From a virus, in IMG/VR virus record IMGVR_UViG_3300039191_000589, positions 1 through 64,000 of that record: a stretch of 64,000 bases of DNA. One strand, given 5' to 3'. A program made the position numbers and the translations under genes. Below are positions 1 to 64,000 of the stretch, piece after piece (positions within the stretch are counted from its first letter, which is position 1; every line of letters starts with the position of its first letter). The notes beneath the pieces were generated by a model. It worked only from the letters and a program-made list of their open reading frames with translations, did not search any database and was not told the origin of the DNA.

Positions 1-111
1 ATCTCAATATCCCTGGGGTCAGGCCCTTCCGGGTCTCTATCAGTTCCTTTCAGTAGATATAATCTAACTCTGGTAGATAATTCTTCATAATTTAAAATTT
101 TTCTGACTTCA

Positions 112-210
112 TTATAACTTACTCCATTCCAAACCTTGAACCTCTGATAATATTGTATTTTCTACTACAAAATTCCCAAATTCTTCATCGCTATACCAAA
201 TCTTAAACAT
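112..210 (-). pseudogene. Short or truncated ORF (MFKIWYSDEEFGNFVVENTILSEVQGLEWSKL*) directly downstream of the methyltransferase; possible remnant of a partner gene such as a restriction endonuclease
   Basis: Good RBS (GGGAGTG on - strand) and ATG at 210, but stop after 32 codons; co-oriented with the MTase. Confidence 0.3.
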
Positions 211-238
211 AGTTTTCACTCCCTAAAATAAATATTAC

Positions 239-1387
239 TTAATCTTTATTTTTCATTTGAAAAATATTATCTCCAAATGATTTAGCTAATAACGGAGGAA
301 CTGCTTGACCTGTTAGTACACGCCCTTGAACCATGCCTCCTTTAAATTCAAAAAAATCAGGAAAGCTTTGTAATCTTGCCCTCTCTCTAACAGTTAATCC
401 TCTTATCTGACTGGGATGCCCATATTGAAATTGCGGTCTTATTCCTCCAGAAATTATGGTAGGTGCAGGTTTATCTGGATGTAATCTTACTCTTTGTCTA
501 AACTTTTCATACATTGGTTCTCCAGGCTTAGTAGAACTTATTCTATCTATTGTGACCTGTCTATGATTAGGTGCTTTATGATTTTTTAATACTTTATTAT
601 TACTTCTCATTAATTGCTGAAAATTATTTTGAGGCATTTTTTTATATTTACTTGCTGATTCTCCTACTTTCAATTTAGGTAAATCAGAAATAGCTTCCCA
701 AACACTTATCTCTTCATCATTTTCTACCGGCCAATCTAATTGAATATCTAAATCTTTTCTAACTCCCATAAAAAACAACCTTTTCCTTTGTTGAGGAACT
801 TGATATTTTTTAGAATTTAAAACTCTAGTTTCAACATTATAATTATCATTTAAAGCTTTTTTAATAGTTTCTACAAATTCTCCATCTTTAGCTTTCTTCA
901 TTGTAGGAACATTTTCAACTATAATAAATTTAGGGTTAGTTAAATCAACAACTCTTAGAAATTCTTTAAACAAATAATTTCTTTCATCCTCATCATTTTG
1001 CTTTCTATTAGCAATTGAAAATCCCTGGCAAGGAATTCCCGCAGTAATTAATTCAATTTCTTTTCCTAAACTTGCTTCTTTAATAGCCTTCTCTAGTAAC
1101 TTATCATTTGCTTCTCTAATATCTCCAAGAATCGCATGAGCAAATTTATGATTAAATTGAAATGTTTCAATTGATGGTACATGAATATCAACTCCTAAAA
1201 CAACATCAAAACCAGCCATTGAAAGACCAGTAGAAAAACCACCTGCCCCACAAAACAAATCAATCATTGGATGGTTCGGTGCATTTTCCCTTTCTTTCAT
1301 AGATTTTAAATGTTTAGGATCTCCTTTAGAATTATAACTACTCTTTTCAACTTCAACTTCTGGATCCCAAATATTCTCTTTAGTCAT
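239..1387 (-). CDS. DNA (cytosine-5)-methyltransferase
   Basis: Motifs DLFCGAGG (I), IPCQGFS (IV, catalytic Cys), ENV (VI), QQRKR (VIII), RERARLQSFP (IX), GQAVPP (X); RBS AGGAGG. Confidence 0.95.
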   Translation of the reverse strand: MTKENIWDPEVEVEKSSYNSKGDPKHLKSMKERENAPNHPMIDLFCGAGGFSTGLSMAGFDVVLGVDIHVPSIETFQFNHKFAHAILGDIREANDKLLEKAIKEASLGKEIELITAGIPCQGFSIANRKQNDEDERNYLFKEFLRVVDLTNPKFIIVENVPTMKKAKDGEFVETIKKALNDNYNVETRVLNSKKYQVPQQRKRLFFMGVRKDLDIQLDWPVENDEEISVWEAISDLPKLKVGESASKYKKMPQNNFQQLMRSNNKVLKNHKAPNHRQVTIDRISSTKPGEPMYEKFRQRVRLHPDKPAPTIISGGIRPQFQYGHPSQIRGLTVRERARLQSFPDFFEFKGGMVQGRVLTGQAVPPLLAKSFGDNIFQMKNKD

Positions 1388-1474
1388 TTTATTTATTCCT
1401 CCTATAAATAATTAATTAAACTTTAATTCGCATACTATTTTATTATTTTCTTTATTTATTATTATATCCAATTA

Positions 1475-1487
1475 CCTGAATTATTCA
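1475..1487 (+). repeat. Left inverted repeat of the IS
   Basis: CCTGAATTATTCA; reverse complement at 3118-3130. Confidence 0.9.
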
Positions 1488-1645
1488 CGGTAATTTAAAA
1501 AATAGTGTTTCGAATCGCATAGTTCCTGCATTTTTAAATATTCTTTCTTTCACTTAAAAAGTGATGCAAAAAACAATAGAAAAAGGGCTCCTCTTTTGAT
1601 AAAATGAAGTTAGTAAATAAACATTCACACAAAGGAGGAATCCTT

Positions 1646-2968
1646 ATGTCTAGTTTAAGTGAACTTCAGTTAAAAAGCAATAGTAAAATCAAAATAAATT
1701 TTAATGGAGGAGATTTATCCTCTGATTCTGGGCTTCTTTTAATCAAGGAGTTCGCCCATAAAATTGGTTTAAATAAGCTAATTAATAAAACTTTTAAGAC
1801 TAATGATACCTCAAAAGATCGTTTTCACAAAGATGATGAAAATCTTCGTCAAATGATATATCAGATTTTGGCAGGTTACTTCAATGATAACGATGCTGAT
1901 GAGCTAACAGATGAACCGATTTTCAAACGTATCCTTGAAAAACCTTCTTTAGCATCACAGCCTACTTTATCACGTTTTTTCAATCGTATGGATGAAGATA
2001 CCCTAAAGCAATTTAATGAAATTTGCAAAAAATTACGCGCCTTGGTTTACAAGATTGAATCTCCAGAAATGGTGTTATTAGATCTTGATTCAACTTTACT
2101 AAATACTTATGGCAAACAAGAAGGAGAAGGTTTTAATTATCACTACAGTTCCCATGGATACCATCCTTTACTCTGCTATGATGGTTTAACTGGTGATTTA
2201 CTAAAAGCAGAACTTAGAGATGGTACAGTATATACATCTAATGGTGTTGTAGAATTTATGCAACCTCTTTTAGATGAATACTTTCAAGATTATGAAGATA
2301 TTTCTTTGTATCTTAGAGGTGATAGCGGTTTTGCAACACCAGATTTATTTAAACAATGTGAATGCAATGGTGTTTCATATGCTATTAGATTAAAAGCCAA
2401 TCAGAATCTTTATAAGTTAGCAAGCCATGCAGAATATAAAATGGCTGAACTTACTGAAAAAAATCTAGTTGATTACGCTGTTGTGTATGATGAATTCTTT
2501 TATCAAGCTAGTAGTTGGGATTATCCAAGACGCGTTGTCGTTAAAGTTGAGAAACCAGCTAATCAGTTAACATATCAATATTCATTCATTGTTACTAATA
2601 TGGATTTGATACCTGAAGAGATCCTAAAGTACTACTGTAATCGTGGTACGATGGAGAACTTTATTAAAGAATGTAAGAACGGTTTTGATTTTTCATCAAC
2701 AGGAAGTAGAAGCAAAATAGTTAATGCTAATCGTTTACAACTTCATGTTTTAACATATAATTTATTCAATTATTTTAGACGTATAGTTTTACCTGAAAGC
2801 ATGAGAAAAATGCAGATAGATACCATTCGTTTAAAACTGATTAAAATTGCTTCAAAGGTAATCAAATCAGCAAGATATATTTATTTTAAACTGTGTAGTA
2901 GCTGTCCTTATCAAAACGAATTCTATAAAGTTGTAGAAAATATAAGGTTGCTTCCACAATTAGAATAA
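1646..2968 (+). CDS. tnp: IS1380-family DDE transposase
   Basis: F.GG.LSSDSGL N-terminus, LASQPTLSRF, LDLDST, YHPL, LRGDSGF, Y..RG..EN.IKE.K motifs; ATG 1646 follows AAGGAGG (track start 1604). Confidence 0.93.
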   Translation: MSSLSELQLKSNSKIKINFNGGDLSSDSGLLLIKEFAHKIGLNKLINKTFKTNDTSKDRFHKDDENLRQMIYQILAGYFNDNDADELTDEPIFKRILEKPSLASQPTLSRFFNRMDEDTLKQFNEICKKLRALVYKIESPEMVLLDLDSTLLNTYGKQEGEGFNYHYSSHGYHPLLCYDGLTGDLLKAELRDGTVYTSNGVVEFMQPLLDEYFQDYEDISLYLRGDSGFATPDLFKQCECNGVSYAIRLKANQNLYKLASHAEYKMAELTEKNLVDYAVVYDEFFYQASSWDYPRRVVVKVEKPANQLTYQYSFIVTNMDLIPEEILKYYCNRGTMENFIKECKNGFDFSSTGSRSKIVNANRLQLHVLTYNLFNYFRRIVLPESMRKMQIDTIRLKLIKIASKVIKSARYIYFKLCSSCPYQNEFYKVVENIRLLPQLE

Positions 2969-3117
2969 TACTAAATAATGAACCTTGAAAACTCAAAAAT
3001 GCTAAAGCGATAACTGTAGGATAAGTCTGCCTTCGTCATGGAAAATATTGGTTAATTAGAAAGCGATAATCTTTAAAAAAGAGTCGCGAACTGATTTTAG
3101 GGTAAATCATAGACTCA

Positions 3118-3130
3118 TGAATAATTCAGG
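3118..3130 (-). repeat. Right inverted repeat of the IS
   Basis: TGAATAATTCAGG. Confidence 0.9.
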
Positions 3131-3194
3131 TATAATTAAGAAAGGTAATATTGATAAGGACTAAATTTAAAAAAATAATTTGGAGGTTGATAAT

Positions 3195-3455
3195 ATGGTA
3201 ACTTATTTAGATGTTTTAAATACTTTTTTAGAAAAGGGTTATAATAAAATGGTTAAATCAAGAACTTTAACAGGAGATGATTTAACTATTGAGGATGAAA
3301 TTTATATGCTTGATGAAGATAGTATAGAAGCTAAAGAAAAAGTAGTATGGCAAAAAGTTGAAAATAGTCATTTACAAAGAACATTTGTTTATATTAGATC
3401 TATTAGTGAATCAGGAAGAATTGAAGAACCAATAGCAATTATTGAAATAGAATAA
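3195..3455 (+). CDS. Hypothetical early phage protein
   Basis: ATG after TTGGAGGTTGATAAT RBS; track start 3180 is the TTG inside the RBS. Confidence 0.75.
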   Translation: MVTYLDVLNTFLEKGYNKMVKSRTLTGDDLTIEDEIYMLDEDSIEAKEKVVWQKVENSHLQRTFVYIRSISESGRIEEPIAIIEIE

Positions 3456-3458
3456 AAG

Positions 3459-3481
3459 AGAGGGATTAATTTCCCTCTTTT
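3459..3481 (+). terminator. Rho-independent terminator
   Basis: AGAGGGA/TCCCTCT stem followed by T tract. Confidence 0.7.
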
Positions 3482-3504
3482 AGTTTTAAAAAAGAGGTGA
3501 TAAA

Positions 3505-3741
3505 ATGAAAAATAATAAAGAGACTCTTAATAATATAAAATCAATAAAGGAATTAGTAGAAAATGAAGTATTATGTGATTATTGTTTTTGTACAGATTTT
3601 GGAACACAGAAAGTAAATACAAATCCAAAAAATATGTGTTTTGGTGAACATTGTGAAGAAACATATGAAGATTATATTTATGATGAATATGGGGAAAAGA
3701 TTTATGATTCATATATATTAATAAATAAATTAAAAAAATAA
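3505..3741 (+). CDS. Small Cys-containing protein with family-type C-terminal tail (DSYILINKLKK)
   Basis: RBS AGAGGTGA; CDYCFC...CFGEHC. Confidence 0.7.
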   Translation: MKNNKETLNNIKSIKELVENEVLCDYCFCTDFGTQKVNTNPKNMCFGEHCEETYEDYIYDEYGEKIYDSYILINKLKK

Positions 3742-3754
3742 TTTTAAAAAACTG

Positions 3755-3783
3755 TTTACATTTCCATTAAAATGTGGTATAAT
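3755..3783 (+). promoter_or_regulatory. Early sigmaA-type promoter, cassette copy 1
   Basis: TTTACA-17nt-TATAAT with extended -10 TG, followed by ATAATTAGAA. Confidence 0.8.
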
Positions 3784-3833
3784 ATAATTAGAAAGTAAGA
3801 AAATAAATAAAAAATAAATGGAGGTTGATAATT

Positions 3834-4211
3834 ATGGTAGAAAATGTAAAAGTTGGAGAGGTATATTATATTATTAATAATTATGATGGAGAAGTACAAG
3901 AACTCAAAATTGAGGAACATATACCAGCTAAAAATAACCAAAGAGAATATTGGAATGGTGATGTATTAAATACTCCATATCACCAAGGGGCTTATAAAGA
4001 AATGCTTTTTAAAACCAAAGAGGAGGCAATTAGACATCGCAAAGCTGAAAAAGAGAAAGACCTTAATAATCTAAGAAAAGCTGTTGAAACTCCTGAAAAA
4101 ACATTAGAATTTTTATTTAATAATTTTAAGCATGATGAGTATAATACTGATAAAAAAAATAATATCGTTAAAGAAAAAATAAGAGACCATTTTGGAATTG
4201 AATTAAATTAA
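3834..4211 (+). CDS. Hypothetical early protein
   Basis: RBS GGAGG, ATG 3834; contains LFKTKEEA. Confidence 0.75.
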   Translation: MVENVKVGEVYYIINNYDGEVQELKIEEHIPAKNNQREYWNGDVLNTPYHQGAYKEMLFKTKEEAIRHRKAEKEKDLNNLRKAVETPEKTLEFLFNNFKHDEYNTDKKNNIVKEKIRDHFGIELN

Positions 4212-4228
4212 TTAAGGGGGTAGATAAT

Positions 4229-4471
4229 ATGGATAATGAAATTGAAAATTTACGATATGATATTGAAGCTACTTTGGAGGATGAAAGTGTAATTGAATTA
4301 GAAATAACATTAAAAAATGGAAAAAATATTAAAGTTCCTAGAGATAATTGTGATCCTGTTACTAATATTTTTATTGGCCTTGATCCTAAAGGTCATAGTG
4401 TTAAATTTAATATTAGACAGATTGATAAAGTTAAACCAATTCATGATAATGCACTTCGTTATAAGTATTAA
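4229..4471 (+). CDS. Hypothetical protein
   Basis: RBS AAGGGGG-TAGATAAT-ATG. Confidence 0.7.
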   Translation: MDNEIENLRYDIEATLEDESVIELEITLKNGKNIKVPRDNCDPVTNIFIGLDPKGHSVKFNIRQIDKVKPIHDNALRYKY

Positions 4472-4510
4472 GATTAATATTATATTTTTTTAATTATTTT
4501 AAAAAAAGCC

Positions 4511-4539
4511 TTTACAAAATGCATATAATATGGTATAAT
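4511..4539 (+). promoter_or_regulatory. Early promoter cassette copy 2 (no gene before the next promoter)
   Basis: TTTACA-17-TATAAT, TGG extended -10. Confidence 0.8.
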
Positions 4540-4609
4540 ATAATTAGAAAAGGTAATAGGGAAACAGGAAATATTATATCATATTTTTTTAATTATTTTT
4601 AAAAAAGCC

Positions 4610-4638
4610 TTTACAAATTAATTAAAGTGTGGTATAAT
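4610..4638 (+). promoter_or_regulatory. Early promoter cassette copy 3
   Basis: TTTACA-17-TATAAT then ATAATTAGAAGGTAAGGA. Confidence 0.8.
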
Positions 4639-4691
4639 ATAATTAGAAGGTAAGGAAAAGGAATTAAAAAAATAACTTGGAGGTAGATAAT

Positions 4692-4958
4692 ATGGATAAA
4701 ATAAAAAAAGCACATTTAAAAGTTGCTAAAACAATTGTAGAAGAACACAATATGGAAATTATGAAAGAATATGATTATGATATGACACAATGTGAAGATC
4801 AAATTGCTACAGTTACTACTAATGGATTTAATTTATGGAATATTTTTGAAGATGAAACTGGTAGAAAATCTGTTGATCCTTTTGAGTATTATGATAAATT
4901 TGTAGTATTAGATTTTATTTCAGATTATCATGAAAAAGTAGTAATGACACAAATTTAA
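4692..4958 (+). CDS. Hypothetical early protein
   Basis: ATG after TTGGAGGTAGATAAT. Confidence 0.75.
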   Translation: MDKIKKAHLKVAKTIVEEHNMEIMKEYDYDMTQCEDQIATVTTNGFNLWNIFEDETGRKSVDPFEYYDKFVVLDFISDYHEKVVMTQI

Positions 4959-4963
4959 TTATA

Positions 4964-4985
4964 TATGGGGATTAATTTCCCCATA
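4964..4985 (+). terminator. Terminator-like hairpin
   Basis: TATGGGGA/TCCCCATA stem. Confidence 0.6.
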
Positions 4986-5013
4986 ATTAATTTTAATTAT
5001 TTTTAAAAAACTG

Positions 5014-5042
5014 TTTACATTTCCATTAAAATATGGTATAAT
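5014..5042 (+). promoter_or_regulatory. Early promoter cassette copy 4
   Basis: TTTACA-17-TATAAT. Confidence 0.8.
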
Positions 5043-5089
5043 ATAATTAGAAGGTAAGGATTTAATAAAAAAACTTGGAGGTAGATAAT

Positions 5090-5689
5090 ATGGGACGAGG
5101 AATTGGTTATAGTCATGATTATTTTATTTTATTGGATGAAACTAGTCAATATTTTATGGAAATGGACCATTATATAGCTCAACAGAAATTTGATGAAATT
5201 CAAAATAACTTTATTAATTGTTTTAATGCTTATGAATTTAATAAAAATAAACCTACTGGGAAACGAGATGCTTGGTATATTGGAGAAAATATGGATAAAG
5301 GAATTAAATTAGGAATTGATACCACAGGATCAATCCCAGCATTTTTTGTAGAAATTAGTTGTGAAGATAATATTGAATATTTTAATGATTTAAAAGAAGA
5401 GATTAAGTCCAATAAAGAATTAATTAAAAAATTTGAAAAACAAGAAAAAGAATTAATGATTACAAAAGCTAAATTTCCAGATCAAGATGATTTTTATGAT
5501 GATTTACAAGATCGTGTGGAATATAGAATTGAAAGTAGAGCTGACTATTTAAAAGAAGAAAAAATTGAAGAAAAGATAGAATTTATTAGAGAATCATTTG
5601 ATAAATTAATCAATTTATATCCAATAGGAATATTCAAAAAACCAACTTCAAGATATACTACTACTACTCTTAAAAAATATAGTGTGTAA
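5090..5689 (+). CDS. Hypothetical early protein with coiled-coil C-terminal half
   Basis: ATG after TTGGAGGTAGATAAT. Confidence 0.75.
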   Translation: MGRGIGYSHDYFILLDETSQYFMEMDHYIAQQKFDEIQNNFINCFNAYEFNKNKPTGKRDAWYIGENMDKGIKLGIDTTGSIPAFFVEISCEDNIEYFNDLKEEIKSNKELIKKFEKQEKELMITKAKFPDQDDFYDDLQDRVEYRIESRADYLKEEKIEEKIEFIRESFDKLINLYPIGIFKKPTSRYTTTTLKKYSV

Positions 5690-5741
5690 AATATAGTGGG
5701 TGAAATTCCCTCTTTTTATTTTAATTATTTTTAAAAAACTG

Positions 5742-5770
5742 TTTACAAATCATTAAATTTATGGTATAAT
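5742..5770 (+). promoter_or_regulatory. Early promoter cassette copy 5
   Basis: TTTACA-17-TATAAT. Confidence 0.8.
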
Positions 5771-5830
5771 ATAATTAGAAGGTAAGGAAAAAGGAAAGGA
5801 AATTAAAAAAATATTTGGGGGGTAGATAAT

Positions 5831-6193
5831 ATGAAAAAGCAAATTATTATTACTTTAATCTTATTAATAGCATTTACTGGGATTTGTCAAGCTAAACAAA
5901 CTACTGTAGAATTAAATGGTAAACCTAAAGCATATATTCATTATCATGGTAAAGAAGCTACAAAATATGTATTAGATAAAGTAATTTGGAAAAATAATAG
6001 TATTAAAGATGTTAAGTATAAGCCAATTAAAACTTTTACTCTTAAAGATAATCAATATGGAAAAACTTATTTAGGTAAAGAGTTTATAGCAACTAAAATA
6101 GTTATTATTGATACAGAAAAAATTAATAAAAGTCGAACAACTAAAAGATTAAAATCATATAATTATAATAAAGATAAAGGTTTTTATGAATAA
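5831..6193 (+). CDS. Exported protein with predicted signal peptide
   Basis: MKK + hydrophobic stretch + CQA cleavage-like site. Confidence 0.7.
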   Translation: MKKQIIITLILLIAFTGICQAKQTTVELNGKPKAYIHYHGKEATKYVLDKVIWKNNSIKDVKYKPIKTFTLKDNQYGKTYLGKEFIATKIVIIDTEKINKSRTTKRLKSYNYNKDKGFYE

Positions 6194-6206
6194 TTTTAAA
6201 AAACTG

Positions 6207-6235
6207 TTTACAAAACAATTAAAATATGGTATAAT
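6207..6235 (+). promoter_or_regulatory. Early promoter cassette copy 6
   Basis: TTTACA-17-TATAAT. Confidence 0.8.
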
Positions 6236-6281
6236 ATAATTAGAAGGTAAGGATTTAATAAAAAACTTGGAGGTAGATAAT

Positions 6282-6629
6282 ATGGATTTTGAAGAAAAAT
6301 TTGAATTATTAGTGGATGGTGAAGGATTAATAGTAGTTGGTAATAAAGATGATTTAAAAAAAATATCTAATAAAGCTAAAGAAATTTATAAAGAAGGTAA
6401 AAGTTTTTTTGATATACTAGGTTATACAAATGAAAATTTAGAGGTTGAATTAGATAATTTTAATGAAGATCATCATATTACAATTAATTTACCACATTGT
6501 AATATTAATGAATTATATAATTCTTATTTATTTATTGGTGGACCAGCCTATCCTGAACACAATAAATATGAAAAACTATTAGAAAAATCTACAGATCTTA
6601 TGGAAAAAATTAAAAATAATAGATCATAA
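6282..6629 (+). CDS. Hypothetical early protein
   Basis: ATG after TTGGAGGTAGATAAT. Confidence 0.75.
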   Translation: MDFEEKFELLVDGEGLIVVGNKDDLKKISNKAKEIYKEGKSFFDILGYTNENLEVELDNFNEDHHITINLPHCNINELYNSYLFIGGPAYPEHNKYEKLLEKSTDLMEKIKNNRS

Positions 6630-6633
6630 ATAT

Positions 6634-6660
6634 AAGAGGGTGAAATTCCCTCTTTATTAT
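6634..6660 (+). terminator. Rho-independent terminator
   Basis: AAGAGGG/CCCTCTT stem followed by T-rich tail. Confidence 0.65.
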
Positions 6661-6680
6661 TTATTAGGAGGTAGATAATA

Positions 6681-6932
6681 ATGACGATAGGTGCAACTGG
6701 AGAAGTTGAAATAAAACAAGACAAAAATGGATATTGGTTATGTGTTAATGGGGGATCATATCATAATCAATTTTTAGGAATATCTCCACAGGAATATAGA
6801 GAAATATTATATAATTACAATGGAAAATTAAATACTAAAAATTATGTAGTATATTTTAAAAACAAACAAAATATTAAACGGGCAAAACAAAAAATTGAAC
6901 AAATAGTAATAATGAACAAACTAAAAAAGTAA
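6681..6932 (+). CDS. Small paralog-family protein (family P)
   Basis: LGISPQEYREIL...YFKNKQNIKRAKQKIEQIVIMNKL. Confidence 0.8.
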   Translation: MTIGATGEVEIKQDKNGYWLCVNGGSYHNQFLGISPQEYREILYNYNGKLNTKNYVVYFKNKQNIKRAKQKIEQIVIMNKLKK

Positions 6933-6955
6933 AATTTTTATTTTTTTAAAAAGCC

Positions 6956-6984
6956 TTTACAAATTATTAAATTTATGGTATAAT
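6956..6984 (+). promoter_or_regulatory. Early promoter cassette copy 7
   Basis: TTTACA-17-TATAAT. Confidence 0.8.
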
Positions 6985-7033
6985 ATAATTAGAAGGTAAG
7001 GAAAAAGAATTAAAAAACTTGGGGGTAGATACC

Positions 7034-7288
7034 ATGTTTAAAGTAAATGGCTTTTTAATTGACAATAATTTTAAAAAGATTAATTCAAATTTTAGTCAAG
7101 GAGATATTAATTGGATAAATGAAGAGCATGATTTAAAAGTTAATTTATGTAAAAAGAATGATAACCCTATATTATCCTTATATCAAAATGATGTATTTAT
7201 AGCTGAATATTATCTTTCAAATAATAAAAATTGTCAAAAATATAAGGATTTTAAAAGCGATTTAAAATTAATTATGTATAAATGGTAA
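7034..7288 (+). CDS. Hypothetical early protein
   Basis: ATG after TTGGGGGTAGATACC. Confidence 0.7.
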   Translation: MFKVNGFLIDNNFKKINSNFSQGDINWINEEHDLKVNLCKKNDNPILSLYQNDVFIAEYYLSNNKNCQKYKDFKSDLKLIMYKW

Positions 7289-7329
7289 TTAATAACAATT
7301 TTAATATTTGTTATTAATAATAATTAAAT

Positions 7330-7358
7330 TTTACAAACTATATAACTTATGTTATAAT
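7330..7358 (+). promoter_or_regulatory. SigmaA-type promoter upstream of the non-coding hairpin island
   Basis: TTTACA-17-TATAAT with TG. Confidence 0.65.
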
Positions 7359-7457
7359 ATAAATTGTATTAAACACTACTTAGAACATACTTAAAATCAA
7401 TCCAGTTGTTATCTAGTACATAATATAGTAATATATAAGGTATATATACCGCAATTA

Positions 7458-7512
7458 GAGAAGGCCTTAGAAAAAAACTAAGGCCTTCTCAGAGGGTTGC
7501 ACCAATCCCTCT
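7458..7512. other. Two adjacent GC-rich hairpins in a 370-bp non-coding gap
   Basis: GAGAAGGCCTTAG-A7-CTAAGGCCTTCTC (13-bp perfect stem) then AGAGGG...CCCTCT. Confidence 0.6.
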
Positions 7513-7660
7513 CGTACACCATATAAAATTTTAGCCAATTTTTTTACACTTCAATAGTGCATTTAAAAAAATTTCAAGAAAAAAATAAGCCAATTTTTTT
7601 ACACTTTATGTATTTTATTAAGAATTTAATAAATAATTCCATAGGAAAGGATGAGGAGCA

Positions 7661-7942
7661 TTGATAAAAAATTTAGAAATAGTAACAACGAGAATGGAAG
7701 ATAATAAGTATATTATTATGTTAAGAAATATAGAAACAAATAAGTTAATAGAGTGGGATAAAAGTATAGCAGAAAATTTAGGGGTTAGATTGGAATTTTA
7801 TCAACATAAATTAAAAAGTTATGGGGCAAAACAAATGGCTTTTATAGATCAACTACATTTTGAAACAAAAGAAAGTATAAGTAGAGCAAAAAAGTGGATA
7901 GAATCAATTTTAATGTCAAGAACATTTAAGAGGGGTCTTTAA
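7661..7942 (+). CDS. Family P protein
   Basis: DKSIAENLGV...FETKESISRAKKWIESIL; TTG start. Confidence 0.8.
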   Translation: MIKNLEIVTTRMEDNKYIIMLRNIETNKLIEWDKSIAENLGVRLEFYQHKLKSYGAKQMAFIDQLHFETKESISRAKKWIESILMSRTFKRGL

Positions 7943-7983
7943 AGAGATTCCTCTTTTTTATTTTAATTGTTTTTAAAAATATA

Positions 7984-8012
7984 TTTACAAAATATAAAAA
8001 TGTTGATATAAT
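7984..8012 (+). promoter_or_regulatory. SigmaA-type promoter
   Basis: TTTACA-17-TATAAT. Confidence 0.7.
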
Positions 8013-8035
8013 AAAATATAAGGAGGGATATAATA

Positions 8036-8329
8036 ATGCAAGTAAAAATAAAACGATATAATCCTAGAGAATATTATATAGTGATAAAAACAAAAATGGC
8101 AATGAATGATTTAATCTTAGATTATGAAATATCTAAAAAATTAAATCTAACAAAAGAAAAATATCGTCAAAAAATAAGAAATATAGTAAAAGATAATAGC
8201 TATATAGGAAGATTAAGTGGGGATATAATATTTTCAAATAAATCTGATGCTAAAAAAGTAAAAGAATGGATAGAATCAATATTGTTAATAAAAAAAATGG
8301 AGGAGGATAAAAATGAAATATCACGCTAA
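8036..8329 (+). CDS. Family P protein
   Basis: DYEISKKLNL...FSNKSDAKKVKEWIESILLIKK. Confidence 0.8.
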   Translation: MQVKIKRYNPREYYIVIKTKMAMNDLILDYEISKKLNLTKEKYRQKIRNIVKDNSYIGRLSGDIIFSNKSDAKKVKEWIESILLIKKMEEDKNEISR

Positions 8330-8918
8330 TATTGGACAAAAAATAAATGGAGTATATTATATATATTTAAGCTTTGATAAGGGAAATAAAATACCTTTTG
8401 ATGGATTTCAACAATATGGAGCAATGATTGATAAACATATAGCTGAAAAATTAAATATTTCTTATGAAGAGTACCATAATAAATTATTAAGTTATAATGG
8501 ACAATATAAACCTGATGAATATGATAAGCACCATGTATATTTTGAACATAAATATGATGTTAAAAGAGCGTTAAAGTGGGTAGAATCATTAATAATAGCA
8601 AAAAAATGGAGGGAGAAGTTAGTGGATAATATTAAAATTGAAATACAAAAAGTATTAGATAATTATATGATAATATTAAATGAAAATAACAATGATGAAT
8701 ATTATGTAGCTGATATACAAATAGCTGTTTATTTAAATATATATAATGATGAATATCAAAATCTTTTATTGAAAGTAGGAGGGCATAAAGCAGGAGGTAA
8801 AGGGGATATAATGTTTAATAATAAAGAAGATGCAAAAAAAGCAAAGGAATTAATACAATCATTATTATATACTAAAAATATGAGAGAAGAATTAATGTTA
8901 ATTAATAAAGGGGGATAA
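8313..8918 (+). CDS. Family P protein with two tandem domains (possibly two genes joined by a 1-nt loss in an A7 run)
   Basis: Two full motif copies; internal GGAGGG RBS and in-frame GTG at 8622. Confidence 0.75.
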   Translation: MKYHANIGQKINGVYYIYLSFDKGNKIPFDGFQQYGAMIDKHIAEKLNISYEEYHNKLLSYNGQYKPDEYDKHHVYFEHKYDVKRALKWVESLIIAKKWREKLVDNIKIEIQKVLDNYMIILNENNNDEYYVADIQIAVYLNIYNDEYQNLLLKVGGHKAGGKGDIMFNNKEDAKKAKELIQSLLYTKNMREELMLINKGG

Positions 8919-8922
8919 AAAT

Positions 8923-9210
8923 ATGTATAAAATAGTTATAGATAATTTATTAAAAGATAAATATTATATTAAATTAGTTAGTAAAAAAGGAACAAAAACA
9001 TATAATAGAGATTATGATATAGCAAGAATATTAGATATACCAGTAAATGAATATAGAGAAAAATTAAATAATTTTAGAAAAAGACCATATAAAAATAGCA
9101 AAAAAGAAAGTGATATTTTATTAGATTCATATAAAAAAGCACAACAAGCAAAAGAATGGATAGAATCAGTTTTAATATCTAGTAAAATGAAAAATGGAGA
9201 TATATCATGA
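8923..9210 (+). CDS. Family P protein
   Basis: DYDIARILDI...AQQAKEWIESVLISSK. Confidence 0.8.
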   Translation: MYKIVIDNLLKDKYYIKLVSKKGTKTYNRDYDIARILDIPVNEYREKLNNFRKRPYKNSKKESDILLDSYKKAQQAKEWIESVLISSKMKNGDIS

Positions 9211-9228
9211 TAAGAGGGGGATAGTATT

Positions 9229-9486
9229 ATGGCAAATAAAGAAAAAATAAATATATATAAAAATAGATGTTATGGTTATTTTATATCAATTGGGGAATTA
9301 ATAGAAGCTGAACAAATAGCAAATAAAATAGAATTAAAAAAGCAAGAATATTTAAAAAAAGTTAAAAAGGAATATGGTGGAATAAGCCCTCAAGGGTTTG
9401 TAGTATATTTTAATAATAAAAAGAATGCACAACAAGCAAAAAAATGGATAGAAAAAAGATATGTATTATATCAACTAACAAAATAA
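9229..9486 (+). CDS. Family P protein
   Basis: YFNNKKNAQQAKKWIEKRYVLYQL. Confidence 0.8.
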   Translation: MANKEKINIYKNRCYGYFISIGELIEAEQIANKIELKKQEYLKKVKKEYGGISPQGFVVYFNNKKNAQQAKKWIEKRYVLYQLTK

Positions 9487-9557
9487 ACGCTTCAATTTAT
9501 TGAAGCTAAAATCTTAGGTGGATCTTACCTAAGATTTTAATGAAAGGAGAATATAAT

Positions 9558-9833
9558 ATGATAAAAGCTGAAATAAGTAATACAATAGGAAGTAGTTATA
9601 TGCTTACTTTAAAAGATCATGATAAAAATAAAAGGTATGTAACAAATTCATCAATAACAGGATATTTAAATATGGAACAAGAAACATTTAATAAGCAAAT
9701 AAAAAAATATATGAATACTAAAAAATATAAGAAACACTTATCACTTATATTATTTAAAGATAAAAAACAAGCAAATAAAGCTAAAGAATGGTTGGAATCA
9801 ATATTATTAGCTAAAAAAATAAAGGGGGAATAA
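9558..9833 (+). CDS. Family P protein
   Basis: FKDKKQANKAKEWLESILLAKK; ATG 9558 after AAGGAG. Confidence 0.8.
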   Translation: MIKAEISNTIGSSYMLTLKDHDKNKRYVTNSSITGYLNMEQETFNKQIKKYMNTKKYKKHLSLILFKDKKQANKAKEWLESILLAKKIKGE

Positions 9834-9834
9834 T

Positions 9835-10116
9835 ATGGAATTTAAAGTAGTTAAAGCAATGGGAAGAAATAAAGATCATTATTATATAGCATTCCATGAT
9901 GGAGAGTTTTATATAGATAGTGATAGAAAAATAGCTGAAATAGTAAATTTACCTATAGAGCAATATATTTATAAATTAAAAAATAAATTTAATGCAACAA
10001 CTCTTGATTATGAATGTTTAGTATATTTTAAAAATAAGATTGAAGCAAAACAAGCAATGGAATGGTTAAGGTCAAGAATATTAATAAAAGAATTAAAAGG
10101 GGAGGGGAGGCAATAA
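9835..10116 (+). CDS. Family P protein
   Basis: DRKIAEIVNL...YFKNKIEAKQAMEWLRSRIL. Confidence 0.8.
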   Translation: MEFKVVKAMGRNKDHYYIAFHDGEFYIDSDRKIAEIVNLPIEQYIYKLKNKFNATTLDYECLVYFKNKIEAKQAMEWLRSRILIKELKGEGRQ

Positions 10117-10472
10117 TGATTAAATCAATACATGATACTAAATTAAAAATAAAAGTATTAGAATATACTAATAAATATAGTATAGCATTAATTAATAAAA
10201 AAACAGAGGGAATAAGTCTTGTAGATGATGATAATATAGCAAGGTATTTAAATATATCTTTAAAAGAATATCAAAGCTACTTAATAAACAAAGGAGGAAT
10301 TAAACAAAAAGAAAATATAGTTTTTTATAATAAAGAACAAGTAAATAGAGCAAAGGAAATAATAGAGTGGTTATTAATTACTAAAAAAGATCGTAAACAA
10401 AGATCTAGAAAAACAATAAAAATAGATGTAAGTAAAGCAATAAAAGAATTAAAAGAGGAAGGGTTAATATAA
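10116..10472 (+). CDS. Family P protein with C-terminal extension
   Basis: DDNIARYLNISLKEY...FYNKEQVNRAKEIIEW; ATG overlaps previous TAA after GGAGG. Confidence 0.75.
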   Translation: MIKSIHDTKLKIKVLEYTNKYSIALINKKTEGISLVDDDNIARYLNISLKEYQSYLINKGGIKQKENIVFYNKEQVNRAKEIIEWLLITKKDRKQRSRKTIKIDVSKAIKELKEEGLI

Positions 10473-10496
10473 TAAGAAATAAAGAGGGAGGATAAA

Positions 10497-10775
10497 ATGA
10501 AATTTAAAATTCATAAAAATTCTAAAGATATATATTTTATAAGGCCTAAAGAGGAAGGTAAAAAATATTTTAAATATATTATGCATAAGGATTTATCAAT
10601 TGCTAATTTATTAAATATAGAATTAAAAGAATATAAAAATAAAATTAAAGATAAATTTAATATAATACAATATAAAGGGGGAGGAATATTTTTTAAAACA
10701 AGGGACGAGGCTATTAAAGCTAAGGAATGGATAGAACAACAATATATATTAAATAGATTAAGAGGGGAGGGATAA
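10497..10775 (+). CDS. Family P protein
   Basis: DLSIANLLNIELKEY...FFKTRDEAIKAKEWIEQQYILNRL. Confidence 0.8.
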   Translation: MKFKIHKNSKDIYFIRPKEEGKKYFKYIMHKDLSIANLLNIELKEYKNKIKDKFNIIQYKGGGIFFKTRDEAIKAKEWIEQQYILNRLRGEG

Positions 10776-10780
10776 ATATA

Positions 10781-11071
10781 ATGGATATTAAAATAAAACA
10801 AAATAATGATAATTATTATTATATAAAAATAATTGTTGAAGAAGGAAATATGATAGAGAATGATTGATTTATAGCTAATTCAATAGGATTAGAATTAAAA
10901 GAATATACTAATATACTAAAAGAAAGATTTAATGCAATTGAACCTTATAAAGAATATCAATTATTTTTTAAAACTAAGATAGATATTAATAGATTTATAG
11001 AGTGGTTAGAAAGGCAATATGTATTACAAAAATTAATTAATACAAATAGTAATACAGATGTTAACATATAA
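10781..11071 (+). pseudogene. Family P gene with an in-frame TGA at 10865-10867 (absent from ORF track); pseudogene or TGA read-through
   Basis: MDIKIKQNNDNYYYIKIIVEEGNMIEND*FIANSIGLELKEY...FFKTKIDINRFIEWLERQYVLQKLINTNSNTDVNI; RBS GGAGGG. Confidence 0.75.
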
Positions 11072-11510
11072 TATAAACAATATATATTACAAGAATCAAT
11101 TAATACAAATAGTAATACAAGTGTTAACATATAACAAATTCCAATTAATAAAATTTTTGTATTATATTATAAAAAATCTATTTACAATTTAATTAAAGTA
11201 TGATATAATATAATAGAAGTTAATAAAAAATATATAAGACCAATTAATATAATGAGCTATTTATTAAAAAGGCGAATTAAACAATATATATTATAAGAAT
11301 TAATTAATACAATTAGTAATACAGATGTTAACATATAATATAAGCAATATATATTACAAAGATTAATTAATACAAATAGTAATACAAGTGTTAACATACA
11401 ATACAAATAATATATATTATAAGAATTAATTAATACAAATAGTAATACAGATGTTAACAAACAGTATATTACAAGAATTAATTAATACAAATAGTAATAC
11501 AGATATTAAC
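11015..11510 (+). repeat. Six copies of a ~57-bp unit, mostly 63-bp period, in two blocks (starts 11015, 11078; 11282, 11345, 11408, 11462)
   Basis: Consensus CAATATATATTACAAGAATTAATTAATACAAATAGTAATACAGATGTTAACATATAA; copy 1 is the 3' end of the 10781 gene. Confidence 0.85.
11181..11209 (+). promoter_or_regulatory. SigmaA-type promoter between the two repeat blocks
   Basis: TTTACA-17-TATAAT with TG. Confidence 0.7.
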
Positions 11511-11575
11511 TCGCCATAATAGATATAAGCTCAATTTAGATATAGGTCTATTTAATTAATATAAGGAGGTAATAT

Positions 11576-11875
11576 ATGAATAATAATAAAGTAACAATTA
11601 AAGTTAAAGAACATAATGGTAACTATTATATTGAATATAGAGAAGATAGTGATTTAACAAATTATGGGATAATAACTCAATGTTTACCAGCAATAGGAGT
11701 AGCTATAAATGAAGATAAAGATAAATTTATTAAAGATATTAATAATAAATTTAATTTAAAAATAGATGAAGATACTCATATTAATTATTTTAATAAAAAG
11801 GAAATTGCTAATAAAATTGCTAATTGGATAAGATCAAAATATATATTAAATAAAATGACTAATAAGGGGAGATAA
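11576..11875 (+). CDS. Family P protein
   Basis: YFNKKEIANKIANWIRSKYILNKM. Confidence 0.8.
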   Translation: MNNNKVTIKVKEHNGNYYIEYREDSDLTNYGIITQCLPAIGVAINEDKDKFIKDINNKFNLKIDEDTHINYFNKKEIANKIANWIRSKYILNKMTNKGR

Positions 11876-11876
11876 T

Positions 11877-12179
11877 ATGGGATCTAATAAGTCTAATAAA
11901 TCTAATAAAAAGATTATAGTAACGAGTGGAAAAAAAGATGGTTTATATTATATTAACATTAAAGGAGTAGGCGGAAAAAGAGAGACCTTTTTAGATCCTA
12001 ATTTAATTTCTATATTATGTGGTATTAAACAAAAAGAGTATAAGAAAATTTTAAATAATAAATTTAATGGAAAACATAAAGAACATAATATATGTTTTAA
12101 TAATAAAGAAAATTATAAACAATTTGCTGATTGGTTAGAATCATTAATAGTAGCTAAAAAAATAAATAAGGAGTGGTAA
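11877..12179 (+). CDS. Family P protein
   Basis: GIKQKEYKKIL..KFNG...FADWLESLIVAKK. Confidence 0.8.
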   Translation: MGSNKSNKSNKKIIVTSGKKDGLYYINIKGVGGKRETFLDPNLISILCGIKQKEYKKILNNKFNGKHKEHNICFNNKENYKQFADWLESLIVAKKINKEW

Positions 12180-12180
12180 T

Positions 12181-12483
12181 ATGGAATACCAAGTAAAACC
12201 TATAAAAATGCAATTATCAACATTTAGATTGAGAAAGAAAGTATATATAATAAAAGGGATTAAGGGAGGTAGTGAGGAAGCAACGTCGGATCATCAATTG
12301 TGTAAATTGGCTGGATTATCAATAAAGGATTATAGGGATTTAGCAATGGATAAATATGGAGCTAATAGAGAAAGAAAGATAGGGATATACTTTGATGATT
12401 ATAAACGGGCTAAAGAATTCGCTAAATGGATTGAAAGGGGAATATTAGCTACAAGATTAAGGGGTAAAGTAATAAAATGGTAA
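12181..12483 (+). CDS. Family P protein
   Basis: IYFDDYKRAKEFAKWIERGILATRL. Confidence 0.8.
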   Translation: MEYQVKPIKMQLSTFRLRKKVYIIKGIKGGSEEATSDHQLCKLAGLSIKDYRDLAMDKYGANRERKIGIYFDDYKRAKEFAKWIERGILATRLRGKVIKW

Positions 12484-12693
12484 TATTACAAAAGCTTTTT
12501 ATATTATAATAATAATTTTTTGTATAATAAAGCCTTTATATTACAATAAATTTTATGATATTTTGCTGAGATTCAACAATAGCATGGAATAGAGAGCTTT
12601 AGAAAGCTCAGAAGCGTCTCGTGCACGGCACTAGTAGTGTACAAGCCCCCTCCATAGAGTAAAAAGTCTAATTAGAGAAAATATAAAAAAATG

Positions 12694-12722
12694 TTTACAT
12701 GATAAACAAAAATTGATATAAT
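12694..12722 (+). promoter_or_regulatory. SigmaA-type promoter
   Basis: TTTACA-17-TATAAT. Confidence 0.7.
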
Positions 12723-12757
12723 ATAATTGTAACAAAATAAATATTAAAAGGGGGGAT

Positions 12758-13208
12758 GTGATGATAAAGCTAATTATATTAGTATATTTGATATTTGTTT
12801 TTTTAAATATTGCTACCTTTTCAATTCCATTAATAAAGAAATATTGTATTGGTTTAACATTAAAAAAAGAATATATATTAGATTTAATATTTGCAATATT
12901 AGTTCCTTTCCCATTAAATCTTAATCTTTGTAATTTTATAATTAGTAGGGTAGATAATTTTGTTTATTTAGATGTATTAAAAAGATTTAATATTAGAAAA
13001 TATTCTTTTTTAGATAAATTAGACAAACATTATAATGATCTTCCGTGGGGAACTATAAGTGAATATCAAAATTTACCTTTTAAAATAGCTAAAAAATATA
13101 AAGATAAAATTAATTGGGAAATATTAATAAAAAATTATAGGGGGCAATAAAGATGAATTAGAAAAAATTGAATCATATTATATATTAAATAAATTAAAGG
13201 GGGAATAA
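12758..13208 (+). CDS. Membrane protein, paralog of the 13528 gene; frameshifted at a G5 run (13140-13144)
   Basis: Track ORF ends at 13150; removing one G restores RGNKDELEKIESYYILNKLKGE*, matching SGNKEELKKIESYYILNKL in the paralog. Confidence 0.7.
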
Positions 13209-13210
13209 TA

Positions 13211-13531
13211 ATGAGTTATAATTTTCAAACTTTTGAAGTAGAAAATTCTAAAAAAAATGAATATAAAATAAAAATGAATAGTTTTGAGGGAAGTCACTTT
13301 TTATATGCTGAGAGTAAAAATAATAGACTTGAAAAAGATGATGAAATAGCAAAAATTTTAAATATGACTTTAGAGGAATATCATCAAAAATTAATTAATG
13401 ATTTTAATGGAGTTAAAAAAGAATGGGGAAATGAAATATTGGTTAATTTTAAAAATAAAGCTAATGCTATGAAAGCAATTGCTTGGGCCCAATCAAGATA
13501 TGTTGGTCTTAAATTAGGTGGTCAAATGTGA
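13211..13531 (+). CDS. Family P protein
   Basis: DDEIAKILNMTLEEY...FKNKANAMKAIAWAQSRY. Confidence 0.8.
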   Translation: MSYNFQTFEVENSKKNEYKIKMNSFEGSHFLYAESKNNRLEKDDEIAKILNMTLEEYHQKLINDFNGVKKEWGNEILVNFKNKANAMKAIAWAQSRYVGLKLGGQM

Positions 13532-14106
13532 TTAAAACATATTGTATAATGATAAGCTTTCTTTATATAGCAGGGATATTGACAACAAATCTTATTTTTT
13601 ATTTAAGAAATAATGAGATAAAAAAAATGTGAGTAATAATGAAAGATAAATATAAAAGAAAAATATTAAAAAAAAGATTTATTCCTTTTCCTCTTAGCAC
13701 ATCTTTTTTAGATGAATTATCAATAACTCAAACTATGATAATGGGGGGAATGTTACATCAATATTATAGTGATGATAAATATAGAAAACAAGTTATTGAA
13801 ATATTAAAAAGATTTAAATTAAAAGATAAATATTTAGGTAATTTTAAATATAAAATAAATTGGAAACAGATATGTAAATATCAAGATCTATCTTTAGCAT
13901 ATGTAAAAAAATATAAAAAATATATATATTGGAAAGTTCTTTTAAAAAATTATAGTGGTAATAAAGAGGAATTAAAAAAGATTGAGTCATATTATATATT
14001 AAATAAATTAAATAATGATATTAATGACGAACCTAATGATGAAGATGAATATATAATTAAATCATTATTAAAAACAGTAGAAAATTTTAAAGTAGGAAGA
14101 TATTAA
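13528..14106 (+). CDS. Membrane protein with in-frame TGA at 13630-13632 (track calls only 13639-14106)
   Basis: GTG 13528 with AGGTGG RBS gives MIKTYCIMISFLYIAGILTTNLIFYLRNNEIKKM*VIMKDKY..., in frame; hydrophobic N-terminus parallels paralog 12758. Confidence 0.65.
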
Positions 14107-14219
14107 TGTATTTCTTCGTATGATTCAAAAAGTGCAGCCATAAATATATTATAATAAATATATAAAAGAGGTGATTTTTTTAACAAAAAATTTAAATTAT
14201 TTTAAAAAGGTTTTATAAT

Positions 14220-14274
14220 TAGATATTAACTCTCCAGGCAAGCTGTCGAGTTAATATCTAGAGCGAAGCTCTAG
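14220..14274. other. Overlapping hairpins including a GCGAAGC mini-hairpin
   Basis: TAGATATTAACTC...GAGTTAATATCTA (13-bp stem) and CTAGAGC-GAA-GCTCTAG. Confidence 0.6.
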
Positions 14275-14311
14275 GTTACAAGTAAGTTGTTACTAAAAAA
14301 TAGTTAAAAGG

Positions 14312-14749
14312 GTGATGTTAATGGAAGTAGATAAGTTAGTAAATAAAATACACAACGGATTAAAGTTTAATAAAATGATAAATATTTCTAAAGATACTAT
14401 AGAAGAAATCTTATTACTAAGAGAAAAAATTATTAACCAAAAGAATATTGATAATTTAATTGATAATAATAAAGATTACTTACATTTATCTCCAAACCAA
14501 ATCTATATTGATTTAGACTTTTCTAATATAAAAAAAGATTTAATAGAACATTATAAAAATGCTGATATTAAAGATTGTAATAGTATAATAACAATTTATT
14601 TAGATAATTTTAAGTTTTCTGTTAATAGTATTGGTGAAATAACTGTTATTGAATATAATATATCTAAAAAAGAGTTATTTAATGAGATTAAAACTATTGA
14701 GTCAATCTTTCAAAAATATTGTAATAATTTTAAAATAAAAGCTAAATAA
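14312..14749 (+). CDS. Hypothetical protein (start may be 14321)
   Basis: Open frame, RBS AGGGTGA. Confidence 0.65.
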   Translation: MMLMEVDKLVNKIHNGLKFNKMINISKDTIEEILLLREKIINQKNIDNLIDNNKDYLHLSPNQIYIDLDFSNIKKDLIEHYKNADIKDCNSIITIYLDNFKFSVNSIGEITVIEYNISKKELFNEIKTIESIFQKYCNNFKIKAK

Positions 14750-14760
14750 AGGAGGTAATT

Positions 14761-15036
14761 ATGAAAGATGTAGATTTTGAGATTGAAAAGAATTGTTCTC
14801 GATATTTAGAAAATTATATAATAATAGGAAAATCATTTAATAAATATTATTATGATAAAGGGACTGCTAAATTATTAAATATTTTTATTGATGATTATAA
14901 AACTATAATGAAAAATAAATTTAATGCTAAATTATCAAGTTATAATCAAGTATTTTTTAAAACTAAAAAAGATGCTAAAAAAGCATTAGAATGGATAGAA
15001 AGTAAATATTTAATAATAAAATTAAAGAGAGGATAA
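14761..15036 (+). CDS. Family P protein
   Basis: KFNAK...FFKTKKDAKKALEWIESKYLIIKL. Confidence 0.8.
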   Translation: MKDVDFEIEKNCSRYLENYIIIGKSFNKYYYDKGTAKLLNIFIDDYKTIMKNKFNAKLSSYNQVFFKTKKDAKKALEWIESKYLIIKLKRG

Positions 15037-15041
15037 TAAAA

Positions 15042-15362
15042 ATGATATATAATGGTGTTGAATTTACTTTAGATGATATTAGTTTTAAAATAGTAAAATA
15101 TGGAGAATTAACAAAAAAACAAAACATTAGATATGGTATTAGAGCTAATATTAGTGAATCATTATCAATTAATGATTATAATATTGTTAAATATTTATTA
15201 GATATGTCGCTTATGGATTATAGGTGGTATCTAGTGGATAATTTTGATGGTCAAGGTGATATACATGGTGATGTATATTTTAGGTGTAAGAGTGATGCCA
15301 GAGATGCTTTAGAATGGGTACAATCTAATTTTATTATAAAAAAATTAAAAAAGGGGAAATAA
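15042..15362 (+). CDS. Family P protein
   Basis: YFRCKSDARDALEWVQSNFIIKKL. Confidence 0.8.
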   Translation: MIYNGVEFTLDDISFKIVKYGELTKKQNIRYGIRANISESLSINDYNIVKYLLDMSLMDYRWYLVDNFDGQGDIHGDVYFRCKSDARDALEWVQSNFIIKKLKKGK

Positions 15363-15364
15363 AA

Positions 15365-15691
15365 ATGAAAAAAATTTTAATATTTTCATGTATTATATTA
15401 TTATTATCTCCAATATGTGTAGCTAAGGAAAATACTTCAAATTTTATTCTTGTTAATTTAGATGGTACTTATATTAAAATTACCCCACAAAATTTACATT
15501 ATATTGGTATTTATGGATCTAAAAATGATTATTACATAATGTTAAAAATTCTTTATTATAATACTAGAAATAATCAACAATATATGAAATATTGTAGTAA
15601 AAAATTTAAAAATAAATATGAAGCTGAAAGTCGTTTGCAAATTATTATTAATAAAATTAATAAAGCATTTAATACAACAATAATTAAATAA
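15365..15691 (+). CDS. Exported protein with predicted signal peptide
   Basis: MKK + hydrophobic stretch + CVA; partial FKNKYEA motif. Confidence 0.7.
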   Translation: MKKILIFSCIILLLSPICVAKENTSNFILVNLDGTYIKITPQNLHYIGIYGSKNDYYIMLKILYYNTRNNQQYMKYCSKKFKNKYEAESRLQIIINKINKAFNTTIIK

Positions 15692-15705
15692 AAAGGAGGG
15701 GTTAC

Positions 15706-15957
15706 ATGAAGTTTAATGTTATTTTAAAAGAGAAAAATTATAATTATGAAGTAAAATTAGATATTGATAAAGAAGCATTTAAAGTGTTAGATTATATTGA
15801 TCAAGAATATGGAATTTCATTTGGGGAAGTTTTTATGGAAAAATTTTCTTGTGGTTGGGATGATGGTAGTTTTATTTTTCAAAATAAAGAAAAAGCTCAA
15901 AAAGCAAAACAATGGTTAGAAAATCAAGCAATGATATTTAAGATGGTTGATAAGTAA
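15706..15957 (+). CDS. Family P protein
   Basis: FQNKEKAQKAKQWLENQAMIFKM. Confidence 0.8.
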   Translation: MKFNVILKEKNYNYEVKLDIDKEAFKVLDYIDQEYGISFGEVFMEKFSCGWDDGSFIFQNKEKAQKAKQWLENQAMIFKMVDK

Positions 15958-15976
15958 AAAAAGGGGGGAATTAATA

Positions 15977-16243
15977 TTGGATTATTATATACTTGGTAAA
16001 GATGAATATGGTTATAGAGTTATGATAAATTATAAATATGAGGATTATAAAATTATTCATATAATTCAAGATTGTTTTTGGTCAAGAAAATATAAACAAT
16101 ATTGTATGGATGAATTAAATGCTAAAATTAAAAAAAGAGAAAATGGAAGAAAAGTAATTTATTTTAATAATGAAAAACAAGTAAAAAAAGCTAAAGAATG
16201 GTTGGAATCACAAGTATTAATGAAAAAAATGAGAATAAAATAA
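15977..16243 (+). CDS. Family P protein
   Basis: YFNNEKQVKKAKEWLESQVLMKKM; TTG 15977 after AAGGGGGG. Confidence 0.75.
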   Translation: MDYYILGKDEYGYRVMINYKYEDYKIIHIIQDCFWSRKYKQYCMDELNAKIKKRENGRKVIYFNNEKQVKKAKEWLESQVLMKKMRIK

Positions 16244-16260
16244 AAGGAGAAGAATAAATT

Positions 16261-16536
16261 GTGAATTATAAAAATTGTTATATTATAACTAAAAGTAATA
16301 AAGGATTTTTAATTTTAATAAAAAATGAATTTTTATATCATAAACATGTACGTATTTTAATTAATATACTTCAATCGAAACAATATAAAAAATATTGTAT
16401 AAATGAATTAAATGCTATTAGTAAAATAGTTGATCCTGATTTTGATAAAAAAAGAATTTATTTTAAAACTAAAAAACATGCTATAAAAGCTAAGGAATGG
16501 TTAGAGTCAAAATTAATGATAGAATTAATGAGGTGA
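16261..16536 (+). CDS. Family P protein
   Basis: YFKTKKHAIKAKEWLESKLM. Confidence 0.8.
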   Translation: MNYKNCYIITKSNKGFLILIKNEFLYHKHVRILINILQSKQYKKYCINELNAISKIVDPDFDKKRIYFKTKKHAIKAKEWLESKLMIELMR

Positions 16537-16540
16537 TATA

Positions 16541-16843
16541 ATGAAAATTGGAGGGATTTCAGTTAAGTTAAATGAAATAAAAATAATATGTCAAGAGGTA
16601 GATAATAATATTTATGCTTTAAATATTTTATTAAATGATAAATATTGTGCTGATTTTGATTTAGCTATAATGAAAAGAATATTAGGTATATCGAAAAAAG
16701 AATTAAGTAATATTATTAAGGGACGTTTTAATGGTAAACAAAAGTATAAATATAGTAATATATACTTTAATACTAAAGAGGATGCCCAGGGTGCACGTGA
16801 ATGGTTTAGATCACAATTATTAATGAAACAACTAGGGAGGTAG
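16541..16843 (+). CDS. Family P protein
   Basis: YFNTKEDAQGAREWFRSQLLMKQL. Confidence 0.8.
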   Translation: MKIGGISVKLNEIKIICQEVDNNIYALNILLNDKYCADFDLAIMKRILGISKKELSNIIKGRFNGKQKYKYSNIYFNTKEDAQGAREWFRSQLLMKQLGR

Positions 16844-16850
16844 TAATAAT

Positions 16851-17114
16851 ATGAATAAATATGAAATTGAATATATAAAAAATTATTCTTCTGGTCATTA
16901 TTTTGTATGTTTAGAAAAAAGCAATGTTAAAGGTAAAAGATTTTTTCCATATGAAATTTGTGATATTTCTAAAAAGGAATATAGAAAAATATTAAAAGAA
17001 GAATTTAATGCTGTAAAGTGGGGAGGTCTTATGGCTTTTAAAAATAAGAATGATGCCAAAGAAATTGAAGATTGGTTAGATTCTTTATTATTGGCCAAAA
17101 CAATGGAGGGGTAA
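16851..17114 (+). CDS. Family P protein
   Basis: FKNKNDAKEIEDWLDSLLLAK. Confidence 0.8.
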   Translation: MNKYEIEYIKNYSSGHYFVCLEKSNVKGKRFFPYEICDISKKEYRKILKEEFNAVKWGGLMAFKNKNDAKEIEDWLDSLLLAKTMEG

Positions 17115-17115
17115 A

Positions 17116-17403
17116 ATGGAACAATATTATACTATTCATTATAACCAATCTAAAAAAGGCTATACTCTTTTAATAAAAGGAGATAATATTAGTCAATATA
17201 GGGATTTACATAAAACACTTAGATCAAAAAGGTATCATAAATATGCTATAGATAAATTAAATGGTAAATTAATTACAATTAAAAAAGATCATGATATAAC
17301 AATAGATAGAATATACTTTAAAACTAAAAAAAATGCTAAAGAGGCTATAAAGTGGTTAAATTCATTATTATTATCATTAAAATTAGGAGGTAATGAGAAT
17401 TAA
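17116..17403 (+). CDS. Family P protein
   Basis: YFKTKKNAKEAIKWLNSLLLSLKL. Confidence 0.8.
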   Translation: MEQYYTIHYNQSKKGYTLLIKGDNISQYRDLHKTLRSKRYHKYAIDKLNGKLITIKKDHDITIDRIYFKTKKNAKEAIKWLNSLLLSLKLGGNEN

Positions 17404-17689
17404 AGTTATTATTTTTAATAAAAGTGGTAATAGAGCATTAATAATAAAAAATGCCCCAGGAAATTATTGTGTAACTGATAAACAAGTTGCTCATCAATTA
17501 ACAATAACTACAAAAGAATATCAACAAAAATTATTAAATGATTATAATGGTATTTTAGAAAATGAATTTTGGGTATCTAATAGTACTAATGTTATTTTTA
17601 AAACTGAAGAAGATGCTATAAAAGCAAAAGAGTGGTTAGAAAGTCAAGCAATAATAAGTAAAATGGGGGAAAATAATGGAATCATATAA
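17393..17689 (+). CDS. Family P protein
   Basis: FKTEEDAIKAKEWLESQAIISKM. Confidence 0.8.
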   Translation: MRIKVIIFNKSGNRALIIKNAPGNYCVTDKQVAHQLTITTKEYQQKLLNDYNGILENEFWVSNSTNVIFKTEEDAIKAKEWLESQAIISKMGENNGII

Positions 17690-17993
17690 AAATTCTTATG
17701 AGGTTATGATTGAACCAATTAATAATAAATATAGAATTTGTATAGCAGAATGGGGAGATAAATTTCCTAGTGGAGCTAAGGGTGGCCCTTTACATTTAGG
17801 AATGGATTTATATTTTTTATTAAATATTAAATCTAATATTATTTATAATAAATTAATAAAAGAACTTGATGGTAAAGAAACTAATGACGATAATATAATA
17901 TTTCCATCAAGAAAAAAAGCTCAACAAGCTAAAATATGGGTTGAAGCTCAATTGATTCTTACAAAATTAGGTGATACAAATGATAAAATATAA
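17676..17993 (+). CDS. Family P protein
   Basis: FPSRKKAQQAKIWVEAQLILTKL. Confidence 0.8.
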   Translation: MESYKNSYEVMIEPINNKYRICIAEWGDKFPSGAKGGPLHLGMDLYFLLNIKSNIIYNKLIKELDGKETNDDNIIFPSRKKAQQAKIWVEAQLILTKLGDTNDKI

Positions 17994-18300
17994 TTATAAT
18001 ATAAGAATAATAGGGGGAAGCCATTTAGAATATGAAATAATTATAGAAGAAATAAGAGAATTAAAATATAAAGATCTTAATAATAATGATAAAATTAAAA
18101 GAAAGAAACAAAAATTTCCTCCTTGGAGTTTTTATAATATTTTAAATATTAGTGAAGATAAATATAAACATAAAATAAAACAAAAGGGTTTTGTTAGTAG
18201 AGGGCCTATGGATACTATGGAATTTATTGATAAAAAAGATGCTATAAAAGTAAAAAAATTATTAGAATCATTATTATTAATGAATAAAATAGAGGAGTGA
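17980..18300 (+). CDS. Family P protein
   Basis: FIDKKDAIKVKKLLESLLLMNKI; ATG 17980 after AGGTGA. Confidence 0.75.
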   Translation: MIKYNYNIRIIGGSHLEYEIIIEEIRELKYKDLNNNDKIKRKKQKFPPWSFYNILNISEDKYKHKIKQKGFVSRGPMDTMEFIDKKDAIKVKKLLESLLLMNKIEE

Positions 18301-18539
18301 AAATAATGGAAAATGACTTTGATTTAAAAGATATTTATAATATTGTAATTGAACCTGAACATTCTAAAAATACCTTAAAAAAAATAATGAAAAATAAAAA
18401 TTTAGATTTAATTACTACTTTAAACATTTTAATTACAAAAGATTATAATAAATTTAATATATCTAAAGAAGAATATAAAGAGCTTAAACATTATTTTTTA
18501 ATTTTTATTAATAGTGAAGGTAATTTAAATAAATTATAA
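18297..18539 (+). CDS. Hypothetical protein (start may be 18306)
   Basis: Open frame in operon, RBS GAGGAG. Confidence 0.6.
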   Translation: MKIMENDFDLKDIYNIVIEPEHSKNTLKKIMKNKNLDLITTLNILITKDYNKFNISKEEYKELKHYFLIFINSEGNLNKL

Positions 18540-18555
18540 AAAAGATGGTGATAAT

Positions 18556-18816
18556 ATGTGTGAATATAAAATTATTAAGCAAGATAATAGATATTATATT
18601 ACATTTGATGATATAGAATATGTTGTAGATAGTGGGGCATTAGCTCAAACTTTAGGTATGAAAAATGATAAGTTACATAAAATTGCTTGTAATAAATATA
18701 GTGCTATTAAAGAATGGGAATATGCTTTTTATTTTAAAAAACAAAAAGATGCTCAACAAGCTTTAGAATGGATTAGATCAGTATATATAAGTAATCAATT
18801 AAAACAAAGTCAATAA
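18556..18816 (+). CDS. Family P protein
   Basis: YFKKQKDAQQALEWIRSVYISNQL. Confidence 0.8.
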   Translation: MCEYKIIKQDNRYYITFDDIEYVVDSGALAQTLGMKNDKLHKIACNKYSAIKEWEYAFYFKKQKDAQQALEWIRSVYISNQLKQSQ

Positions 18817-18843
18817 TTTTTTTTAAAAAACTATAAAAAACTA

Positions 18844-18961
18844 TTTACAAAGTTATAATAATGTTATATAATATAAATTGTAGTAAAGAAAACATCTCTC
18901 AAGAAAAATTTTAATTTTTTACAAAAAAACTGTTTACATTTTAAATGAGAGATGATATAAT
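18844..18961 (+). promoter_or_regulatory. Tandem sigmaA-type promoters upstream of the AAA ATPase operon
   Basis: TTTACA-17-TATAAT at 18844-18872 and 18933-18961. Confidence 0.7.
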
Positions 18962-19006
18962 ATAATTAACAAATAAATAAATGAAAAGGAAGGGGGATTT
19001 ATTATA

Positions 19007-20446
19007 ATGAATCAACAATTTTTAAAACATGTAGCTGCAACTTATCCTTTATTATGGATTGATACGGCGGAATATGATAGGGCTATTAATTCTTTAAGTG
19101 AATCAATTGATATTTTAGATCATAATTGTGTAAAATGGGATATGGTTAATGGAATTACTGATATGAATGGTGATATTATTGAAAATTCAAATGATGATCC
19201 TATTCAACCATTAGAATATTTAGAAGATAAAGAAGATACAGTAATGTTTATTCAAGATTATCATTTATATCTTGAATCAGAATATATTTGGAGAAAATTA
19301 TTAAATGATAAAAATGATTTACAAAAAAGAGGGAATGTTATTTCAATAGTTTCACCAGTAATGGAAATTCCAGATGAAATTGATAGATATATCACTGTTA
19401 TTGATTTTGAATTACCTAATTATGATAAATTAAAGAATATTGTAGAGGATATTTGTGATGATATGGATATTGAACATCCTGAAAATATTGATGAAATTAT
19501 TAAATCAGGATTAGGATTAACACAATTTGAATTTGAAAATTCTTTATATTTATCAATTTCTAGTTATGGTGAAATTAGACCAAATGTAATTCACAAACAA
19601 AAAGAACAATTAATTAGGAAAAATTCTACATTAGAAATTGAAAAATCAGATCGAGGTTTTGAAAGTTTATATGGATTAAATAATTTAAAATATTTTTCTA
19701 AAAAAATGGCTAATAGTGAGAATGGAAGAGGTATTTTATTAGTAGGGGTTCCTGGTGGAGGTAAATCTCATTTTGCAAGAACACTAGGTAATGAAACTGA
19801 TCGAATTACAATTTCAATGGATTTTGGAAGTATGATGGGATCACTTGTAGGAGAAACAGAAAGAAAAACTAGAGAAGCTTTAAAAATAATTGATGCTATG
19901 GAACCAGCAATTTTATTTGTAGATGAAATTGAAAAAGGATTAGCTGGTGTAACTGGTAGTAATGGTGATTCTGGTACTTCTCAAAGACAAGGTGGTCAAT
20001 TTTTAAGATGGTTATCTGATCATGAATCAGATGTATATGTTGTTGCTACTTCTAATGATATTTCTAAATTACCACCAGAATATTTACGGGCTGAAAGATG
20101 GGATGCAATCTTTTTTGTAGATTTACCAAATCAAGAAGAAAGACAAGGAATATTAGATTTATATAGGAATGAATATAATGTTAATGAAGATGAGGAATGT
20201 CCAAATATTCAAAATTGGACTGGAGCTGAAATAAAAACATTATGTAAATTATCTGATTCTTTAGAAGTTCCTTTAAGTGAAGCTAAGAATTTTGTAACAC
20301 CATTATATAAAACTATGGAAGAAAAAATTAAATCATTACAAGACTGGGCTAAAGATAGAACAATTCCAGCATCAAAAATTGAAGTTGATACTGATAATAG
20401 TAATGAATCTAAAAGAAAAGTGAGTAAAATTACTAGTTTAGGATAA
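19007..20446 (+). CDS. Ycf46-like AAA+ ATPase
   Basis: YPLLWI N-terminus, inactive N-domain, Walker A GVPGGGKS, Walker B LFVDEIEK, VATSN sensor, LPPE.LR..RWD..FFVDLP, GAEI, W...R..PAS tail. Confidence 0.88.
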   Translation: MNQQFLKHVAATYPLLWIDTAEYDRAINSLSESIDILDHNCVKWDMVNGITDMNGDIIENSNDDPIQPLEYLEDKEDTVMFIQDYHLYLESEYIWRKLLNDKNDLQKRGNVISIVSPVMEIPDEIDRYITVIDFELPNYDKLKNIVEDICDDMDIEHPENIDEIIKSGLGLTQFEFENSLYLSISSYGEIRPNVIHKQKEQLIRKNSTLEIEKSDRGFESLYGLNNLKYFSKKMANSENGRGILLVGVPGGGKSHFARTLGNETDRITISMDFGSMMGSLVGETERKTREALKIIDAMEPAILFVDEIEKGLAGVTGSNGDSGTSQRQGGQFLRWLSDHESDVYVVATSNDISKLPPEYLRAERWDAIFFVDLPNQEERQGILDLYRNEYNVNEDEECPNIQNWTGAEIKTLCKLSDSLEVPLSEAKNFVTPLYKTMEEKIKSLQDWAKDRTIPASKIEVDTDNSNESKRKVSKITSLG

Positions 20447-20481
20447 AAATATATTTATAAAAAATAAAGGAGGAATAAAAA

Positions 20482-20838
20482 ATGAGTCATATTGCTACTA
20501 TTGAAACTAAATTTAAAGATAAAAAAGTATTAAAGAAAACTTGTGATCGTTTAGGAATACGTTATGAGAATGTAACTAATTATAAATTTTATGATGGAAC
20601 AAGAAAATCAGGTTTAGCAATTTACTTAAGTGGTTGGAAATATCCTGCAGTTATAACTGATGAAGGAGAAATTTTTTATGATAATTATAATGGTAGTTGG
20701 GGAAGTATTGAAAAATTAAATAAAGTAAAAGATTATTATGGATTAGAAAAAGCTAAAAAAGCAGCTAGATCAAAAGGTTATTCTTATAAAGAAAGAAAAA
20801 ATAAAGATGGGAATTTACAATTAGTAGTAAATGTTTAA
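20482..20838 (+). CDS. DUF1257 (Ycf35-like) protein
   Basis: MSHIATIETK...L...C..LG...YDNYNG.WG...Y......A...GY; immediately after the Ycf46-like ATPase. Confidence 0.75.
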   Translation: MSHIATIETKFKDKKVLKKTCDRLGIRYENVTNYKFYDGTRKSGLAIYLSGWKYPAVITDEGEIFYDNYNGSWGSIEKLNKVKDYYGLEKAKKAARSKGYSYKERKNKDGNLQLVVNV

Positions 20839-20854
20839 AAAGTGAGGGATTAAA

Positions 20855-21250
20855 ATGATAATTAATTGTGTTGCATATTTTAGATGTGAATCAAGAAATA
20901 ATAAAAAAATAAAATCCCAATTAAAAAAAATAGAAGAAAAAAGTAATAATTATATTATAGAATTTGAAAATAATGAATATAAAAATGTTTCAGTTAAATT
21001 TAATAATTCCCAAACAAAAGATAAAGAATATGGTTATTTAATTAGAAATAAATGTGTAGTAAAATTAAATGTTAATTTTAAGTCTAATAATTTAAATAAT
21101 AATATAAAAAGATTTGTACAGTGCCTTATTAATGCTCTTTTAAATGATGTTAATTATTTAAATTGTATAGAAGTTACAATGGGATCTAATAATAATTTAA
21201 GAATTAAAACTAAAAAAGGAAACAAAAGGAAAATATCTATTTTGGGGTGA
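20855..21250 (+). CDS. Hypothetical protein ending in GNKRKISILG
   Basis: Open frame, RBS GAGGGA. Confidence 0.7.
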   Translation: MIINCVAYFRCESRNNKKIKSQLKKIEEKSNNYIIEFENNEYKNVSVKFNNSQTKDKEYGYLIRNKCVVKLNVNFKSNNLNNNIKRFVQCLINALLNDVNYLNCIEVTMGSNNNLRIKTKKGNKRKISILG

Positions 21251-21254
21251 TCTA

Positions 21255-21749
21255 ATGAAGGATATAGAAATAGATTTTTATATAACAGAAGAAAAAGATT
21301 ATAAAAATAAATGTTATTCATTAAAATTTAGACCATATGAATTATGTGATATTAGAGGGAGGACTTATTATGGTGATCATTATAGTAAGCCAAGTTATTA
21401 TCATATAAATGATAACTTACCTCCTTGTTATCATAGTTGTATGTTAAAATTTTTAAAATGTTCTAAAGATACTTTAATTAATTCATTAAACAATAATTCA
21501 AATGCAAGAATATTTGATAATCGTATATATTTTAAAACTATAAAAGATGCAAAACAAGGTATTAAAGTATTACAATCACTTATGATAGCTCAAAATTTTA
21601 TTAGCAGTGATCTTAATGTAGTTAAATTTAAATATAAAGTGTATAAATATAGAGAAATTGATGGAGGATTATTTCAAACATTGTTAGAAATTTTAGATTT
21701 ACGTGATCCTATTGAACAATTAAAAGAGATTGAAACAGGAATTATTTAA
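21255..21749 (+). CDS. Extended family P protein
   Basis: IYFKTIKDAKQGIKVLQSLMIAQ. Confidence 0.7.
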   Translation: MKDIEIDFYITEEKDYKNKCYSLKFRPYELCDIRGRTYYGDHYSKPSYYHINDNLPPCYHSCMLKFLKCSKDTLINSLNNNSNARIFDNRIYFKTIKDAKQGIKVLQSLMIAQNFISSDLNVVKFKYKVYKYREIDGGLFQTLLEILDLRDPIEQLKEIETGII

Positions 21750-21763
21750 AAGGAGGAGATAAA

Positions 21764-21952
21764 ATGGGAGAAGTTATTATTACTTTTAATGATGGTGAAT
21801 CTACAGTTGAAACTAAAGGGATTAAAGGTAAGTCTTGTAAGAAAGCATCTGAATTTATAGAAAAAGGATTAGGAGATAAAAAATCTGATAAAAAAACAAA
21901 AGAATTTTATGAAAAGGAGAGTAATACAAATAAAATAAGGAGAAGGAGATAA
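21764..21952 (+). CDS. DUF2997-like small protein
   Basis: I.F.DGE..VE.KG.KG.SC..A...IE..LG.....T.EFY pattern; typical neighbour of Ycf46/DUF1257. Confidence 0.75.
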   Translation: MGEVIITFNDGESTVETKGIKGKSCKKASEFIEKGLGDKKSDKKTKEFYEKESNTNKIRRRR

Positions 21953-21953
21953 T

Positions 21954-22535
21954 ATGGTAGAAATACAATTTAGATTATATTTTACTTCTAATGATTATAA
22001 TAATGAAGATATTAAAAATAGACTAGAAGATATTAGAGATAAAATGTATTATCGTGATGATATTCAAAGTAGTTTTGAAATTATTGATGTTGAACCAAGT
22101 AATGCTTGGGATGATATTGAATATAAAATTAATTGTTTTTTAGCACTTGATGAACGTCAATATCAAGGAATTGAATTTGATTATGATATGCCAATTAAAC
22201 AAATTATCCGAGATTATATACAACACCATTTAGAAAATGAGAATTTAAGATATTCTTATATGGATCATTTTGAAGCTACTTTACATCCTTTTTATAATAA
22301 TTATGAATTTGATGGGCATAATAGAGTTCGTGCTGGGGCAACTTCTGGGCACACTTATGATTCATGGGGAGATGACCCATGGGAAGATACAAGTAGTGCA
22401 GAAATATGGAAAAAAGAAGAAACATGGAAAAAAGAAGGTGATACAGAAAAAGAAGAATCTAGACCTTATCAGGAAAAAGTAGGTAATAAGAGAAAGATTT
22501 TTATATTAAATAATGAAGAAGAGGAGGATGAATAA
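21954..22535 (+). CDS. Hypothetical acidic protein ending in GNKRKIFIL + acidic tail
   Basis: Open frame, RBS AAGGAG. Confidence 0.7.
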   Translation: MVEIQFRLYFTSNDYNNEDIKNRLEDIRDKMYYRDDIQSSFEIIDVEPSNAWDDIEYKINCFLALDERQYQGIEFDYDMPIKQIIRDYIQHHLENENLRYSYMDHFEATLHPFYNNYEFDGHNRVRAGATSGHTYDSWGDDPWEDTSSAEIWKKEETWKKEGDTEKEESRPYQEKVGNKRKIFILNNEEEEDE

Positions 22536-22856
22536 ATGCCCCCTGATGATTTTGATGCTTTTATGGAGTTCATGTTAAGAGAAGAAGGAATAATAGAAGA
22601 TAGAGAAAGGGAAGAGAATTATGAAGATGATTTAAAAAGATTACAACAACATATTTTTTCAGAAATAATTAATGAAATGCATAAAGATATTCAAAGTGAA
22701 AAAAATGATAAAATTATTAATAATGCAAAAGATTCAAAACAAATAAATAATCAAAAAGAAAAAACTAAAGAAGATAATAGTGAAAAATGTAACACTAAAG
22801 AAACTAATAAAAGGAAAATATTTCTTTTGTCAGAGGAGGTAGATAATAATGAGTAA
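22536..22856 (+). CDS. Hypothetical protein ending in TNKRKIFLL
   Basis: RBS GGAGG. Confidence 0.7.
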   Translation: MPPDDFDAFMEFMLREEGIIEDREREENYEDDLKRLQQHIFSEIINEMHKDIQSEKNDKIINNAKDSKQINNQKEKTKEDNSEKCNTKETNKRKIFLLSEEVDNNE

Positions 22857-23109
22857 AGAAATTGTTATGAATTTTAAAGATGGTATTGTAGAAACATTAT
22901 ATGAAGATGATTTAAATTTAGATCAAATTGGAGAAATGGATATACGTAGAGCATCTCATGTTGAGCCTAATAATAATGGAAAATGGATTGTTGATTTATC
23001 TCCTGTTAATGGTCCTAAATTAGGTCCTTTTAAAAAGAGGAAAGATGCCTTAAAAGCAGAGGTTAAGTGGATAAATAAAAATTACTTTAATAAAAAAAAT
23101 GCCCTTTAA
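22849..23109 (+). CDS. Conserved small protein of Ycf46/DUF1257/DUF2997 neighbourhoods (IRRASHVEP...DLSPV.GP.LGPF type)
   Basis: Motif recognised from memory of similar operons; RBS GGAGG. Confidence 0.65.
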   Translation: MSKEIVMNFKDGIVETLYEDDLNLDQIGEMDIRRASHVEPNNNGKWIVDLSPVNGPKLGPFKKRKDALKAEVKWINKNYFNKKNAL

Positions 23110-23127
23110 AATAGGGTATTTTTTTTA
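23098..23127 (+). terminator. Terminator closing the AAA operon
   Basis: AATGCCCT/AGGGTATT stem followed by T tract. Confidence 0.6.
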
Positions 23128-23142
23128 TTAGGGGGTAATATT

Positions 23143-23451
23143 ATGATTAAAAAAGTTAAACTTAGAGTAAGAAAAACATATACTCTTGAGATTTTTTTTA
23201 TAACTGATAGTTCTTTAAATACTTTTTGTTCAGGGTGGAGTGGTTATTTAATAATTAATATGGATAAAAATAAATATGAAAAAATTATGAGGGATAAATT
23301 TAATGCTAAGAGAAAACCAAATAAAATGTATTTTAAAAACACTAAAGATCTTAATAAGGCAAAACAATGGTTAGAAAAACAATTAACAATGGTAAAATTA
23401 CAAAAGGGTAATTGGGGAAGAACAAGAGATTATTTTGGAAATAAGAATTAA
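23143..23451 (+). CDS. Family P protein
   Basis: KFNAK...YFKNTKDLNKAKQWLEKQLTMVKL. Confidence 0.8.
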   Translation: MIKKVKLRVRKTYTLEIFFITDSSLNTFCSGWSGYLIINMDKNKYEKIMRDKFNAKRKPNKMYFKNTKDLNKAKQWLEKQLTMVKLQKGNWGRTRDYFGNKN

Positions 23452-23568
23452 AAAATAGATTAAATTACAATATATAACTAATAAAATAGTAGAATAAGTT
23501 AAAAAAAATATATATAATAAATATTATATATTATATAAAAGTACATAATCAAATATAGGGGGTTAATA

Positions 23569-24996
23569 ATAAATAAAAATGAAATTAATTTTAGGTTAGG
23601 AAGTTTTGGTGCTGCGGTTCCAATGTTGTTTTTTATATTTTGGGCAATTTTTATTTCCGTTCAAGGAGCTCCTGATACTAATGGGTTGATTGTAGGGGCA
23701 TTAATAGGATTAGTATTAGGTATGTTTTTAGTTAAAGATGAATGGGAAGAATATTGTCAAAAGATATTTGAAGGAATGTCTAAAGATGTTGGGGTAGTAG
23801 CAATTGTAGCATGGTTTTTTGCAGGTACTTTTGCTCAAATCTTACAAGAAGGTGGATTAGTTAGGGGATTGGTTTGGATAGCTAATATAACTAATGTTCA
23901 AGGAGCTTTATTTATAGTTGTTACTTTTTTATTAGCTGCATTATTTTCTACAGCAGTAGGAACTGGTTATGGTACAGTAGTAGCATTTACAACATTAATG
24001 TATCCTGCTGGATTAGTTATGGGAGCACATCCAATTGTTTTATTTGCTAGTATTTTAAGTGGAGCAGCTTTTGGTGATAACTTAGCTCCAGTATCAGATA
24101 CAACAATTGTTTCAGCTGTTACACAAGATACTGATGTCCCTGGGGTAGTTAGGTCAAGATTTAAATATTGTATTATAGCCGCACTTCCAGCAATGGTTTT
24201 ATTATATATTTTTGGTAATACATCAAGTGATATAGCAATGAGTACCACTAAAGCCGCAGAATATATGGCAAATTCTGCTAATCCAAATGGTTTATTATTT
24301 TTAGTTCCTTTTGTTTTAGTAATTTATTTAGCTATGAAAGGTAAACATTTAATTATTTCTTTAACTTGGGGAATTATAACAGCATCTGGTTTAGGGATGT
24401 TAACTGGGTTAATTAATTTACAAGATTTAATATATATTAATGGAACTGAAGGAACAGTTACAGGAGCAGTTGTTTCTGGAGTTATAGGATACGTTCCGAT
24501 GGGTATATTAATACTATTAATTGTTGCCGCTGGTCATATTATGGAAATTGGTGGTACAATGAGAGCATTAAAAAAATGGTTATTGAATAAAATTAAAGAT
24601 AATCCTTCAAAAGCTGAATTATCAATGTGGGGATTAATTGCTAGTTTAAATATGTTTATTACAATTAATACAGCTGCTGAAATTGCTGCAGCACCTTTTG
24701 TTAAAGAGGTTGGAGAAGATTTTGATATTCATCCATATAGAAGAGCTAATTTTTTAGATTCTATTAGTTCAGCATTAGGATATATTTTTCCTTGGAGTGG
24801 AGCAGTATTACTAGGTTATAGCACATTACAAAATTTAGCTACTCAATATGATTTTGTGAATGTAATTTCAACAACAAAAGTTTGGCCTTATGTATTTCAT
24901 GGTTGGTTATTAGTATTGATTATGTTTGTTGCTGCTTTAACTGGGTTTGGTAGAAGATATATTGGAGAAAATGGTGAGCCTGTTAAAAAAAGATAA
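23569..24996 (+). CDS. NhaC-family (IT superfamily) Na+/H+ antiporter or amino-acid transporter
   Basis: Many TM segments; STAVGTGYGT, SGAAFGDNLAPVSDTTIVSA motifs; probable ATA start at 23569 after AGGGGG (track start 23623 has no RBS). Confidence 0.8.
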   Translation: MNKNEINFRLGSFGAAVPMLFFIFWAIFISVQGAPDTNGLIVGALIGLVLGMFLVKDEWEEYCQKIFEGMSKDVGVVAIVAWFFAGTFAQILQEGGLVRGLVWIANITNVQGALFIVVTFLLAALFSTAVGTGYGTVVAFTTLMYPAGLVMGAHPIVLFASILSGAAFGDNLAPVSDTTIVSAVTQDTDVPGVVRSRFKYCIIAALPAMVLLYIFGNTSSDIAMSTTKAAEYMANSANPNGLLFLVPFVLVIYLAMKGKHLIISLTWGIITASGLGMLTGLINLQDLIYINGTEGTVTGAVVSGVIGYVPMGILILLIVAAGHIMEIGGTMRALKKWLLNKIKDNPSKAELSMWGLIASLNMFITINTAAEIAAAPFVKEVGEDFDIHPYRRANFLDSISSALGYIFPWSGAVLLGYSTLQNLATQYDFVNVISTTKVWPYVFHGWLLVLIMFVAALTGFGRRYIGENGEPVKKR

Positions 24997-25001
24997 TTAT
25001 T

Positions 25002-25037
25002 AATATCCTCTAGTAATATTACTAGAGGATATTTTTT
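25002..25037 (+). terminator. Rho-independent terminator
   Basis: AATATCCTCTAGT/ACTAGAGGATATT stem followed by T tract. Confidence 0.75.
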
Positions 25038-25052
25038 AAAAGGAGGAGTAAA

Positions 25053-25328
25053 ATGAGAGGTAAATTTACAATTAATAAAAATAATGATGGATACTATATT
25101 GAATTTATAATTAAAAATAATGGACTTTGTAAATCAGTATATGATTCTGACTCAGGAATTTCTGATATGGTTTTAGAATTATCATTAAAGGAATATAAAA
25201 ATATATTAAGAAAACAGTATAGTGGCCAATTTAAACATGATAGAACATATTTTAAAAATAAAGAACAAGCTGAAGAAGCTAAAAAATGGTTATTATCTAT
25301 GGAAACTATGATGAAATTAGAAAAATAA
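25053..25328 (+). CDS. Family P protein
   Basis: YFKNKEQAEEAKKWLLSMETMMKL. Confidence 0.8.
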   Translation: MRGKFTINKNNDGYYIEFIIKNNGLCKSVYDSDSGISDMVLELSLKEYKNILRKQYSGQFKHDRTYFKNKEQAEEAKKWLLSMETMMKLEK

Positions 25329-25395
25329 ATATTATGGGCTAATTTTTTATTAGCTCATTTTTTTATAAATAATAAAAAAGAAAAGGTGATATTAT

Positions 25396-25683
25396 ATGAA
25401 TAGTAAATACTTTGAAATACGAAGATCAAAAATTCATTGTGGATGTTATTATATTAAAATGAAAATTGGATTTAATTATTATCATAATAATAGTGATACT
25501 AATGATAGAAAAATTGCTAAATATATTGGGGTTACTTTAAAGGAATATATTAATATAATGGTTAATAAATTTAGAGCTATAACAAAGGAGAATGGGATAT
25601 ATTTTCAAAATAAACAAAAAATTAAAAAAGCTATTAATTGGTTAGAATCATTTATAATTTCTCATAAATTACAAGTAAAATAA
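25396..25683 (+). CDS. Family P protein
   Basis: DRKIAKYIGVTLKEY...KKAINWLESFIISHKL. Confidence 0.8.
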   Translation: MNSKYFEIRRSKIHCGCYYIKMKIGFNYYHNNSDTNDRKIAKYIGVTLKEYINIMVNKFRAITKENGIYFQNKQKIKKAINWLESFIISHKLQVK

Positions 25684-25698
25684 AAAGGAGGAAAACAA

Positions 25699-25974
25699 AT
25701 GAAAAATTTTAATAATAAAATAACAATAAAAAAAGAACAACCTGGTTATTGTATAAAACATACTAATTATGGTCATAATTATAGTGAATTAAAAATTACC
25801 ATTAAACTTGATATTTCACTTAAAGAATATAGAGAAAAATTAATTAATCATTTTAATGGTTTTTTATATCATGGCAATGTATATTTTTATACTAAAAATG
25901 ATGCTCAGAGGGTCATAGAATGGTTTAATTCTAAGATATTATTAGACACCATTGGAGAGAATGATGTTGTTTAG
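25699..25974 (+). CDS. Family P protein
   Basis: LDISLKEY...YFYTKNDAQRVIEWFNSKIL. Confidence 0.8.
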   Translation: MKNFNNKITIKKEQPGYCIKHTNYGHNYSELKITIKLDISLKEYREKLINHFNGFLYHGNVYFYTKNDAQRVIEWFNSKILLDTIGENDVV

Positions 25975-26236
25975 AATTGAATCTAATCATTATAATGGTA
26001 ATTATTATATTACTTTATGGGATTATAAGAATAAAACAAATTTTATTAATGATAAGAACATTGCTAAATTAATAAATATATCTTTTGAGAAATATCAAAA
26101 AATTCTTCTTAATCAATTTAATGGTGTTTATAAATTTGATAATAATATTGTTTTTAATAAAGAAAATGATATAAAACAAACAATAGAATGGATTGAATCA
26201 AAAATAATAATGAAAAAAATGAATAAAAGTAATTAA
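25952..26236 (+). CDS. Family P protein (start probably 25961 or 25964)
   Basis: DKNIAKLINIS...FNKENDIKQTIEWIESKIIMKKM. Confidence 0.8.
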   Translation: MERMMLFRIESNHYNGNYYITLWDYKNKTNFINDKNIAKLINISFEKYQKILLNQFNGVYKFDNNIVFNKENDIKQTIEWIESKIIMKKMNKSN

Positions 26237-26258
26237 GCTGCCATTTGGCAGTTTTTTT
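26235..26258 (+). terminator. Rho-independent terminator
   Basis: CTGCCA/TGGCAG stem followed by T7. Confidence 0.75.
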
Positions 26259-26331
26259 ATTTGGTATAATTTTTAGTGTTAATAAAGGTATATAATAAAT
26301 GAAAGAAAATAATAAAAAAAGGAGTGTTAAA

Positions 26332-26616
26332 ATGCAAAATAGGGTTACTAAAAAAATATTAAAAATAGTAAGAACTTATCTTAAAGAAGAAGATATAATT
26401 TTATCTGAATTAGCTAGAAGAAGTGATATTAGTAAATCTTGGTTGAGTAAACTTCAAAATACTGATGCTAATTTATCTGTAGATACAGCTTCAAGATTGT
26501 TAAAAAACATGGGGTATGAATTAATTGTAAGAAAGAGAAGTTCTAAACAATCATCTCAGGATGATATAATGGATATGAGAAATAATAATGTTAAAGATTT
26601 ACGAACTAATTTATAA
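26332..26616 (+). CDS. XRE-family helix-turn-helix protein
   Basis: LSELARRSDISKSWLSKL...NLSVDT..RLL..MGYEL; ATG 26332 after AGGAG. Confidence 0.8.
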   Translation: MQNRVTKKILKIVRTYLKEEDIILSELARRSDISKSWLSKLQNTDANLSVDTASRLLKNMGYELIVRKRSSKQSSQDDIMDMRNNNVKDLRTNL

Positions 26617-26633
26617 TTAAGAGGTGAGAAAAT

Positions 26634-28538
26634 ATGCCTAAATATGTAATTCCATTTAAAGATAAAAATAAATGGGAATCTAAAGATGATTGTTCATTAT
26701 GTAGTCGAATTGATAAAAATTATAATGAAATATTAAATAATGATAATATATCTTATAAGCAAAAACAAATAAATTTTTTAGATAGACATTTATTAATTAG
26801 TGGATATAGTCTTATAGAATTATATGAAAGAAATGGATATGGTATATATAAAAAAGATAAAATAATTGAAGTAAAACAATATAAAAGTGAATCGGATATA
26901 TTTTATAATAAAGTAGAATATTATTTAAACAATAAAAATTATAATGATTTTAATGAGGTTAATATTGATAAACCAGTTTTAATGTATTCAAAATGGTGTA
27001 AAGAATGTGGGAGTAGAAAACCTGATATTTATGATACCGAAAAACGTGATAATTTACCAATGTTAGATATAGTTAATTTTTATACTAAATTACAAAATAA
27101 TAAAGTATATATAACTTGGAAAGATATAGAAGCATTTAGTCGTTATGGTACAAAATTAATAAAAAAGCAAGGATCACCTCCTAAAAATATTAATGATGGT
27201 GAAATATTAATTGATTATACCAATACTGTTAATAGGTATTCTTCATTTCCTTTTGTTGATAAAGATGTAGTTCAAGGGAATTTATATTATTATAAAATAT
27301 ATACATATGATAAATTTAATAAAATAATTAAAGAAAGCAATACACAAGAAGTATATGTACAAACAACTGATTTTTCACCGCCAAATGCTATTAATGATTT
27401 ACAATTAGAACAAGATAGAAAAATTGAAATTATTGATGATAAATATAAAATAAAAGATTATCTTTACATTAATTGGTCTAATCCTCAAAATAAAGATTTA
27501 AATGGGGTATTATTAAAGATGCATGATGAATATGTCCCTACAAAATCTGATGATTATATAACTATTAATGATTATAAGAATGGTGAAAATTTTGAAAAAA
27601 TAAAAATAGATGTAACTAATAAAAGTAAAAATCAATTATATGTTAATAAAAGATATTATTTTAAATTATTTCCTTACGATATAATAAAAAAGAAAAAGGG
27701 TAATTATCAAAATACATATGAAGATTATAGAAATTATAATGATAATAGCATTGCTCAAAGTATAAAATTATTTCCTCATGTTAACAAAGTGAAAAATATT
27801 AGTATTAAAGAAAAAGATCATAAATTATTATTACAATGGGAAGATCCTAATGATGATAAATGGGAATATACTAAAATATTAATAAAAGAAAATAATAAAA
27901 GTTTAACTAAAGATGATGGGGAATTAGTACAGAAAGTTTATCAACATAATAAGTATTCAAATGATTATTTTGTAATTGATAATTTAAAAAATAATGTTGA
28001 ATATAACGTTGCAATTTTCCCAGTAAATTCTGCGGGAATATGTAATGTAAATTTAGATAATCAAATTAAGGGAGTGCCAGGATATTATACTAATGGTTTT
28101 AATTTTGATCTTAATCAAGATTTAAGAGATTACTTTGAATATTTAGGCGCTTGGGAATTATATCAACATAATGAAAGAGGCAATGTAATGAAAAATCCTC
28201 CATTACCTCCAAATTCGGAAAGTATGTGTTATTTTGAATTATTTAAATTAAAATCTGATGATTTAAGATATAATGGTTATTTTGAATTTGATTATAAAAT
28301 TACTACTATTCAAGAAAATAGTTTTTTAAATGTTTATATTAATGAGGAATTAATTGAATCATTTACTTGTGATAATTTATTTAATCCTCATGAGGAATGG
28401 AAAAAAGCTAAAATAAAATTACCAAATAAAGATTATATTAAAATTCAAATTAAATTTGAAACTAGTAATAAAAATGTTGATGATTATGTAATGATTGATG
28501 ATTTACAAATAAAATATAATTCATATGAAGAGGAGTGA
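26634..28538 (+). CDS. Fibronectin type III-repeat protein with a C-terminal beta-sandwich; possibly virion or surface associated
   Basis: Three Fn3-like units (ITWKD..., INWSNP..., LQWEDP...LKNNVEYNVAIFPVN); C-terminal W...IDDLQI pattern. Confidence 0.55.
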   Translation: MPKYVIPFKDKNKWESKDDCSLCSRIDKNYNEILNNDNISYKQKQINFLDRHLLISGYSLIELYERNGYGIYKKDKIIEVKQYKSESDIFYNKVEYYLNNKNYNDFNEVNIDKPVLMYSKWCKECGSRKPDIYDTEKRDNLPMLDIVNFYTKLQNNKVYITWKDIEAFSRYGTKLIKKQGSPPKNINDGEILIDYTNTVNRYSSFPFVDKDVVQGNLYYYKIYTYDKFNKIIKESNTQEVYVQTTDFSPPNAINDLQLEQDRKIEIIDDKYKIKDYLYINWSNPQNKDLNGVLLKMHDEYVPTKSDDYITINDYKNGENFEKIKIDVTNKSKNQLYVNKRYYFKLFPYDIIKKKKGNYQNTYEDYRNYNDNSIAQSIKLFPHVNKVKNISIKEKDHKLLLQWEDPNDDKWEYTKILIKENNKSLTKDDGELVQKVYQHNKYSNDYFVIDNLKNNVEYNVAIFPVNSAGICNVNLDNQIKGVPGYYTNGFNFDLNQDLRDYFEYLGAWELYQHNERGNVMKNPPLPPNSESMCYFELFKLKSDDLRYNGYFEFDYKITTIQENSFLNVYINEELIESFTCDNLFNPHEEWKKAKIKLPNKDYIKIQIKFETSNKNVDDYVMIDDLQIKYNSYEEE

Positions 28539-28902
28539 AATAATGAATTTAGATAAAGAAGAAATTGATAAAATGGTTGATTTATTTAATAGTCCAGTAA
28601 AAAATATTTATAGAGAAAATAACTCAACTATTGTAGAATTTCAAAATGGAAAAACAATACCATTATATGGACAAAGTTTTGAAATAGAAACTAATGGTCC
28701 TAAATGTAATTTTTGTAAGGAGCCAAGTAATGGATTAATTTTTACTGTTGATGATGAAAATTATATTTGTTTACAATGTACATTAATTGCTTTAGAGGTA
28801 TTTGTACAAAATGGTGCTGATATACAAATAAATTTAACTGATAATTTCCCAGGATTAGCTAAACAAATTAAAAAACTATCAAATAATCTTGATGATATGT
28901 AA
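28525..28902 (+). CDS. Protein with ClpX-like C4 zinc finger (start probably 28543)
   Basis: CNFC...YICLQC. Confidence 0.6.
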   Translation: MKRSEIMNLDKEEIDKMVDLFNSPVKNIYRENNSTIVEFQNGKTIPLYGQSFEIETNGPKCNFCKEPSNGLIFTVDDENYICLQCTLIALEVFVQNGADIQINLTDNFPGLAKQIKKLSNNLDDM

Positions 28903-28968
28903 AAATGTTAAAAAAGGAAATTAAGTTTAATATTATAATTACAAAAGGATAAGGGAAGGTGGTTTTAA

Positions 28969-29484
28969 GTGTCTTTAGAGGTTAATTCGAGTTTTCAAAA
29001 AAGATTAGGTTTAGGAAATATGAAAGAAGAATATGTAAATGATATATTAAATTTATGTAATATTCCTAGTGAACTTAATAATGAAAAAAATGTTATGGAT
29101 ATAGATTTATTTTTAACTAAAGATAATTTATATTTAGATGTTAAATATCTTGAATCATATTGTAAAGATGCTAAATTTAAATGTAATATAAAAGAAGAAA
29201 ATTGTTTAATAATTAGTAATAGCCATTTAAAAAGATATGAACATAAAAGAGAAAAAACTGGGATTGATACATGGGTTTGTTTTATAGTTAATTATGAAAA
29301 ATATGATATATATGAATTAAGATTTATAAAAACACAAGATATTATTAATTTATGGAAAAATGAAAAAGCTGTAAAACGTCCTATTATGTCTAGAGGAAAA
29401 AGGAAAATGATTTATAACTTAAATCGAAAGGATTGTTTAAATATGAATGATTTTATGGAATATATTTTTAACAAAAGGGATTAA
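28969..29484 (+). CDS. Putative PD-(D/E)xK nuclease-fold protein
   Basis: E...DIDL...LYLDVK motif. Confidence 0.45.
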   Translation: MSLEVNSSFQKRLGLGNMKEEYVNDILNLCNIPSELNNEKNVMDIDLFLTKDNLYLDVKYLESYCKDAKFKCNIKEENCLIISNSHLKRYEHKREKTGIDTWVCFIVNYEKYDIYELRFIKTQDIINLWKNEKAVKRPIMSRGKRKMIYNLNRKDCLNMNDFMEYIFNKRD

Positions 29485-29566
29485 TAAAGATTATAATTTT
29501 TATCCTTAATAATATTCTATAATAAAGCAAAAATAAGTAAGGATAAAAAACCGAGGTGATATATTA

Positions 29567-29854
29567 ATGGATAAAGATAACTTTAAAGTATTAAAATTTC
29601 AACAAGATAATAATGAAAAAATTGAGTTAAATTCTAAAGAAAAAGAAATTAAAAATAAATTAGTTGAAATAGATGATAAATTTTCTTCCATTCAAAGGGT
29701 AATATCATCAATTAAAAATGATAATAGAGATACAATTTATAATATTGAAACTTTTGATATTTTAATTGAATCAATTGCAATGACAGCGGCTACTAATAAA
29801 ATATCGGAATATTTTGATATTAATACTGAAGAAATAGATAATTTATTAGAGTGA
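29567..29854 (+). CDS. Hypothetical protein
   Basis: RBS GAGGTGA. Confidence 0.7.
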   Translation: MDKDNFKVLKFQQDNNEKIELNSKEKEIKNKLVEIDDKFSSIQRVISSIKNDNRDTIYNIETFDILIESIAMTAATNKISEYFDINTEEIDNLLE

Positions 29855-29874
29855 TATAAAATATTAAGGAAAGG

Positions 29875-30564
29875 GTGAAAAAAGTGAGACCATTAACACA
29901 AGAAGTTGTTGATCTTTTAAATGATAATGATGTTAAAAATGATGAAATTTTAGATAAACTTTCTTTGATTTATGAAGATATAGAAAAAAACTTATGGGAG
30001 TCAATTGAAATTTCCCCAGCAATATTTTATAACTTAAAAGATGTAGTATGGTATAATTTAGAACATATTCCTAATGATGGAGTACAAAAAGGAGGAACAA
30101 CATTAGAATTTTTAGGTACTAAGTATCCTAATTTTATTTATTGTTGTAATGAATCAGATATAATTAAAAAAGATAATTTACCTTCTTTATTAGAAGAAAT
30201 TGAAGAGATAATAGCTAAATGGGATAAAAATTGGAGGTTTGCTTCATTATTTACTAGATCAACACAAAGTTGGAAAGGTGGCAGAAATGATGAGCCTTCC
30301 AAAGTAATTATTTATGATGCTAATAGTGAGTCACCTTCACAATATGGATATAATAAGCAATATAGCACAATTGTTGATAGTAAAGGCGATTCAATTAAAA
30401 AATATGGAATAAATACTGTCTTATGTTCTCTTGGTGAAACAATAGGGCAATATACTCAAGGAAAAATCTTATATAATGTTTTAATAAAAGTAAGAGAAAA
30501 ATGTAAAGATGCTATTAGGAATAAAAAAGGATTAAAATTTAATTTTATTCAGAATCAGGGGTAG
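29875..30564 (+). CDS. Hypothetical protein
   Basis: 229-aa open frame, GTG start. Confidence 0.7.
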   Translation: MKKVRPLTQEVVDLLNDNDVKNDEILDKLSLIYEDIEKNLWESIEISPAIFYNLKDVVWYNLEHIPNDGVQKGGTTLEFLGTKYPNFIYCCNESDIIKKDNLPSLLEEIEEIIAKWDKNWRFASLFTRSTQSWKGGRNDEPSKVIIYDANSESPSQYGYNKQYSTIVDSKGDSIKKYGINTVLCSLGETIGQYTQGKILYNVLIKVREKCKDAIRNKKGLKFNFIQNQG

Positions 30565-30574
30565 GTGATTAATA

Positions 30575-31030
30575 ATTAAAAGGCTTATAAGAGAATCAAA
30601 AAAAGTAACCACTTATCATGGTACTTCAACTGATAATAAAGATAGTATTTTACAAGATGGATTAAGTTCAACACCAGGTGGATTTGGAAAAGGGGCTTAT
30701 ACAACCACTGATTATGATGAAGCATGTAAATATGCTATTAAAGCAGCAGCAGAGCATATTGAAGATCAATTATATGATAATGTTAATGATTATCCTGAAC
30801 CAATTGTTTTTGAAATTGAAATTGATGATAAAAAAGCTGAATCAATTTATACATCATATTATATTTCTGAAGATGGAATTGATCCTAGTCAAATTGTAAA
30901 ATATGAAAATATATCTAATGACTCACGGTGGGAAAAATTAATAAAATTGTTTAATAAATTTTTAAAAAATGAATTAGATAATGAATGGGAATTTTGGGAA
31001 TATGCCTCAAAAATGTCTAATATTATTTAG
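30575..31030 (+). CDS. ADP-ribosyltransferase-like (H-G-T/PARP/Tpt1-type) protein with KRLIRES leader; ATT start; not in ORF track
   Basis: AGGTGA RBS 6 nt before ATT; 151 codons: (M)KRLIRESKKVTTYHGTSTDNKDSILQDGL...GFGKGAYTTTDYDEACKYA...PIVFEIEI...GIDPSQI; TAG followed by terminator. Confidence 0.75.
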   Translation: MKRLIRESKKVTTYHGTSTDNKDSILQDGLSSTPGGFGKGAYTTTDYDEACKYAIKAAAEHIEDQLYDNVNDYPEPIVFEIEIDDKKAESIYTSYYISEDGIDPSQIVKYENISNDSRWEKLIKLFNKFLKNELDNEWEFWEYASKMSNII

Positions 31031-31054
31031 CCAACTTTTATAGTTGGCTTTTTT
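31029..31054 (+). terminator. Rho-independent terminator
   Basis: AGCCAACT/AGTTGGCT stem followed by T tract. Confidence 0.75.
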
Positions 31055-31136
31055 ATTTTATTGAAAATATTGTTAAAAAATGTTTATTATTTGAATTATA
31101 TTTATATAGGAATTATATAGCATTGGAGGTTTTATA

Positions 31137-32393
31137 TTGGACAAAGATAATATAATTATGCAAGGATTTTATTGGAATGTTCCCAAAAGTGGAAAATGGT
31201 ATAATATTATGGCTAATAAAGCTAAAAAACTATCAAAAGTTGGGTTTGATTCCATTTGGTTTCCTCCACCATGTAAGGGAATGAGTGGTAAAAATTCAAT
31301 GGGGTATGATTTATTTGATCATTATGACTTAGGTAATTATAATCAAAAAGGTACAATACAAACTAGATTTGGAACAAAAGAACAATTAAAAAAAGCTATT
31401 AAAGAATATCATAAATATGGAATAAATGTATACGTTGATGTTGTAATGAATCATATGATGGGGGGAGAATTAGAAAATAACCCTTATAATAATGAAAAAA
31501 CTTATACAAAGTTTAAATATAAACATAGTAAATTTGAAAAAAATTATAAACATTTTCATCCTAATAAAAAACATAACTGTAATCATAAACCATTTTATGG
31601 GGGTGATTTTGAACCTAGTGTTTGTTTCGAAGCAGATAATCAATATATGTTTAATGGTTTAGTAAAATGGTGTAAATGGCTTTATAATGAAATTGGATTT
31701 GATGGATATAGGTTAGATTTTGTTAAGGGAATTCAAAATAAATATTTAAAAAAGTGGAAACAATGTAAACCAATGAATTCTAGTTTTACTGTTGGAGAAT
31801 ATTGGGATGGTGATGATTATAAAATAAATAAGTTTATTAATGAAACGAATATACGTGCTTTTGATTTTAATTTGTTTTATATTTTAAGGGATATGTGTAA
31901 TAACTTTAGTAATTTTGATATGAGGAAATTGGTTGGGGTTGGAGTAAATCCTAATAAATCAGTAACTTTTGTAGAAAATCATGATACTGATCGTGAATGT
32001 CCAATTGTTCAAAATAAAATAATGGCTTATGCTTATATTTTAATGCATGAAGGGTATCCTACAGTCTTTTGGAAAGATTATTATAATTATAATTTAAAAC
32101 ATAAAATTAATAAATTAATTTCACTACGTAAAAAATTTGCTAAAGGTAATACTGTAAATTTATTTTCTAGTACTGAGACTTATATTGCTCAACGAACTGG
32201 TGATCCAGGGGTGATATTTGCATTAAATAATGGTCTTTTACATAAAAATTTTAATATTACAACTAAATGGAAAGATGTTATATTATATGATTATATTAAT
32301 GATAAAGAAATCGGGAAAACTAATAAAGAGGGTCAAATTAATATTTTAATTCCACCCCAAGATTATATTATAGTAGCACCAAAAGAGGTTTAA
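31137..32393 (+). CDS. amyA: Cytoplasmic alpha-amylase, GH13
   Basis: MQGFYW, GFDSIWFPP, MGYD..D.YDLG, TRFGT, DVVMNH, DGYRLDFVKG, VGEYW, FVENHDT catalytic regions; no signal peptide. Confidence 0.9.
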   Translation: MDKDNIIMQGFYWNVPKSGKWYNIMANKAKKLSKVGFDSIWFPPPCKGMSGKNSMGYDLFDHYDLGNYNQKGTIQTRFGTKEQLKKAIKEYHKYGINVYVDVVMNHMMGGELENNPYNNEKTYTKFKYKHSKFEKNYKHFHPNKKHNCNHKPFYGGDFEPSVCFEADNQYMFNGLVKWCKWLYNEIGFDGYRLDFVKGIQNKYLKKWKQCKPMNSSFTVGEYWDGDDYKINKFINETNIRAFDFNLFYILRDMCNNFSNFDMRKLVGVGVNPNKSVTFVENHDTDRECPIVQNKIMAYAYILMHEGYPTVFWKDYYNYNLKHKINKLISLRKKFAKGNTVNLFSSTETYIAQRTGDPGVIFALNNGLLHKNFNITTKWKDVILYDYINDKEIGKTNKEGQINILIPPQDYIIVAPKEV

Positions 32394-32455
32394 ATAATAA
32401 ATATAATTATAAACATTTTATTATTTTTTATATATCTTATGGAAGGAGTATAAAA

Positions 32456-32599
32456 ATGAAAAAAAATGAAGTAAAAAGAATATTAGAAAAGAAAAATAAA
32501 TATGATAAAAAAAATAATATTCCTGAAAATAATGCTCCAACTACTAGTAATAAATATTTTGTTGAATTAGTTTCTTATATATTACAGGAGGTTGATTAA
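32456..32599 (+). CDS. Small hypothetical protein (47 aa, not in track)
   Basis: RBS AAGGAG, ATG 32456, stop just before the exonuclease ATG. Confidence 0.55.
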   Translation: MKKNEVKRILEKKNKYDKKNNIPENNAPTTSNKYFVELVSYILQEVD

Positions 32600-32600
32600 T

Positions 32601-33506
32601 ATGTCTAGTAAATTTTTAATTGTTGATGGTAATTCTTTATCTTGTAGAGCAGCTTTTGCCCATAATCCAAATTGGGGACCTGATTTGCATACCTCAAATG
32701 GGAGAAAAACAGGGGCAACATATAGATTTATTAATATGTTTGATAGTCTTTTAAGAAAAGTAAGACCTACTCATATTATTGTAGGGTGGGATGTTAGTAG
32801 TGAAACATTTCGTAAATCATTAGATGAAAATTATAAAGCTAATCGTAAACAATATGACAAAGATTTATATGAACAATTTAAAGATATTAAATCTATTTTA
32901 GAAGCAATTGGTATTCATAATGTTGGTATAAGGGGTTATGAAGCTGATGATGTTTTAGGTACTTATGCAGAAAAATCTAAAGCACATAAAACTTTTATTG
33001 CTAGTGGTGATAAAGATATTTTTCAACTAGTTGATGGTAGCACTACTGTTTTATATCCTAAAAGTGGGTTTAGTAAAATGAAATTAGTTACACCTGAATA
33101 TATTATAAACGAATATGATATAGATCCTAGAAAATTTATTGATTTAAAAATGTTAATGGGTGATAATTCAGATAATATTCCTGGAATTAAAGGTTGCGGA
33201 CCAAAAACTGCTAAAAAGTTATTAAATTATTATAAAAATGCTGAGGAAGTAGCTGATAATGCTGAAACCATTGACGAAATAAAAGGAGTTACTAAAACAG
33301 CTAAAAAAGGTGCCATAGAATGGAAAAAAGATTTTGAAAAAATTAAGAAATTAGTTACTATTAGAAAAGATGTTGATGTTCCATATGATTTTGAAGAATG
33401 TAGAGTTAATTATGATTGGGATAATGCTAAAAATATTTTTGAAAAATTAGAATTTAAAAAACACCTTAATAAATTAAAGAAAGGTGGATTTTATGGCCAA
33501 AGGTAA
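32601..33506 (+). CDS. 5'-3' exonuclease / flap endonuclease (PolI N-terminal or T4 RNase H type)
   Basis: LIVDGNSL, FRK...YKANR, EADD, SGDKD..QL, GDNSDNIPGIKGCGPKTA (H3TH). Confidence 0.92.
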   Translation: MSSKFLIVDGNSLSCRAAFAHNPNWGPDLHTSNGRKTGATYRFINMFDSLLRKVRPTHIIVGWDVSSETFRKSLDENYKANRKQYDKDLYEQFKDIKSILEAIGIHNVGIRGYEADDVLGTYAEKSKAHKTFIASGDKDIFQLVDGSTTVLYPKSGFSKMKLVTPEYIINEYDIDPRKFIDLKMLMGDNSDNIPGIKGCGPKTAKKLLNYYKNAEEVADNAETIDEIKGVTKTAKKGAIEWKKDFEKIKKLVTIRKDVDVPYDFEECRVNYDWDNAKNIFEKLEFKKHLNKLKKGGFYGQR

Positions 33507-34092
33507 ATTATTTAATGAATCAAAAATTGTTAATTCTCAATCAAAACAACAAAAAAGTAAAATTGATAAAAATAAAAAAAATGATAAACCTAAAAATGAT
33601 TTAAATAATAAATCTAAAGATAATAATGATAATAATAACAATGATAATAATGAGTCTAAAAATAAAGACTTAAAAGAAAAAGAATATAAAGATAAAATTG
33701 ATATTAATATTGATAAAAATAAAAAAAGACCTAAAAAAAATAATTCATATTTAAATACTGTTGAAGATTTTAAAAAAAATCAACAAAATAAATCAAATAA
33801 AATAAATAATAATGATAATAATCAAAATACTAATAAAGATGTTATTAATAAAGAAAAAAATAAAACTACAAATAAAAAAAATAATTCATTAAAACAAAAT
33901 AGAATAGAAAAGATGGTTAATAATGAAAAAAATAAAATAAATGATTTAGAAATAGAAATTCAATTACATTTAAAATTAATAAAAGATACAGGTGATAGAT
34001 CAAAGAAGGAATTATACCAAACTAAAATTGATAGATTCAGAGAAGATTTAGAATATCATAAAAAGAGATTGTATTTTTTAGAAAAAATGTAA
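33493..34092 (+). CDS. Low-complexity N/K-rich protein with C-terminal coiled coil
   Basis: ATG 33493 after AGGTGG. Confidence 0.65.
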   Translation: MAKGKLFNESKIVNSQSKQQKSKIDKNKKNDKPKNDLNNKSKDNNDNNNNDNNESKNKDLKEKEYKDKIDINIDKNKKRPKKNNSYLNTVEDFKKNQQNKSNKINNNDNNQNTNKDVINKEKNKTTNKKNNSLKQNRIEKMVNNEKNKINDLEIEIQLHLKLIKDTGDRSKKELYQTKIDRFREDLEYHKKRLYFLEKM

Positions 34093-34101
34093 TTATTTAA
34101 T

Positions 34102-34128
34102 ACTCAGAGCAATTGCTCTGAGTTTTTT
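34102..34128 (+). terminator. Rho-independent terminator
   Basis: ACTCAGAGC/GCTCTGAGT stem followed by T tract. Confidence 0.75.
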
Positions 34129-34190
34129 ATTATATAAAAGAATATTTTTTTTATTAGTATAATAGAAATATAATAAAGAGGTGTTAATAT

Positions 34191-34886
34191 ATGGCTGAAG
34201 GTAAGGTACATAAACATTTAAAACAAGTTGCGTTAAGATGGCTTAAATTTAAAGTAACTGATCTTGTAGGAGCCGAAGTAAAATTCCATAATGCTTATTC
34301 AGTGGCTGATGCGGCAGGAGTAAATTTAAAAAGAAAAGAAGTTAGAATAATTGAGGTTAAATCATCAAAAGCAGATTTAAAAAGAGATGATAAATTATTT
34401 AAAAAACCAACTTCCTATTACTATCATGCTCATTATTCATATATCATGTGTCCTGAAGGGGTATTGGATAAAAATGATATACCTAAATATTTTGGTTTAT
34501 TATATGTTGATGATTATGATAATGTTGAAGTTATTAAAAATCCAACAAAAAATAAAGGTAGATTAAAAACATATTTTAAAACAACTTTAAGAAGAACTGC
34601 AAGAGCTTTAACTAATGATAAAATATTTAGTAAAGAAAACATTGAATCATATGATAGAACAAATGGCCACTATAAACGAAAGGCTAAATTATGGTTAATT
34701 AGAACTCGTTGTCCTGATTGTAAGAAACATCCAAAAATATTAATTCATGAAGATAATACTAATATTGTAGAATGTCCTAAATGTGGTACTGAAATAGACT
34801 TAGATAAAGCTAAAGTTAATAAAGTGAGTGGTTATAATAAAAAATTTATTAAACAAGCTAATAATCTAATAGATGGTGATAATTAA
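34191..34886 (+). CDS. MmcB-like PD-(D/E)xK nuclease with C-terminal zinc ribbon
   Basis: E...VADA...IIEVKSSKADLKRD.K...Y...YIMCP...IP..FGLL; CPDC...CPKC. Confidence 0.7.
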   Translation: MAEGKVHKHLKQVALRWLKFKVTDLVGAEVKFHNAYSVADAAGVNLKRKEVRIIEVKSSKADLKRDDKLFKKPTSYYYHAHYSYIMCPEGVLDKNDIPKYFGLLYVDDYDNVEVIKNPTKNKGRLKTYFKTTLRRTARALTNDKIFSKENIESYDRTNGHYKRKAKLWLIRTRCPDCKKHPKILIHEDNTNIVECPKCGTEIDLDKAKVNKVSGYNKKFIKQANNLIDGDN

Positions 34887-35311
34887 TGAAAAGATTAATA
34901 AAAAAAGCATCAAATGTATGGGTTGGAGAACCTGAAGTAAGGTTAGATGAAGGTCCATCAGGATGGGAAGCAGGAGCTTATGATGTTACATGTATGAAAC
35001 AAGGGGAAATAAAAATAGATGCTCTTAAGGGTATTCCTGGGGCTAATGGAGAGAATCGACAATGGCATAAACGTGATGGAAAAGAATATTTTGGTAATTA
35101 TTCAAAAGAAGAATGGGAAGAATTTAAAAATGATTTAGAACAAAATGGAATGAAATATCCTATTTTTATTACAGTTGATAAAGATGGCACTATTTTAATG
35201 AGTGAAGGAAATCATAGAATGGAAGCGGCTAAACAATTAGAATGGGATTCAGTTCCTGTTGAAATTAAATATTTTGGAAATTCCCAACAAGATGTTCATA
35301 AATTTGATTAA
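34886..35311 (+). CDS. ParB/Srx-like domain protein with MKRLIKKA leader
   Basis: DLEQNGMKYPI...EGNHRMEAAKQL...VPV; paralog of 41156. Confidence 0.75.
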   Translation: MKRLIKKASNVWVGEPEVRLDEGPSGWEAGAYDVTCMKQGEIKIDALKGIPGANGENRQWHKRDGKEYFGNYSKEEWEEFKNDLEQNGMKYPIFITVDKDGTILMSEGNHRMEAAKQLEWDSVPVEIKYFGNSQQDVHKFD

Positions 35312-35325
35312 GGAGGAAATTAGTA

Positions 35326-35820
35326 ATGAATAAACTAAAACAATTACAAGATACTATTAAACATAAAAATAATGTTATTGAGATTGGTACTCAATTATCA
35401 CAAAAATTAATGCAGATAGGACATGAAAAATTGTCATTAAAATTATTAGAAAGAATTTATAATCATGACAATACTAAATTTTCAAATCGAGAATTTTATG
35501 GATTAGCAGACAATGTTCATGATAAAAGATCATTAAAAAATGTTAATGAAGATCAAATTGCTAAAGAAGAAAAGATGAAATTCATTAAATTTCATTGGTT
35601 TTCTAATAAACACCATCCAGAATATTATAGTGATGTTAATGATATGAAATTATTAGATATTTTAGAAATGTGTTGTGATTGGTATGCGCGAAGTAAAGAA
35701 TTTGATAATGATCCAATAGAATTTTTTAATAAAAAACAAGGTACTCGATGGAATTTTAATAAGGAAATGCAAGAAACAATAATAAAACATTTAAGAGCTT
35801 TAAAATCTTTAGATAAGTAA
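35326..35820 (+). CDS. DUF5662-like (HD-related) protein
   Basis: HK...HD.TKFS..E...H...NKHHPEYY...M...DILEM.CDW.ARS. Confidence 0.7.
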   Translation: MNKLKQLQDTIKHKNNVIEIGTQLSQKLMQIGHEKLSLKLLERIYNHDNTKFSNREFYGLADNVHDKRSLKNVNEDQIAKEEKMKFIKFHWFSNKHHPEYYSDVNDMKLLDILEMCCDWYARSKEFDNDPIEFFNKKQGTRWNFNKEMQETIIKHLRALKSLDK

Positions 35821-35865
35821 TTTTTTTAAAAGGGTGAAAACCCTTTTATTTTTTTTAAAAAATTA

Positions 35866-35894
35866 TTTACTTTTTTTGTTATGTATGATATAAT
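35866..35894 (+). promoter_or_regulatory. SigmaA-type promoter (early-type island within the later region)
   Basis: TTTACT-17-TATAAT with TG; preceded by hairpin at 35828-35847. Confidence 0.6.
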
Positions 35895-35926
35895 ATTAAT
35901 GTAACAAAATAAAAGGAGGTAGATAA

Positions 35927-36202
35927 GTGAATAAATATAATGTTACAGTTAATAATGATTATGATATTGGTTATTATATTGTTATAGAAGATAATAATAG
36001 TGTTAAAGCATGTTATGATAATGAAATAGCTAGTTTATTAAATATATCTATTGATAAATACAAAAAAGAGTTAAAAAAATTTAATTATATAAGTAATAAT
36101 GGAGAATCTTATTTTAAAAATAAAAAAGATGCTTTAAATGCATCAAAACGAATTCAGGATATATTAATAATGAGTATATTAACTGTATCTGAAAGGAGTT
36201 AA
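35927..36202 (+). CDS. Family P protein (isolated copy)
   Basis: DNEIASLLNISIDKY...YFKNKKDALNASKRIQDIL; RBS GGAGGTAGATAA-GTG as in early cassettes. Confidence 0.8.
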   Translation: MNKYNVTVNNDYDIGYYIVIEDNNSVKACYDNEIASLLNISIDKYKKELKKFNYISNNGESYFKNKKDALNASKRIQDILIMSILTVSERS

Positions 36203-36207
36203 TAATT

Positions 36208-36942
36208 ATGATAGCAGAAAAATTAAGAAAATTTCAACGTCAAGAACTAATAAAAAAAATAGAAGATGAAATAAAAGATCATATAGCTTACAATAATTCA
36301 AAAATTCCAAGACATAAACAGCGTATAGAATTTTTTGATGAAAAAGTTAATATATATAAAAATATATTATTAGAAAATAAATCTGTTGAAGATGTTTATA
36401 ATTTTGTTAAAGATTTTTCCCATAAAAAAAATTTTAAAAATATAATTTTAAAAAAAATTAAACAGGATTATTTTAAAAAAGCTACTAAGGAAGATTATAT
36501 AAAATGGTTAAATGGTTATTTAGAAGATCAAAATAATGATCCTACTAAATATTTTCATTATGATTTTAATGCGGATAACCATATAGATCCAACCTTTTAT
36601 ATAGCTACAAAAGATATACCTATTTTATGTTTTTATGGAGTAGGACAATTTAACCTTATAGTACCTAAAGGAATTAACGTTGAAACTAAATATGGAACTG
36701 GGCATTGTAATTTATATTTTATGGGAGATTATCAAAATGTTGGAGATGTTCCAATATATAAAGATATTATAGAAGATATAGAAGAAAAAGAAAAATCTGG
36801 ATTAGATAAAATATCCAATAATAAAAAAAGAAAAATATTTATGTTACATAATAACAAAGAAAATAAAAATATTGATAATTCTTGGTTACATTTTATATCA
36901 AAAATACCTTTTATAAAAAAATATATTAAAAAGAGAGAATAA
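36208..36942 (+). CDS. Hypothetical protein containing NKKRKIFML near the C-terminus
   Basis: Open frame, RBS AAGGAG. Confidence 0.7.
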   Translation: MIAEKLRKFQRQELIKKIEDEIKDHIAYNNSKIPRHKQRIEFFDEKVNIYKNILLENKSVEDVYNFVKDFSHKKNFKNIILKKIKQDYFKKATKEDYIKWLNGYLEDQNNDPTKYFHYDFNADNHIDPTFYIATKDIPILCFYGVGQFNLIVPKGINVETKYGTGHCNLYFMGDYQNVGDVPIYKDIIEDIEEKEKSGLDKISNNKKRKIFMLHNNKENKNIDNSWLHFISKIPFIKKYIKKRE

Positions 36943-36969
36943 TTTTATTAATAGGAAGGGGTAAATAAT

Positions 36970-37698
36970 ATGCGTGTAATAGTAGCAGGGACAAGATCTT
37001 TTAATGATTATAATTTATTAAAAAAAGTATTGAATAATAAATTAAAAAAATATAATGATCTTACAATCTTATGTGGCTGTGCTCAAGGGGCAGATACATT
37101 AGGTAAAAGATGGACTAAAGAAAATGGATATAAAGTTGAAGAATATCCAGCAAAATGGGATGATTTTGGTAAAAAAGCTGGTTATATAAGAAATGAAAAG
37201 ATGGCAAAAAATGCAGATGCTTTAATTGCTTTTTGGGATGAAAAATCAAAAGGTACAAAGCATATGATTAATTTTGCTACAGAATATAATTTAAATATTA
37301 AAGTAATTAAATATAAAAATAAATCAAAAATTTATCTTTCAAGTCTATCTAAATCTAAAAACTTACCAGATAATGTAATTAAATTATTTATTGCTAGGCA
37401 ACCTATTAAAAATATGGGTAAATATGATTTAAAACATGTTACTGAATTAGCCCCTTCAAAAGAATTATTATATGATTATAAAGGGGATAAAATTACTTGG
37501 AAAGAATATGTTGATTTATATCGTGAAGAAATGAGATCAATAAATGCTAGAAAAATGTTAAATAAAATTATTGATTATTTAGATATGTGTAATGATATTG
37601 CTTTAATTTGCTATTGTGGTAGTTCTTCTAATTGTCATCGTAATATAGTAGGAAATTATTTTAAAGAGATAGGTAAAGAAGTTATTAATTTTGAATGA
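36970..37698 (+). CDS. SLOG (YspA/DUF2493-like) domain fused to a DUF488-like domain
   Basis: MRVIVAGTRSFNDY...G.A.GAD.LG...PAKWD..GKKAG.IRN..MA..ADALIAFWD..SKGT.HM; then LAPSKEL...W..Y...Y..EM...LICYC....CHR. Confidence 0.8.
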   Translation: MRVIVAGTRSFNDYNLLKKVLNNKLKKYNDLTILCGCAQGADTLGKRWTKENGYKVEEYPAKWDDFGKKAGYIRNEKMAKNADALIAFWDEKSKGTKHMINFATEYNLNIKVIKYKNKSKIYLSSLSKSKNLPDNVIKLFIARQPIKNMGKYDLKHVTELAPSKELLYDYKGDKITWKEYVDLYREEMRSINARKMLNKIIDYLDMCNDIALICYCGSSSNCHRNIVGNYFKEIGKEVINFE

Positions 37699-37722
37699 TA
37701 TTTCTAAGAAAGGAGGGTAAAA

Positions 37723-38565
37723 ATGATAGAAAAAGAATTGGGAAAAGAGATAAGTATTAAATATGAATATGAAAATATTGAATCAATATTAAATAATTTA
37801 AAACAAGAATTAAATAAAATAAATTATAATATTCAAGAAGTTAATAATAAAATAAAAAGAATAATTAATTCTGAAAAATATATAGCGGCATTATTTTATT
37901 TATTAATTGATTATAAATCTCTTTTTAATAAATTTAAGGATGATATAATTAAAGCATGTCATAATAACCCCCTTAGTGCAGTTCAAATTCTTAGCGAATA
38001 TCAAATTATAAATTTAGATGTACTAATTAATATTAATAAAGATGAATTACAATTATTACAATCTACAGATAATTATAAAAATATTATAAAAAAATATAGA
38101 ACAAAATTAATCCATATTATATCTCAAGATCCTGAATGTGCTTATAAATTTATTAGAGAATGTAAAGATAATGTTGAAAGACAATGTTTATTAAACTCAA
38201 TTTTAAAATCAGATACGTATTCTTTTAAGCTTAGAAAATTATTATTAATTAATTTAGATAGCCATAAAAAACAACAATTAACTACTATATGTTGTGGTAA
38301 TGATTATTATATTATGAAATTAATTGAAGCCCATAGGTATTCTTATATTAAATTAAATAATATTGAAAAATGGATTATTATTGATCGTATAATAGAATTG
38401 CAAGATAATAAATTAGCTGAAATAGCATATCATAAAGGTAATTTAGATTTATCACAGGAATTAAAAGAAAAATTAGAACCATTATTAATTATGAATAAAT
38501 TAAATAAAACTAAAAAAAATAAAGAAAAATTTATTAATTATAAAATAAAATTTATTAATTTTTAA
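37723..38565 (+). CDS. Helical hypothetical protein with family-type tail (EPLLIMNKL)
   Basis: RBS AGGAGGG. Confidence 0.7.
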   Translation: MIEKELGKEISIKYEYENIESILNNLKQELNKINYNIQEVNNKIKRIINSEKYIAALFYLLIDYKSLFNKFKDDIIKACHNNPLSAVQILSEYQIINLDVLININKDELQLLQSTDNYKNIIKKYRTKLIHIISQDPECAYKFIRECKDNVERQCLLNSILKSDTYSFKLRKLLLINLDSHKKQQLTTICCGNDYYIMKLIEAHRYSYIKLNNIEKWIIIDRIIELQDNKLAEIAYHKGNLDLSQELKEKLEPLLIMNKLNKTKKNKEKFINYKIKFINF

Positions 38566-38570
38566 ATAAA

Positions 38571-38597
38571 AAAAAGGAAGAGAATCTTCTCTTCCTT
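38571..38597. terminator. Probable bidirectional terminator between convergent genes
   Basis: AAGGAAGAGAA/TTCTCTTCCTT stem. Confidence 0.7.
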
Positions 38598-39036
38598 AAT
38601 CTATTATTCTTAAATGTTGATTATTTTTTACCATTGTTTCATGAATATCTTCTAACCATTGCTCCCATTTATCATTTTCCTGCCATGCAGTAATAGAATT
38701 ATTTTCTAATCCTGATTTTATATCAATTATATTTTTTGGTTTAATTTTTTTTGGGTATAAAAAATCATATCCATTAATACATTTTATACATTTGCTTTGT
38801 TTTACTTTAACTGTTAAAATAGAAATTTTATTATTATGCAACCATCCTCCATATTCTATTGCTTTCTCAATGTTATTTGTTAAAAATATTACTCCATTGT
38901 GGTCTGGCCAACATTCTTTAGGTATATCATTATTATACCTAGAATTATAAGATGGAATCAATCCTTTCTTTAAAATTGAATTAATATTATAATCTGGGGT
39001 GCCATGATAAAGAATTTTAGTGTTATTGTTACTCAT
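38596..39036 (-). CDS. ADP-ribosyltransferase/Tpt1-like (H-G-T) domain protein
   Basis: LYHGT....NSILKKGL.P...VIFLT.....A.EY...ILTV...I.PKNI; RBS AGGAGGG on - strand. Confidence 0.7.
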   Translation of the reverse strand: MSNNNTKILYHGTPDYNINSILKKGLIPSYNSRYNNDIPKECWPDHNGVIFLTNNIEKAIEYGGWLHNNKISILTVKVKQSKCIKCINGYDFLYPKKIKPKNIIDIKSGLENNSITAWQENDKWEQWLEDIHETMVKNNQHLRIID

Positions 39037-39159
39037 ATAAATCCCTCCTAATATATTGTTAATATATTATATTCGACTATTATTAAAATATTACTTTAAA
39101 AAATAAAAAAATTCTTTTTATAATATATATATAATAAATAATACAGGGGGTTTACTTAT

Positions 39160-39837
39160 ATGATAGGTAAATTAATTACAATAGAAGGTATTGATGGATC
39201 TGGTAAAAAAACCCAAACTAATCTAATAAAACAATATTTAGAATCTAAAGGAAAAAAAGTTAAAGTTATTGAGTTTCCTAGGTATAAAACTGAAGTAGGT
39301 AAAGTTATAGCTAATTATTTAAAAGGTGATTATGGAAAATTAAATGAAGTACCTAATGAATTGATTTGTATTGCATATGCTTCAGATAGGGCAGGAATGT
39401 CTAGTAAAATTAGAAGATTACTTAATGATGGTTATTATGTAATTGCTGATAGGTATACATATTCTAATTTATTTACAGCTGCAAAATTACCTAAAGATCA
39501 ACAATATAATTTTATAAAATGGATTGAAAAAATGGAATTTAAGAGTTTAAATATAGTAAAACCTGATTATAATTTTTATTTATATCTTGATCCTGAAATA
39601 GCTTATAAAAGAATAAATCAAAGAGGTAAACGTGATTATCAAGATGGAAAGGATGATATTCATGAACAAGATATTAACTTTTTATCTGATGTCACTGAAT
39701 GTTATTTCAATATTGCTAAAGATAATCCAAAATGGAATATTATTAATCAAATACAAAATAATAAACAATTATCAAAAAACCAAATTTTTAATAAAATAAA
39801 AAAACATTTAGATAAAATAATTAAAGAAGGTGAATAA
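39160..39837 (+). CDS. tmk: Thymidylate (dTMP) kinase
   Basis: ITIEGIDGSGK.TQ P-loop, EFPRY, A.DR, VIADRY..S, PD..FYL, D.HE. Confidence 0.9.
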   Translation: MIGKLITIEGIDGSGKKTQTNLIKQYLESKGKKVKVIEFPRYKTEVGKVIANYLKGDYGKLNEVPNELICIAYASDRAGMSSKIRRLLNDGYYVIADRYTYSNLFTAAKLPKDQQYNFIKWIEKMEFKSLNIVKPDYNFYLYLDPEIAYKRINQRGKRDYQDGKDDIHEQDINFLSDVTECYFNIAKDNPKWNIINQIQNNKQLSKNQIFNKIKKHLDKIIKEGE

Positions 39838-40238
39838 TGATGTTTTTAGAAATAATTTATCAAATGTTTCATTGGGCATGTAAAATGATTTTTATTATAA
39901 GTTTTTTAAGTGTATTATATGAATTAATGTACCCTGTTAAAGAAGAAGGAGTAATAGAATTAACTAAAGATGGAAATCAATATAAAGTTTGTTTTATGGA
40001 AATAAGGTGGGATAAAAAATTGCAAAAAGTACCATTATTAATATTAGGGGATAAATCTTTAAATGTTACTTTTATTAAATTTCCAACTTTACATCCCGTA
40101 ATAAAAGAACAACATAAATATAAAATTTTAAATAAAAATGAATATACTGTTATTAAAAGGTTTCCTGATCAAATTAATGAAAACATAAAAGCATTATTTT
40201 TTATATCAGCCATTTCAGGATTATTATTAATATTTTAA
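39837..40238 (+). CDS. Membrane protein
   Basis: Hydrophobic N- and C-terminal segments. Confidence 0.65.
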   Translation: MMFLEIIYQMFHWACKMIFIISFLSVLYELMYPVKEEGVIELTKDGNQYKVCFMEIRWDKKLQKVPLLILGDKSLNVTFIKFPTLHPVIKEQHKYKILNKNEYTVIKRFPDQINENIKALFFISAISGLLLIF

Positions 40239-40262
40239 AGCCACTTTAAGGTGGCTTTTTTT
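40238..40262 (+). terminator. Rho-independent terminator
   Basis: AAGCCAC/GTGGCTT stem followed by T tract. Confidence 0.75.
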
Positions 40263-40325
40263 ATTTTTAATTATAATTATATTTTATAAGGATATTTAAT
40301 TAATAAAGATTATAGGAGTGATTTA

Positions 40326-41144
40326 ATGAAAAGGTTAATAAAAAAGTCAAAACATGGTATTGAAAATAGAGATGAAGCATTAACTTACATAGATGGAGAA
40401 ATATATACTGGCCCTAACCATCCTAGGATGATTGATGAATTTTTAAAAGAAAACAAAAAACAAGGGAGAAAAATAATAGAAGATTTTATAGGCAATTTCG
40501 GTCTTGATGATGAAGAAGCTCAAATACTATTAGATAAATTTGAAGATTTAGGAAGAGTTCCATCAAATGTATTATCAGCTTATAATGAATTTGAAAGATC
40601 ATCTGATTATTATCAAGAATTAGGTGATGTTCCATTAGGATTTGGACATATTGTAGAAGATGATAATGCGATATATATTGAAAAAGATTCAATTCAAAAT
40701 GTTGATTTTAATACTATAATTAATGAAATAAAAAATAATTATCCTGATTATAATGTTTATGATGATAGTAGTTATTCTAATTATGGTGGTACTCCTGAAG
40801 ATTATACTAAAGTTGCCAGCAAACAATTAATAAAACAAGCTGCTTATGTATATTGTCGTAATTGTAATTGGAGCCAAGATGATTTTTGGAGTGAATCATA
40901 TAATCCATTGAGGTATTTATTAAATTGAGAAGATATGTTATTAAATGAAGATTTAGAAGAGCAATTTACAGATGATTGTAATTTTATTGATCAATATGGA
41001 AATTTAAGTAAAAAAGAAGTAATTATAAAAGAATTAAATGATGCTATTAATAAAATTAAAAAAATGGAATATAAAAATGAAAAACAATTAAAAAAGAATG
41101 ATAATAGATGCCCACAATGTGGAGAAAAATTAACTAGAGATTAA
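40326..41144 (+). CDS. MKRLIKKS-leader two-module protein with in-frame TGA at 40926-40928 (track splits it into 40326-40928 and 40935-41144)
   Basis: Module 1 paralogous to 43629 gene; module 2 CRNCNWSQDDFW...YNPLRYLLN*EDMLL...CPQCG has CxxC pairs on both sides of the TGA; 40935 ATG is in frame with no clear RBS. Confidence 0.65.
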
Positions 41145-41155
41145 AGGGGGATTAT

Positions 41156-41602
41156 ATGAAAAGATTAATAAAGAAAAGTGAAAATTCTCAATATACTGGA
41201 GCTAAATTAATAACAGTTGAAGATGATTATTTGGATGAAGTACCTGAAGATAAAGTTAAAGATACTCATGTTACTAGAGTATTAGAAGGGGTAATTGATG
41301 TTTTTGATATAATGGATTTTCCAGGTGCTAATGGTGAGGATAGAGATTGGCATTTTAATGGTGATCAAGCATATTTTGGTACCTATACAGAAGAAGAATG
41401 GTATGATTTTTTAGATGATATAGAACAAAATGGTATTAAAAAGAAGGTTTTTCTTAAGGTATTTCCTAATGGTGATATAAAAGTTATAGAAGGAAATCAT
41501 AGAATAAAAGCAGCATTACATCTTAATATTAGAAAAGTACCAATAATGATTAAATATTTTGGCAATTCACAAAAATTTGTAGATTATTTTGATAAACCAT
41601 AA
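41156..41602 (+). CDS. ParB/Srx-like domain protein with MKRLIKKS leader
   Basis: PGANGE.R.WH...YFG.Y..EEW...DIEQNG...EGNHRIKAA; paralog of 34886. Confidence 0.75.
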   Translation: MKRLIKKSENSQYTGAKLITVEDDYLDEVPEDKVKDTHVTRVLEGVIDVFDIMDFPGANGEDRDWHFNGDQAYFGTYTEEEWYDFLDDIEQNGIKKKVFLKVFPNGDIKVIEGNHRIKAALHLNIRKVPIMIKYFGNSQKFVDYFDKP

Positions 41603-41616
41603 AAAGAGGTTTAAAA

Positions 41617-41862
41617 ATGAAAATTAAAAAAGTAATAAAAGAATTTAAAAAGTTTGATAAAGATAATGTTTTAATTAAAACTTTTACTCAAGGGTTTTGT
41701 TATGATTTTGCTTGTATTCTTAAAATGAATTTCCCTAAAGGTGAAATATATTTTATAAAGAATAGAAGGCATTATGTTTTTAAAATAAATAATAAATTTT
41801 ATGATATAACTGGTGAAGTTAATATAAAAAAAGAAGATATTTTAGAAAAAGATACTATTTAA
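41617..41862 (+). CDS. Small conserved-type phage protein (G.CY.FA...H...YDITG)
   Basis: Cys/His/Asp pattern reminiscent of a papain or transglutaminase-like fold (low certainty). Confidence 0.6.
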   Translation: MKIKKVIKEFKKFDKDNVLIKTFTQGFCYDFACILKMNFPKGEIYFIKNRRHYVFKINNKFYDITGEVNIKKEDILEKDTI

Positions 41863-41885
41863 GCACCTATAAGGGTGCTTTTTTT
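41861..41885 (+). terminator. Rho-independent terminator
   Basis: AAGCACC/GGTGCTT stem followed by T tract. Confidence 0.75.
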
Positions 41886-41958
41886 ATTGTGTATTATAAT
41901 TTTTTAGTTGAAGTTTATATTTTTTATGAAAATAAATATAATATAGGTAGGTGGTATA

Positions 41959-43611
41959 GTGTTTAATTTAGATTCTATAAAAAATGAAACTAAAGCACTA
42001 CAACAAGACATAGAAAAAATCCAAGAAAATAAAATTCAAGGAATGCCTCTTGGTGATTATATTTTTAATAAAGTTATTACAAGGGTTGATCCAGTTGAAT
42101 ATTGCGAAAGAGTTTTAAGAAATCATTTACCTAGGGAGCAAACAAAATTACATGAAAATCAAAGGATTTTAGTAAGAGCTGTAACAGATCCTAAAATTCG
42201 TAAGGTTGCAGCCTTGATGTCACGGCAGGCTGGTAAAACAGAATCAATTGCTTCTTTTACAGGTTTTTTGTTAGATAATTATCCAGGAATGAGAGTGGGT
42301 ATATTTACTCCTAGAATTCAACAGGCACAAATTGATTTAGGTCGTACTAAAGTATTTTTTCAAATGAATGAAGGATTATTAAATAATGAAATAGTAAAAG
42401 TAACAAAAGATAAACTTAAATTATCAAATGGTTCATATGCTCAAGCAGTATCTGGTTCTGATCAATCTAATATTGAGGGTTTAACTTTTGATGTAATTAT
42501 ATTAGATGAGGCTCAAAAAATTACTGATTATACTTGGTCTGAACGTATTGCTCCTATGGGTGGTGCTACAAATGCGAAAATGATTAAAATTGGAACTCCT
42601 AAAACAAAAAATCATTTCTTTGAATCAATGAAAGGTTCAGCATCAGAAGCATGGGAGTGTTTATATCGGGATTGGACTGAATGTGAACAGTTATGGGTAT
42701 TAAATCAAACCGTTTTACCTGATCATACTGATCCTGAAAGTGGAAGAGTTCGACCATATTCTACATATGTTTTAGGGTTAATGCCTAAATCCTTAAAGCA
42801 AGAATATTTTCCAAAAAATCCTGAAATATGGACAGAAGGAGAAATGTCAGTTCAGGACTTTAGAACCCAGTATATGTTAAATTTTGTAGCTTCTGCAAGT
42901 AAATTCTTTAAAACACATGAAATTGATAAATTGAAAGATGGAGATTTTCATTGGTTAGAAAGTGGTAGAAGAAATGAAACATATGTAGCTGGTATTGACT
43001 TTGCTGGTTCAAGTGCTGGAAATGCTGACTATACTCATATTTCTGTAATGCGAGTTAATGATGATGGAACAAAAGAAAAAGTGTGGGGTACAGAATTTAG
43101 AGGTAAGCGTTATCCTGAACAAATTAAAGAGATTGCTAGTATTTTTGGTGGTCCTCGTCCAAAATTTATGGTTAAAAGTATTTTTGCAGACTATACTGGT
43201 TGTGGTCGACCTGTTATCCAAACATTACAAGATGAATATGGACTACAACAATTAGAAGGTATAACTTTTAATGCTAAAGATACCTATACAAATTCTGGTA
43301 TGAATATGAAAAATATTATGTATGCTAAATTTAAACATGAATTAAATTATGATCGTGTAAAATATCCTAATCAAGAGAAATTTTTAGAAACAGCAGGTTC
43401 TGATAAAAAAGGATTTTATCATAAAATGATTGGAGAGTGGAGTGATCTTGAGATGGAGATGGGAAGAAGTATTAATAAAAGAATTGAAGCACCATCTGGA
43501 GGTCATGATGATGTATGTGATGCTGATGCTTTAGCTAATTTTGCTGCATTAAATGGTCAACAAAATCGTGGAATGCCAAAACCTAGTCAAGCTAAAATTA
43601 GTCGTTTTTAA
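41959..43611 (+). CDS. terL: Terminase large subunit
   Basis: Q motif, Walker A SRQAGKT, Walker B IILDEAQ, coupling IGTP, nuclease AGIDFA...ADYTGCG...GHDD..DA. Confidence 0.9.
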   Translation: MFNLDSIKNETKALQQDIEKIQENKIQGMPLGDYIFNKVITRVDPVEYCERVLRNHLPREQTKLHENQRILVRAVTDPKIRKVAALMSRQAGKTESIASFTGFLLDNYPGMRVGIFTPRIQQAQIDLGRTKVFFQMNEGLLNNEIVKVTKDKLKLSNGSYAQAVSGSDQSNIEGLTFDVIILDEAQKITDYTWSERIAPMGGATNAKMIKIGTPKTKNHFFESMKGSASEAWECLYRDWTECEQLWVLNQTVLPDHTDPESGRVRPYSTYVLGLMPKSLKQEYFPKNPEIWTEGEMSVQDFRTQYMLNFVASASKFFKTHEIDKLKDGDFHWLESGRRNETYVAGIDFAGSSAGNADYTHISVMRVNDDGTKEKVWGTEFRGKRYPEQIKEIASIFGGPRPKFMVKSIFADYTGCGRPVIQTLQDEYGLQQLEGITFNAKDTYTNSGMNMKNIMYAKFKHELNYDRVKYPNQEKFLETAGSDKKGFYHKMIGEWSDLEMEMGRSINKRIEAPSGGHDDVCDADALANFAALNGQQNRGMPKPSQAKISRF

Positions 43612-43628
43612 ATAAAGGGAGGATAAAA

Positions 43629-44483
43629 ATGAAAAGATTATTACAAAAATCTAGTGTAGAAAAAGTTACCCCTATTGAAAAATCATATAAATCTAAAAAT
43701 CAATTAGATGATTTTATAAGAGATGATAATAAAGATAACAGTGATAATAATGATAATATTGATGATGATTTTAAAGATATTCTTAAACAAAAAGAAAGAA
43801 AATTAAGAAATAATAGTCGATTAACTAAAAAATCATATCATGGTATAGATTCTCGAGATTCAGCATTAACATATTTAGATGGGGAGTTATATGTTACTAT
43901 GACCCATCCAGTTGCAATTGAAAAGTTTTTAGGTTCAAATAGAGAAAAAGGAAAGGAAATTATAGAGAAATATTTAGAAGAAAATAATATAGGTAAAGAT
44001 AGTGAAGAAGGTCAAGATATATTAAATGAATTTGAACAAGTAGGGATATTATCTACTGATATTTTCAATGCATATTCTGAATATTCAAGAAGGAAAGGGT
44101 ATTATCAAGATTTTGGTGATATTCCTTTGGCTTTTGCCCATATTGTAAATGATGGTCTTGCAATATATATTGAAGAAGATTCATTACAAAATGTTGAATT
44201 AAATACAGTTGTAAATAAAATAAAGGGAGAATTTCCTAATTTTGATATTTATAATGATGATAGTTATCCTGAAGAAGATGGTATGCCAGAAGATTATGAT
44301 AAATTAGCAAACCAACTTGATCCTGAAAGAATAAAAAAATATAAAAATATACAAAAAAGACCACGCCCTAATTGGAAATCATTAATATTAAAGACTAAAC
44401 CCCAATATTTAGTTGATAATTATTATAAAAAAAATAAAAGATTAATTAAAGATAGGGATGATAATAATGAAAAGATTAATTAA
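43629..44483 (+). CDS. MKRLLQKS-leader modular protein; internal module begins RLTKKSYHG and is paralogous to 40326
   Basis: RDSALTYLDGE...HP...DIPLAFAHIV...AIYIE.DS.QNV...PEDY.K.A aligns with 40326. Confidence 0.75.
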   Translation: MKRLLQKSSVEKVTPIEKSYKSKNQLDDFIRDDNKDNSDNNDNIDDDFKDILKQKERKLRNNSRLTKKSYHGIDSRDSALTYLDGELYVTMTHPVAIEKFLGSNREKGKEIIEKYLEENNIGKDSEEGQDILNEFEQVGILSTDIFNAYSEYSRRKGYYQDFGDIPLAFAHIVNDGLAIYIEEDSLQNVELNTVVNKIKGEFPNFDIYNDDSYPEEDGMPEDYDKLANQLDPERIKKYKNIQKRPRPNWKSLILKTKPQYLVDNYYKKNKRLIKDRDDNNEKIN

Positions 44484-44643
44484 AAAATCTTATAATTATT
44501 ATACAACTCGCGATATATTTTTATCAAAAAATAAAGTTGATTTTAATTACTTTGATGAAATAAAAAGGTTGATAAAAAAAAGAAAAAATAAAAAAGATAA
44601 AAAGGATGAATCAAATGAAAAAAAACATAAAACAAGAGTTTAA
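44467..44643 (+). CDS. Small basic MKRLIKKS-leader protein
   Basis: ATG 44467 after AGGGA; KRLIKK occurs twice. Confidence 0.6.
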   Translation: MKRLIKKSYNYYTTRDIFLSKNKVDFNYFDEIKRLIKKRKNKKDKKDESNEKKHKTRV

Positions 44644-45457
44644 TTCACAAGTATTTGATTATGGAATTAAATTAATTAACCCTTTTAATATATGGAAAAC
44701 AACTTATGGAGCAGGTATAAAAGTAGGATTATTAGATTCAGGTATTGATTATAAACATTCTAATTTAAATAAGAATTTTGTTAAAGGGGTTAACTTTACC
44801 TCTAATGATAAAGATGATTATATGGATTATAATGGTCATGGTACAATGTCAGCTGGGGTAATAAGTAGTTATAATGATATTGGATCTGTTGGTATTGCTC
44901 CTAATATTAATTTATATAATTTAAAAGTATTAGATAAGAATGCTAAAGGAAATATAGATAATATAAAAAAAGGTTTATTATGGTGTATAAGAAATAATAT
45001 TAAAATTATTGTAATGAATTTTGGTTTAAATAATAGTGATAATAGTCTTCATAGAATAATTAAAAAAGCTTATACAAAACAACTTATTATGGTTGCTCCT
45101 ACTGGAAATGAAGGTAAAGAATCAACTTGTAATTATCCAGCTCAATATAAAGAGGTAATATCAGTAACTGCAATAAATAAAAATTATGAAATACCTAGTT
45201 TTGCTACTATAGATAATGCTGAAATTTCTGCCCCCGGAACAAATATTACTACAACTTATCTTGATAATAAATTTATATCAGCTTCTGGGACATCATTGGC
45301 ATCATCTTATATTGCTGGAATAATTGCTTTATTACAAGGGGAAAACTTAGAAAACAATAAGAGATTTTTAAATCAAAATCAAATTAGAAAAAAATTGTTT
45401 AAACATTGTAGTAAAATAAAGAATTTTGATATTAAATATTTTAGTTTTGATAATTAA
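44606..45457 (+). CDS. Subtilisin-like serine peptidase (S8)
   Basis: LLDSGID (Asp), NGHGT (His), GNE oxyanion, SAPG, SGTSLA (Ser); no signal peptide or propeptide. Confidence 0.9.
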   Translation: MNQMKKNIKQEFNSQVFDYGIKLINPFNIWKTTYGAGIKVGLLDSGIDYKHSNLNKNFVKGVNFTSNDKDDYMDYNGHGTMSAGVISSYNDIGSVGIAPNINLYNLKVLDKNAKGNIDNIKKGLLWCIRNNIKIIVMNFGLNNSDNSLHRIIKKAYTKQLIMVAPTGNEGKESTCNYPAQYKEVISVTAINKNYEIPSFATIDNAEISAPGTNITTTYLDNKFISASGTSLASSYIAGIIALLQGENLENNKRFLNQNQIRKKLFKHCSKIKNFDIKYFSFDN

Positions 45458-45509
45458 ATGTTAAAAAAAAATCATATAATCTATATAATTTATATAGATA
45501 TGTTAATAA

Positions 45510-46760
45510 ATGGTGGTGAAGTATATAATGGAAGTTTCAAAGATTAATAATGGATTAACAATAATAACAGATAAAGATAATTCTGCTAATACAGCAACAA
45601 TAGGATATGTTATAGCTTGTGGTTCTCATGATGAAGCTGAAGATGAAATGGGCATTGCTCATTTTACAGAACATATGCTTTTTAAGGGAACTACTAATAG
45701 AAATGCTCAAGAAATATCTAAAGATATTGAAGCAATTGGTGGTATTTTAAATGCTGAAACTTCTTATGAACATACAAAATATCATTGTACAGTTCCATCC
45801 TCAGAATGGGAAATAGCTTGTGATGTATTATCAGATATGATTTGGAATAATTTAATTCCAAAAGATGAATTTAATAGTGAAAAGCAAGTTATATTAGAAG
45901 AATTAAAAATGTATTATGATAAACCTCGTTCAAGGGCAATGCAATTATTATCTATTAATATGCATTTTAATTATAAAAATAGACAATATATTGGTGGAAC
46001 TATTGAAACAGTTAAAAAAATTAATAGAGAACAAATGATTAATTTTATAGATAAATTTTATGTTCCTAGTAATATGGTTGTTATTGCTACTGGTGATATA
46101 GAACATGATAAATTAGTTAACTTTTTTAAGAATTATTGTTTAGATATAGAAATTAAAGACGAATTAAATGATTATAAAAAGTCTGAATTTAATCCACCTA
46201 AATTAAATGGTGATCAATTAGTAGAAGAAAAAAATACTATGCAATCTCATTTATGTTGGGGGTTATTTGGGGCTCAACCTAATACTCAAGAATGTGTTAT
46301 AGGAGATGTTATTGTAACTTTATTAGGTGGTAATACATGTTCAAGGTTATATCAAATTATTCGTGAACAAAAAGGATTAGCTTATACTATTACAATGGAT
46401 AATGAAGAATTTAGTGATATTAGCATAATAAAAGGATATGTTGGTTTAAATAAAGAAAATATTAATGATGTAAAAAATATTATAAAAAAAGAAATGTTTA
46501 AATTAAAAGATGAGTTAGTAACTGATGAAGAATTAGAACGGGCTAAATCATATATTGAAGGAAATTTAAAAATAGGATTAGAAACTCCATCAGCTCAAAA
46601 TGGTTTTCTTACTCAAGCTATAATAATTAATTCAGATATTGATATAGATAATTACTTTAATAAAATTAAATCAGTAACTAAAGAAGATATTATGGATTTT
46701 GCAAGAAAATATTTTAATAAAGATAATATTACATTTTCTCAAGTAATATCTAAAGATTAG
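45510..46760 (+). CDS. M16B family zinc peptidase (start may be 45528)
   Basis: GS.DE....GIAHFTEHMLFKGT (HxxEH), LNA.TS.E.T.Y, EK.VILEE, LGG...SRLYQ.IREQKGLAY. Confidence 0.92.
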   Translation: MVVKYIMEVSKINNGLTIITDKDNSANTATIGYVIACGSHDEAEDEMGIAHFTEHMLFKGTTNRNAQEISKDIEAIGGILNAETSYEHTKYHCTVPSSEWEIACDVLSDMIWNNLIPKDEFNSEKQVILEELKMYYDKPRSRAMQLLSINMHFNYKNRQYIGGTIETVKKINREQMINFIDKFYVPSNMVVIATGDIEHDKLVNFFKNYCLDIEIKDELNDYKKSEFNPPKLNGDQLVEEKNTMQSHLCWGLFGAQPNTQECVIGDVIVTLLGGNTCSRLYQIIREQKGLAYTITMDNEEFSDISIIKGYVGLNKENINDVKNIIKKEMFKLKDELVTDEELERAKSYIEGNLKIGLETPSAQNGFLTQAIIINSDIDIDNYFNKIKSVTKEDIMDFARKYFNKDNITFSQVISKD

Positions 46761-46771
46761 GAGGGTAAACA

Positions 46772-47362
46772 TTGGCAATAGAAGATTTAGATATAGAAGA
46801 AATTTTTGATAGAGAGGTACCTTTTGAGCAAGATTATCAGGATGCAAAAGAAAATAATAATGTAATTTGGGATAAATATCAAGATAAAATTTTTAATACA
46901 ATAAATGGATTATCATATTGGAAGAATTTTGATAAAGATGAATTAATTCAACAATCATATTTGTATTTTTCAGAATTATGTAATAGATATAATCCTTATT
47001 ATGCAGGTAACTTTATTCCTTTTAATAAATATTTATTTAAAAATATAATAATTAAATTAAGAGCTTTTATTCAAAGATATTATTTTAAAAGAAAGCGTGA
47101 ACAGCCTACTGAAATATCAGACTATATGTTTAATTATATGAATAATAATGATGTATCTAAAAGTGATTTAAAAATACATGTTGAATATTTATATTCTTTA
47201 ATTACAAATAGACAAAAACAAATTTTAGAACTTTCATTAAAAGGATATAAACAACAAGAAATTGGTGAGATATTAGATATTTCTCAAAGTAGAGTTTCAG
47301 TTATAAAAAAGAAAACTCTACAAAAATTACAAAAAGTTATGGAAAAAAGAAAAGAAAAATAA
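46772..47362 (+). CDS. Phage-encoded sigma70-family factor (probable late sigma)
   Basis: Region 2-like DELIQQSY..F......YNP....F..Y; region 4 HTH ITNRQKQIL.L...GYKQQEIGEILDISQSRVS. Confidence 0.8.
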   Translation: MAIEDLDIEEIFDREVPFEQDYQDAKENNNVIWDKYQDKIFNTINGLSYWKNFDKDELIQQSYLYFSELCNRYNPYYAGNFIPFNKYLFKNIIIKLRAFIQRYYFKRKREQPTEISDYMFNYMNNNDVSKSDLKIHVEYLYSLITNRQKQILELSLKGYKQQEIGEILDISQSRVSVIKKKTLQKLQKVMEKRKEK

Positions 47363-47370
47363 TGTTAATT

Positions 47371-47404
47371 AAAGACCATTAAGAAATGTTTCTTGGTGGT
47401 CTTT
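47371..47404 (+). terminator. Terminator-like hairpin
   Basis: AAAGACCA...TGGTCTTT stem. Confidence 0.6.
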
Positions 47405-47581
47405 ATGTTTTATATAGTAATTTTGTATATTTTTTTTAAAAAAGCCATTGAATTATAATAATATAATAATGATTATAATATATTATAAGGTTCAATATAT
47501 TTATTAAATGAAATAATAAGCTATTCTTGGGGGATATTATAAAAATAAGGTTATAATTTTATAAGAGGTGATTATATTATA

Positions 47582-47683
47582 ATGGAAAATAAGAATAAAT
47601 GTCAATATTGTGATACTGAAAATAAAAGTCATAAAATTTATTGTTCATATTGTAAAGGTAATTTATATAATAAAAATAATTAA
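47582..47683 (+). CDS. 33-aa zinc-ribbon micro-protein (not in track)
   Basis: MENKNKCQYCDTENKSHKIYCSYCKGNLYNKNN*; RBS AGAGGTG. Confidence 0.55.
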   Translation: MENKNKCQYCDTENKSHKIYCSYCKGNLYNKNN

Positions 47684-47749
47684 AAAATAATTTAGTTTTA
47701 ATATAATTTATTATAATATCCCTCAAAAAATAAGAAAGGAGGATTAATA

Positions 47750-48538
47750 ATGGCTAAGATTACTAGATCAAATGATTATAGTGGATTAGATAATAAAACA
47801 TTTAATAAGTTAGCTAAACAAATTAACAATATTAATGAAGAAAATTTAGTTGATATTGTAGAAAATGAAAAAGAGGCTAAAATATTAAAAAAAGAATTAA
47901 GTCTTGAAGGGTATAATACTAAAATTAAACCTCATAATAATAAGTTTAAAGTTATAGCTGTAAAAAATAATGATCAAATTAAAATTGATTATCGAAAAGC
48001 TAAACAAAGTAATTGTTTTGAAAAAGTTGCTTGGGGAAGGTATTGTTTTCAAAGAAAAAATAATAATAATGATTTTAGTGATTATAATTTTGATGATGGT
48101 TCAATTTGGAAAGTTGAAGAGGACGAGGAGGATAATAAATATTTAGTTAAAGAGCTTAATAATGATGGTGATATTATAAGAGCAGCCGATAATAATATAA
48201 AATCAGTAGTAAATAAAGATAATTTAAAAAATGTATTATCTTTATTATATGATATTGATAATATTAATAATACTTTAGTAAAAGATTTATTAAATAATAT
48301 AGGAGATCAATTTTATTCTATGTTAAATAATAAAATATCATCATTAATTGATAATCAATTAGAAAAAAATTATAATATTGAATCTAATGCAATAAAAAAT
48401 AATGTTAAAGGATTAATTACACAAGCAATTAATAAAAAAGAAATTAAAAATAAAAAACATTTTCAACAATTTATTAATAAATCAGTTGAAAATCAAGAAT
48501 CATTAACTAATAAGCCTAATAAAATATTTAATCAATAA
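47750..48538 (+). CDS. Probable head-associated protein
   Basis: Strong RBS; first gene of the head cluster. Confidence 0.65.
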   Translation: MAKITRSNDYSGLDNKTFNKLAKQINNINEENLVDIVENEKEAKILKKELSLEGYNTKIKPHNNKFKVIAVKNNDQIKIDYRKAKQSNCFEKVAWGRYCFQRKNNNNDFSDYNFDDGSIWKVEEDEEDNKYLVKELNNDGDIIRAADNNIKSVVNKDNLKNVLSLLYDIDNINNTLVKDLLNNIGDQFYSMLNNKISSLIDNQLEKNYNIESNAIKNNVKGLITQAINKKEIKNKKHFQQFINKSVENQESLTNKPNKIFNQ

Positions 48539-48552
48539 GAGGGGGTTTATAA

Positions 48553-49494
48553 ATGACTAGTAAGAATTCTGATGTTTTATATGATAATAGAAAGAATGTT
48601 AGTGAAGATCCAGCATATGATTATAGGAAAAATTTAAATTGGAGAATTGATGGTGGCCCTCATAATGATGAAATTGAGGATCCAGGAATTAATGAGTTTT
48701 ATAAAGGTTACCAAATTAACCCTTATGAATTTAGACGGTGGGCTAATAAAAATTTATCAAAAAAACAACTAGAAAAATTATCAGCCCAAGAAGTAATGCC
48801 AATGAAATTTACTACTGATTATTTAGCTGATAAAATTTTAACTTTATGGAATGGAGTCGATGGACCTTTACAATATTTCTTTGATGGGTTTACATTAAAA
48901 TATGATAATAAATTAAAACAAGATATAGCTAAAAAATTAGAACAAAAAGGGTATAAAATATATCCAACCTTAACTGATGATCAACCAAATGATATAAGAT
49001 CAAGAAATGGAGAACATCGCCAAGTATATAAAGAAGTAATGTCTTCTAACAATGTTGATAATATATTAAAATATGCCAAATGTGTTTCTCAACATTGTCA
49101 AGCGGTTAATTTATTAGAAGGAGAAATTAATGATTTAAAAGAAGCTGGAAATGAAATTGAAAAATCAGATGCAAGTGGATTAGCTGAATATTATAAAAAT
49201 ATATTTCCAGAAGATTATGCAGTTTCTTTAGTTAATATTATGTTAGATGATTCTTTAGATGGTGCTTCAATTAATGATGAAAGCTTAGATATTAGTTATC
49301 CCCATGATCAATATCAACACATGTCAGAAGAATCACAAAAACAAATTGAAGATTATATGTCTGGAAATGCTGACCCTTATTATAATAAAGATGGTGGCGG
49401 AGAGTTTGGGTATAATTTTGTTACAGATATGAGAAATGATACAACACGCCCTACTCAGTATGAAACTAAAGTTAGTAATAAAAAAAAAGGTTAA
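48553..49494 (+). CDS. Probable head-associated protein; joins the next ORF by a -1 shift at A9
   Basis: 313-aa frame ending at A9 run 49480-49488. Confidence 0.7.
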   Translation: MTSKNSDVLYDNRKNVSEDPAYDYRKNLNWRIDGGPHNDEIEDPGINEFYKGYQINPYEFRRWANKNLSKKQLEKLSAQEVMPMKFTTDYLADKILTLWNGVDGPLQYFFDGFTLKYDNKLKQDIAKKLEQKGYKIYPTLTDDQPNDIRSRNGEHRQVYKEVMSSNNVDNILKYAKCVSQHCQAVNLLEGEINDLKEAGNEIEKSDASGLAEYYKNIFPEDYAVSLVNIMLDDSLDGASINDESLDISYPHDQYQHMSEESQKQIEDYMSGNADPYYNKDGGGEFGYNFVTDMRNDTTRPTQYETKVSNKKKG

Positions 49495-49898
49495 TAAAAA
49501 AATCTAATGAAATTGAAAATATCCCTTTATATGAAGTAATGAATGCTATTTCACAAGCTAGTAAAAATGTTTCAGGTTTATTAGGAGAAAAATTAGTTCA
49601 ACCTCCAGTATTGGTAGATACTATACGAGAACAAGAATTTAGTAATATACAAGAAGATAATTCTAGTTTTGAAAATGTAGTAGATACAATTAATGTAGTT
49701 CGGGTTCATGAAATTTGGGAGGTTTATTTAGGCGATATTGATGATAAAAAAGATATAGAAACTATTTTTATAGTCATTTCAGGAGACAATAAAATTAAGC
49801 AAAAATATGAAAAAGGAGATTGGAATAATATTGAATATCAAGGTTTTTATTCTACCCTTGAAGAAGCTAAAAATAATATTAAAGGTTATTTAGACTAA
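49482..49898 (+). CDS. KRLIKKS-led module reachable only by frameshift (track start 49539)
   Basis: Frame reads KKRLIKKSNEIENIPLYEVMNAIS...; no RBS at 49539; stop at 49479-49481 precedes it. Confidence 0.6.
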   Translation, partial: KKRLIKKSNEIENIPLYEVMNAISQASKNVSGLLGEKLVQPPVLVDTIREQEFSNIQEDNSSFENVVDTINVVRVHEIWEVYLGDIDDKKDIETIFIVISGDNKIKQKYEKGDWNNIEYQGFYSTLEEAKNNIKGYLD

Positions 49899-49919
49899 TA
49901 CAAATAGGAGTGAAATAAT

Positions 49920-52900
49920 ATGAGTGAAAAATTTTCTACAACTAGTTCATTGTTATTTAAAGAGAATAATAATAATAATGATAATTTACCTGATTGGATG
50001 AAAGATCTTGATATAGATTTACAAAAACAAGCTAATAAAAATAAAAATATACCAGATTTACCAACTAAAGAAGAAGGAGTTTTTGCTTCTGAAAAACAAA
50101 AAATTAATAGAGATAGCAAAAATGGAACTCCTCGACAAATGGAGGCATCATTAAGTAATGGTAGAATGGTAACAGGAGCTAAAATTAATTTAGCTACATT
50201 TTTATCAGGTAAATATTATAAAGTACAACCTGATATAAATGGTAATCAAATTCATTTAAAAACAAAAATTGAAGAAATTCCTGCTAAATTTAATTTTAAA
50301 TTTACTGCAAGTAGTGGAAAAATAAAAAAAGCACAAACTTTCTCTGTGTTTTTTAATAATGAAACCGCTGAGTATCCTTTTAGTAAAGCTGGTTTTGATG
50401 AATGTATTGATGATATTAATAATGAAGACATTAAAAGTGTTGAAGGTGAAGTTGGAGAAGGGGTTAATAAAACCTATCTTATTAGTAAAGAAGAAATTGT
50501 AAGACGATTTAATGGGGAATTAAGAAAAGCTACTGATAAAATTAATGAATTATTAGAAAATGATATGATTGTTGGGGTAGGAAGTAATACTTTTGCTTCT
50601 TTATATAATGTAGATCAATTATTTCCTAATGAACCTAAAGAAAAACCTCAACAAAAAGAAGGTTCTTTTGATTTTGCACCAAATAGAGAACATGTTGCAG
50701 CTAAACCTCATAAAACTGCTAATGTATTATCAATTGAAGCTAGTAAAATGTTATCTAATTTCTTTTCTGATTTTGCTATTAAAAATCATTTTCGAGAAGG
50801 AAAAGAATTATTTATTGAAGCTAGTGTTTTAAGTAATAATGGAGTAAAAAGAACATGTAATTTTTGTTTTGGTATTGATAATGAAAAAGTAAAATCATTA
50901 AAAGTAGCTGAATTAAATGGTGAAAGAATGACTGTGGAACAATTATTAAGTAAATTAAATATTAATAATAGTGTTTTAGATAAATACCTTACTAAAAATA
51001 ATAGTAATTCTAAAAGAATTTATCAAGGACGTGTATTAACAGCTCGAAGAATTAAAAATAAATTATTAGGAATTGTAAAAAAACAAAATATAAAAGATAT
51101 TATTCATAATTGGACAGATCGTGATTTAATTACTAAAATTAATAGCACAACATATACTACTCAACATAGTTTTGAAGAATTATTAGCTAATATTGAAGTT
51201 GATACATTATCAAATAAAGAACAACAAGAAATAAAGGCATATAAAAAGAAATTTGGTGAAGGTTTAGATATGAATAGAAATGATGTTGAAGATACTGGGG
51301 TAAGAGATTATGATCAAGTTAAACCTTCACGAGAATTAAGATTAGCTAATTTAAAGCAATTTTTATCAACTAAATTTAAAAACTTTAAAATTGAAAACTT
51401 TATTAATGATAATGGTATAAAAGAAGCTAAAATAATTATTAAACAAGGATATAAATTAGATACTTGTGAAGCTGATTTATATTTTATTAATCCTGAAAAT
51501 GGAGTAAAAAATAAAGTAAAAGCAAAAGCATATTTTTATAAAAATCATATTGATAATGTTTTAGTTCAATTAGGTAATAAACAAGTTTCTATTGATAAAG
51601 CTAGAACATTATTTAAACAAAGTGAATTATTATCTAACTATTTAGAAGATAATTCTATTAATAAAACAGCTGGATCAATTATTATTACTGAAAATAAAAT
51701 TAAAGATAAACTATCTAATTATGTTAATAATGAAGAAATTGATAATATTATTAATGAATGGTATAATGAAGGTTATATTAAAGAAATTAATTCTGGAATA
51801 TATGCTTCAAATTATTCTTTTGAAAACTTATTAAATAAAACTGAAGCTCAATTATTATCAAATAAAGATAGAACAGAAATAAAATTAGCTAAACAATATT
51901 TTGGGGAACAAATTAAAATTGGTCGTAAAGAAATTGATGATACTGGCGTAAGAGAAGCTAATGAAAAATTATCAAATGTTAATGTATTAAATAAGGTTAA
52001 TAAGTTTTTATCAAAACATTTTGATAATTTTAAACCTCAAGATTTTGAAGTTAATGGAGAAAATGTAACTTACACAATTAATTTATTTGATGAAGAAACT
52101 GGATTATCAACTAATATTGATTTTGATTTTATTATTAATGATAATGAAATAACTAATTGTTTAGCCAATTTAAATGGTGAACAAATTAAAATTAATAATA
52201 TTAAAAGAGCATTTTCAACAAATGAAATTTTAAATAAATATTTAAATCAAAACAATAATAAAAAGACAAACGCACCAATGATTATTACAACTAAACAATT
52301 ACAGGGTAAATTAAATAAAATTGCTAATATACCATTGCAAGAAATTAAACAAATGGTTAATAAATGGCATAAAACAGGAAAAATTAAAAAAATGGGATCC
52401 AATGTTTTTGCAAGTAATTATACCTTAGAGCAATTATTATCAATGTCTAATATTAGACCATTATCTGATAAAGAAATTGCTCAGAGGATTAATAAGAGTA
52501 AAAGAGATCGCGGTTTAGAAGTTAATGCTCAGCATATTAATGATCAAGATACAAGACAACCTATTGAACAATGGTCATCTCAAAGAATGGTAACTCATGC
52601 TAAATCTGAATTAAATAAAATCTTTGAAGATTATAACATATTAGATGCAAAAGTTAATAATGATTCTTATGTTATTACTGCTCGTGTTGTTAATCCTAAT
52701 AATGGAATAAATCAAAAATTATATTGTAAATTAAAAGTTTTAGGTGATAAATTAGGAAAATTAATAGCAATTAGTGATGGTAAAAATACTGTTAGTCCAG
52801 ATCAATTAAGTAAATTAGATGTTTCTAATGAAGCTTTAAGAGAATTTAATAACATTAATAAAGCTACTAAGCGAAACTATAAAAATGTTATTTCTAAAAG

Positions 52901-53363
52901 AAAATTAAATAATAAATTAATGGCTGTTATAGATAACAATAAAATTAATGATATAGTTAAACATTTAGTTAAAAATTCTGTTTTAAAGCCTCTTAATACT
53001 AATAAATTTGCATCTGATTATTCTTTAAATGAGATTGTAGCTTATTTAGATAAATCTAGCAAAACTAATTTAAATGCCGGTAAAAAACAACAACAATACG
53101 CTCAAAGAGATGAAAGCAAATTAAAAATAGATTATCGTGTAAATAAAGATGATAATTCAAGACAAATTGAATCTAAAGAGGAAAAATTACATTCTAATAT
53201 GATTAAAGTTTGTAGTAAAATTAAAAATAAAGCTAAAGAAGCCTGTAAAAAGAAAATTATTACTAAAAATAAATTAGAACAATTAGAATTACAATTAGAT
53301 AATGCTAAAAACAAAAAAGACATTGATAAAGTTTGGAAAGAATTAAAAAGATATTTTAAATAA
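49920..53363 (+). CDS. 1147-aa protein with about five internal ~220-aa repeats; probable virion internal/core protein
   Basis: Recurrent I.....I..KL...I..W...G.I..I.S..(F/Y)AS.YS.E.LL and D.G.R motifs. Confidence 0.7.
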   Translation: MSEKFSTTSSLLFKENNNNNDNLPDWMKDLDIDLQKQANKNKNIPDLPTKEEGVFASEKQKINRDSKNGTPRQMEASLSNGRMVTGAKINLATFLSGKYYKVQPDINGNQIHLKTKIEEIPAKFNFKFTASSGKIKKAQTFSVFFNNETAEYPFSKAGFDECIDDINNEDIKSVEGEVGEGVNKTYLISKEEIVRRFNGELRKATDKINELLENDMIVGVGSNTFASLYNVDQLFPNEPKEKPQQKEGSFDFAPNREHVAAKPHKTANVLSIEASKMLSNFFSDFAIKNHFREGKELFIEASVLSNNGVKRTCNFCFGIDNEKVKSLKVAELNGERMTVEQLLSKLNINNSVLDKYLTKNNSNSKRIYQGRVLTARRIKNKLLGIVKKQNIKDIIHNWTDRDLITKINSTTYTTQHSFEELLANIEVDTLSNKEQQEIKAYKKKFGEGLDMNRNDVEDTGVRDYDQVKPSRELRLANLKQFLSTKFKNFKIENFINDNGIKEAKIIIKQGYKLDTCEADLYFINPENGVKNKVKAKAYFYKNHIDNVLVQLGNKQVSIDKARTLFKQSELLSNYLEDNSINKTAGSIIITENKIKDKLSNYVNNEEIDNIINEWYNEGYIKEINSGIYASNYSFENLLNKTEAQLLSNKDRTEIKLAKQYFGEQIKIGRKEIDDTGVREANEKLSNVNVLNKVNKFLSKHFDNFKPQDFEVNGENVTYTINLFDEETGLSTNIDFDFIINDNEITNCLANLNGEQIKINNIKRAFSTNEILNKYLNQNNNKKTNAPMIITTKQLQGKLNKIANIPLQEIKQMVNKWHKTGKIKKMGSNVFASNYTLEQLLSMSNIRPLSDKEIAQRINKSKRDRGLEVNAQHINDQDTRQPIEQWSSQRMVTHAKSELNKIFEDYNILDAKVNNDSYVITARVVNPNNGINQKLYCKLKVLGDKLGKLIAISDGKNTVSPDQLSKLDVSNEALREFNNINKATKRNYKNVISKRKLNNKLMAVIDNNKINDIVKHLVKNSVLKPLNTNKFASDYSLNEIVAYLDKSSKTNLNAGKKQQQYAQRDESKLKIDYRVNKDDNSRQIESKEEKLHSNMIKVCSKIKNKAKEACKKKIITKNKLEQLELQLDNAKNKKDIDKVWKELKRYFK

Positions 53364-53371
53364 TAAAGGGG

Positions 53372-53770
53372 TTGATTTTATTGAGTAAAGATGATTTTAA
53401 AATTAAACAACCTAAATTGATGGGTTCTTCTAATGAACAACATGCTAATCCTTCTGGAGTAGATTATGATGATTTAGCTAGTGCATTAGGGGTATGTGAA
53501 GAAGATGATAGTGGTAATAATGATGAAGAAGATGAAGAAAATATAAATAAAAAAGAAACAAAAGGTGAAGTAAAAGATTTAAGAAAAAATAGTAATAGAT
53601 ATTATATGAAAACAGATTTAAAAAATAATGATGAAAATGATGATGAAGAAGAAGATAATAAAACAACTTTATTACAACCAGGAGTAGAAATGAGTTTTAG
53701 CACGGATAATTTTTCAAGAAGACCTGAACATTCATCACCATATACTCAAGGTCCTACTTGGAGTGATTAA
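53372..53770 (+). CDS. Acidic hypothetical head-region protein
   Basis: Open frame, TTG start. Confidence 0.6.
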   Translation: MILLSKDDFKIKQPKLMGSSNEQHANPSGVDYDDLASALGVCEEDDSGNNDEEDEENINKKETKGEVKDLRKNSNRYYMKTDLKNNDENDDEEEDNKTTLLQPGVEMSFSTDNFSRRPEHSSPYTQGPTWSD

Positions 53771-53784
53771 TAAGGGGTGATATA

Positions 53785-54189
53785 ATGAAAAGTAGATTAA
53801 AAAGAAATCACATAAAAAATCGTATAATGAATAAAACTGCTGCTTCAAAAGCATATATAGATCTTCACTCTATTGTATTACAAAGTGGGGATTATATTGC
53901 TTTTGAGGCAAGAATTACTAATAATGAACCTTGGTTTAATATACGTCATGAAACACAATATAGTTCAAGTTCATTTTATAATGGAAATGATTTTGATAGA
54001 GCATGTGAAGTATATGGTGAAATATTAATAGCTTTTAAGGGAACTGTTGGCACTGAAGAAATGAAAGAAATTAGAAATAATATTGAACAAGAAATTGAAA
54101 TTTTAATGGAAGATCATAAATTAATTAATAGAGACAATCATAATCAGCTTAATAAAAACCCTTATTTTTTAGGAATAAATAATTTTTAG
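53785..54189 (+). CDS. Head-region protein with basic MKSRLKR leader
   Basis: RBS GGGGTGA. Confidence 0.7.
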   Translation: MKSRLKRNHIKNRIMNKTAASKAYIDLHSIVLQSGDYIAFEARITNNEPWFNIRHETQYSSSSFYNGNDFDRACEVYGEILIAFKGTVGTEEMKEIRNNIEQEIEILMEDHKLINRDNHNQLNKNPYFLGINNF

Positions 54190-54201
54190 GAGGGTCATAT
54201 A

Positions 54202-54432
54202 GTGAAATCAAGATTACGTAAAAATAATAGTAAATTAAAGAAAAATAAAAAAGTAGCTTTAGAAATTACTGGTCCTGTTGGTCTTATTTTTCCTGATTTT
54301 CAAGATAAAGTTGATAATAAAGATGAAATTAAAGATAGAACCTATGGTCCTTCTTTTGAACATGAATGGTCGTTTGAAGATCCTATTAAAGATCCAGAAT
54401 GGAATATGATTGAACAATATTATGGAGAATAA
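54202..54432 (+). CDS. Head-region protein with basic MKSRLRK leader
   Basis: RBS AGGAGGG, GTG start. Confidence 0.7.
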   Translation: MKSRLRKNNSKLKKNKKVALEITGPVGLIFPDFQDKVDNKDEIKDRTYGPSFEHEWSFEDPIKDPEWNMIEQYYGE

Positions 54433-54508
54433 AATATAAAAATATTATAAAACATTATTTTATTTTTATATTCTATATGAAAAGAAAAAACGAAATGGAG
54501 GGTTTAAT

Positions 54509-55825
54509 GTGCAAGTTTCTAATAATAAAGAATTACCTAAATGGTTAAATAACTTCGTTGATGCTTTTGAAGATGGCGATAATGAAACTAAGGTTGCTAA
54601 AGGTGATAATAGAGAAGATAATAATATTGAGGATAAAAATAATCAAGATAGTCAACAAGAAAAATATAGTGAGGTCAATATTGATGATTTAGATGAGGTT
54701 GTATGGAAAGATGAAACTTTTTATGTTATGTTTGATGGTGATGTTGCTACAATACTTAATAAATTTGGTAATACTGTAACAACTCTTCAAGGTACTTCAA
54801 CAATAGAGGAGGTTAATGAAGAATTAAATGGTAAAGAAGTAGTAACTTCTAAAGAAAATAATCCTTTTGAAGAAGAAATTGAAAAAGTTTCTCCTTATCG
54901 TGAAGAAATTGAAGGGTTTGATGAACAACAACCTAATAACAACAATAATAATCAAATGACTAACCAACAACCTAATAACAACAATAATAATCAACAACAA
55001 CAGCCTAATAATAACAATAATAACCAACAACCTAATAATAACAATAATAATCAACAACCTACAGGATTTGATGGTCAACCAGTTCAACAAGCTGAAAAAA
55101 TAATTGCTAAGCAAAATGAAAAATTTGAAAAGCAAAGTGAAAAAATTAAACAAAAAGATAAAGAAATTAAAAAATTAAATGAAAAAGTTGCTAACTTACA
55201 AAATGATTTATCAGATTTAAAGAAAACAATTGAAGCATTAATTCCTCAAGATTATGCTCGTAATAATCCTGGAAATATTTTTGATATAGATTCAGGACAA
55301 TTTGATAAACAACGAAAAGAAGAAGGGGAAGAAGTAGAAAAAACATTAAGAGATATAGAGCAAGAAGTTGATCTTACCACTCCTGAAGGTAGAGCTGATT
55401 TCGTTGATAAAGTAGATAAAGATGTTAGAAAGAAAGATACTGAAAAAGAGGATTATAATGATTATAAAGATATTGAAGATGCTGAAATTAATTTTAATGA
55501 TATTGATTTAGAAGATGATAATTCAAGAACATTACAAGAAAATGATGATGTTGATAATGAAGTTGATATAGATATTGATTCATTGGATGAAGGAGAAGAA
55601 GTTGTTTTAGATAAAACAGCTAATAAAAAAATGCAAATTGAAAGATTATCAAATAAGAAAAAAATTAAGTTATTTAATAATAATATTTGTCCTAATTGTG
55701 ATAGTGAAGAAGAAACCTTGACTAAGCATAATTCAACTGGTAATTTTGAAGGTAAATATTGTGAAGGTTGTGGTTCAGAATTTGCTATTAATACCAAAAC
55801 TAATGAAGTTTATTGTAAACAATAA
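54509..55825 (+). CDS. Acidic Q/N-rich coiled-coil protein with C-terminal zinc ribbon (head region)
   Basis: QQPNNNNNN repeats, coiled coil, CPNC...CEGC. Confidence 0.7.
   Translation: MQVSNNKELPKWLNNFVDAFEDGDNETKVAKGDNREDNNIEDKNNQDSQQEKYSEVNIDDLDEVVWKDETFYVMFDGDVATILNKFGNTVTTLQGTSTIEEVNEELNGKEVVTSKENNPFEEEIEKVSPYREEIEGFDEQQPNNNNNNQMTNQQPNNNNNNQQQQPNNNNNNQQPNNNNNNQQPTGFDGQPVQQAEKIIAKQNEKFEKQSEKIKQKDKEIKKLNEKVANLQNDLSDLKKTIEALIPQDYARNNPGNIFDIDSGQFDKQRKEEGEEVEKTLRDIEQEVDLTTPEGRADFVDKVDKDVRKKDTEKEDYNDYKDIEDAEINFNDIDLEDDNSRTLQENDDVDNEVDIDIDSLDEGEEVVLDKTANKKMQIERLSNKKKIKLFNNNICPNCDSEEETLTKHNSTGNFEGKYCEGCGSEFAINTKTNEVYCKQ
54925..55060 (+). repeat. Coding tandem repeat (CAACAACCTAATAACAACAATAATAAT-like, QQPN6 x4)
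   Basis: Direct reading of the sequence. Confidence 0.8.
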
Positions 55826-55840
55826 AAGGAGGTTATTTAA

Positions 55841-56379
55841 ATGGAAGATTTAAGAAATAATGATACAAACCCTTTAAAGGGGAGTTTTGTTACAGCTGGT
55901 TATAGTGTTGAAGAAGAAAAGGTTAAGGAAATGTTAACTTTTATGGGTGTAGACCCTGATGAAGAAATAATTGCTGATGCTATAGGATATTTAAGTTCAA
56001 ATAGTATGGAAATAGATATGAATAATTTACATCAATTTTTACAGACTAAACAAATAATGAGTTCTAAACATACTAATAAAGTTCATGATTTTAGAAAAAA
56101 AAACAAATAACCAAACAAAATAATGATAATGATAGTAATATAATTAAAATTAATAAACCAATTCCTGATGAACAATTATTTAATTCAACTATGAAAAATT
56201 TATGTTATAAAGAAGTTTCTAATAGTTTTTTAGTTAAAAATATACAAGGGATTGAAATTAATATTACTCGAAGAAATAATCAAGTTAAATCTATTACTGG
56301 CTATAAAAACAATGAGATTATAGAAATACCAAAAGAAATTATCGAACAAATAAAAAAAGATATAAATCAAGCTTTGTAG
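55841..56379 (+). CDS. Hypothetical protein probably split by a -1 shift at A9 (track: 55841-56110 and 56191-56379)
   Basis: Second frame open from 56095; no RBS at 56191. Confidence 0.55.
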
Positions 56380-56380
56380 T

Positions 56381-56407
56381 AAAAAGAGGGGATTATCCCC
56401 TCTTTTT
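56381..56407 (+). terminator. Rho-independent terminator
   Basis: AAAAAGAGGGG/CCCCTCTTTTT. Confidence 0.75.
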
Positions 56408-56476
56408 ATTTATCTATAAAAAAAGTAAAAAAATTTTATTATTTTTTATATGTTATATATATGGAGGTGAAAATGA

Positions 56477-59400
56477 TTGAGTAGAATAATTACTAACAAT
56501 AACAGTAATAACAATAGTAATAATTCTCAACAAGGAACAATTAATCGAAGATATGCAAATCATGGAAACAATGGTAGTATGATGAAATCAGCTATAACTG
56601 ATAAAAATTCACTACCAAATAATGTACAAAATCAAATAAATAAGAAAAAAGGCCCTAGAGCTAGAACAGCTAACGTTAACCGAAATAATACTAATCAAAA
56701 TAATAATGGTGGTATGCAAAAACAAGGTGCAGTACCACGTGGTGGATACAACGGGTATGGTGGTGGTATGGCTAGTGGATCAAGTGCTAACATAAAACAA
56801 TCTAGTCCAGAGTTTTATCATCCATTATTTCAAAATTTAAATATGATGTTACCACGTGATAGAAGGGAAAGAAATGAGTGGTGTAGACACTTTTACCGGG
56901 TTGAACCAATTATTGCTACAGCTTTAGATTTACATACTGAATTTCCTATTTCTGATTTTGATAATGTTGCTTCTGATCCATATATTAAAAAATTCTTTGA
57001 TCATATGGCTTTTGATAAATTAAATATGGTTAATTTACTTCTTGATATAGGATTAGAATATTGGAAAATAGGTGATGTATTTCCATTTGGGCAAATAAAT
57101 GAATCAGAAGGTATGTGGGAAAAGTTTGTATTATTAAATCCTGATTATATAGATATTCAATCATCAGTATTAGCGGAGGATCCAGTAATGGAATTAATTC
57201 CTGATGCTGAAATACAATCAATTGTTAATTCAGGTCCAAATGGAAAATATGGTGATATATATGATCAATTACCTGATGATGTAATTAGGCAAGTAAAAAT
57301 GGGGAAAAACATTAAATTGGATAGTAGATTAGTTTCACAAATTTCACATAAAGCTGCTCAGTATGAAACTTGGGGAACTCCAGTTATGATGCGTTGTTTT
57401 AAAACATTAATTTATAAAGATAAATTACGACAAGCACAAGATGCAATTGCTAATAGACATATTACTCCTTTAAGGGTAGCGAAGATTGGTCAACCAGGAG
57501 AACCAATGCCTTCGCAGGATGATTTAGATGCTTTTAGAGATACTTTAATGCAAGCTGATCAAGATCCTAATTTCTTTTTAGTATATCATTATGGATTACA
57601 ATTTGAATATGTTGGTTCTAATGGTAAAATTCTTCCACTAAACCAAGAATTTGATTTTATTCAAAAAGAACTAATGAATGGATTAGGAATAAATCAAGCA
57701 ATGTTAAATGGTGAAGGTCCTACGTATTCAAATGCACAAGTTGGATATGATACTTTAGCACGTCGTTATATGGCTTATAGGTTGCGTTTAGAATCATGGA
57801 TTAAAAATAAGGTATATAAACCAATAGCTGAAATTCAAGGTTTTTATGAATCAAAGAATGGCGAAATAAGTGCTAGTAATATGACTCCTAAGCAAAGAAA
57901 AATTTCAGCTCAACGAGGTGATATGGAATTAGTTATTCCAGATATTACATGGCGTGAACAAGATTTAACTACTAATCAAAGTGCAATGAATTTTATCCAA
58001 CAATTACAACAAAAAGGTTTAATTTCTATGCAAACAGTATTACCAATGTTAAACCTTGATCCTGAAACTGAAAAGAAACAACTTGAAGAAGAAAGAGGAA
58101 CAGTATTTGATCCAGATGCACCTAAGACAGGTCCTTTACCAAATCAAGGTAGTGGTTCTGGAAATCCAAAACCAGGCGATAAAAAACCATCAACTCCAGA
58201 TAAATCTGATAGTGGTGGAGATTCCGGTGGAGATTCAGATACTACTAAAGAAACAAGTATACAAGATTTTTTCAGTAAAACAGGAAGAATAAAAACTTCG
58301 TCATATAATAAAAAAAATAATAAAGAAAAACAATCAGTAGAAGCAACAATAAATTGGCGAAATACTATGGAACAAATTGGATTAAATAGTCAATTTAAAA
58401 AATATTTAATTTCAATAAATCAAGAAGTAGAAGATTATTATAATGAATTATTAAATAATATTGAAGTTGATATGGAGGAAGATCTAGATGAATTTTCAGA
58501 AAATGTTACAGCAGTATTAGATTATTATACTGAACCAATTGTAAAAATAGGAAAAGAAAAAATAGCAAATACAATTAATGAGGATATTGTTGAAGAGGAA
58601 GAGTTTATTAATCACTATAAAAATAATGATTTAAATGATTTTGAAAAAACTTTAAAGGATGCTTTAAATAATTGTTTTGGTGAATTAAATAATAAAAAAT
58701 TATTTGAAGAAATTAGTGAAATTATTTTTGGTTTTTGTTTGAAATTATTTAGATATTCTCAATTATTAGAATGTCTTAATCATAATATTAAAACCGTTTC
58801 ACTATCCAGTAATTATAATAGTTGTCCTATTTGTAGAACTAAAAGTAAATTTAATCATAATGTAGGTGATTTGATTGATAATATTGATGAGTTTCATGAA
58901 TCATGTAAATTAGTAATTAAACCTAATATAAAAGAAAGTGTTGAAGAATTATCTATTAAAAATACTAATATTAAATTTATTAATATACCAAAATCAATCA
59001 AAAATGAAATTGAACCACTAATTAATAAGATAAAAATGTCAACACCAGAATTATTAAGTGATAAAACAATTAAATTTGTTAATAATATAAGTGATTTAGA
59101 TGAATTTAATACTTTATTAAATAATAATCATCCTAAAGATAGAGTTAATCAAATTATTAATGATGTTCAAGGGAGTGTTGTTTCATTTGAGTATAATAAT
59201 GAGATATTTATTTCAAATGAACATTTAGAAAATATTAAAAATATTATTCTTAAATCAATATTAAAGGATAAATTAATGTTAAATAATGATTTAGGTTTTT
59301 GGAGAAAAGAATATAATAATAAGAAAAAATCAAAATATATTGGTAATGGAGTATCAATCTATGCTAAACCTTTTATAAATTATTTAGCTGAAGAAGATTT

Positions 59401-59527
59401 TAAAACATATTTTATTGAAAGTGCTATATATTATATTTTAAATCCACAATTATTAAAATCTATTGATAAAAATAATTATAAACAGCTTAAGGAAAATGTA
59501 TTTAATAATATAGAGTTTAGGGTGTGA
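56477..59527 (+). CDS. Portal protein fused to a C-terminal MuF-like head morphogenesis domain
   Basis: Portal-like core (W.R.FY..EP.IA.A.D.H..FP; EYW..GDVF; LNPD.I; WGTP...R.FK.L..KD.LR.AQ); G/S/P/D linker; then CPIC...FH.SC motif; upstream of prohead protease. Confidence 0.75.
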   Translation: MSRIITNNNSNNNSNNSQQGTINRRYANHGNNGSMMKSAITDKNSLPNNVQNQINKKKGPRARTANVNRNNTNQNNNGGMQKQGAVPRGGYNGYGGGMASGSSANIKQSSPEFYHPLFQNLNMMLPRDRRERNEWCRHFYRVEPIIATALDLHTEFPISDFDNVASDPYIKKFFDHMAFDKLNMVNLLLDIGLEYWKIGDVFPFGQINESEGMWEKFVLLNPDYIDIQSSVLAEDPVMELIPDAEIQSIVNSGPNGKYGDIYDQLPDDVIRQVKMGKNIKLDSRLVSQISHKAAQYETWGTPVMMRCFKTLIYKDKLRQAQDAIANRHITPLRVAKIGQPGEPMPSQDDLDAFRDTLMQADQDPNFFLVYHYGLQFEYVGSNGKILPLNQEFDFIQKELMNGLGINQAMLNGEGPTYSNAQVGYDTLARRYMAYRLRLESWIKNKVYKPIAEIQGFYESKNGEISASNMTPKQRKISAQRGDMELVIPDITWREQDLTTNQSAMNFIQQLQQKGLISMQTVLPMLNLDPETEKKQLEEERGTVFDPDAPKTGPLPNQGSGSGNPKPGDKKPSTPDKSDSGGDSGGDSDTTKETSIQDFFSKTGRIKTSSYNKKNNKEKQSVEATINWRNTMEQIGLNSQFKKYLISINQEVEDYYNELLNNIEVDMEEDLDEFSENVTAVLDYYTEPIVKIGKEKIANTINEDIVEEEEFINHYKNNDLNDFEKTLKDALNNCFGELNNKKLFEEISEIIFGFCLKLFRYSQLLECLNHNIKTVSLSSNYNSCPICRTKSKFNHNVGDLIDNIDEFHESCKLVIKPNIKESVEELSIKNTNIKFINIPKSIKNEIEPLINKIKMSTPELLSDKTIKFVNNISDLDEFNTLLNNNHPKDRVNQIINDVQGSVVSFEYNNEIFISNEHLENIKNIILKSILKDKLMLNNDLGFWRKEYNNKKKSKYIGNGVSIYAKPFINYLAEEDFKTYFIESAIYYILNPQLLKSIDKNNYKQLKENVFNNIEFRV

Positions 59528-59531
59528 TTAT

Positions 59532-59876
59532 ATGAATATAGGAATTATTTGTAATATAAATGATAATAAACCTATTGGAGTTATTGGAATTGAAGATAGT
59601 GGTGGAGAAGTTGATTTTATTACTCAATCAGAAAAACTTAATAGTGCTATAAGTATAATTTTAGAGCAAGATAAAATTAAAATGCCAATTAAAGAAGGTT
59701 TAGAACAAAACGAAATTATTAGAAATAAATATGTTACTTCAAATACTCCTCATTATTTATCTGGAATTAATTATAATTTACCTCGTCCTTGGAGAATATT
59801 AGGGGTGAGGTATCTAAAGGGAACCTTACAAGATCAATTAAAGAAAATGTATGATGAAATAAATCAATTAGAATAA
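59532..59876 (+). CDS. Hypothetical head-region protein
   Basis: Open frame in operon. Confidence 0.7.
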   Translation: MNIGIICNINDNKPIGVIGIEDSGGEVDFITQSEKLNSAISIILEQDKIKMPIKEGLEQNEIIRNKYVTSNTPHYLSGINYNLPRPWRILGVRYLKGTLQDQLKKMYDEINQLE

Positions 59877-59890
59877 GAGGGGGTGTTTTA

Positions 59891-60232
59891 ATGAAAAGAC
59901 TAATAAAAAAAGAGGGTAATAATGTATCTCCAAAAATGCATGAAGAAGTTGAAAAACATATAGAAGATTCTAATAAAGGTAAAAATAGATCAAGAGAATT
60001 ATATTCTCAACAAGAATATATTACAGCCAAAAGAATTTTAGCGGAAATACCTGTTACTCCAACCAATGAAAGGATTTATGAATTAGTTGAAGATATAAAA
60101 AAAGGAGAGTTTAAAGATATTTCTACTGTTGCTCAAGCGAAAAAGAATTGGTCTGATTGGGTAAAAAGAACCACTACAATTTTAAAAGATCGTGGAGTAA
60201 TTGGAACACAAGTTAATAATAATATAGAATAA
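59891..60232 (+). CDS. MKRLIKK-leader protein
   Basis: RBS GAGGGGG. Confidence 0.7.
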   Translation: MKRLIKKEGNNVSPKMHEEVEKHIEDSNKGKNRSRELYSQQEYITAKRILAEIPVTPTNERIYELVEDIKKGEFKDISTVAQAKKNWSDWVKRTTTILKDRGVIGTQVNNNIE

Positions 60233-60253
60233 TATAAATGGAGGCTGGTTTTT

Positions 60254-60793
60254 ATGAGTAAAGTTAAAATTAAAAATAATATGAAAAATACTACATTAAC
60301 ATTAGGAAATAAAAAGGTTGGTTTTAATAAAACAATTAATTTAACTAATGAGGAATTTAATAAATATATTACATTAGATATGATTAATAATAATGATGTT
60401 ATTTTAATGGAAAAAATTCCTAATAAACTTGATGAGCTAAATAATTCTACTGGTGATGTTGATACAATTGATGAGGTAAAAGAAATAATTGATAATATTA
60501 ATAATAGTATTGATTCATTAGAAACAACAACTAGTTCACTTCAAAGTACAACTGGTGATTTATCCACTGAAAATTCTAATTTATCTAATGAAATTAATAC
60601 AATTAATGAGGATTTATCCTCTATTAAAACTGATATTACTAATTTACAAACTGATGTATCTTCATTACAAGATAATTTATCACAATTAACTACCGACGTA
60701 AGTACAAATAGTGATGATATTTCCACAATTGAGACAGATTTAATAAATTTAGAAGATAGAATAACACAATTAGAAAATAATACAACTGCATAA
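60254..60793 (+). CDS. Coiled-coil (fibre-like) protein
   Basis: Long heptad pattern ending LEDRITQLE. Confidence 0.65.
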   Translation: MSKVKIKNNMKNTTLTLGNKKVGFNKTINLTNEEFNKYITLDMINNNDVILMEKIPNKLDELNNSTGDVDTIDEVKEIIDNINNSIDSLETTTSSLQSTTGDLSTENSNLSNEINTINEDLSSIKTDITNLQTDVSSLQDNLSQLTTDVSTNSDDISTIETDLINLEDRITQLENNTTA

Positions 60794-60800
60794 TTTATTA

Positions 60801-60830
60801 ATAGAAGGGTTTTTTCCCTTCTATTTTTTT
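60801..60830 (+). terminator. Rho-independent terminator
   Basis: ATAGAAGGG/CCCTTCTAT stem followed by T tract. Confidence 0.75.
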
Positions 60831-60901
60831 ATTTTATTATATTTTTTTATCTTATGTTTATTTAAAATATGAACAATAATATTATTTAAGGTGGTGAAGG
60901 T

Positions 60902-61825
60902 ATGTTAATTAAAACTGATACACAATTTAAAATTAATGATTATTATACCAACAAAGATGAAATAACTTTTGTTACTAATAAAGAGCCTGATTTTAATTTA
61001 TTAAAACAATCAGATACATTGAAGGTTAATAAAAAAGTAAAAAAAATTATGAAAACAGCAAAAAAGGTTAAAATTGCTCCTAAAGAAAGTGATTTTATTT
61101 ATGTAAGAAATAGAGCTGTTTCAGCAGGGAATGTAATTGATAAAAAAAATGGTGAAACACAATTAATTCCAATTGATGAATTTTATAAGTTTTTTGAGAA
61201 ATATGCTAATAAAGTAAGAGGGGCAAATGATAATGGAGATTTCTTTTCCCATGAAGAGTTAAAAAGAACTTATAAAACGTTTATAGGTAAATCTGCTTTT
61301 GTTGATCATCAAAATGATAATGTAGAAGATGCTCGTGGTATTATTTTAGATGCAGTATATAATGAAAAAGGTAGGTTTGTTGAACTATTAAAAGCAGTAG
61401 ATAAAAAAGCATATCCTGAATTAGCAAGAGGAATCGAATTGGGATATATTACAGATACTTCAATGGGATGTCGTTGTGGTTATTCTATATGTTCAATTTG
61501 TCAAAATGAAGCTACAACTGAGGATGAATTTTGTGAACATGTTTTATATTATAAAGGTACTTCATATAATGGATTGCCGGTTTTTGAGGATAATAGAGAA
61601 ATTGAATTTTTTGAAGATTCATTTGTTACTCAAGGTGCTGATGAAGATGCTAAAATTATGGAGAAGGTTGCTAAAATACAAAAAAATACTACTATTAAAA
61701 AACATAATAAAAGTTCACATAATAATAAACTAATGCAAAAAATTGCTAATGAACAAAATAAAAGAACTCGAAAAGGTAGAGTTAATACAATGTCAAATAA
61801 ATTAAATAATTTACCTTGGACTTAA
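60902..61825 (+). CDS. Capsid maturation (prohead) protease
   Basis: NDNGDFF..EEL....TFIGK..FVDH.N....ARG.ILDA...P.LA..I..G....TSMGC....SICSIC...FCEH...F.E.S.V..GAD..A. Confidence 0.75.
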   Translation: MLIKTDTQFKINDYYTNKDEITFVTNKEPDFNLLKQSDTLKVNKKVKKIMKTAKKVKIAPKESDFIYVRNRAVSAGNVIDKKNGETQLIPIDEFYKFFEKYANKVRGANDNGDFFSHEELKRTYKTFIGKSAFVDHQNDNVEDARGIILDAVYNEKGRFVELLKAVDKKAYPELARGIELGYITDTSMGCRCGYSICSICQNEATTEDEFCEHVLYYKGTSYNGLPVFEDNREIEFFEDSFVTQGADEDAKIMEKVAKIQKNTTIKKHNKSSHNNKLMQKIANEQNKRTRKGRVNTMSNKLNNLPWT

Positions 61826-61886
61826 CTTATATTTTATATATTTTATTTTATTTAAATATTAAAGAATTGAAATTAGGAGGAAAAAT

Positions 61887-62438
61887 ATGAAACGGTTAAT
61901 AAGAAAAGCATTAATGGATCCTGAAACATTTGAAAATGCGATTGAACAATTAGGTACCCAAGGGAGAGATATTTTAAAAGAAATTGAAGAATTTAAATAT
62001 AAATTAGATCAAGTTACTAGGATTACTCAAAATGATGAACAATTAACTAATAAATTAGAAAATAAAAAAAATGCTGTAGATAAAGCTGCTAATCAATTAT
62101 ATACAATTATATTTGATTTGGAAAATTTAGATATAACTCAATTATATCATCAATATGATGAAAATGTAAATGATCAAATGCCTCATAATCCATCTGATAC
62201 ACCAGAACAGCCTGGGGATATGAATACTAATGATGAAGAAAATGAACGCGAATATGACTCACCTGATGACACTGAGGATATTGAGACGCCTGATAATCCT
62301 AATAGTGATAATAATGAAGATGAAAATAATGAAGATAACGAAGATAATGAAAGTGGAGATAATGAAAATAATGATGATGGTGAAGAAGAAAATAATGAAG
62401 AAAATGAAAATAATGAAGAAAATGAAGAAAATAACTAA
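61887..62438 (+). CDS. MKRLIRKA-leader protein with E/N-rich acidic tail
   Basis: RBS AGGAGG. Confidence 0.7.
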   Translation: MKRLIRKALMDPETFENAIEQLGTQGRDILKEIEEFKYKLDQVTRITQNDEQLTNKLENKKNAVDKAANQLYTIIFDLENLDITQLYHQYDENVNDQMPHNPSDTPEQPGDMNTNDEENEREYDSPDDTEDIETPDNPNSDNNEDENNEDNEDNESGDNENNDDGEEENNEENENNEENEENN

Positions 62439-62467
62439 TATTTTTAAAAGAAAGGAGTATTAAGATT

Positions 62468-63469
62468 ATGAAGAATAAAAAATTGGGTATTAAAGTTATT
62501 GATAAAATTAATAATGATCAAAAAACATCAACGAAAAAAAATGGATATAAAATAAAACTTTCCAACAATTCTCGGCTAAAGAAAAAGGAAAGTAAACAAG
62601 AATATGTTGATGATATTCAAACTCAAGTTTCTCCTTTAAGCCCACAAATATCTAAAAATGAACAAAATAAAGATCAAAAAGATAAAGAGGTTAGTAAGGA
62701 TGAAATTGAAGAAATTAAAACAAAAAGAAAAGTTAATCAATTAAAACAAGAACAAAATAAAAAGCAATCAGATAAATTAAAAGGTGATTTAGCCGATGAA
62801 TTAATTGATATTGCCGTTATGAAAGATATGATTGCCGAAGAAGATGTTGAAATAGAAAAACAAAAAATAATTGCAATGAATGATGAAGAATATAAGAAAT
62901 ATAAAGAAAAAGTTGTAAATTATGAAGTTAATGGAGAAGTAACTAGTAAGGAAGATGAGTTTGAAGATAAAGAAGAATTAAGTGAGGCTGAAAAAATGCT
63001 ACAAAGAGTTAAAGGAACTGGAGGAAATATTGGAGATTTTTCTAAAGGTCCATCAAAATCATCAATGCCATCTCCTTCATCAATGCCTCAGCAATCACAA
63101 TCTAATGATAATAATAAAAGATCATTAAGTGAAGCAAAAAATAAAAATTTAAGTAATAGTATTACATTTGATAATCAACAAGCTCCTCCTTCTTTTAAGG
63201 ATGGGGTTGCTGCAAATTTATCAAAACAATTTAACCAACAAAACAATCAAACATCTAACCAACAAAGTAATCAAATGTCTAACCAGCAAAAAACTGCTAA
63301 TAAACAAACAAAAGAAGCTAAAAAAGAGTTACCTGGATTTGAAGATTTACAGGGATTAACTAAACCATTACAAATCTCTGATAAATCATCATCTAAATAT
63401 CCATCAAATAGTAATATTAAACAATTAATTGAAAATTTAGATTGGACAACAATGTCTAAAGTTCATTAA
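62468..63469 (+). CDS. Scaffold-like protein
   Basis: Charged/coiled-coil and Q/N/S-rich; lies between protease and decoration-like gene; C-terminal LIENLDWT resembles protease LNNLPWT. Confidence 0.5.
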   Translation: MKNKKLGIKVIDKINNDQKTSTKKNGYKIKLSNNSRLKKKESKQEYVDDIQTQVSPLSPQISKNEQNKDQKDKEVSKDEIEEIKTKRKVNQLKQEQNKKQSDKLKGDLADELIDIAVMKDMIAEEDVEIEKQKIIAMNDEEYKKYKEKVVNYEVNGEVTSKEDEFEDKEELSEAEKMLQRVKGTGGNIGDFSKGPSKSSMPSPSSMPQQSQSNDNNKRSLSEAKNKNLSNSITFDNQQAPPSFKDGVAANLSKQFNQQNNQTSNQQSNQMSNQQKTANKQTKEAKKELPGFEDLQGLTKPLQISDKSSSKYPSNSNIKQLIENLDWTTMSKVH

Positions 63470-63600
63470 AATTTTAAAAAAACTGTTATATTTAGTTTTA
63501 AAAATAGTATATAATAATTGAAATGATATTTTGTTGCAATAGTTGTAAATCAGCAACATAAAAAAATATAAATATATTTTCATTTGGAGGTGCAAATTAA

Positions 63601-64000
63601 ATGGCTGGAGGACACAAAGAGTTTGGACCAACTTATAATACTACTACGTGGGTCCGATTAGGAATTGAAGGAGATTTAAATGGTAATCATCCTGTAGATG
63701 TTACTGAAGCTCAAAATGTAGATGGAGAATTAGCTGGAAAATTTGCTGCAATAGGTGCTAATGGAGTTAAGCTTGGAACAGATGGTGGAACTGATGTAGT
63801 TGGATTATATAGAGAAGATTTAGGAGATATGATGAGTGCTTCTGAGAAAGCTACTTTTTATTTCCGCGGTGGAGAATATTATGTTTCTGAGCATAGATTA
63901 GGAACTGCTTTAGCAGATTTCTCTGAAGGTGATGAAATTACTAGTAATGCTAATGGAGAAATTATTCCAGTTGGACAATCTGCTGCTGCAACACCTAAAG
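63601..64000 (+). CDS. Partial gene, probable capsid decoration/cement protein (runs off window)
   Basis: RBS GGAGGTG; MAGGHKEFGPTY...ELAGKFAAIG...VVGLY..D...ATFYFRGGEYYV...GDEITSNANGEI; position after protease/scaffold. Confidence 0.55.
   Translation, partial: MAGGHKEFGPTYNTTTWVRLGIEGDLNGNHPVDVTEAQNVDGELAGKFAAIGANGVKLGTDGGTDVVGLYREDLGDMMSASEKATFYFRGGEYYVSEHRLGTALADFSEGDEITSNANGEIIPVGQSAAATPK

Follow-up and report, generated by a model that had tools for sequence, protein, structure and literature searches.

A divergent 34-copy array of a small-protein family in a relative of Bacillus phage G and its possible role as a panel of nucleic-acid binders

Arrays of paralogous genes are already known from giant phages. 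Bacillus phage G harbors a zinc-ribbon expansion of ~35 copies as well as a Myb/RsfA-like helix-turn-helix (HTH) expansion (Iyer et al. 2021, PMC7824862), and the zinc-ribbon and Myb-type RsfA-like expansions of G-type jumbo phages have been interpreted as transcription factors or as DNA-binding proteins with a structural role (PMC7824862). Phages G and 121Q carry tandem arrays of more than 30 genes, described as "very similar" (Hua et al. 2017, PMC5646251), and tandem duplication has been suggested as one way in which jumbo genomes reach their size (PMC5646251).

The array described here lies in the window, a stretch of 64,000 nucleotides that belongs to a viral record of 110 kb. This record (22% GC, no tRNA found in its 110 kb) amounts to ~26% of a phage G-like megaphage (CheckV completeness 26%); the terminase of the phage shares 61% identity with the phage G enzyme, and the phage is a very AT-rich relative of this giant. 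Its paralogs, termed family P, span 6.7-36.2 kb and are all encoded on the + strand, with 26 of the 34 copies found left of 19 kb, within 12 kb, and the other eight at 21-36 kb. With tens of small-domain paralogs, mostly in tandem, in one very large genome, the array is a real, new example of those known from giant phages. It resembles them in phage group (G), copy number (~35), tandem arrangement and small, possibly DNA-binding domains, but its domain is a different, undescribed one, and the divergence among its copies goes far beyond that of the "very similar" genes of Hua et al. The features are as follows (all on the + strand; P, family P gene; E values from the profile of listed copies):

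3755..18961, +, 13 near-identical promoters (A-rich tract, TTTACA, 14 nt, TGnTATAAT, ATAAT)
promoter starts, first seven, +: 3755, 4511, 4610, 5014, 5742, 6207, 6956
promoter starts, other six, +: 7330, 7984, 11181, 12694, 18844, 18933
6681..6932, +, P, 83 aa, E 2e-18; SD GGAGG
7661..7942, +, P, 93 aa, E 7e-22; TTG start
8036..8329, +, P, 97 aa, E 5e-25; first gene past promoter 7984
8313..8918, +, two-domain P, 201 aa, domains E 2e-23 and 1e-17
8923..9210, +, P, 95 aa, E 2e-22
9229..9486, +, P, 85 aa, E 3e-22
9558..9833, +, P, 91 aa, E 3e-21; SD before 9558; alternative ATG 9540
9835..10116, +, P, 93 aa, E 3e-25
10116..10472, +, P, 118 aa, basic C-terminal extension, E 2e-28
10497..10775, +, P, 92 aa, E 8e-26
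10781..11071, +, interrupted P copy, in-frame TGA 10865-10867; C-terminal part E 1e-15
11015..11510, +, 63-bp tandem repeats (11015-11134 and 11278-11510), flanking promoter 11181
11576..11875, +, P, 99 aa, E 4e-17
11877..12179, +, P, 100 aa, E 9e-24
12181..12483, +, P, 100 aa, E 2e-21
13211..13531, +, P, 106 aa, E 1e-23
14761..15036, +, P, 91 aa, E 2e-24
15042..15362, +, P, 106 aa, E 4e-23
15706..15957, +, P, 83 aa, diverged, E 2e-16
15977..16243, +, P, 88 aa, E 1e-19
16261..16536, +, P, 91 aa, E 1e-19
16541..16843, +, P, 100 aa, E 2e-22
16851..17114, +, P, 87 aa, E 3e-22
17116..17403, +, P, 95 aa, E 1e-16
17393..17689, +, P, 98 aa, E 3e-25
17676..17993, +, P, 105 aa, E 4e-21
17980..18300, +, P, 106 aa, diverged, insertion in beta part, E 2e-15
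18556..18816, +, P, 86 aa, E 7e-24
21255..21749, +, P, 164 aa, E 2e-20 (wider profile 4e-10)
23143..23451, +, P, 102 aa, E 8e-23
25053..25328, +, P, 91 aa, E 3e-22
25396..25683, +, P, 95 aa, E 2e-25
25699..25974, +, P, 91 aa, E 2e-23
25952..26236, +, P, 94 aa (90 aa if ATG 25964), E 4e-27; modelled copy
35927..36202, +, P, 91 aa, outlying, E 1e-23

A sequence-only reading of the window had counted 34 genes with 35 domains, and every one of its 34 starts yielded a family member. Two profiles, one built from the listed copies and the other from these plus 124 database matches (121 from other DNA), each retrieved the identical 34 reading frames (35 domains) at E<=1e-9, with the next best frame at E>0.2, and neither matched anything in the remaining 74 kb of the record (36-110 kb). 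Since both profiles contain the copies themselves, a search with copy 25952 as the single query served as the non-circular check, which by itself located 29 genomic sites at E<0.01. The total is 33 intact genes, one of them two-domain, and one copy with an in-frame TGA. The length range of 80-110 aa given by the same reading held for most copies, the longer ones being 8313 (201 aa), 21255 (164 aa) and 10116 (118 aa).

The interrupted copy at 10781 is probably a pseudogene or subject to read-through; TGA terminates 13 other + strand frames of at least 80 aa, three of them family P copies. The degenerate 63-bp tandem repeats are copies of its 3' end. Gene 8313 is a fusion of two copies, and at the junction its second domain retains an internal start signal, GGAGGG-N8-GTG (~8608-8624). 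Such two-domain fusions arose repeatedly, as relatives from elsewhere (P0005, P0130 and P0138) also carry them.

The copies form one diversified family, as had been proposed: pairwise identity averages 24%, and all 34 frames are matched by both profiles. The closest pair is 41% identical, and no recent duplicates were found among the copies. Because copies at such low mean identity stay open in DNA of 22% GC (33 of 34, with frames of 83-201 codons), nearly all with a GGAGG-type ribosome-binding site, they appear to be kept by selection. The motif layout described earlier was borne out by column statistics over 157 sequences, in its first part (D34 86%, I37 69%, A38 62%, L41 75%, Y48 89%), its middle (F/Y56 82%, N57 75%, G/A58 85%, F68 98%) and its C-terminal part (A77 82%, W80 88%, S83 76%, K89 63%, L90 75%). 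So was the contrast between a divergent N-terminal half and a conserved C-terminal helix, with mean entropies of 3.14 and 2.23 bits, respectively; helix 3 is the best-conserved segment, and insertions and deletions fall in the N-terminal part. Family P proteins have a median net charge of +7 and a median pI of 9.5; in the same phage, the pI is 8.5 for the remaining small proteins and 6.1 for the large ones. The lysine richness of family P is partly a by-product of the 22% GC content, and the pI of some copies (5.1-7.8) makes them neutral or acidic.

The 13 promoters look like sigma-A-type promoters, and the 26 copies downstream appear to be grouped in a few operons, which host sigma-A polymerase would read early. 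Elsewhere in the 110 kb only two weaker sites of this class were found (70469 and 81435), with none on the - strand of the record and none before the eight copies at 21-36 kb. The proposal that most copies lie behind early-type promoters therefore stands per gene run left of 19 kb and fails for these eight. By their promoters, the 26 left-hand copies are probably made early in infection, and family P probably takes up much of the early region of the phage.

Turning to structure, an AlphaFold2 model of copy 25952 (pLDDT 89.9, pTM 0.79) was predicted to consist of three strands, a helix-turn-helix, a beta-hairpin and a long C-terminal helix (pLDDT ~95 for the helix), in the order b1-b2-b3-a1-a2-b4-b5-a3. 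The HTH-like middle suggested previously is supported by the family columns, in which I37, A38, L41, N/G42, I43, S/T44, Y48 and L52 occupy the classical hydrophobic, small and turn positions; most copies retain this canonical signature, and together with the model it suggests that the center of the protein is HTH-like. The check on a common fold thus gave one confidently folded copy, whose closest predicted-structure match is gp97 of phage G (below), the model covering 25952 alone. The family was also rightly called unrecognized, as no Pfam, PHROG or PDB sequence search identified it as a characterized family. The best single Pfam-A or PHROG matches had E>=9e-4, all under curated cut-offs and in one copy each, and HTH, MerR or excisionase Pfam models gave no match to the 34 copies even at E<=10. 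PF12728 (HTH_17) found nothing in the whole 110-kb record at E<=0.01, with controls matched in 11 of 14 genomes.

Among solved structures, the best scores for the model (Z 5.8, Foldseek E 0.24) lie under the tools' meaningful level, and the top-ranked rows are unrelated alpha/beta proteins, e.g., eIF2-beta/eIF5. Where the weak matches span model residues ~18-94, winged HTH proteins of the MerR type recur (CadR residues 1-57, Z 2.8; BldC, 50/51 residues, rmsd 3.1, Z 2.5), joined by RacA, lambda gpNu1 and a small-terminase DNA-binding domain, and the ESM Atlas list contains an excisionase-family HTH_17 cluster (TM 0.53). According to the model, the C-terminal 60 residues would have the layout of MerR/excisionase-type (HTH_17, Xis-type) winged HTH domains, i.e., helix, turn, helix, beta-hairpin and a helix with a conserved Trp; unlike these, family P shows no sequence-profile match to them and Z of just 2.5-3.4, and it has an extra three-stranded sheet at the N terminus, while its last helix is longer. 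KilA-N, APSES and Bro-N domains, which have reportedly expanded to multiple copies in large viruses (Iyer, Koonin and Aravind, 2002), would share with family P an N-terminal beta-hairpin followed by HTH-like helices. Mbp1 was the top Foldseek PDB row, a poor one (E 0.24, TM 0.39, rmsd 7.9 A), Swi6-N (Z 2.5) and a Bro-N protein appeared among the weak rows, and the KilA-N, APSES and Bro-N Pfam families were absent among the matches listed for the 34 copies.

Relatives of family P are found in metagenomes, in 108 to ~950 clusters, all of them small proteins and some in tandem, and are located on phage-like contigs; a motif scan of 185,579 species genomes found none. One JGI relative carries the automatic annotation "predicted HTH transcriptional regulator". 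The sole named relative is the uncharacterized gp97 of Bacillus phage G (AEO93360.1, 101 aa), which shares the predicted fold (Foldseek TM 0.75/0.71, E 6e-5) and a detectable sequence relationship (hhalign probability 72% over 49 columns; family profile E 9e-5). It resembles family P in its C-terminal layout but has neither the conserved Trp nor the helix signature D-x-x-I-A, and no other copy was seen in the 40 kb read from phage G, where it is surrounded by tRNA genes. When the entire phage G genome was searched with a profile, no family P match came up, yet gp97 was missed as well; by the same search, which carries this limit, the expansion is absent from phage G and from two further near-complete G-like genomes. 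In a FastTree tree of 150 sequences, built on ~90 saturated columns, own/other labels changed 23 times, compared to 28.2 +/- 1.6 when shuffled, and 23 of 33 copies had their nearest BLAST neighbor in other DNA. The tree intermingles the copies with those from other DNA and so does not demonstrate a burst confined to this lineage. As a multigene family, family P is old, and its members are mostly basic, single-domain proteins of ~90 aa.

Our preferred explanation, a tentative one given somewhat less than an even chance, is that family P supplies a panel of small proteins that bind nucleic acid through a winged-HTH-like fold and are produced early in infection. Each copy would adopt the same compact fold, in which a three-stranded N-terminal sheet, variable in sequence and length, is followed by the HTH, a beta-hairpin "wing" and a long C-terminal helix that would keep the hydrophobic core together (conserved Trp80). 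The copies would bind nucleic acid, most likely DNA, and each could have its own target through variation in the second HTH helix, the wing and the N-terminal sheet, so that together they might serve as specific regulators or DNA-coating factors for the ~400 kb genome or the host chromosome; the recurrence of two-domain fusions suggests a dimer as the working unit. The HTH signature, the weak MerR-type matches, the basic charge, the JGI annotation and the jumbo-phage precedent favor this explanation, while the missing HTH Pfam match, the sub-threshold structure scores, the effect of 22% GC on lysine content and the acidic copies count against it, as does the fact that no DNA target or operator-like repeat set supports the predicted role. 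The best-conserved polar residues of helix 3, E79 and E82, are acidic and thus do not point to a DNA contact.

The main rival, which we consider rather unlikely though not negligible, is that the copies are small proteins that bind other proteins and serve host take-over or counter-defense; with its variable sheet and loops, each copy would bind and block a different host protein (defense system, polymerase, nuclease or similar), and the HTH-like core would be just a scaffold. The array's place in a probable early region with host-type promoters, where take-over and anti-defense genes of lytic phages usually lie, fits such a panel, as do the extreme divergence and the indels concentrated in surface parts, the confinement to phage-like DNA, the lack of a DNA-binding family match and the few acidic or neutral copies. 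Yet nothing in Pfam, PHROGs, PDB or BFVD likens family P to a known anti-defense or take-over protein, defense-related neighbors were not seen, and the HTH signature kept in most copies would be unnecessary for a mere scaffold, though it is possibly structural.

The conserved last helix had been taken as a constant docking helix, and an adaptor whose recognition half varies while its helix docks on one shared partner, or forms mixed dimers, would explain why helix 3 is the most conserved segment, with four conserved polar residues (E79, E82, S83 and K89) and last turns ([IL][LI][IL][MA]xKL) that are hydrophobic on more than one face; the recurrent fusions also suit it. We regard the docking helix as doubtful, because its conserved positions are mainly hydrophobic, with buried-face spacing (A74, A77, W80, I/L81, L85, I86, L90), and fit a helix buried against the helix-turn-helix and sheet, leaving only the four polar residues as a could-be shared surface. 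The model places this helix in the domain core, and no partner candidate adjoins the arrays, here or in L019, so that the adaptor seems distinctly improbable. Least probable is dispensable filler, in which tandem duplication, the proposed route to jumbo size, inflated the genome and the copies drift with little or no individual function: one copy does hold a stop codon beside degenerate repeats of its own 3' end, but unselected copies of such divergence and base composition would be stop-ridden, while here all other frames are open, core residues and ribosome-binding sites are kept and recent duplicates are absent.

Individual genes depart from the common pattern. Copies 15977, 16261 and 17116 form a subgroup without D-x-x-I-A in the nearest-neighbor table, and gene 21255, with insertions and a C-terminal extension, is located within an AAA/DUF2997 module. 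For gene 7661..7942 an alternative ATG 11 codons inward is possible, and a terminator-like hairpin (7928-7955) lies at its end.

All 34 starts assigned to family P in the sequence-only reading give visibly related translations, and a single copy (25952) used alone as query, a check free of any profile built from the copies, retrieved 29 sites in the record at E<0.01. Two profiles, one built from the listed copies and the other from these plus 124 sequences hit in databases, of which 121 belong to other DNA, recovered the same 34 frames (35 domains) from the 110-kb record at E<=1e-9, with the next frame at E>0.2, and neither found a member between 36 and 110 kb. Twenty-six copies lie at 6.7-18.8 kb and the others at 21.3, 23.1, 25.1-26.2 (four copies) and 35.9 kb. 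A GGAGG-type ribosome-binding site precedes almost every copy. Every gene of the original list is therefore a family member, the list needing correction in two entries: copy 10781 is interrupted and 8313 consists of two fused copies. Other genes lie within or beside the array:

19007-23109: AAA ATPase (479 aa), DUF2997 protein (62 aa) and unassigned small genes, inside the array and interleaved with copies 21255 and 23143
26299-26616: protein of 105 aa that weakly matches the Cro/C1-type HTH_3 (E 7e-4, under the cut-off), directly 3' of the four-copy cluster at 25.1-26.2 kb

The 86-aa gene at 22849-23109 was considered as a further member and not counted, the wider profile matching only ~22 of its C-terminal columns (E 0.23).

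A profile search run exhaustively over 1.84 billion cluster representatives returned 948 proteins with E<=1e-3, of which 108 reached E<=1e-10. The best 150 matches, 29 of them the window's own and 121 from other DNA, are 69-207 aa long and contain two matched domains in four cases (the database relatives P0005, P0130 and P0138, and the window's 8313). Twenty relatives looked up by cluster (one to three members each) came from short contigs of metagenomes and were unnamed or 'hypothetical' save one 'predicted HTH transcriptional regulator'; a Pfam scan of ten relatives detected no known domain. The sole real locus from a motif scan of metagenome contigs was L019 (a JGI contig of 15 kb, 29% GC), in which three adjacent members adjoin a thymidylate synthase, a uracil-DNA-glycosylase fusion and an endolysin, and so family P occurs in tandem in at least one more phage-like contig. 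L019 and the window's record have nothing in common beyond family P. Motif scans of one genome per species across 185,579 bacterial and archaeal species gave no match, and the seven matches among viral contigs were all false, the motif lying inside an unrelated 275-aa protein. A word-index protein search with the family alignment returned the window's own proteins only, the relative P0016 as query retrieved nothing from viral or metagenome contigs, and tblastn of one copy and a 634-aa neighbour against 50,697 phage records yielded nothing significant.

The 34 domains are on average 24% identical in pairwise comparison, with 41% as the maximum, and the sole obvious subgroup is formed by 15977, 16261 and 17116. 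Copies from other DNA are as near to the window's copies as the latter are to one another, and for 23 of 33 copies the nearest BLAST neighbour comes from other DNA. When 150 sequences were placed in a FastTree phylogeny, the own/other label changed 23 times, compared to 28.2 +/- 1.6 under label shuffling, so that the window's copies barely cluster. Either family P was already diverse well before this phage lineage arose, or the tree signal is saturated; the data do not show a recent lineage-specific burst.

The family had not been recognised from sequence, and profile searches bore this out, as no Pfam or PHROG family matched and every weak hit was confined to one copy. The best E in a sequence profile search of the PDB was 0.17, and an HTH_17 profile found no match in the whole 110-kb record. 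Copy 25952, modelled with AlphaFold2 on an alignment of the 34 paralogs (pLDDT 89.9, pTM 0.79), is predicted to comprise strands 5-11, 18-24 and 29-31, helices 34-40 and 45-55, a hairpin (59-61/65-68) and a helix at 71-93. Across 157 sequences the conserved positions form a hydrophobic core (I9, Y18, I20, I37, L41, Y48, L52, F56, F68, A74, A77, W80, I81, L85, I86 and L90), with D34 and D73 as probable helix caps, a conserved N57-G/A58 turn and few other conserved polar residues (E79, E82, S83 and K89). The middle part had been called HTH-like, and the stretch from residue 37 to 52 does appear to follow the canonical HTH order (hydrophobic, Ala, x, x, Leu, Gly/Asn, Ile, Ser/Thr, x3, aromatic, x3, Leu). 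The contrast described between a divergent N-half and a conserved C-terminal helix was likewise recovered: the N-terminal sheet (3.1 bits of entropy) and the hairpin (3.0 bits), where the indels are found, are the most variable elements and the last helix (2.2 bits) the least.

Foldseek comparison of this model to the PDB gave a best E of 0.24 (Mbp1), and an exhaustive VIA-align structure search a best Z of 5.8, short of the tool's own meaningful level. Structure re-ranking placed eIF2-beta/eIF5-type alpha/beta domains on top (Z 5.2-5.6), and, among the weaker rows, those aligned over model residues ~18-94 were repeatedly MerR-type winged HTH proteins (CadR 1-57, BldC, RacA, gpNu1 and a small-terminase DNA-binding domain). 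The ESM Atlas contained an excisionase-family cluster at TM 0.53 and otherwise just unnamed viral clusters, at scores <0.8. The best structural reading, which we consider fairly probable, is a fold resembling the MerR/excisionase winged HTH with an added N-terminal sheet.

Among predicted viral structures there was one clear match, gp97 of Bacillus phage G (TM 0.75, E 6e-5), with support from sequence (hhalign 72%; family profile E 9e-5). It is the sole family copy noted in the 40 kb of phage G read, where it sits among tRNA genes. At E<=0.01 the family P profile detected no copy in the whole of phage G or in four further G-like records (near-complete in three of the five cases), a search that also missed gp97, so that weak copies may escape it. 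Phage G additionally encodes six adjacent proteins of ~93-99 aa, gp102-gp107 (21889-23669 of the stretch L009), which constitute a different small paralog family, unrelated to family P, with the motifs 'SI..VE(V/I)' and 'EEL..IE.MTKGL(D/N)' and, in five of the six, the ending 'EYEI(E/I)Y(K/V)'.

Copy 10781 is interrupted by an in-frame TGA (10865-10867), which falls in a variable column of the alignment. An alternative genetic code was ruled out, as TGA terminates 13 other + strand frames of at least 80 aa, including three family P copies, and aragorn found no tRNA genes in the 110-kb record; copy 10781 is thus broken or read through, with no sign of recoding. Its last 21 codons and stop recur as a 63-bp unit repeated about two and four times (11015-11134 and 11278-11510), on either side of the promoter at 11181, and these repeats could be debris left by slippage or else an array of iteron-like elements or binding sites. 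Gene 8313 looks like a stop-loss fusion of two adjacent genes: at its domain junction (8590-8630) it retains the start signal GGAGGG, 8 nt, GTG, and the second domain may therefore also be made separately, beside the fused product. The 98-aa "separate" version in the databases derives from a 619-bp contig and is uninformative on the gene's state elsewhere, and a single-sequence fold of the two-domain protein (pLDDT 47) was too low for use.

The left part of the array lies in a region marked by one promoter class:

3755-18961, + strand: 13 near-identical promoters (A-rich tract, TTTACA, 14 nt, TGnTATAAT, then ATAAT)

Just two weaker sites of this extended motif occur elsewhere in the 110 kb (outside 3.7-19 kb). 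The promoter evidence is this specific motif and not the raw scan count, since a generic scan gave 190 sites overall vs 187 expected from shuffled sequence, no excess. Several of the 13 share one leader, which ends in a taaggagg-like sequence. Downstream of promoter 7984 lie nine family P genes, of 11181 three, and of 12694 about twenty genes, and the family P genes left of 19 kb look like parts of a few long operons transcribed from these promoters. The earlier statement that most copies stand behind early-type promoters applies to those left of 19 kb and fails for eight copies at 21-36 kb, which are without this promoter class. The 13 promoters probably mark the phage's early region, early timing being suggested by their sigma-A-like consensus.

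The evidence as a whole is consistent with a panel of small proteins, each with specific binding, that are probably expressed early in infection. Binding of DNA or RNA through the HTH-like centre is the reading we rank first, at slightly under an even chance, on the grounds of the helix-turn-helix signature, a basic charge (median pI 9.5 vs 8.5 for the phage's other small proteins) and the precedent in the phage G group, whose members carry expansions of other small putative DNA-binding domains (PMC7824862). Its main rival, in which the panel binds host proteins or defence factors, is possible and clearly less probable. The constant docking helix proposed in the sequence-only reading fared worse: we rate it as rather improbable because the C-terminal helix looks like the core of the domain, while the four polar positions conserved in it and the strong hydrophobicity of its last turns still speak for the idea. 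Drift of useless duplicates is unlikely; 33 open frames of 83-201 codons persist at such divergence in DNA of 22% GC, and each copy is therefore likely to be under selection.

Two-domain fusions recur, which suggests that the working unit is dimeric; a homodimer complex prediction (two copies with the family alignment) scored 0.00 and carries no weight either way. A further reading, marginally less probable than the docking helix, is a combinatorial system in which the small winged-HTH-like copies would form pairs among themselves or bind a single shared host machine, e.g. RNA polymerase. Contact would be made via the C-terminal helix, through its conserved E79, E82, S83 and K89 and its hydrophobic end, and 34 subunits could then yield hundreds of distinct DNA- or target-recognition specificities. 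If true, the phage would encode a diversified repertoire for recognition unlike any described to date.

Large paralog arrays are among the few recurrent, unexplained features of giant phages, which carry hundreds of genes annotated without a function, and arrays of more than 30 paralogs are known from jumbo phages (PMC5646251; PMC7824862). The novelty lies in the family and in the size it reaches in a G-like phage; the cultured relative of this phage has a single distant copy in the part read. The array contributes a compact family with a confident model and a wide metagenomic distribution (about 100 to 950 clusters), and gp97, its sole, distant and uncharacterised relative in a cultured phage, offers together with a few synthesised copies a practical experimental entry. 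Should the copies prove to be specific DNA binders, this phage would far exceed the 1-15 specific transcription factors that a jumbo phage genome is reported to encode (PMC7824862); should their targets be host proteins, they would supply many new inhibitors.

The window covers the first 64 kb of an IMG/VR virus record of 110,097 bp with a CheckV completeness of 26%, and these two values suggest about 400 kb for the full genome. The GC content is 21-25% once the first 4 kb are passed, and nearly every gene of the record is on the + strand; the large terminase is 53-65% identical to that of eight IMG/VR records, and a portal protein, the AAA ATPase, the DUF2997 protein and a 5'-3' exonuclease are recognisable near the array. 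The extreme left end of the record differs in GC (29% vs about 22% further on) and encodes:

within 239-2968, - strand: C5 cytosine DNA methylase
within 239-2968: IS1380-family transposase, with its best plasmid matches in Bacillota (41-44% identity to those copies)

This segment may represent an IS inserted into the phage, flanking host DNA or a junction made during assembly. The early-type promoters 3755, 4511 and 4610 come straight after it. A search of sequencing runs for the record's words listed no RNA run among its results, and a salt-lake metagenome DNA run held a small share of the words and six 151-nt pieces identical or with one mismatch, insufficient to name the habitat firmly; this run may be the source sample itself. 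Two further genes look like auxiliary metabolic genes and would be of interest if the habitat is saline:

23623-24996: Na+/H+ antiporter-family membrane protein (457 aa)
31137-32393: alpha-amylase-family protein (418 aa)

Follow-up and report, generated by a model that had tools for sequence, protein, structure and literature searches.

Reassignment of stop codons has been described in phages (Borges et al., bioRxiv 10.1101/2021.08.26.457843) in which TGA is read as Trp (code 4) or TAG as Gln (code 15). These recoded phages contain many in-frame stops of one kind, mainly in structural and lysis genes; their code 11 gene calls are fragmented, and a matching suppressor tRNA is often carried. A second described system, the interrupted genes and pseudogenes of prokaryotes (Belinky et al. 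2021, PMC7918605), involves genes that are intact except for one in-frame stop, which can be TGA, TAG or TAA. UGA is the leakiest of the stops, with ~6% readthrough in wild-type B. subtilis as cited in the same study (PMC7918605). Among megaphages, Bacillus phage G (Donellivirus gee) carries a UUA-anticodon tRNA and a tmRNA (PMC12484599) together with a tRNA-Trp, and complete relatives carry 11–17 tRNAs each, including a tRNA-Trp with the anticodon CCA in G002.

The window, i.e., the whole stretch of DNA analyzed here, comprises positions 1–64,000 of the IMG/VR record IMGVR_UViG_3300039191_000589, and the full contig is 110 kb long. We estimate that the contig represents ~26% of a phage G-like megaphage genome; the terminases share ~61% protein identity, and nucleotide identity over gp1-gp3 is ~66%. 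In contrast to phage G, the contig has a GC content of 24.7%, a Clostridia-type insertion sequence, and about a quarter of the genome. It is similar to the recoded phages in being a large low-GC phage with TAA-dominated stops (82% of all stops) and a TGA at a Trp position, and in having a host that is probably a standard-code Firmicute; it differs from them in that three TGAs are accompanied by one TAG and one TAA, coding density is kept, TGA is still used as a stop, and the contig has no tRNA. With the prokaryotic interrupted genes it shares stops of each kind within otherwise intact genes; here, four or five such genes are found within 110 kb of a megaphage fragment. The host is hinted at by a mobile element located near the start of the window:

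1473..3132, + strand: intact IS4-family insertion sequence (Pfam DDE_Tnp_1_4, E 7e-153; 15-bp terminal inverted repeats)

Its transposase has 81% protein identity to one in a Bacillota MAG and 72–74% to those of Fusibacter, Acidaminobacter and Tissierella, which shows a past stay of this element in a Bacillota cell. The host class is likely Clostridia, using code 11.

The sequence-only reading had reported in-frame TGA codons at 10865, 13630 and 40926 in frames free of any other defect, and all three were recovered at these positions. That reading saw no internal TAA or TAG, which is true inside the window; the remainder of the contig, however, contains an in-frame TAG at 102934 and an in-frame TAA at 104512, and the occurrence of these stops in the same genome counts against the TGA recoding that it had proposed. 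The open frames downstream of the five stops extend for 67, 157, 71, 525 and 384 codons, all without further defects, and the events would therefore be either very recent or tolerated. At four of the five stops, namely sites 1 and 3, the TAG and the TAA, the interruption lies inside a conserved domain with in-frame homology on both sides. The second TGA may be a real gene end, so that the set consists of four or five nonsense codons (two or three of them TGA). On balance, the in-frame stops are probably independent premature stops that arose by single-base substitution, mostly from TGG to TGA or TAG, in a genome that otherwise follows the standard code.

The first site lies in a family P array of more than 20 genes, for which an alignment of 22 paralogs was made:

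10781..11071, + strand: family P paralog of 96 codons, interrupted at codon 29 (alignment to the paralog at 10497-10775)
10865..10867, + strand: in-frame TGA, site 1 (ATG 10781 opens the frame, which reads ...IEND*FIAN... and ends at 11071)

The alignment with the paralog at 10497-10775 (40% identity, E 2e-17, residues 1–85) runs across the stop, and on this basis it is certain that the TGA interrupts a gene. No ATG, GTG or TTG is present in the 67 codons past it. Residues at the stop column differ between 21 paralogs (K, Y, L, R, S and others), with Leu, encoded by TTA, in the nearest one; the TGG origin considered in the sequence-only reading for all three TGAs is not supported at this site. 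It agrees with the third site, where 36 of 81 homologs have W in the column, the four closest among them.

The third site interrupts a putative Zn-binding module:

40326..41144, + strand: 272-codon gene interrupted at codon 201, encoding an MKRLIKKS leader followed by an N-domain and a CxxC...CxxC Zn module (homologs)
40926..40928, + strand: in-frame TGA, site 3; Trp position, mid-helix in the Zn module (homolog column, AlphaFold model)
43629..44483, + strand: paralog of the site-3 N-terminal domain (49% identity)

The TGA is preceded by 200 codons and followed by 71. Alignments of the C-terminal Zn module to 171 outside homologs, one of them the fused 263-aa P0002, run across the stop, and on this evidence the interruption of a gene is certain. 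The closest homologs carry Trp, which fits a G-to-A change from TGG, and TGG to TGA is accordingly the most likely substitution judged from the aligned column. An AlphaFold model of the module (pLDDT 92.3) places residue 37 inside a helix spanning residues 30–43; a fold search of the module against the PDB gave no significant match. P0002 is absent from IMG/VR, and none of the terminase relatives checked for a Zn module carries one.

The second site is ambiguous:

13528..14106, + strand: a single 192-codon gene under readthrough, or else a 34-codon membrane-peptide ORF followed by a 155-aa gene from ATG 13639 (SD, paralog 12758)
13630..13632, + strand: in-frame TGA, site 2, which may be a real gene end (context)
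12758..13150, + strand: uninterrupted paralog of the site-2 gene (sequence similarity)

An SD sequence (AGGTGG) precedes GTG 13528, which overlaps the TGA of the upstream gene; from this GTG, 34 codons including a hydrophobic segment lead to the TGA, followed by 157 open codons. The sequence-only reading had joined both parts into one gene by analogy with the paralog at 12758, whose hydrophobic N-terminus is fused to the rest and which contains a PFPL motif. The frame is indeed open on both sides, but significant similarity to that paralog covers the C-terminal part only, and ATG 13639, preceded by an SD-like GTGA, lies two codons past the TGA; for these reasons the TGA is possibly a natural boundary between a 34-codon membrane-peptide ORF and a coupled gene. 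Its context, ATGTGAGTAATAATG, is similar to that of true TGA stops overlapping an SD site, and no informative homolog covering the TGA position was found.

Both stops outside the window fall within one adhesin-like fibre gene that has a paralog. The TAG at 102934 aligns to W of the paralog at 97307 (LSLGWENKGTG in the paralog versus TSDG*QNTGTG), whereas the TAA at 104512 lies inside a 40-residue beta-propeller blade repeat; neither downstream segment has an SD or a start codon. Based on the aligned residues, Trp ancestry is demonstrated at two stops, the site-3 TGA and the TAG at 102934. The adhesin-like gene contains ~4.5% of the codons yet two of the five stops; such clustering would be expected if selection was relaxed once a first stop had appeared.

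To characterize stop codon usage, 152 genes of the contig were compared. About 12–13 of these end in TGA, with the following gene starting immediately afterwards, and in 7–8 of them the TGA lies within the SD of the next gene, with an ATG 4–5 nt later, as the sequence-only reading had noted when it described true TGA stops as a minority that often overlaps an SD. Coding density is 0.892 (89.2%) under code 11 and code 4 alike, so that calling the contig again under code 4, which that reading had suggested, brings no gain. Fragmentation of genes and lowered density under code 11, as in recoded phages, were not observed, with three in-frame TGAs in ~152 genes; nor has TGA been abandoned as a stop to become a major Trp codon, since TGA stops are in use and Trp is encoded by TGG at 329 of 32,217 codons (1.0%) across the contig. 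With these densities and codon counts, reassignment of stops was rejected, be it to code 4, to code 25 or to another code.

It is extremely unlikely that TGA is reassigned genome-wide (to Trp in code 4 or Gly in code 25) or serves for selenocysteine insertion. Peptostreptococcales/Tissierellales, the likely host group, are rich in selenoproteins and the aligned residue at site 3 is Trp, both of which would suit such a reading. It is already contradicted by the codon counts, as TGG outnumbers in-frame TGA by 329 to 3 while ~12 genes are terminated by TGA, and the code 4 density is identical; in addition, it leaves the TAG and TAA interruptions unexplained. No SECIS-like hairpin was found downstream of any TGA, and the homologs at site 3 carry W, L, Y and D (mainly W, L and Y), with Cys in just 3 of 81. 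RNA folds downstream of all five stops were no more stable than shuffled controls (z -0.9 to +1.4). Selenocysteine and structure-stimulated readthrough were both rejected, given the lack of downstream structure and the aligned residues.

A different question is whether TGA is overrepresented among the nonsense codons. Under a codon-usage mutation model, 22–26% of nonsense codons are expected to be TGA, and the probability of at least three TGAs among five is 0.07–0.12; there is no significant TGA excess. The backup stops that the sequence-only reading had seen near TGA stops do exist, but they are not specific to TGA: distances are similar for TGA, TAA and TAG genes (medians 5, 2 and 5 codons), which makes them an effect of base composition, and they were discarded as a sign of leaky TGA. 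An ATG occurs at most four codons past three of the five stops as against 6.5% expected, a comparison made post hoc (P about 0.003). Such an enrichment is understandable only if translation truly ends at these codons. We infer that it does, and that restart or leakage softens the effect.

The four or five nonsense codons on the contig include each of the three stops, and the affected genes are all accessory or multi-copy: a member of the family P array, a leader-tagged Zn-module protein with paralogs, and an adhesin-like fibre gene with a paralog. Under independent nonsense mutation, translation would mostly end at these codons, leaving shortened or divided proteins. UGA, a codon that near-cognate tRNA-Trp can read, is naturally leaky and may still allow some full-length protein, and restart at an ATG 2–3 codons past the stop may allow the downstream parts to be made. 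Between the two options offered by the sequence-only reading, independent nonsense mutations fit better, whereas Trp readthrough or incipient recoding is not supported, given that TGG usage is normal, TGA terminates, and density does not increase.

An early stage in which stops are detoxified, with one or more suppressor tRNAs encoded in the unseen part of the genome allowing in-frame stops to be read enough to keep genes working, is unlikely, although several observations agree with it. Such a stage has been proposed as an intermediate toward stop recoding in low-GC phages. An AT-rich genome in which TAA provides most stops is the precondition in the model of Borges et al. (bioRxiv 10.1101/2021.08.26.457843), and phage G, G002 and other complete relatives carry the tRNAs named above. 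Neither tRNA genes (ARAGORN, Rfam RF00005), including the UCA-anticodon tRNA suggested by the sequence-only reading, nor an RF-1 domain or release factor gene was found on the 110-kb contig; with ~26% of the genome on the contig, a suppressor tRNA could sit elsewhere. The five stops are of the substitution type, with no clear random frameshifts or indels and no secondary damage downstream, a balance unusual for plain decay. On the other hand, all three stops are hit, including TAA, which was not reported as recoded in the phages surveyed (bioRxiv 10.1101/2021.08.26.457843), the TAG replaces a conserved Trp while known phage TAG suppressors insert Gln, one gene holds two clustered stops, the ATG enrichment past the stops is not expected under readthrough, and comparable interrupted genes are absent from 329 kb of three related contigs. 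That the contig captures the earliest step of detoxification, with several stop kinds tolerated in accessory, cargo and fibre genes at a time when no stop has yet been given up as a terminator, is quite unlikely.

Since the record is an uncultivated viral contig, the stops could also represent sequence artefacts or minority alleles of a mixed population whose dominant phage has sense codons. All five could be G:C to A:T transitions, which is supported for the TGA at 40926 and the TAG at 102934 and assumed for the other three, and frame breaks occur otherwise only at two A9 runs, possible homopolymer errors. We regard this as improbable, as the contig is otherwise clean, with ~150 intact genes preceded by strong SD sites, a substitution error rate giving five stops would imply hundreds of errors, and no common motif at the five sites suggests a systematic miscall; a shared methylation-type motif was likewise not seen by eye. 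In protein searches for relatives the best outside homolog was 52% identical; when relatives sharing these sites were sought, word-index protein searches yielded the contig's own products only, and tblastn against the phage collection gave no match.

Reading the stops as ordinary nonsense mutations guards against a false alternative-code call: the contig should be annotated with code 11, with the four or five interrupted genes flagged. If the remaining part of the genome encodes a suppressor tRNA, the contig would instead offer a rare view of the intermediate that has been proposed between standard-code and recoded phages. Should the post-stop ATG enrichment hold in more genomes, it would point to places where translation can restart as those in which nonsense mutations persist best, which, if true, would be one route to gene fission. 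General frameshift decay was rejected as well: the candidates at 30569, 72450 and 72811 are genes with a strong SD and a non-canonical start, and the one at 44458 is a separate small gene.

The window is the initial 64 kb of one viral record of 110,097 bp (the contig), which has a GC content of 24.7% and carries almost all of its genes on the plus strand. Its large terminase (41959-43611) shares ~61% protein identity with Bacillus phage G and with uncultivated contigs of 280-500 kb, and CheckV estimated the record to be 26% complete; the contig therefore represents roughly one quarter of a megaphage resembling phage G. No close relatives of the phage were found in the collections searched. Features relevant to its host and to the interrupted genes are the following:

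239-1387, minus strand: C5 cytosine methylase gene, adjoining the IS4-family element in this megaphage fragment
1473-3132: insertion sequence of the IS4 family (DDE_Tnp_1_4), intact and bounded by perfect inverted repeats of 15 bp
contig 101371-105669: adhesin-like gene of roughly 1,430 codons with beta-helix, Kelch and WD40-like propeller domains

The nearest copies of the IS4-family element reside in genomes of Clostridia and other Bacillota (protein identity 81% and 72-74%), relatives that point to a host using the standard code.

The TGA codons at 10865-10867 (site 1), 13630-13632 (site 2) and 40926-40928 (site 3) are each in frame, as the sequence-only reading had reported. Its proposal of incipient recoding of TGA as Trp is not supported: TGG is used 329 times among 32,217 codons, TGA ends 12-13 of 152 genes, and re-calling under code 4 gave a coding density of 0.892, equal to that under code 11. 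Neither a tRNA nor a release-factor domain was detected on the 110,097-bp contig. True TGA stops are indeed a minority, mostly lying within the Shine-Dalgarno (SD) site of the next gene with an ATG a few bases on. Backup stops do follow them, but not in a TGA-specific manner; the next in-frame stop lies at a similar median distance after TGA (5 codons), TAA (5) and TAG (2), so the backup stops are a product of base composition. Folding of the 70 nt 3' of each stop was no better than that of shuffled sequences, evidence against a SECIS-type or stimulatory structure.

Site 1 is codon 29 of a 96-codon gene belonging to a paralog family of more than 20 members. The alignment with the nearest paralog spans the stop (E 2e-17) and places Leu (TTA) at its position; the 67 codons 3' of the TGA include no ATG, GTG or TTG. 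Site 3 is codon 201 of a 272-codon gene, the last 108 residues of which have 171 homologs in a full HMMER search, mostly stand-alone proteins of ~100 aa, and all align straight over the stop. The AlphaFold model of this Zn module is a single compact domain (pLDDT 92.3) in which the stop falls midway along helix 30-43. Since Trp occupies the column in 36 of 81 homologs, including the four closest, a TGG to TGA change would be the simplest origin. At least 171 proteins, the majority of ~100 aa, make up the family defined by this module (CxxC-NWSQDDFW...CPxCG, 40818-41141), which lacks a Pfam model and gave no significant fold match in the PDB. P0002, the one fused homolog (263 aa), also begins with MKRLIKKS; this leader tag thus occurs beyond this phage.

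At site 2, AGGTGG precedes a GTG at 13528, 34 codons including a hydrophobic stretch, the TGA and, two codons on, an ATG. The uninterrupted paralog at 12758-13150 has a fused hydrophobic N-terminus, and its significant similarity to the site-2 gene is confined to the C-terminal part. No informative homolog covering site 2 was found, and the TGA context resembles that of true TGA stops overlapping an SD site. Site 2 may therefore be a natural gene end, its support as an interruption being weaker than that of sites 1 and 3.

Scanning the whole contig for single stops between two long open segments yielded only the three TGAs inside the window, where the earlier statement that internal TAA and TAG are absent holds. 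Beyond it, two in-frame stops were identified, both in the adhesin-like gene, so internal stops of the kind that the sequence-only reading had named as contrary to TGA recoding do occur. The TAG at contig 102934-102936 (L023:2934-2936) aligns with a Trp of the paralog at 97307 between strongly identical flanks, and the TAA at contig 104512-104514 (L023:4512-4514) lies within a 40-residue blade repeat, YIYVGS*YEFMIYNKSDYS. Both pieces downstream of these stops lack an SD site.

The data are explained most economically by nonsense substitutions that arose independently in accessory genes, four or five in all. The earlier alternative of independent TGG to TGA mutations fits in that nonsense substitutions suit the data best and Trp is indicated at site 3, but the site-1 column is variable (K4, Y4, L2, R2, S2, W1, others). 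A mutation model built on this genome's codon usage predicts TGA as 22-26% of nonsense codons; the observed 3/5 has P 0.07-0.12 and becomes 2/4 should site 2 prove to be a genuine gene end. Two stops fall in a single gene holding ~4.5% of codons, which fits relaxed selection after the first hit. An ATG follows within four codons after 3/5 stops, versus 6.5% expected (P ~0.003, post hoc), an excess to be anticipated only if these codons do terminate translation and restart is required for survival. Nonsense mutations would survive through restart at a nearby downstream ATG, and natural UGA leakiness, cited as ~6% for B. subtilis (PMC7918605), could supply some full-length protein besides the truncated product. 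No comparable interrupted-gene pattern was found in 329 kb from three related contigs.

It is also conceivable, although unlikely, that a suppressor tRNA on the unseen part of the genome renders nonsense codons tolerable before recoding. Three quarters of the genome are missing from the contig, and complete relatives carry 11-17 tRNAs each. Phage G encodes a UUA-anticodon tRNA of the ochre-suppressor type (L131:2198-2271, phage G 411932-412006) adjoining a tmRNA (also PMC12484599), and the relative G002 has a tRNA-Trp, with anticodon CCA. The lesions are of substitution type only, frame breaks are confined to two A9 runs, and no segment downstream of a stop shows secondary damage. In the published model of phage recoding, low GC and scarce TGA/TAG stops come first and a suppressor tRNA is gained afterwards (bioRxiv 10.1101/2021.08.26.457843). 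That the stops are artefacts or polymorphisms is more improbable still.

A 63-bp tandem repeat forms two arrays (11015-11134 and 11278-11510; ~2 and ~4 copies) that occupy the whole gene-free gap 3' of the site-1 gene, overlapping its 3' end, and every unit contains a promoter-like TTAACA-16-TATATT. There are 43 A8 runs on the contig but only four of A9, the longest A tracts present; the A9 runs at 49480-49488 and 56095-56103 coincide with a frame change between neighbouring ORFs, which could reflect slippage or homopolymer error. Three protein-like long open frames (window 30569-31030; contig 72450-72791 and 72811-73155, L021:8450-9155) lack ATG, GTG or TTG near the start. Two of them have a strong AGGTGA or AGGAGGTGA site immediately 5', followed by TTA ATA AT(T/A), an arrangement that suggests ATA, ATT or TTA as putative start codons.

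Follow-up and report, generated by a model that had tools for sequence, protein, structure and literature searches.

Capsid-targeting peptides and related systems

In bacteriophage T4, the capsid-targeting sequence (CTS) is carried by IPI, IPII, IPIII, and Alt and is removed by the prohead protease gp21 (PMC9026906; PMC5694885). Alt is an ADP-ribosyltransferase (ART) that bears the CTS and is ejected (PMC9026906). Polyvalent proteins, ARTs, and ParB domains of the DdrB type have likewise been reported or argued to be packaged in phage heads (PMC5512222, PMC9503650).

The DNA analyzed here (the window, 64,000 nucleotides) makes up the first part of a 110-kb fragment, IMGVR_UViG_3300039191_000589, from a relative of the Bacillus/Lysinibacillus phage G. 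In this giant phage, which resembles phage G, about a dozen proteins unrelated to one another open with the same eight residues, MKRLIKK followed by Ala or Ser. Like the CTS, the leader is a short N-terminal peptide common to otherwise unrelated proteins; the T4 carriers (core or internal head proteins and an ADP-ribosyltransferase) have counterparts here, the phage protease is predicted to share the assemblin/gp21 fold, and the set of tagged proteins differs among relatives. Unlike the CTS, to which it has no sequence similarity, the leader lacks the L/I-x-E ending and any resemblance to MKTYQEFIAE, is basic, and ends in K-K-[A/S] with no Glu at the boundary. It spans 8 residues rather than 10-19 and is found on 10-22 proteins per genome, in a lineage that is HK97-type, non-T4, and infects Bacillota. 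Packaging and cleavage are proven for T4, whereas here they are inferred. In the literature searched, no description of an MKRLIKK-type leader was found, and the leader (8 residues, without Glu) matches no phage prohead protease cleavage motif documented there.

Ejection proteins of phiKZ and SPN3US offer a second parallel, since these are giant phages in which many head-loaded proteins are trimmed by a gp21-like protease and some paralogs have identical N-termini; their propeptides, however, mostly exceed 100 residues and have Glu at P1 (PMC5694885, PMC10052503), and no single short tag spans many families. Polyvalent proteins, including DdrB of phage P1, deliver ART and ParB-like domain types with the DNA, and their processing into units has been proposed (PMC5512222). 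Similarly, the ART family found in the window also occurs inside giant multi-domain proteins. Polyvalent proteins are nevertheless delivered fused to MuF, portal, or large carriers, with zincin-type autoprocessing (PMC5512222). The small proteins described here are separate products that each bear a short leader. Encapsulin cargo-loading peptides are also short and bring unrelated cargo into an HK97-fold shell, as proposed here, but they are usually C-terminal, remain uncleaved, and have other motifs.

Sites and form of the leader

The consensus of the leader is M-K-R-L-[I/V]-[K/R]-K-[A/S]. Seven ORFs of the window open with M-KRL[IL][KRQ][KE], all seven being ATG-started canonical leaders (at 34886, 40326, 41156, 43629, 44467, 59891, and 61887), and an eighth such ORF lies at 65221 on the same contig, outside the window. 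The relevant features are:

30575..31030, + strand: ART-fold protein, 151 aa, leader (I)KRLIRES, apparent ATT start (PF00644, AF2 model, Foldseek)
34886..35311, + strand: ParB-N-like protein, 141 aa, leader MKRLIKKA, PSSM score 24.4 (PF02195, PHROGs)
40326..40928, + strand: leader MKRLIKKS, unknown domain, internal KQLIKQAA (40821-40844), CxxC module
41156..41602, + strand: second ParB-N-like protein, 148 aa, leader MKRLIKKS (PF02195)
43629..44483, + strand: 284-aa protein, leader MKRLLQKS, acidic spacer, internal SRLTKKS (43815-43835), TerL unit
44458..44643, + strand: 61-aa ORF, leader MKRLIKKS (44467), second KRLIKKR (44563)
44606..45457, + strand: subtilase (Peptidase_S8, 4e-39), accessory
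45510..46760, + strand: M16 (insulinase/MPP-type) zinc peptidase, HFTEH motif, TerL unit
48553..49898, + strand: gp5/gp6-like gene pair of the head module, with a -1 shift on the A9 run at 49470-49478 between the two
53785..54189, + strand: gp9-like protein, long variant leader MKSRLKR...NKTAA
54202..54432, + strand: gp10-like protein, variant leader (GTG)KSRLRK
56477..59527, + strand: portal protein (context), N-terminus MSRIITN faintly leader-like
59891..60232, + strand: gp17-like head-module protein, 113 aa, leader MKRLIKKE
60902..61825, + strand: prohead (capsid maturation) protease, predicted assemblin fold (phrog_18299, alignment, model)
61887..62438, + strand: gp20-like helical protein, acidic tail, leader MKRLIRKA
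62468..63469, + strand: gp21-like scaffold candidate, internal SRLKKKES (62570-62593) ahead of a conserved YVDDIQT block

Every site listed in the preliminary description was found at the position given there. The one at 30575 lies three codons past a stop with a good RBS upstream, and ATT is its sole plausible start; the leaders at 53785 and 54202 are the two representatives of the variant pattern MKSRL[KR][KR]. Several sites are additional to that description: the second copy at 44563, KRLIKD close to the C-terminus of the 43629 protein, and the internal SRLTKKS (43815), KQLIKQAA (40821), and SRLKKKES (62570). Past the window, the contig contains MKRLIKKS at 65221 and MKRLLKN at 80502.

Among the 157 ORFs of the entire contig, eight start with MKRL against 0.04 expected from composition; seven are inside the window and the remaining one is that at 65221. 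With a PSSM of the leader at thresholds of 10, 12, 14, and 16 bits, eight N-terminal matches were obtained at each threshold, compared with 0-0.05 in shuffled controls. KRL within contig proteins occurs at the background rate (11 per 33,102 residues), which confines the excess strictly to the N-termini. Absence of the leader from the early region, as claimed in the preliminary description, is borne out: none of the 63 ORFs upstream of 30.5 kb has the motif, and the top PSSM score among these ORFs (starting before 30,500) is 3.2, as opposed to at least 18 for true leaders. The bodies behind the leader, described as unrelated, are mostly so; the exceptions are the ParB-N-like paralogs at 34886 and 41156 and an unknown domain common to the proteins at 40326, 43629, and 65221.

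The same description noted that the codons differ between copies, and 43 leaders from the window phage and its relatives bear this out. Arg is encoded by AGA, AGG, CGT, CGA, CGG, and CGC, and Leu by TTA, TTG, CTT, and CTA; as these codons vary freely, selection acts on the protein. An origin of the similarity at the mRNA level, as an operator or an enhancer of translation initiation, is therefore highly improbable, and so is a side effect of AT-rich codon bias at the 5' ends, even though the genome has 22% G+C and the leader is most often encoded by an A-rich stretch (ATG AAA AGA TTA ATA AAA AAA). First-position changes in the six Arg and four Leu codons preserve the residue, only 35 of the 157 ORFs start with MK and none of those in the early region continues with RL, and internal copies of the motif occur far from start codons. 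The motif is also maintained in relatives at 21-34% G+C.

Conservation in phage G and its relatives

A motif scan beyond the window, which the preliminary description had proposed, gives an N-terminal excess on the contig and in phage G, and finds the leader in relatives. Cultured phage G has about 22 leaders (gp13, gp17, gp20, gp37, and about 18 more), encoded on both strands and dispersed across the entire genome. Its MKRL starts number 13 against 0.18 expected, and over thresholds 10-14 it has 16-17 N-terminal PSSM matches where shuffles give 0-0.25. The leader is present in 14 of the 18 distinct loci of IMG/VR relatives that were scanned.

Tagged enzymes

Among the tagged proteins are conserved proteins of the head module, a SLOG protein, ParB-N-like proteins, and putative ART-fold enzymes. 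The 30575 protein matches PF00644 (PARP) at 1.3e-5, below the cut-off. In its AF2 model, residues 1-9 form a coil and YHGTS lies in strand 1 (residues 10-18); the top Foldseek matches of the model all belong to the ART superfamily (Tpt1/KptA, PARPs, and ART toxins). His15, Gly16, and Thr17 are invariant in the family alignment, in which V-Y-L and E-x-E-I-D blocks were discerned by eye. The protein and its phage G paralogs thus fit the ART fold with motifs of the H-Y-E type and are putative enzymes. Among the 83 small cluster representatives of the family, 44 have the leader, with YHGT then at positions 13-14, while those without it begin 2-4 residues ahead of YHGT. Of the 150 family matches, 67 exceed 400 aa (the longest has 4,167 aa), and many contain several copies of the domain.

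The two ParB-N-like proteins (34886 and 41156) score 22.0 and 23.7 bits with PF02195, under the cut-off of 26.3, whereas a phage G homolog scores 37.2 bits, above it. The ParB-N-like proteins of the window also match several ParB PHROGs.

Head module and prohead protease

Genes for tagged proteins lie on either side of the portal and prohead protease genes. The protease matches phrog_18299 (8e-18), and its alignment contains invariant His136 and Ser187, a conserved KTAK near residue 52, and a C-terminal LPWT. The best Foldseek match of the model is T4 gp21 (PDB ID: 5jbl, E-value 1.5e-3, probability 1.0), followed by herpesvirus proteases; the match is weak but coherent with a gp21/assemblin fold. 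The LDWT motif at the C-terminus of the gp21-like scaffold candidate resembles that of the protease.

Leader-like KRLIKKS at 49485, described as lying behind a frameshift, indeed has no start codon and follows directly, in the -1 frame, the A9 run that ends the 313-aa ORF 48553-49494, i.e., at the gp5/gp6 junction. An A9-A10 run with the -1 arrangement also occurs in phage G and in four relatives (L007, L009, L021, and L011), and the region is one in-frame ORF in three others (L029, L017, and L026). Orthologs of the gp9-like protein begin with MKRLIKQAS in L010 and MKRLIKKAS in L028.

In the alignment of 14 gp17-like sequences, a variable basic leader, usually ending in Ala or Ser, precedes a conserved start of the NHVSP type. 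The gp20-like protein, possibly a scaffold or core protein, has orthologs in 14 loci, all with a leader-type start followed by a conserved LM.P..F block. In both families the leader, variable in length and sequence and usually closed by Ala or Ser, runs directly into the conserved block, as would be expected if it were a propeptide that is removed. The ortholog boundaries suggest that the Ala or Ser is the final leader residue rather than P1'. Herpesvirus assemblins cleave after Ala in (V/L/I)-x-A|S, and by analogy this motif would be compatible with I-K-K-A|S of the leader. A signal peptide of the Sec or Tat type was rejected, as the residues behind the leader are polar or charged in every tagged protein and form no h-region.

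Leader-like copies also occur at domain junctions: the domain right behind SRLTKKS in the 43629 protein is the one behind the N-terminal leader of 40326, and further junction copies are found between gp5 and gp6 in nine phages, in the gp20-like protein of L021, and in the tandem ART proteins P0193, P0204, and P0137. This repetition suggests a cleavage site, as do the small residue that is almost invariant at position 8 and the abrupt change in conservation right behind it. These features make unlikely the alternative of an uncleaved tag that binds DNA or membrane, docks at some phage hub distinct from the prohead, or serves ClpXP or a host protease as an N-terminal degron. Such a tag would agree with the short and strongly basic peptide and with the ClpP and ClpX encoded by phage G, but ClpP is present in only two of the five complete relatives, while the leader occurs throughout the lineage. 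It would also agree with TTTACA-N17-TATAAT-like sequences, judged by eye, upstream of several tagged phage G genes, which could indicate early expression; a promoter scan of the window gave no signal above shuffle level.

The TerL transcription unit and the M16 peptidase

The TerL transcription unit (41959-47362), delimited by terminators, holds two tagged genes and the M16 peptidase, which, together with the prohead protease, makes two core proteases. The M16 peptidase, a candidate processing or scavenging enzyme, has an intact HxxEH motif alongside its potential substrates, and it is encoded in single copy in each of the five complete relatives, thus co-occurring with the leader. M16B enzymes such as MPP recognize basic N-terminal presequences with an Arg near the cut. 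The leader might accordingly be a presequence-type signal for this peptidase, acting in the cytoplasm (e.g., in enzyme activation or timing) and unconnected to head loading. This seems distinctly improbable: the leader has 8 residues, far below the about 15-50 of typical presequences, its invariant Arg lies 5-6 residues ahead of the ortholog-inferred boundary and not at P2/P3 as in MPP presequences, and, unlike in the mitochondrial system, no membrane translocation is involved. Furthermore, the peptidase has no leader of its own, and the link to the head module and the parallels to polyvalent proteins would be left unexplained.

The S8 subtilase of the same region is missing in all five complete relatives. 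It was considered as a tagged protein, which is doubtful: the leader belongs to the 44458 ORF, which runs into the beginning of the S8 ORF but is read in a different frame, and the S8 homolog of L009 has no leader. The subtilase itself is probably untagged.

Proposed head loading

On the favored reading, which is tentative but has a serious chance of being right, the leader may be a head-targeting propeptide similar to the CTS of T4, cut by the assemblin-fold prohead protease, with the cargo ejected. It would act as a portable N-terminal propeptide across the phage G lineage of megaphages, docking otherwise unrelated proteins onto the core of the assembling prohead. The cargo would consist of conserved head-module proteins and variable enzymes (ART-fold, ParB-N, SLOG, and others). 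The prohead protease (60902-61825) could then remove the leader at or just past the small residue, and the mature cargo would remain in the head until ejected along with the DNA. The core M16 peptidase is an equally eligible candidate for the processing step. The preliminary description had advanced such T4-like loading of effectors; this stands in part, in that it fits comparatively with a clade-wide, N-terminal leader on head-module, ART, and ParB-N carriers, in the TerL unit and not in early genes.

A stronger version, in which one basic code of eight residues is both the head address and the cutting site of an assemblin-type protease, any tagged protein being packed in the T=52 capsid, freed (from polyprotein-like fusions as well), and injected, is somewhat unlikely. 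Were it true, the cargo would include at least 20 phage G enzymes, among them six or more ADP-ribosyltransferase-fold proteins, and would constitute the largest tag-defined injected arsenal in a cultivable phage.

Should the leader address proteins to the head, those that are packaged and injected could be read from sequence across an entire megaphage lineage, which consists of phage G and its uncultured relatives, hundreds in number, with 180-560 kb genomes. ART-fold and ParB-like enzymes abound in this set and would probably act against host defences at entry. The leader would also be the first cleavage code for the phage G branch of assemblin-fold prohead proteases, and it might explain what the core M16 peptidase, so far without a role, does. 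As phage G is cultivable, the idea is open to direct test, and the leader might be used, like the CTS in T4, for packaging foreign proteins in a capsid of very large size.

Where the motif lies between domains, fused, polyprotein-like cargo might be cut into units. Internal leader copies are only mildly enriched, with 3 against 0.9 on the contig and 6 against 1.9 in phage G, and some of them could be relics of gene fusion.

Leader sequences in the record

The peptide K-R-L-[I/V]-[K/R]-K-[A/S] (consensus of the leader) constitutes a portable, protein-level, strictly N-terminal signal across a whole phage lineage. All sites listed in the preliminary description are present in the sequence; seven ORFs in the window begin with ATG-KRL[IL][KRQ][KE].

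Leader and leader-like sites (start coordinates)
30575: ADP-ribosyltransferase (ART)-fold protein; a good ribosome-binding site (RBS) precedes the same peptide, which has ATT instead of ATG
34886 and 41156: two ParB-N-like proteins
40326, 43629 and 65221: three proteins with a common unknown domain
44467: 61-aa ORF 44458-44643
49485: leader-like site without a start codon, behind an A9 run
53785 and 54202: variant MKSRL[KR][KR]
59891 and 61887: head-module proteins (gp17-like and gp20-like, respectively), one on each side of the prohead protease
65221 and 80502: further copies on the same contig, beyond the window

Among the 157 ORFs of the contig, eight MKRL starts (seven in the window and 65221) were observed, compared with 0.04 expected from composition. 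A position matrix derived from 36 different leaders yielded eight N-terminal matches in the contig (0-0.05 in shuffled proteins), while KRL inside the contig proteins occurs at the background rate. The reported absence of the leader from the early region holds: all 63 ORFs starting before 30.5 kb score at most 3.2 bits, and true leaders at least 18. Chance and whole-protein homology were rejected as sources of the leader, the bodies of the tagged proteins being unrelated; a signal peptide was likewise rejected, as no hydrophobic region follows.

An effect at the RNA level could in principle explain the similarity of the leaders, and is very improbable: over 43 leaders of this phage and its relatives, six Arg and four Leu codons are used, first-position changes included. 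This free variation places the constraint on the peptide, not the RNA, and bears out the protein-level conservation proposed earlier. ATT apparently starts two leader-bearing genes (30575 and position 14285 of the relative L028), with good RBS spacing and no ATG, GTG or TTG available; TTG or GTG starts about one third of the phage G leaders.

Conservation in phage G and its relatives

The window, with a G+C content of ~22% and almost all genes on the + strand, covers the first 64 kb of an IMG/VR virus record of 110,097 bp (completeness 26%, CheckV estimate). With 46% identity over 92% of its length, the portal (56477-59527) matches gp14+gp15 of Bacillus (Lysinibacillus) phage G, a phage with a 497.5-kb genome. 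The gene order is also that of phage G: TerL, M16 peptidase, sigma factor, gp4-gp13-like genes, portal, gp16-18-like genes, prohead protease, gp20/21-like genes, decoration protein and major capsid protein. The portal ORF (1016 aa) spans both gp14 (portal) and gp15, either through a fusion in this record or through a split in phage G. Metagenomic relatives of the portal number in the hundreds, some on contigs of 300-560 kb; a related-locus search with the prohead protease sequence alone returned no loci.

In phage G, leaders are present in gp13 (MKRLISKT), gp17 (TTG-KRLIKKS), gp37 (MKRLIKKA) and gp20 (MSKKISRLKKTA), with variants in gp5, gp9 and gp10. The motif scan of genome and relatives called for in the preliminary description found ~22 N-terminal leaders in the whole phage G genome (0-0.25 expected), on both strands and spread across it, and leaders in 14 of 18 distinct loci of IMG/VR relatives (G+C 21-34%). 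Of 23 loci fetched, five were repeats (L012 is phage G itself; L018, L019, L020 and L022 duplicate L017). Among orthologs of the gp17-like and gp20-like proteins, the leader varies in length and wording (e.g., MFKRLS, MKSRLRKIA, MKDLRTKKVA, MKRLIKKS); Ala or Ser is always last, directly before a conserved block (NHVSP... and LM.P..F, respectively).

Proteins carrying the leader

Carriers in phage G include at least four YHGT-type ART-fold proteins with two related paralogues, a ParB-N protein and a SLOG protein. A profile search with the ART family covered 1.84 billion cluster representatives, and the best 150 matches were analysed. Of these, 83 are small (up to 400 aa); 44 of the 83 begin with [M]KRL[IV][KR]K[AS] and have YHGT at positions 13-14, and the remaining small matches start mostly 2-4 residues ahead of YHGT. 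The other 67 of the 150 exceed 400 aa, reach 4,167 residues and often hold several domain copies. The same enzyme domain thus exists in three forms: bare, preceded by the leader of eight residues, or forming part of giant polyvalent-type proteins. In proteins P0125-P0221, ART-family members from other lineages (up to 4,167 aa), the YHGT-type domain forms 2-5 tandem copies; these are probably virion proteins of the polyvalent kind. Head packaging and delivery at infection have been argued or shown for polyvalent proteins, ARTs and DdrB-type ParB domains (PMC5512222, PMC9503650), and T4 Alt, an ART with a capsid targeting sequence (CTS), is cleaved and ejected (PMC9026906).

An ART paralogue on the minus strand (38596-39036) is leaderless and starts MSNNNTKILYHGT where the tagged ART protein has its leader. 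It is bounded by a bidirectional terminator (38574-38597); apart from it, a single minus-strand ORF of at least 100 aa, 239-1387, lies outside larger plus-strand genes. A homologous-protein search with the ParB-like protein 34886 matched only the query itself, and an ESM Atlas search with the unknown domain of 40326 gave no lead.

Leader-like motifs at domain junctions

Leader-like motifs also recur between domains; overall, internal matches are only mildly enriched (3 versus 0.9 in this contig, 6 versus 1.9 in phage G). Behind its initial MKRLIKKS, 40326 has a domain that reappears within 43629, where ...NNSRLTKKS immediately precedes it, and in 40326 KQLIKQAA precedes a CxxC module. An in-frame TGA (40926-40937) separates ORF 40326-40928 from the same-frame ORF 40935-41144, with a CxxC pair on each side, like one zinc-binding module split in two; it could represent read-through, a sequencing error or a pseudogene. 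In the relative L021, the gp20-like protein carries an additional N-terminal portion that bears a separate MKRLIAND, and NTRLKKIA stands where other orthologs start. Each module of the tandem ART proteins P0193, P0204 and P0137 is preceded by a leader.

The two members of the gp5/gp6-like pair (48553-49494, and an open frame beginning at 49482) adjoin at an A9 run (49470-49478; whole site 49465-49500), the downstream gp6-like frame being -1 and lacking a start codon or RBS. An A9-A10 run with the -1 arrangement also occurs in L007 (~2770), phage G (~5840), L009 (~4290), L021 (~3295) and L011 (~3890), and the two parts form one ORF in L029, L017 and L026. These arrangements show the fusion protein to be real, with ...[KR]RLK(K)K[VI]..A or KRLIKKS at its junction. 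The conserved site looks like one of programmed ribosomal or transcriptional slippage, and the annotation of phage G gp6 probably omits part of the protein.

Candidate processing enzymes

Peptidases considered
60902-61825: prohead protease, phrog_18299 match
45510-46760: M16 (insulinase-family) peptidase with HFTEH motif, between TerL and the sigma factor

In an alignment of 13 prohead protease orthologs, His136, Ser187 and the C-terminal LPW[ST] are invariant, and K-T-A-K is conserved near residue 52. The core is well modelled by AF2, and its structural matches are weak but coherent (T4 gp21 best, herpesvirus assemblins next). In assemblin substrates, cleavage follows the Ala of (V/L/I)-x-A↓S; by analogy, Ile-Lys-Lys-Ala↓Ser would fit this pattern. 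The predicted complex of the protease with the gp17-like protein received a null score, which speaks neither for nor against binding. The capsid protein has a similar N-terminal Y-L-I-[A/S]-K-A-L, conserved in 10 orthologs; as this protein is 77-92% identical overall, such conservation says little. The protease ends in ...NLPWT (61811-61822), and the gp21-like scaffold candidate in ...NLDWT plus six residues (~63430-63441); LPW[ST]/LDWT may be a common C-terminal capsid-docking motif of the two.

All five complete phage-G-like genomes that were checked hold the M16 peptidase as a core gene, in one copy each. This distribution, along with the HFTEH motif, favors processing of the leader by this enzyme without any head targeting, a distinctly unlikely alternative overall. 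An S8 subtilase (ORF 44606-45457) was rejected as the processing enzyme and a ClpXP degron as the main role of the leader: S8 occurs in none of the five complete relatives and ClpP in only two, so neither is the general partner of the leader. The S8 subtilase itself is probably not tagged, because its homologue in L009 carries no leader; its frame also differs from that of the leader-bearing 61-aa ORF.

Comparison with known systems

The best fit to the pattern is a putative removable head-targeting propeptide, a reading held tentatively at somewhat less than even confidence. The leader sits on head-module proteins beside the portal and protease, its carriers include enzyme types packaged elsewhere, the conservation boundary after the small residue is sharp, the leader repeats at junctions, early genes are devoid of it, and the protease has the gp21/assemblin fold. 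That it is instead an uncleaved tag with another function is unlikely. By its proposed function, the T4 CTS is the nearest known system; the leader matches neither the CTS sequence nor its cleavage motif, and its lineage, with an HK97-type capsid, is unrelated to T4. The leader is unmentioned in the literature examined on phage G, jumbo phages and viral ARTs, a scope exclusive of the phage G virion-MS study (Gonzalez et al. 2020). The relevant ORFs are not mentioned in the text of a 2025 phage G multi-omics paper, and a literature text search for KRLIKK had a single match, in a plant paper without connection to phages.

Transcription units

The window is enriched in terminator-like hairpins (10 versus 2.5 expected), which bound the units 34191-35820, 40326-41862 and 41959-47362; the last of these holds 43629 and 44467 as well as TerL, the sigma factor and the M16 peptidase. 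A sigma-70 promoter scan remained at shuffle level (173 versus 165.5), so expression timing is not readable from promoters and only the terminators are useful. Some tagged genes of phage G lie, by eye, downstream of near-consensus -35/-10 pairs, a caveat on late-only expression. Several early-region ORFs (3180, 4677, 5075, 6267 and 7019) share a near-identical stretch just upstream of the ATG; translation from TTG gives LEVDNM, a sign that one RBS/5' cassette may recur ahead of different small genes.
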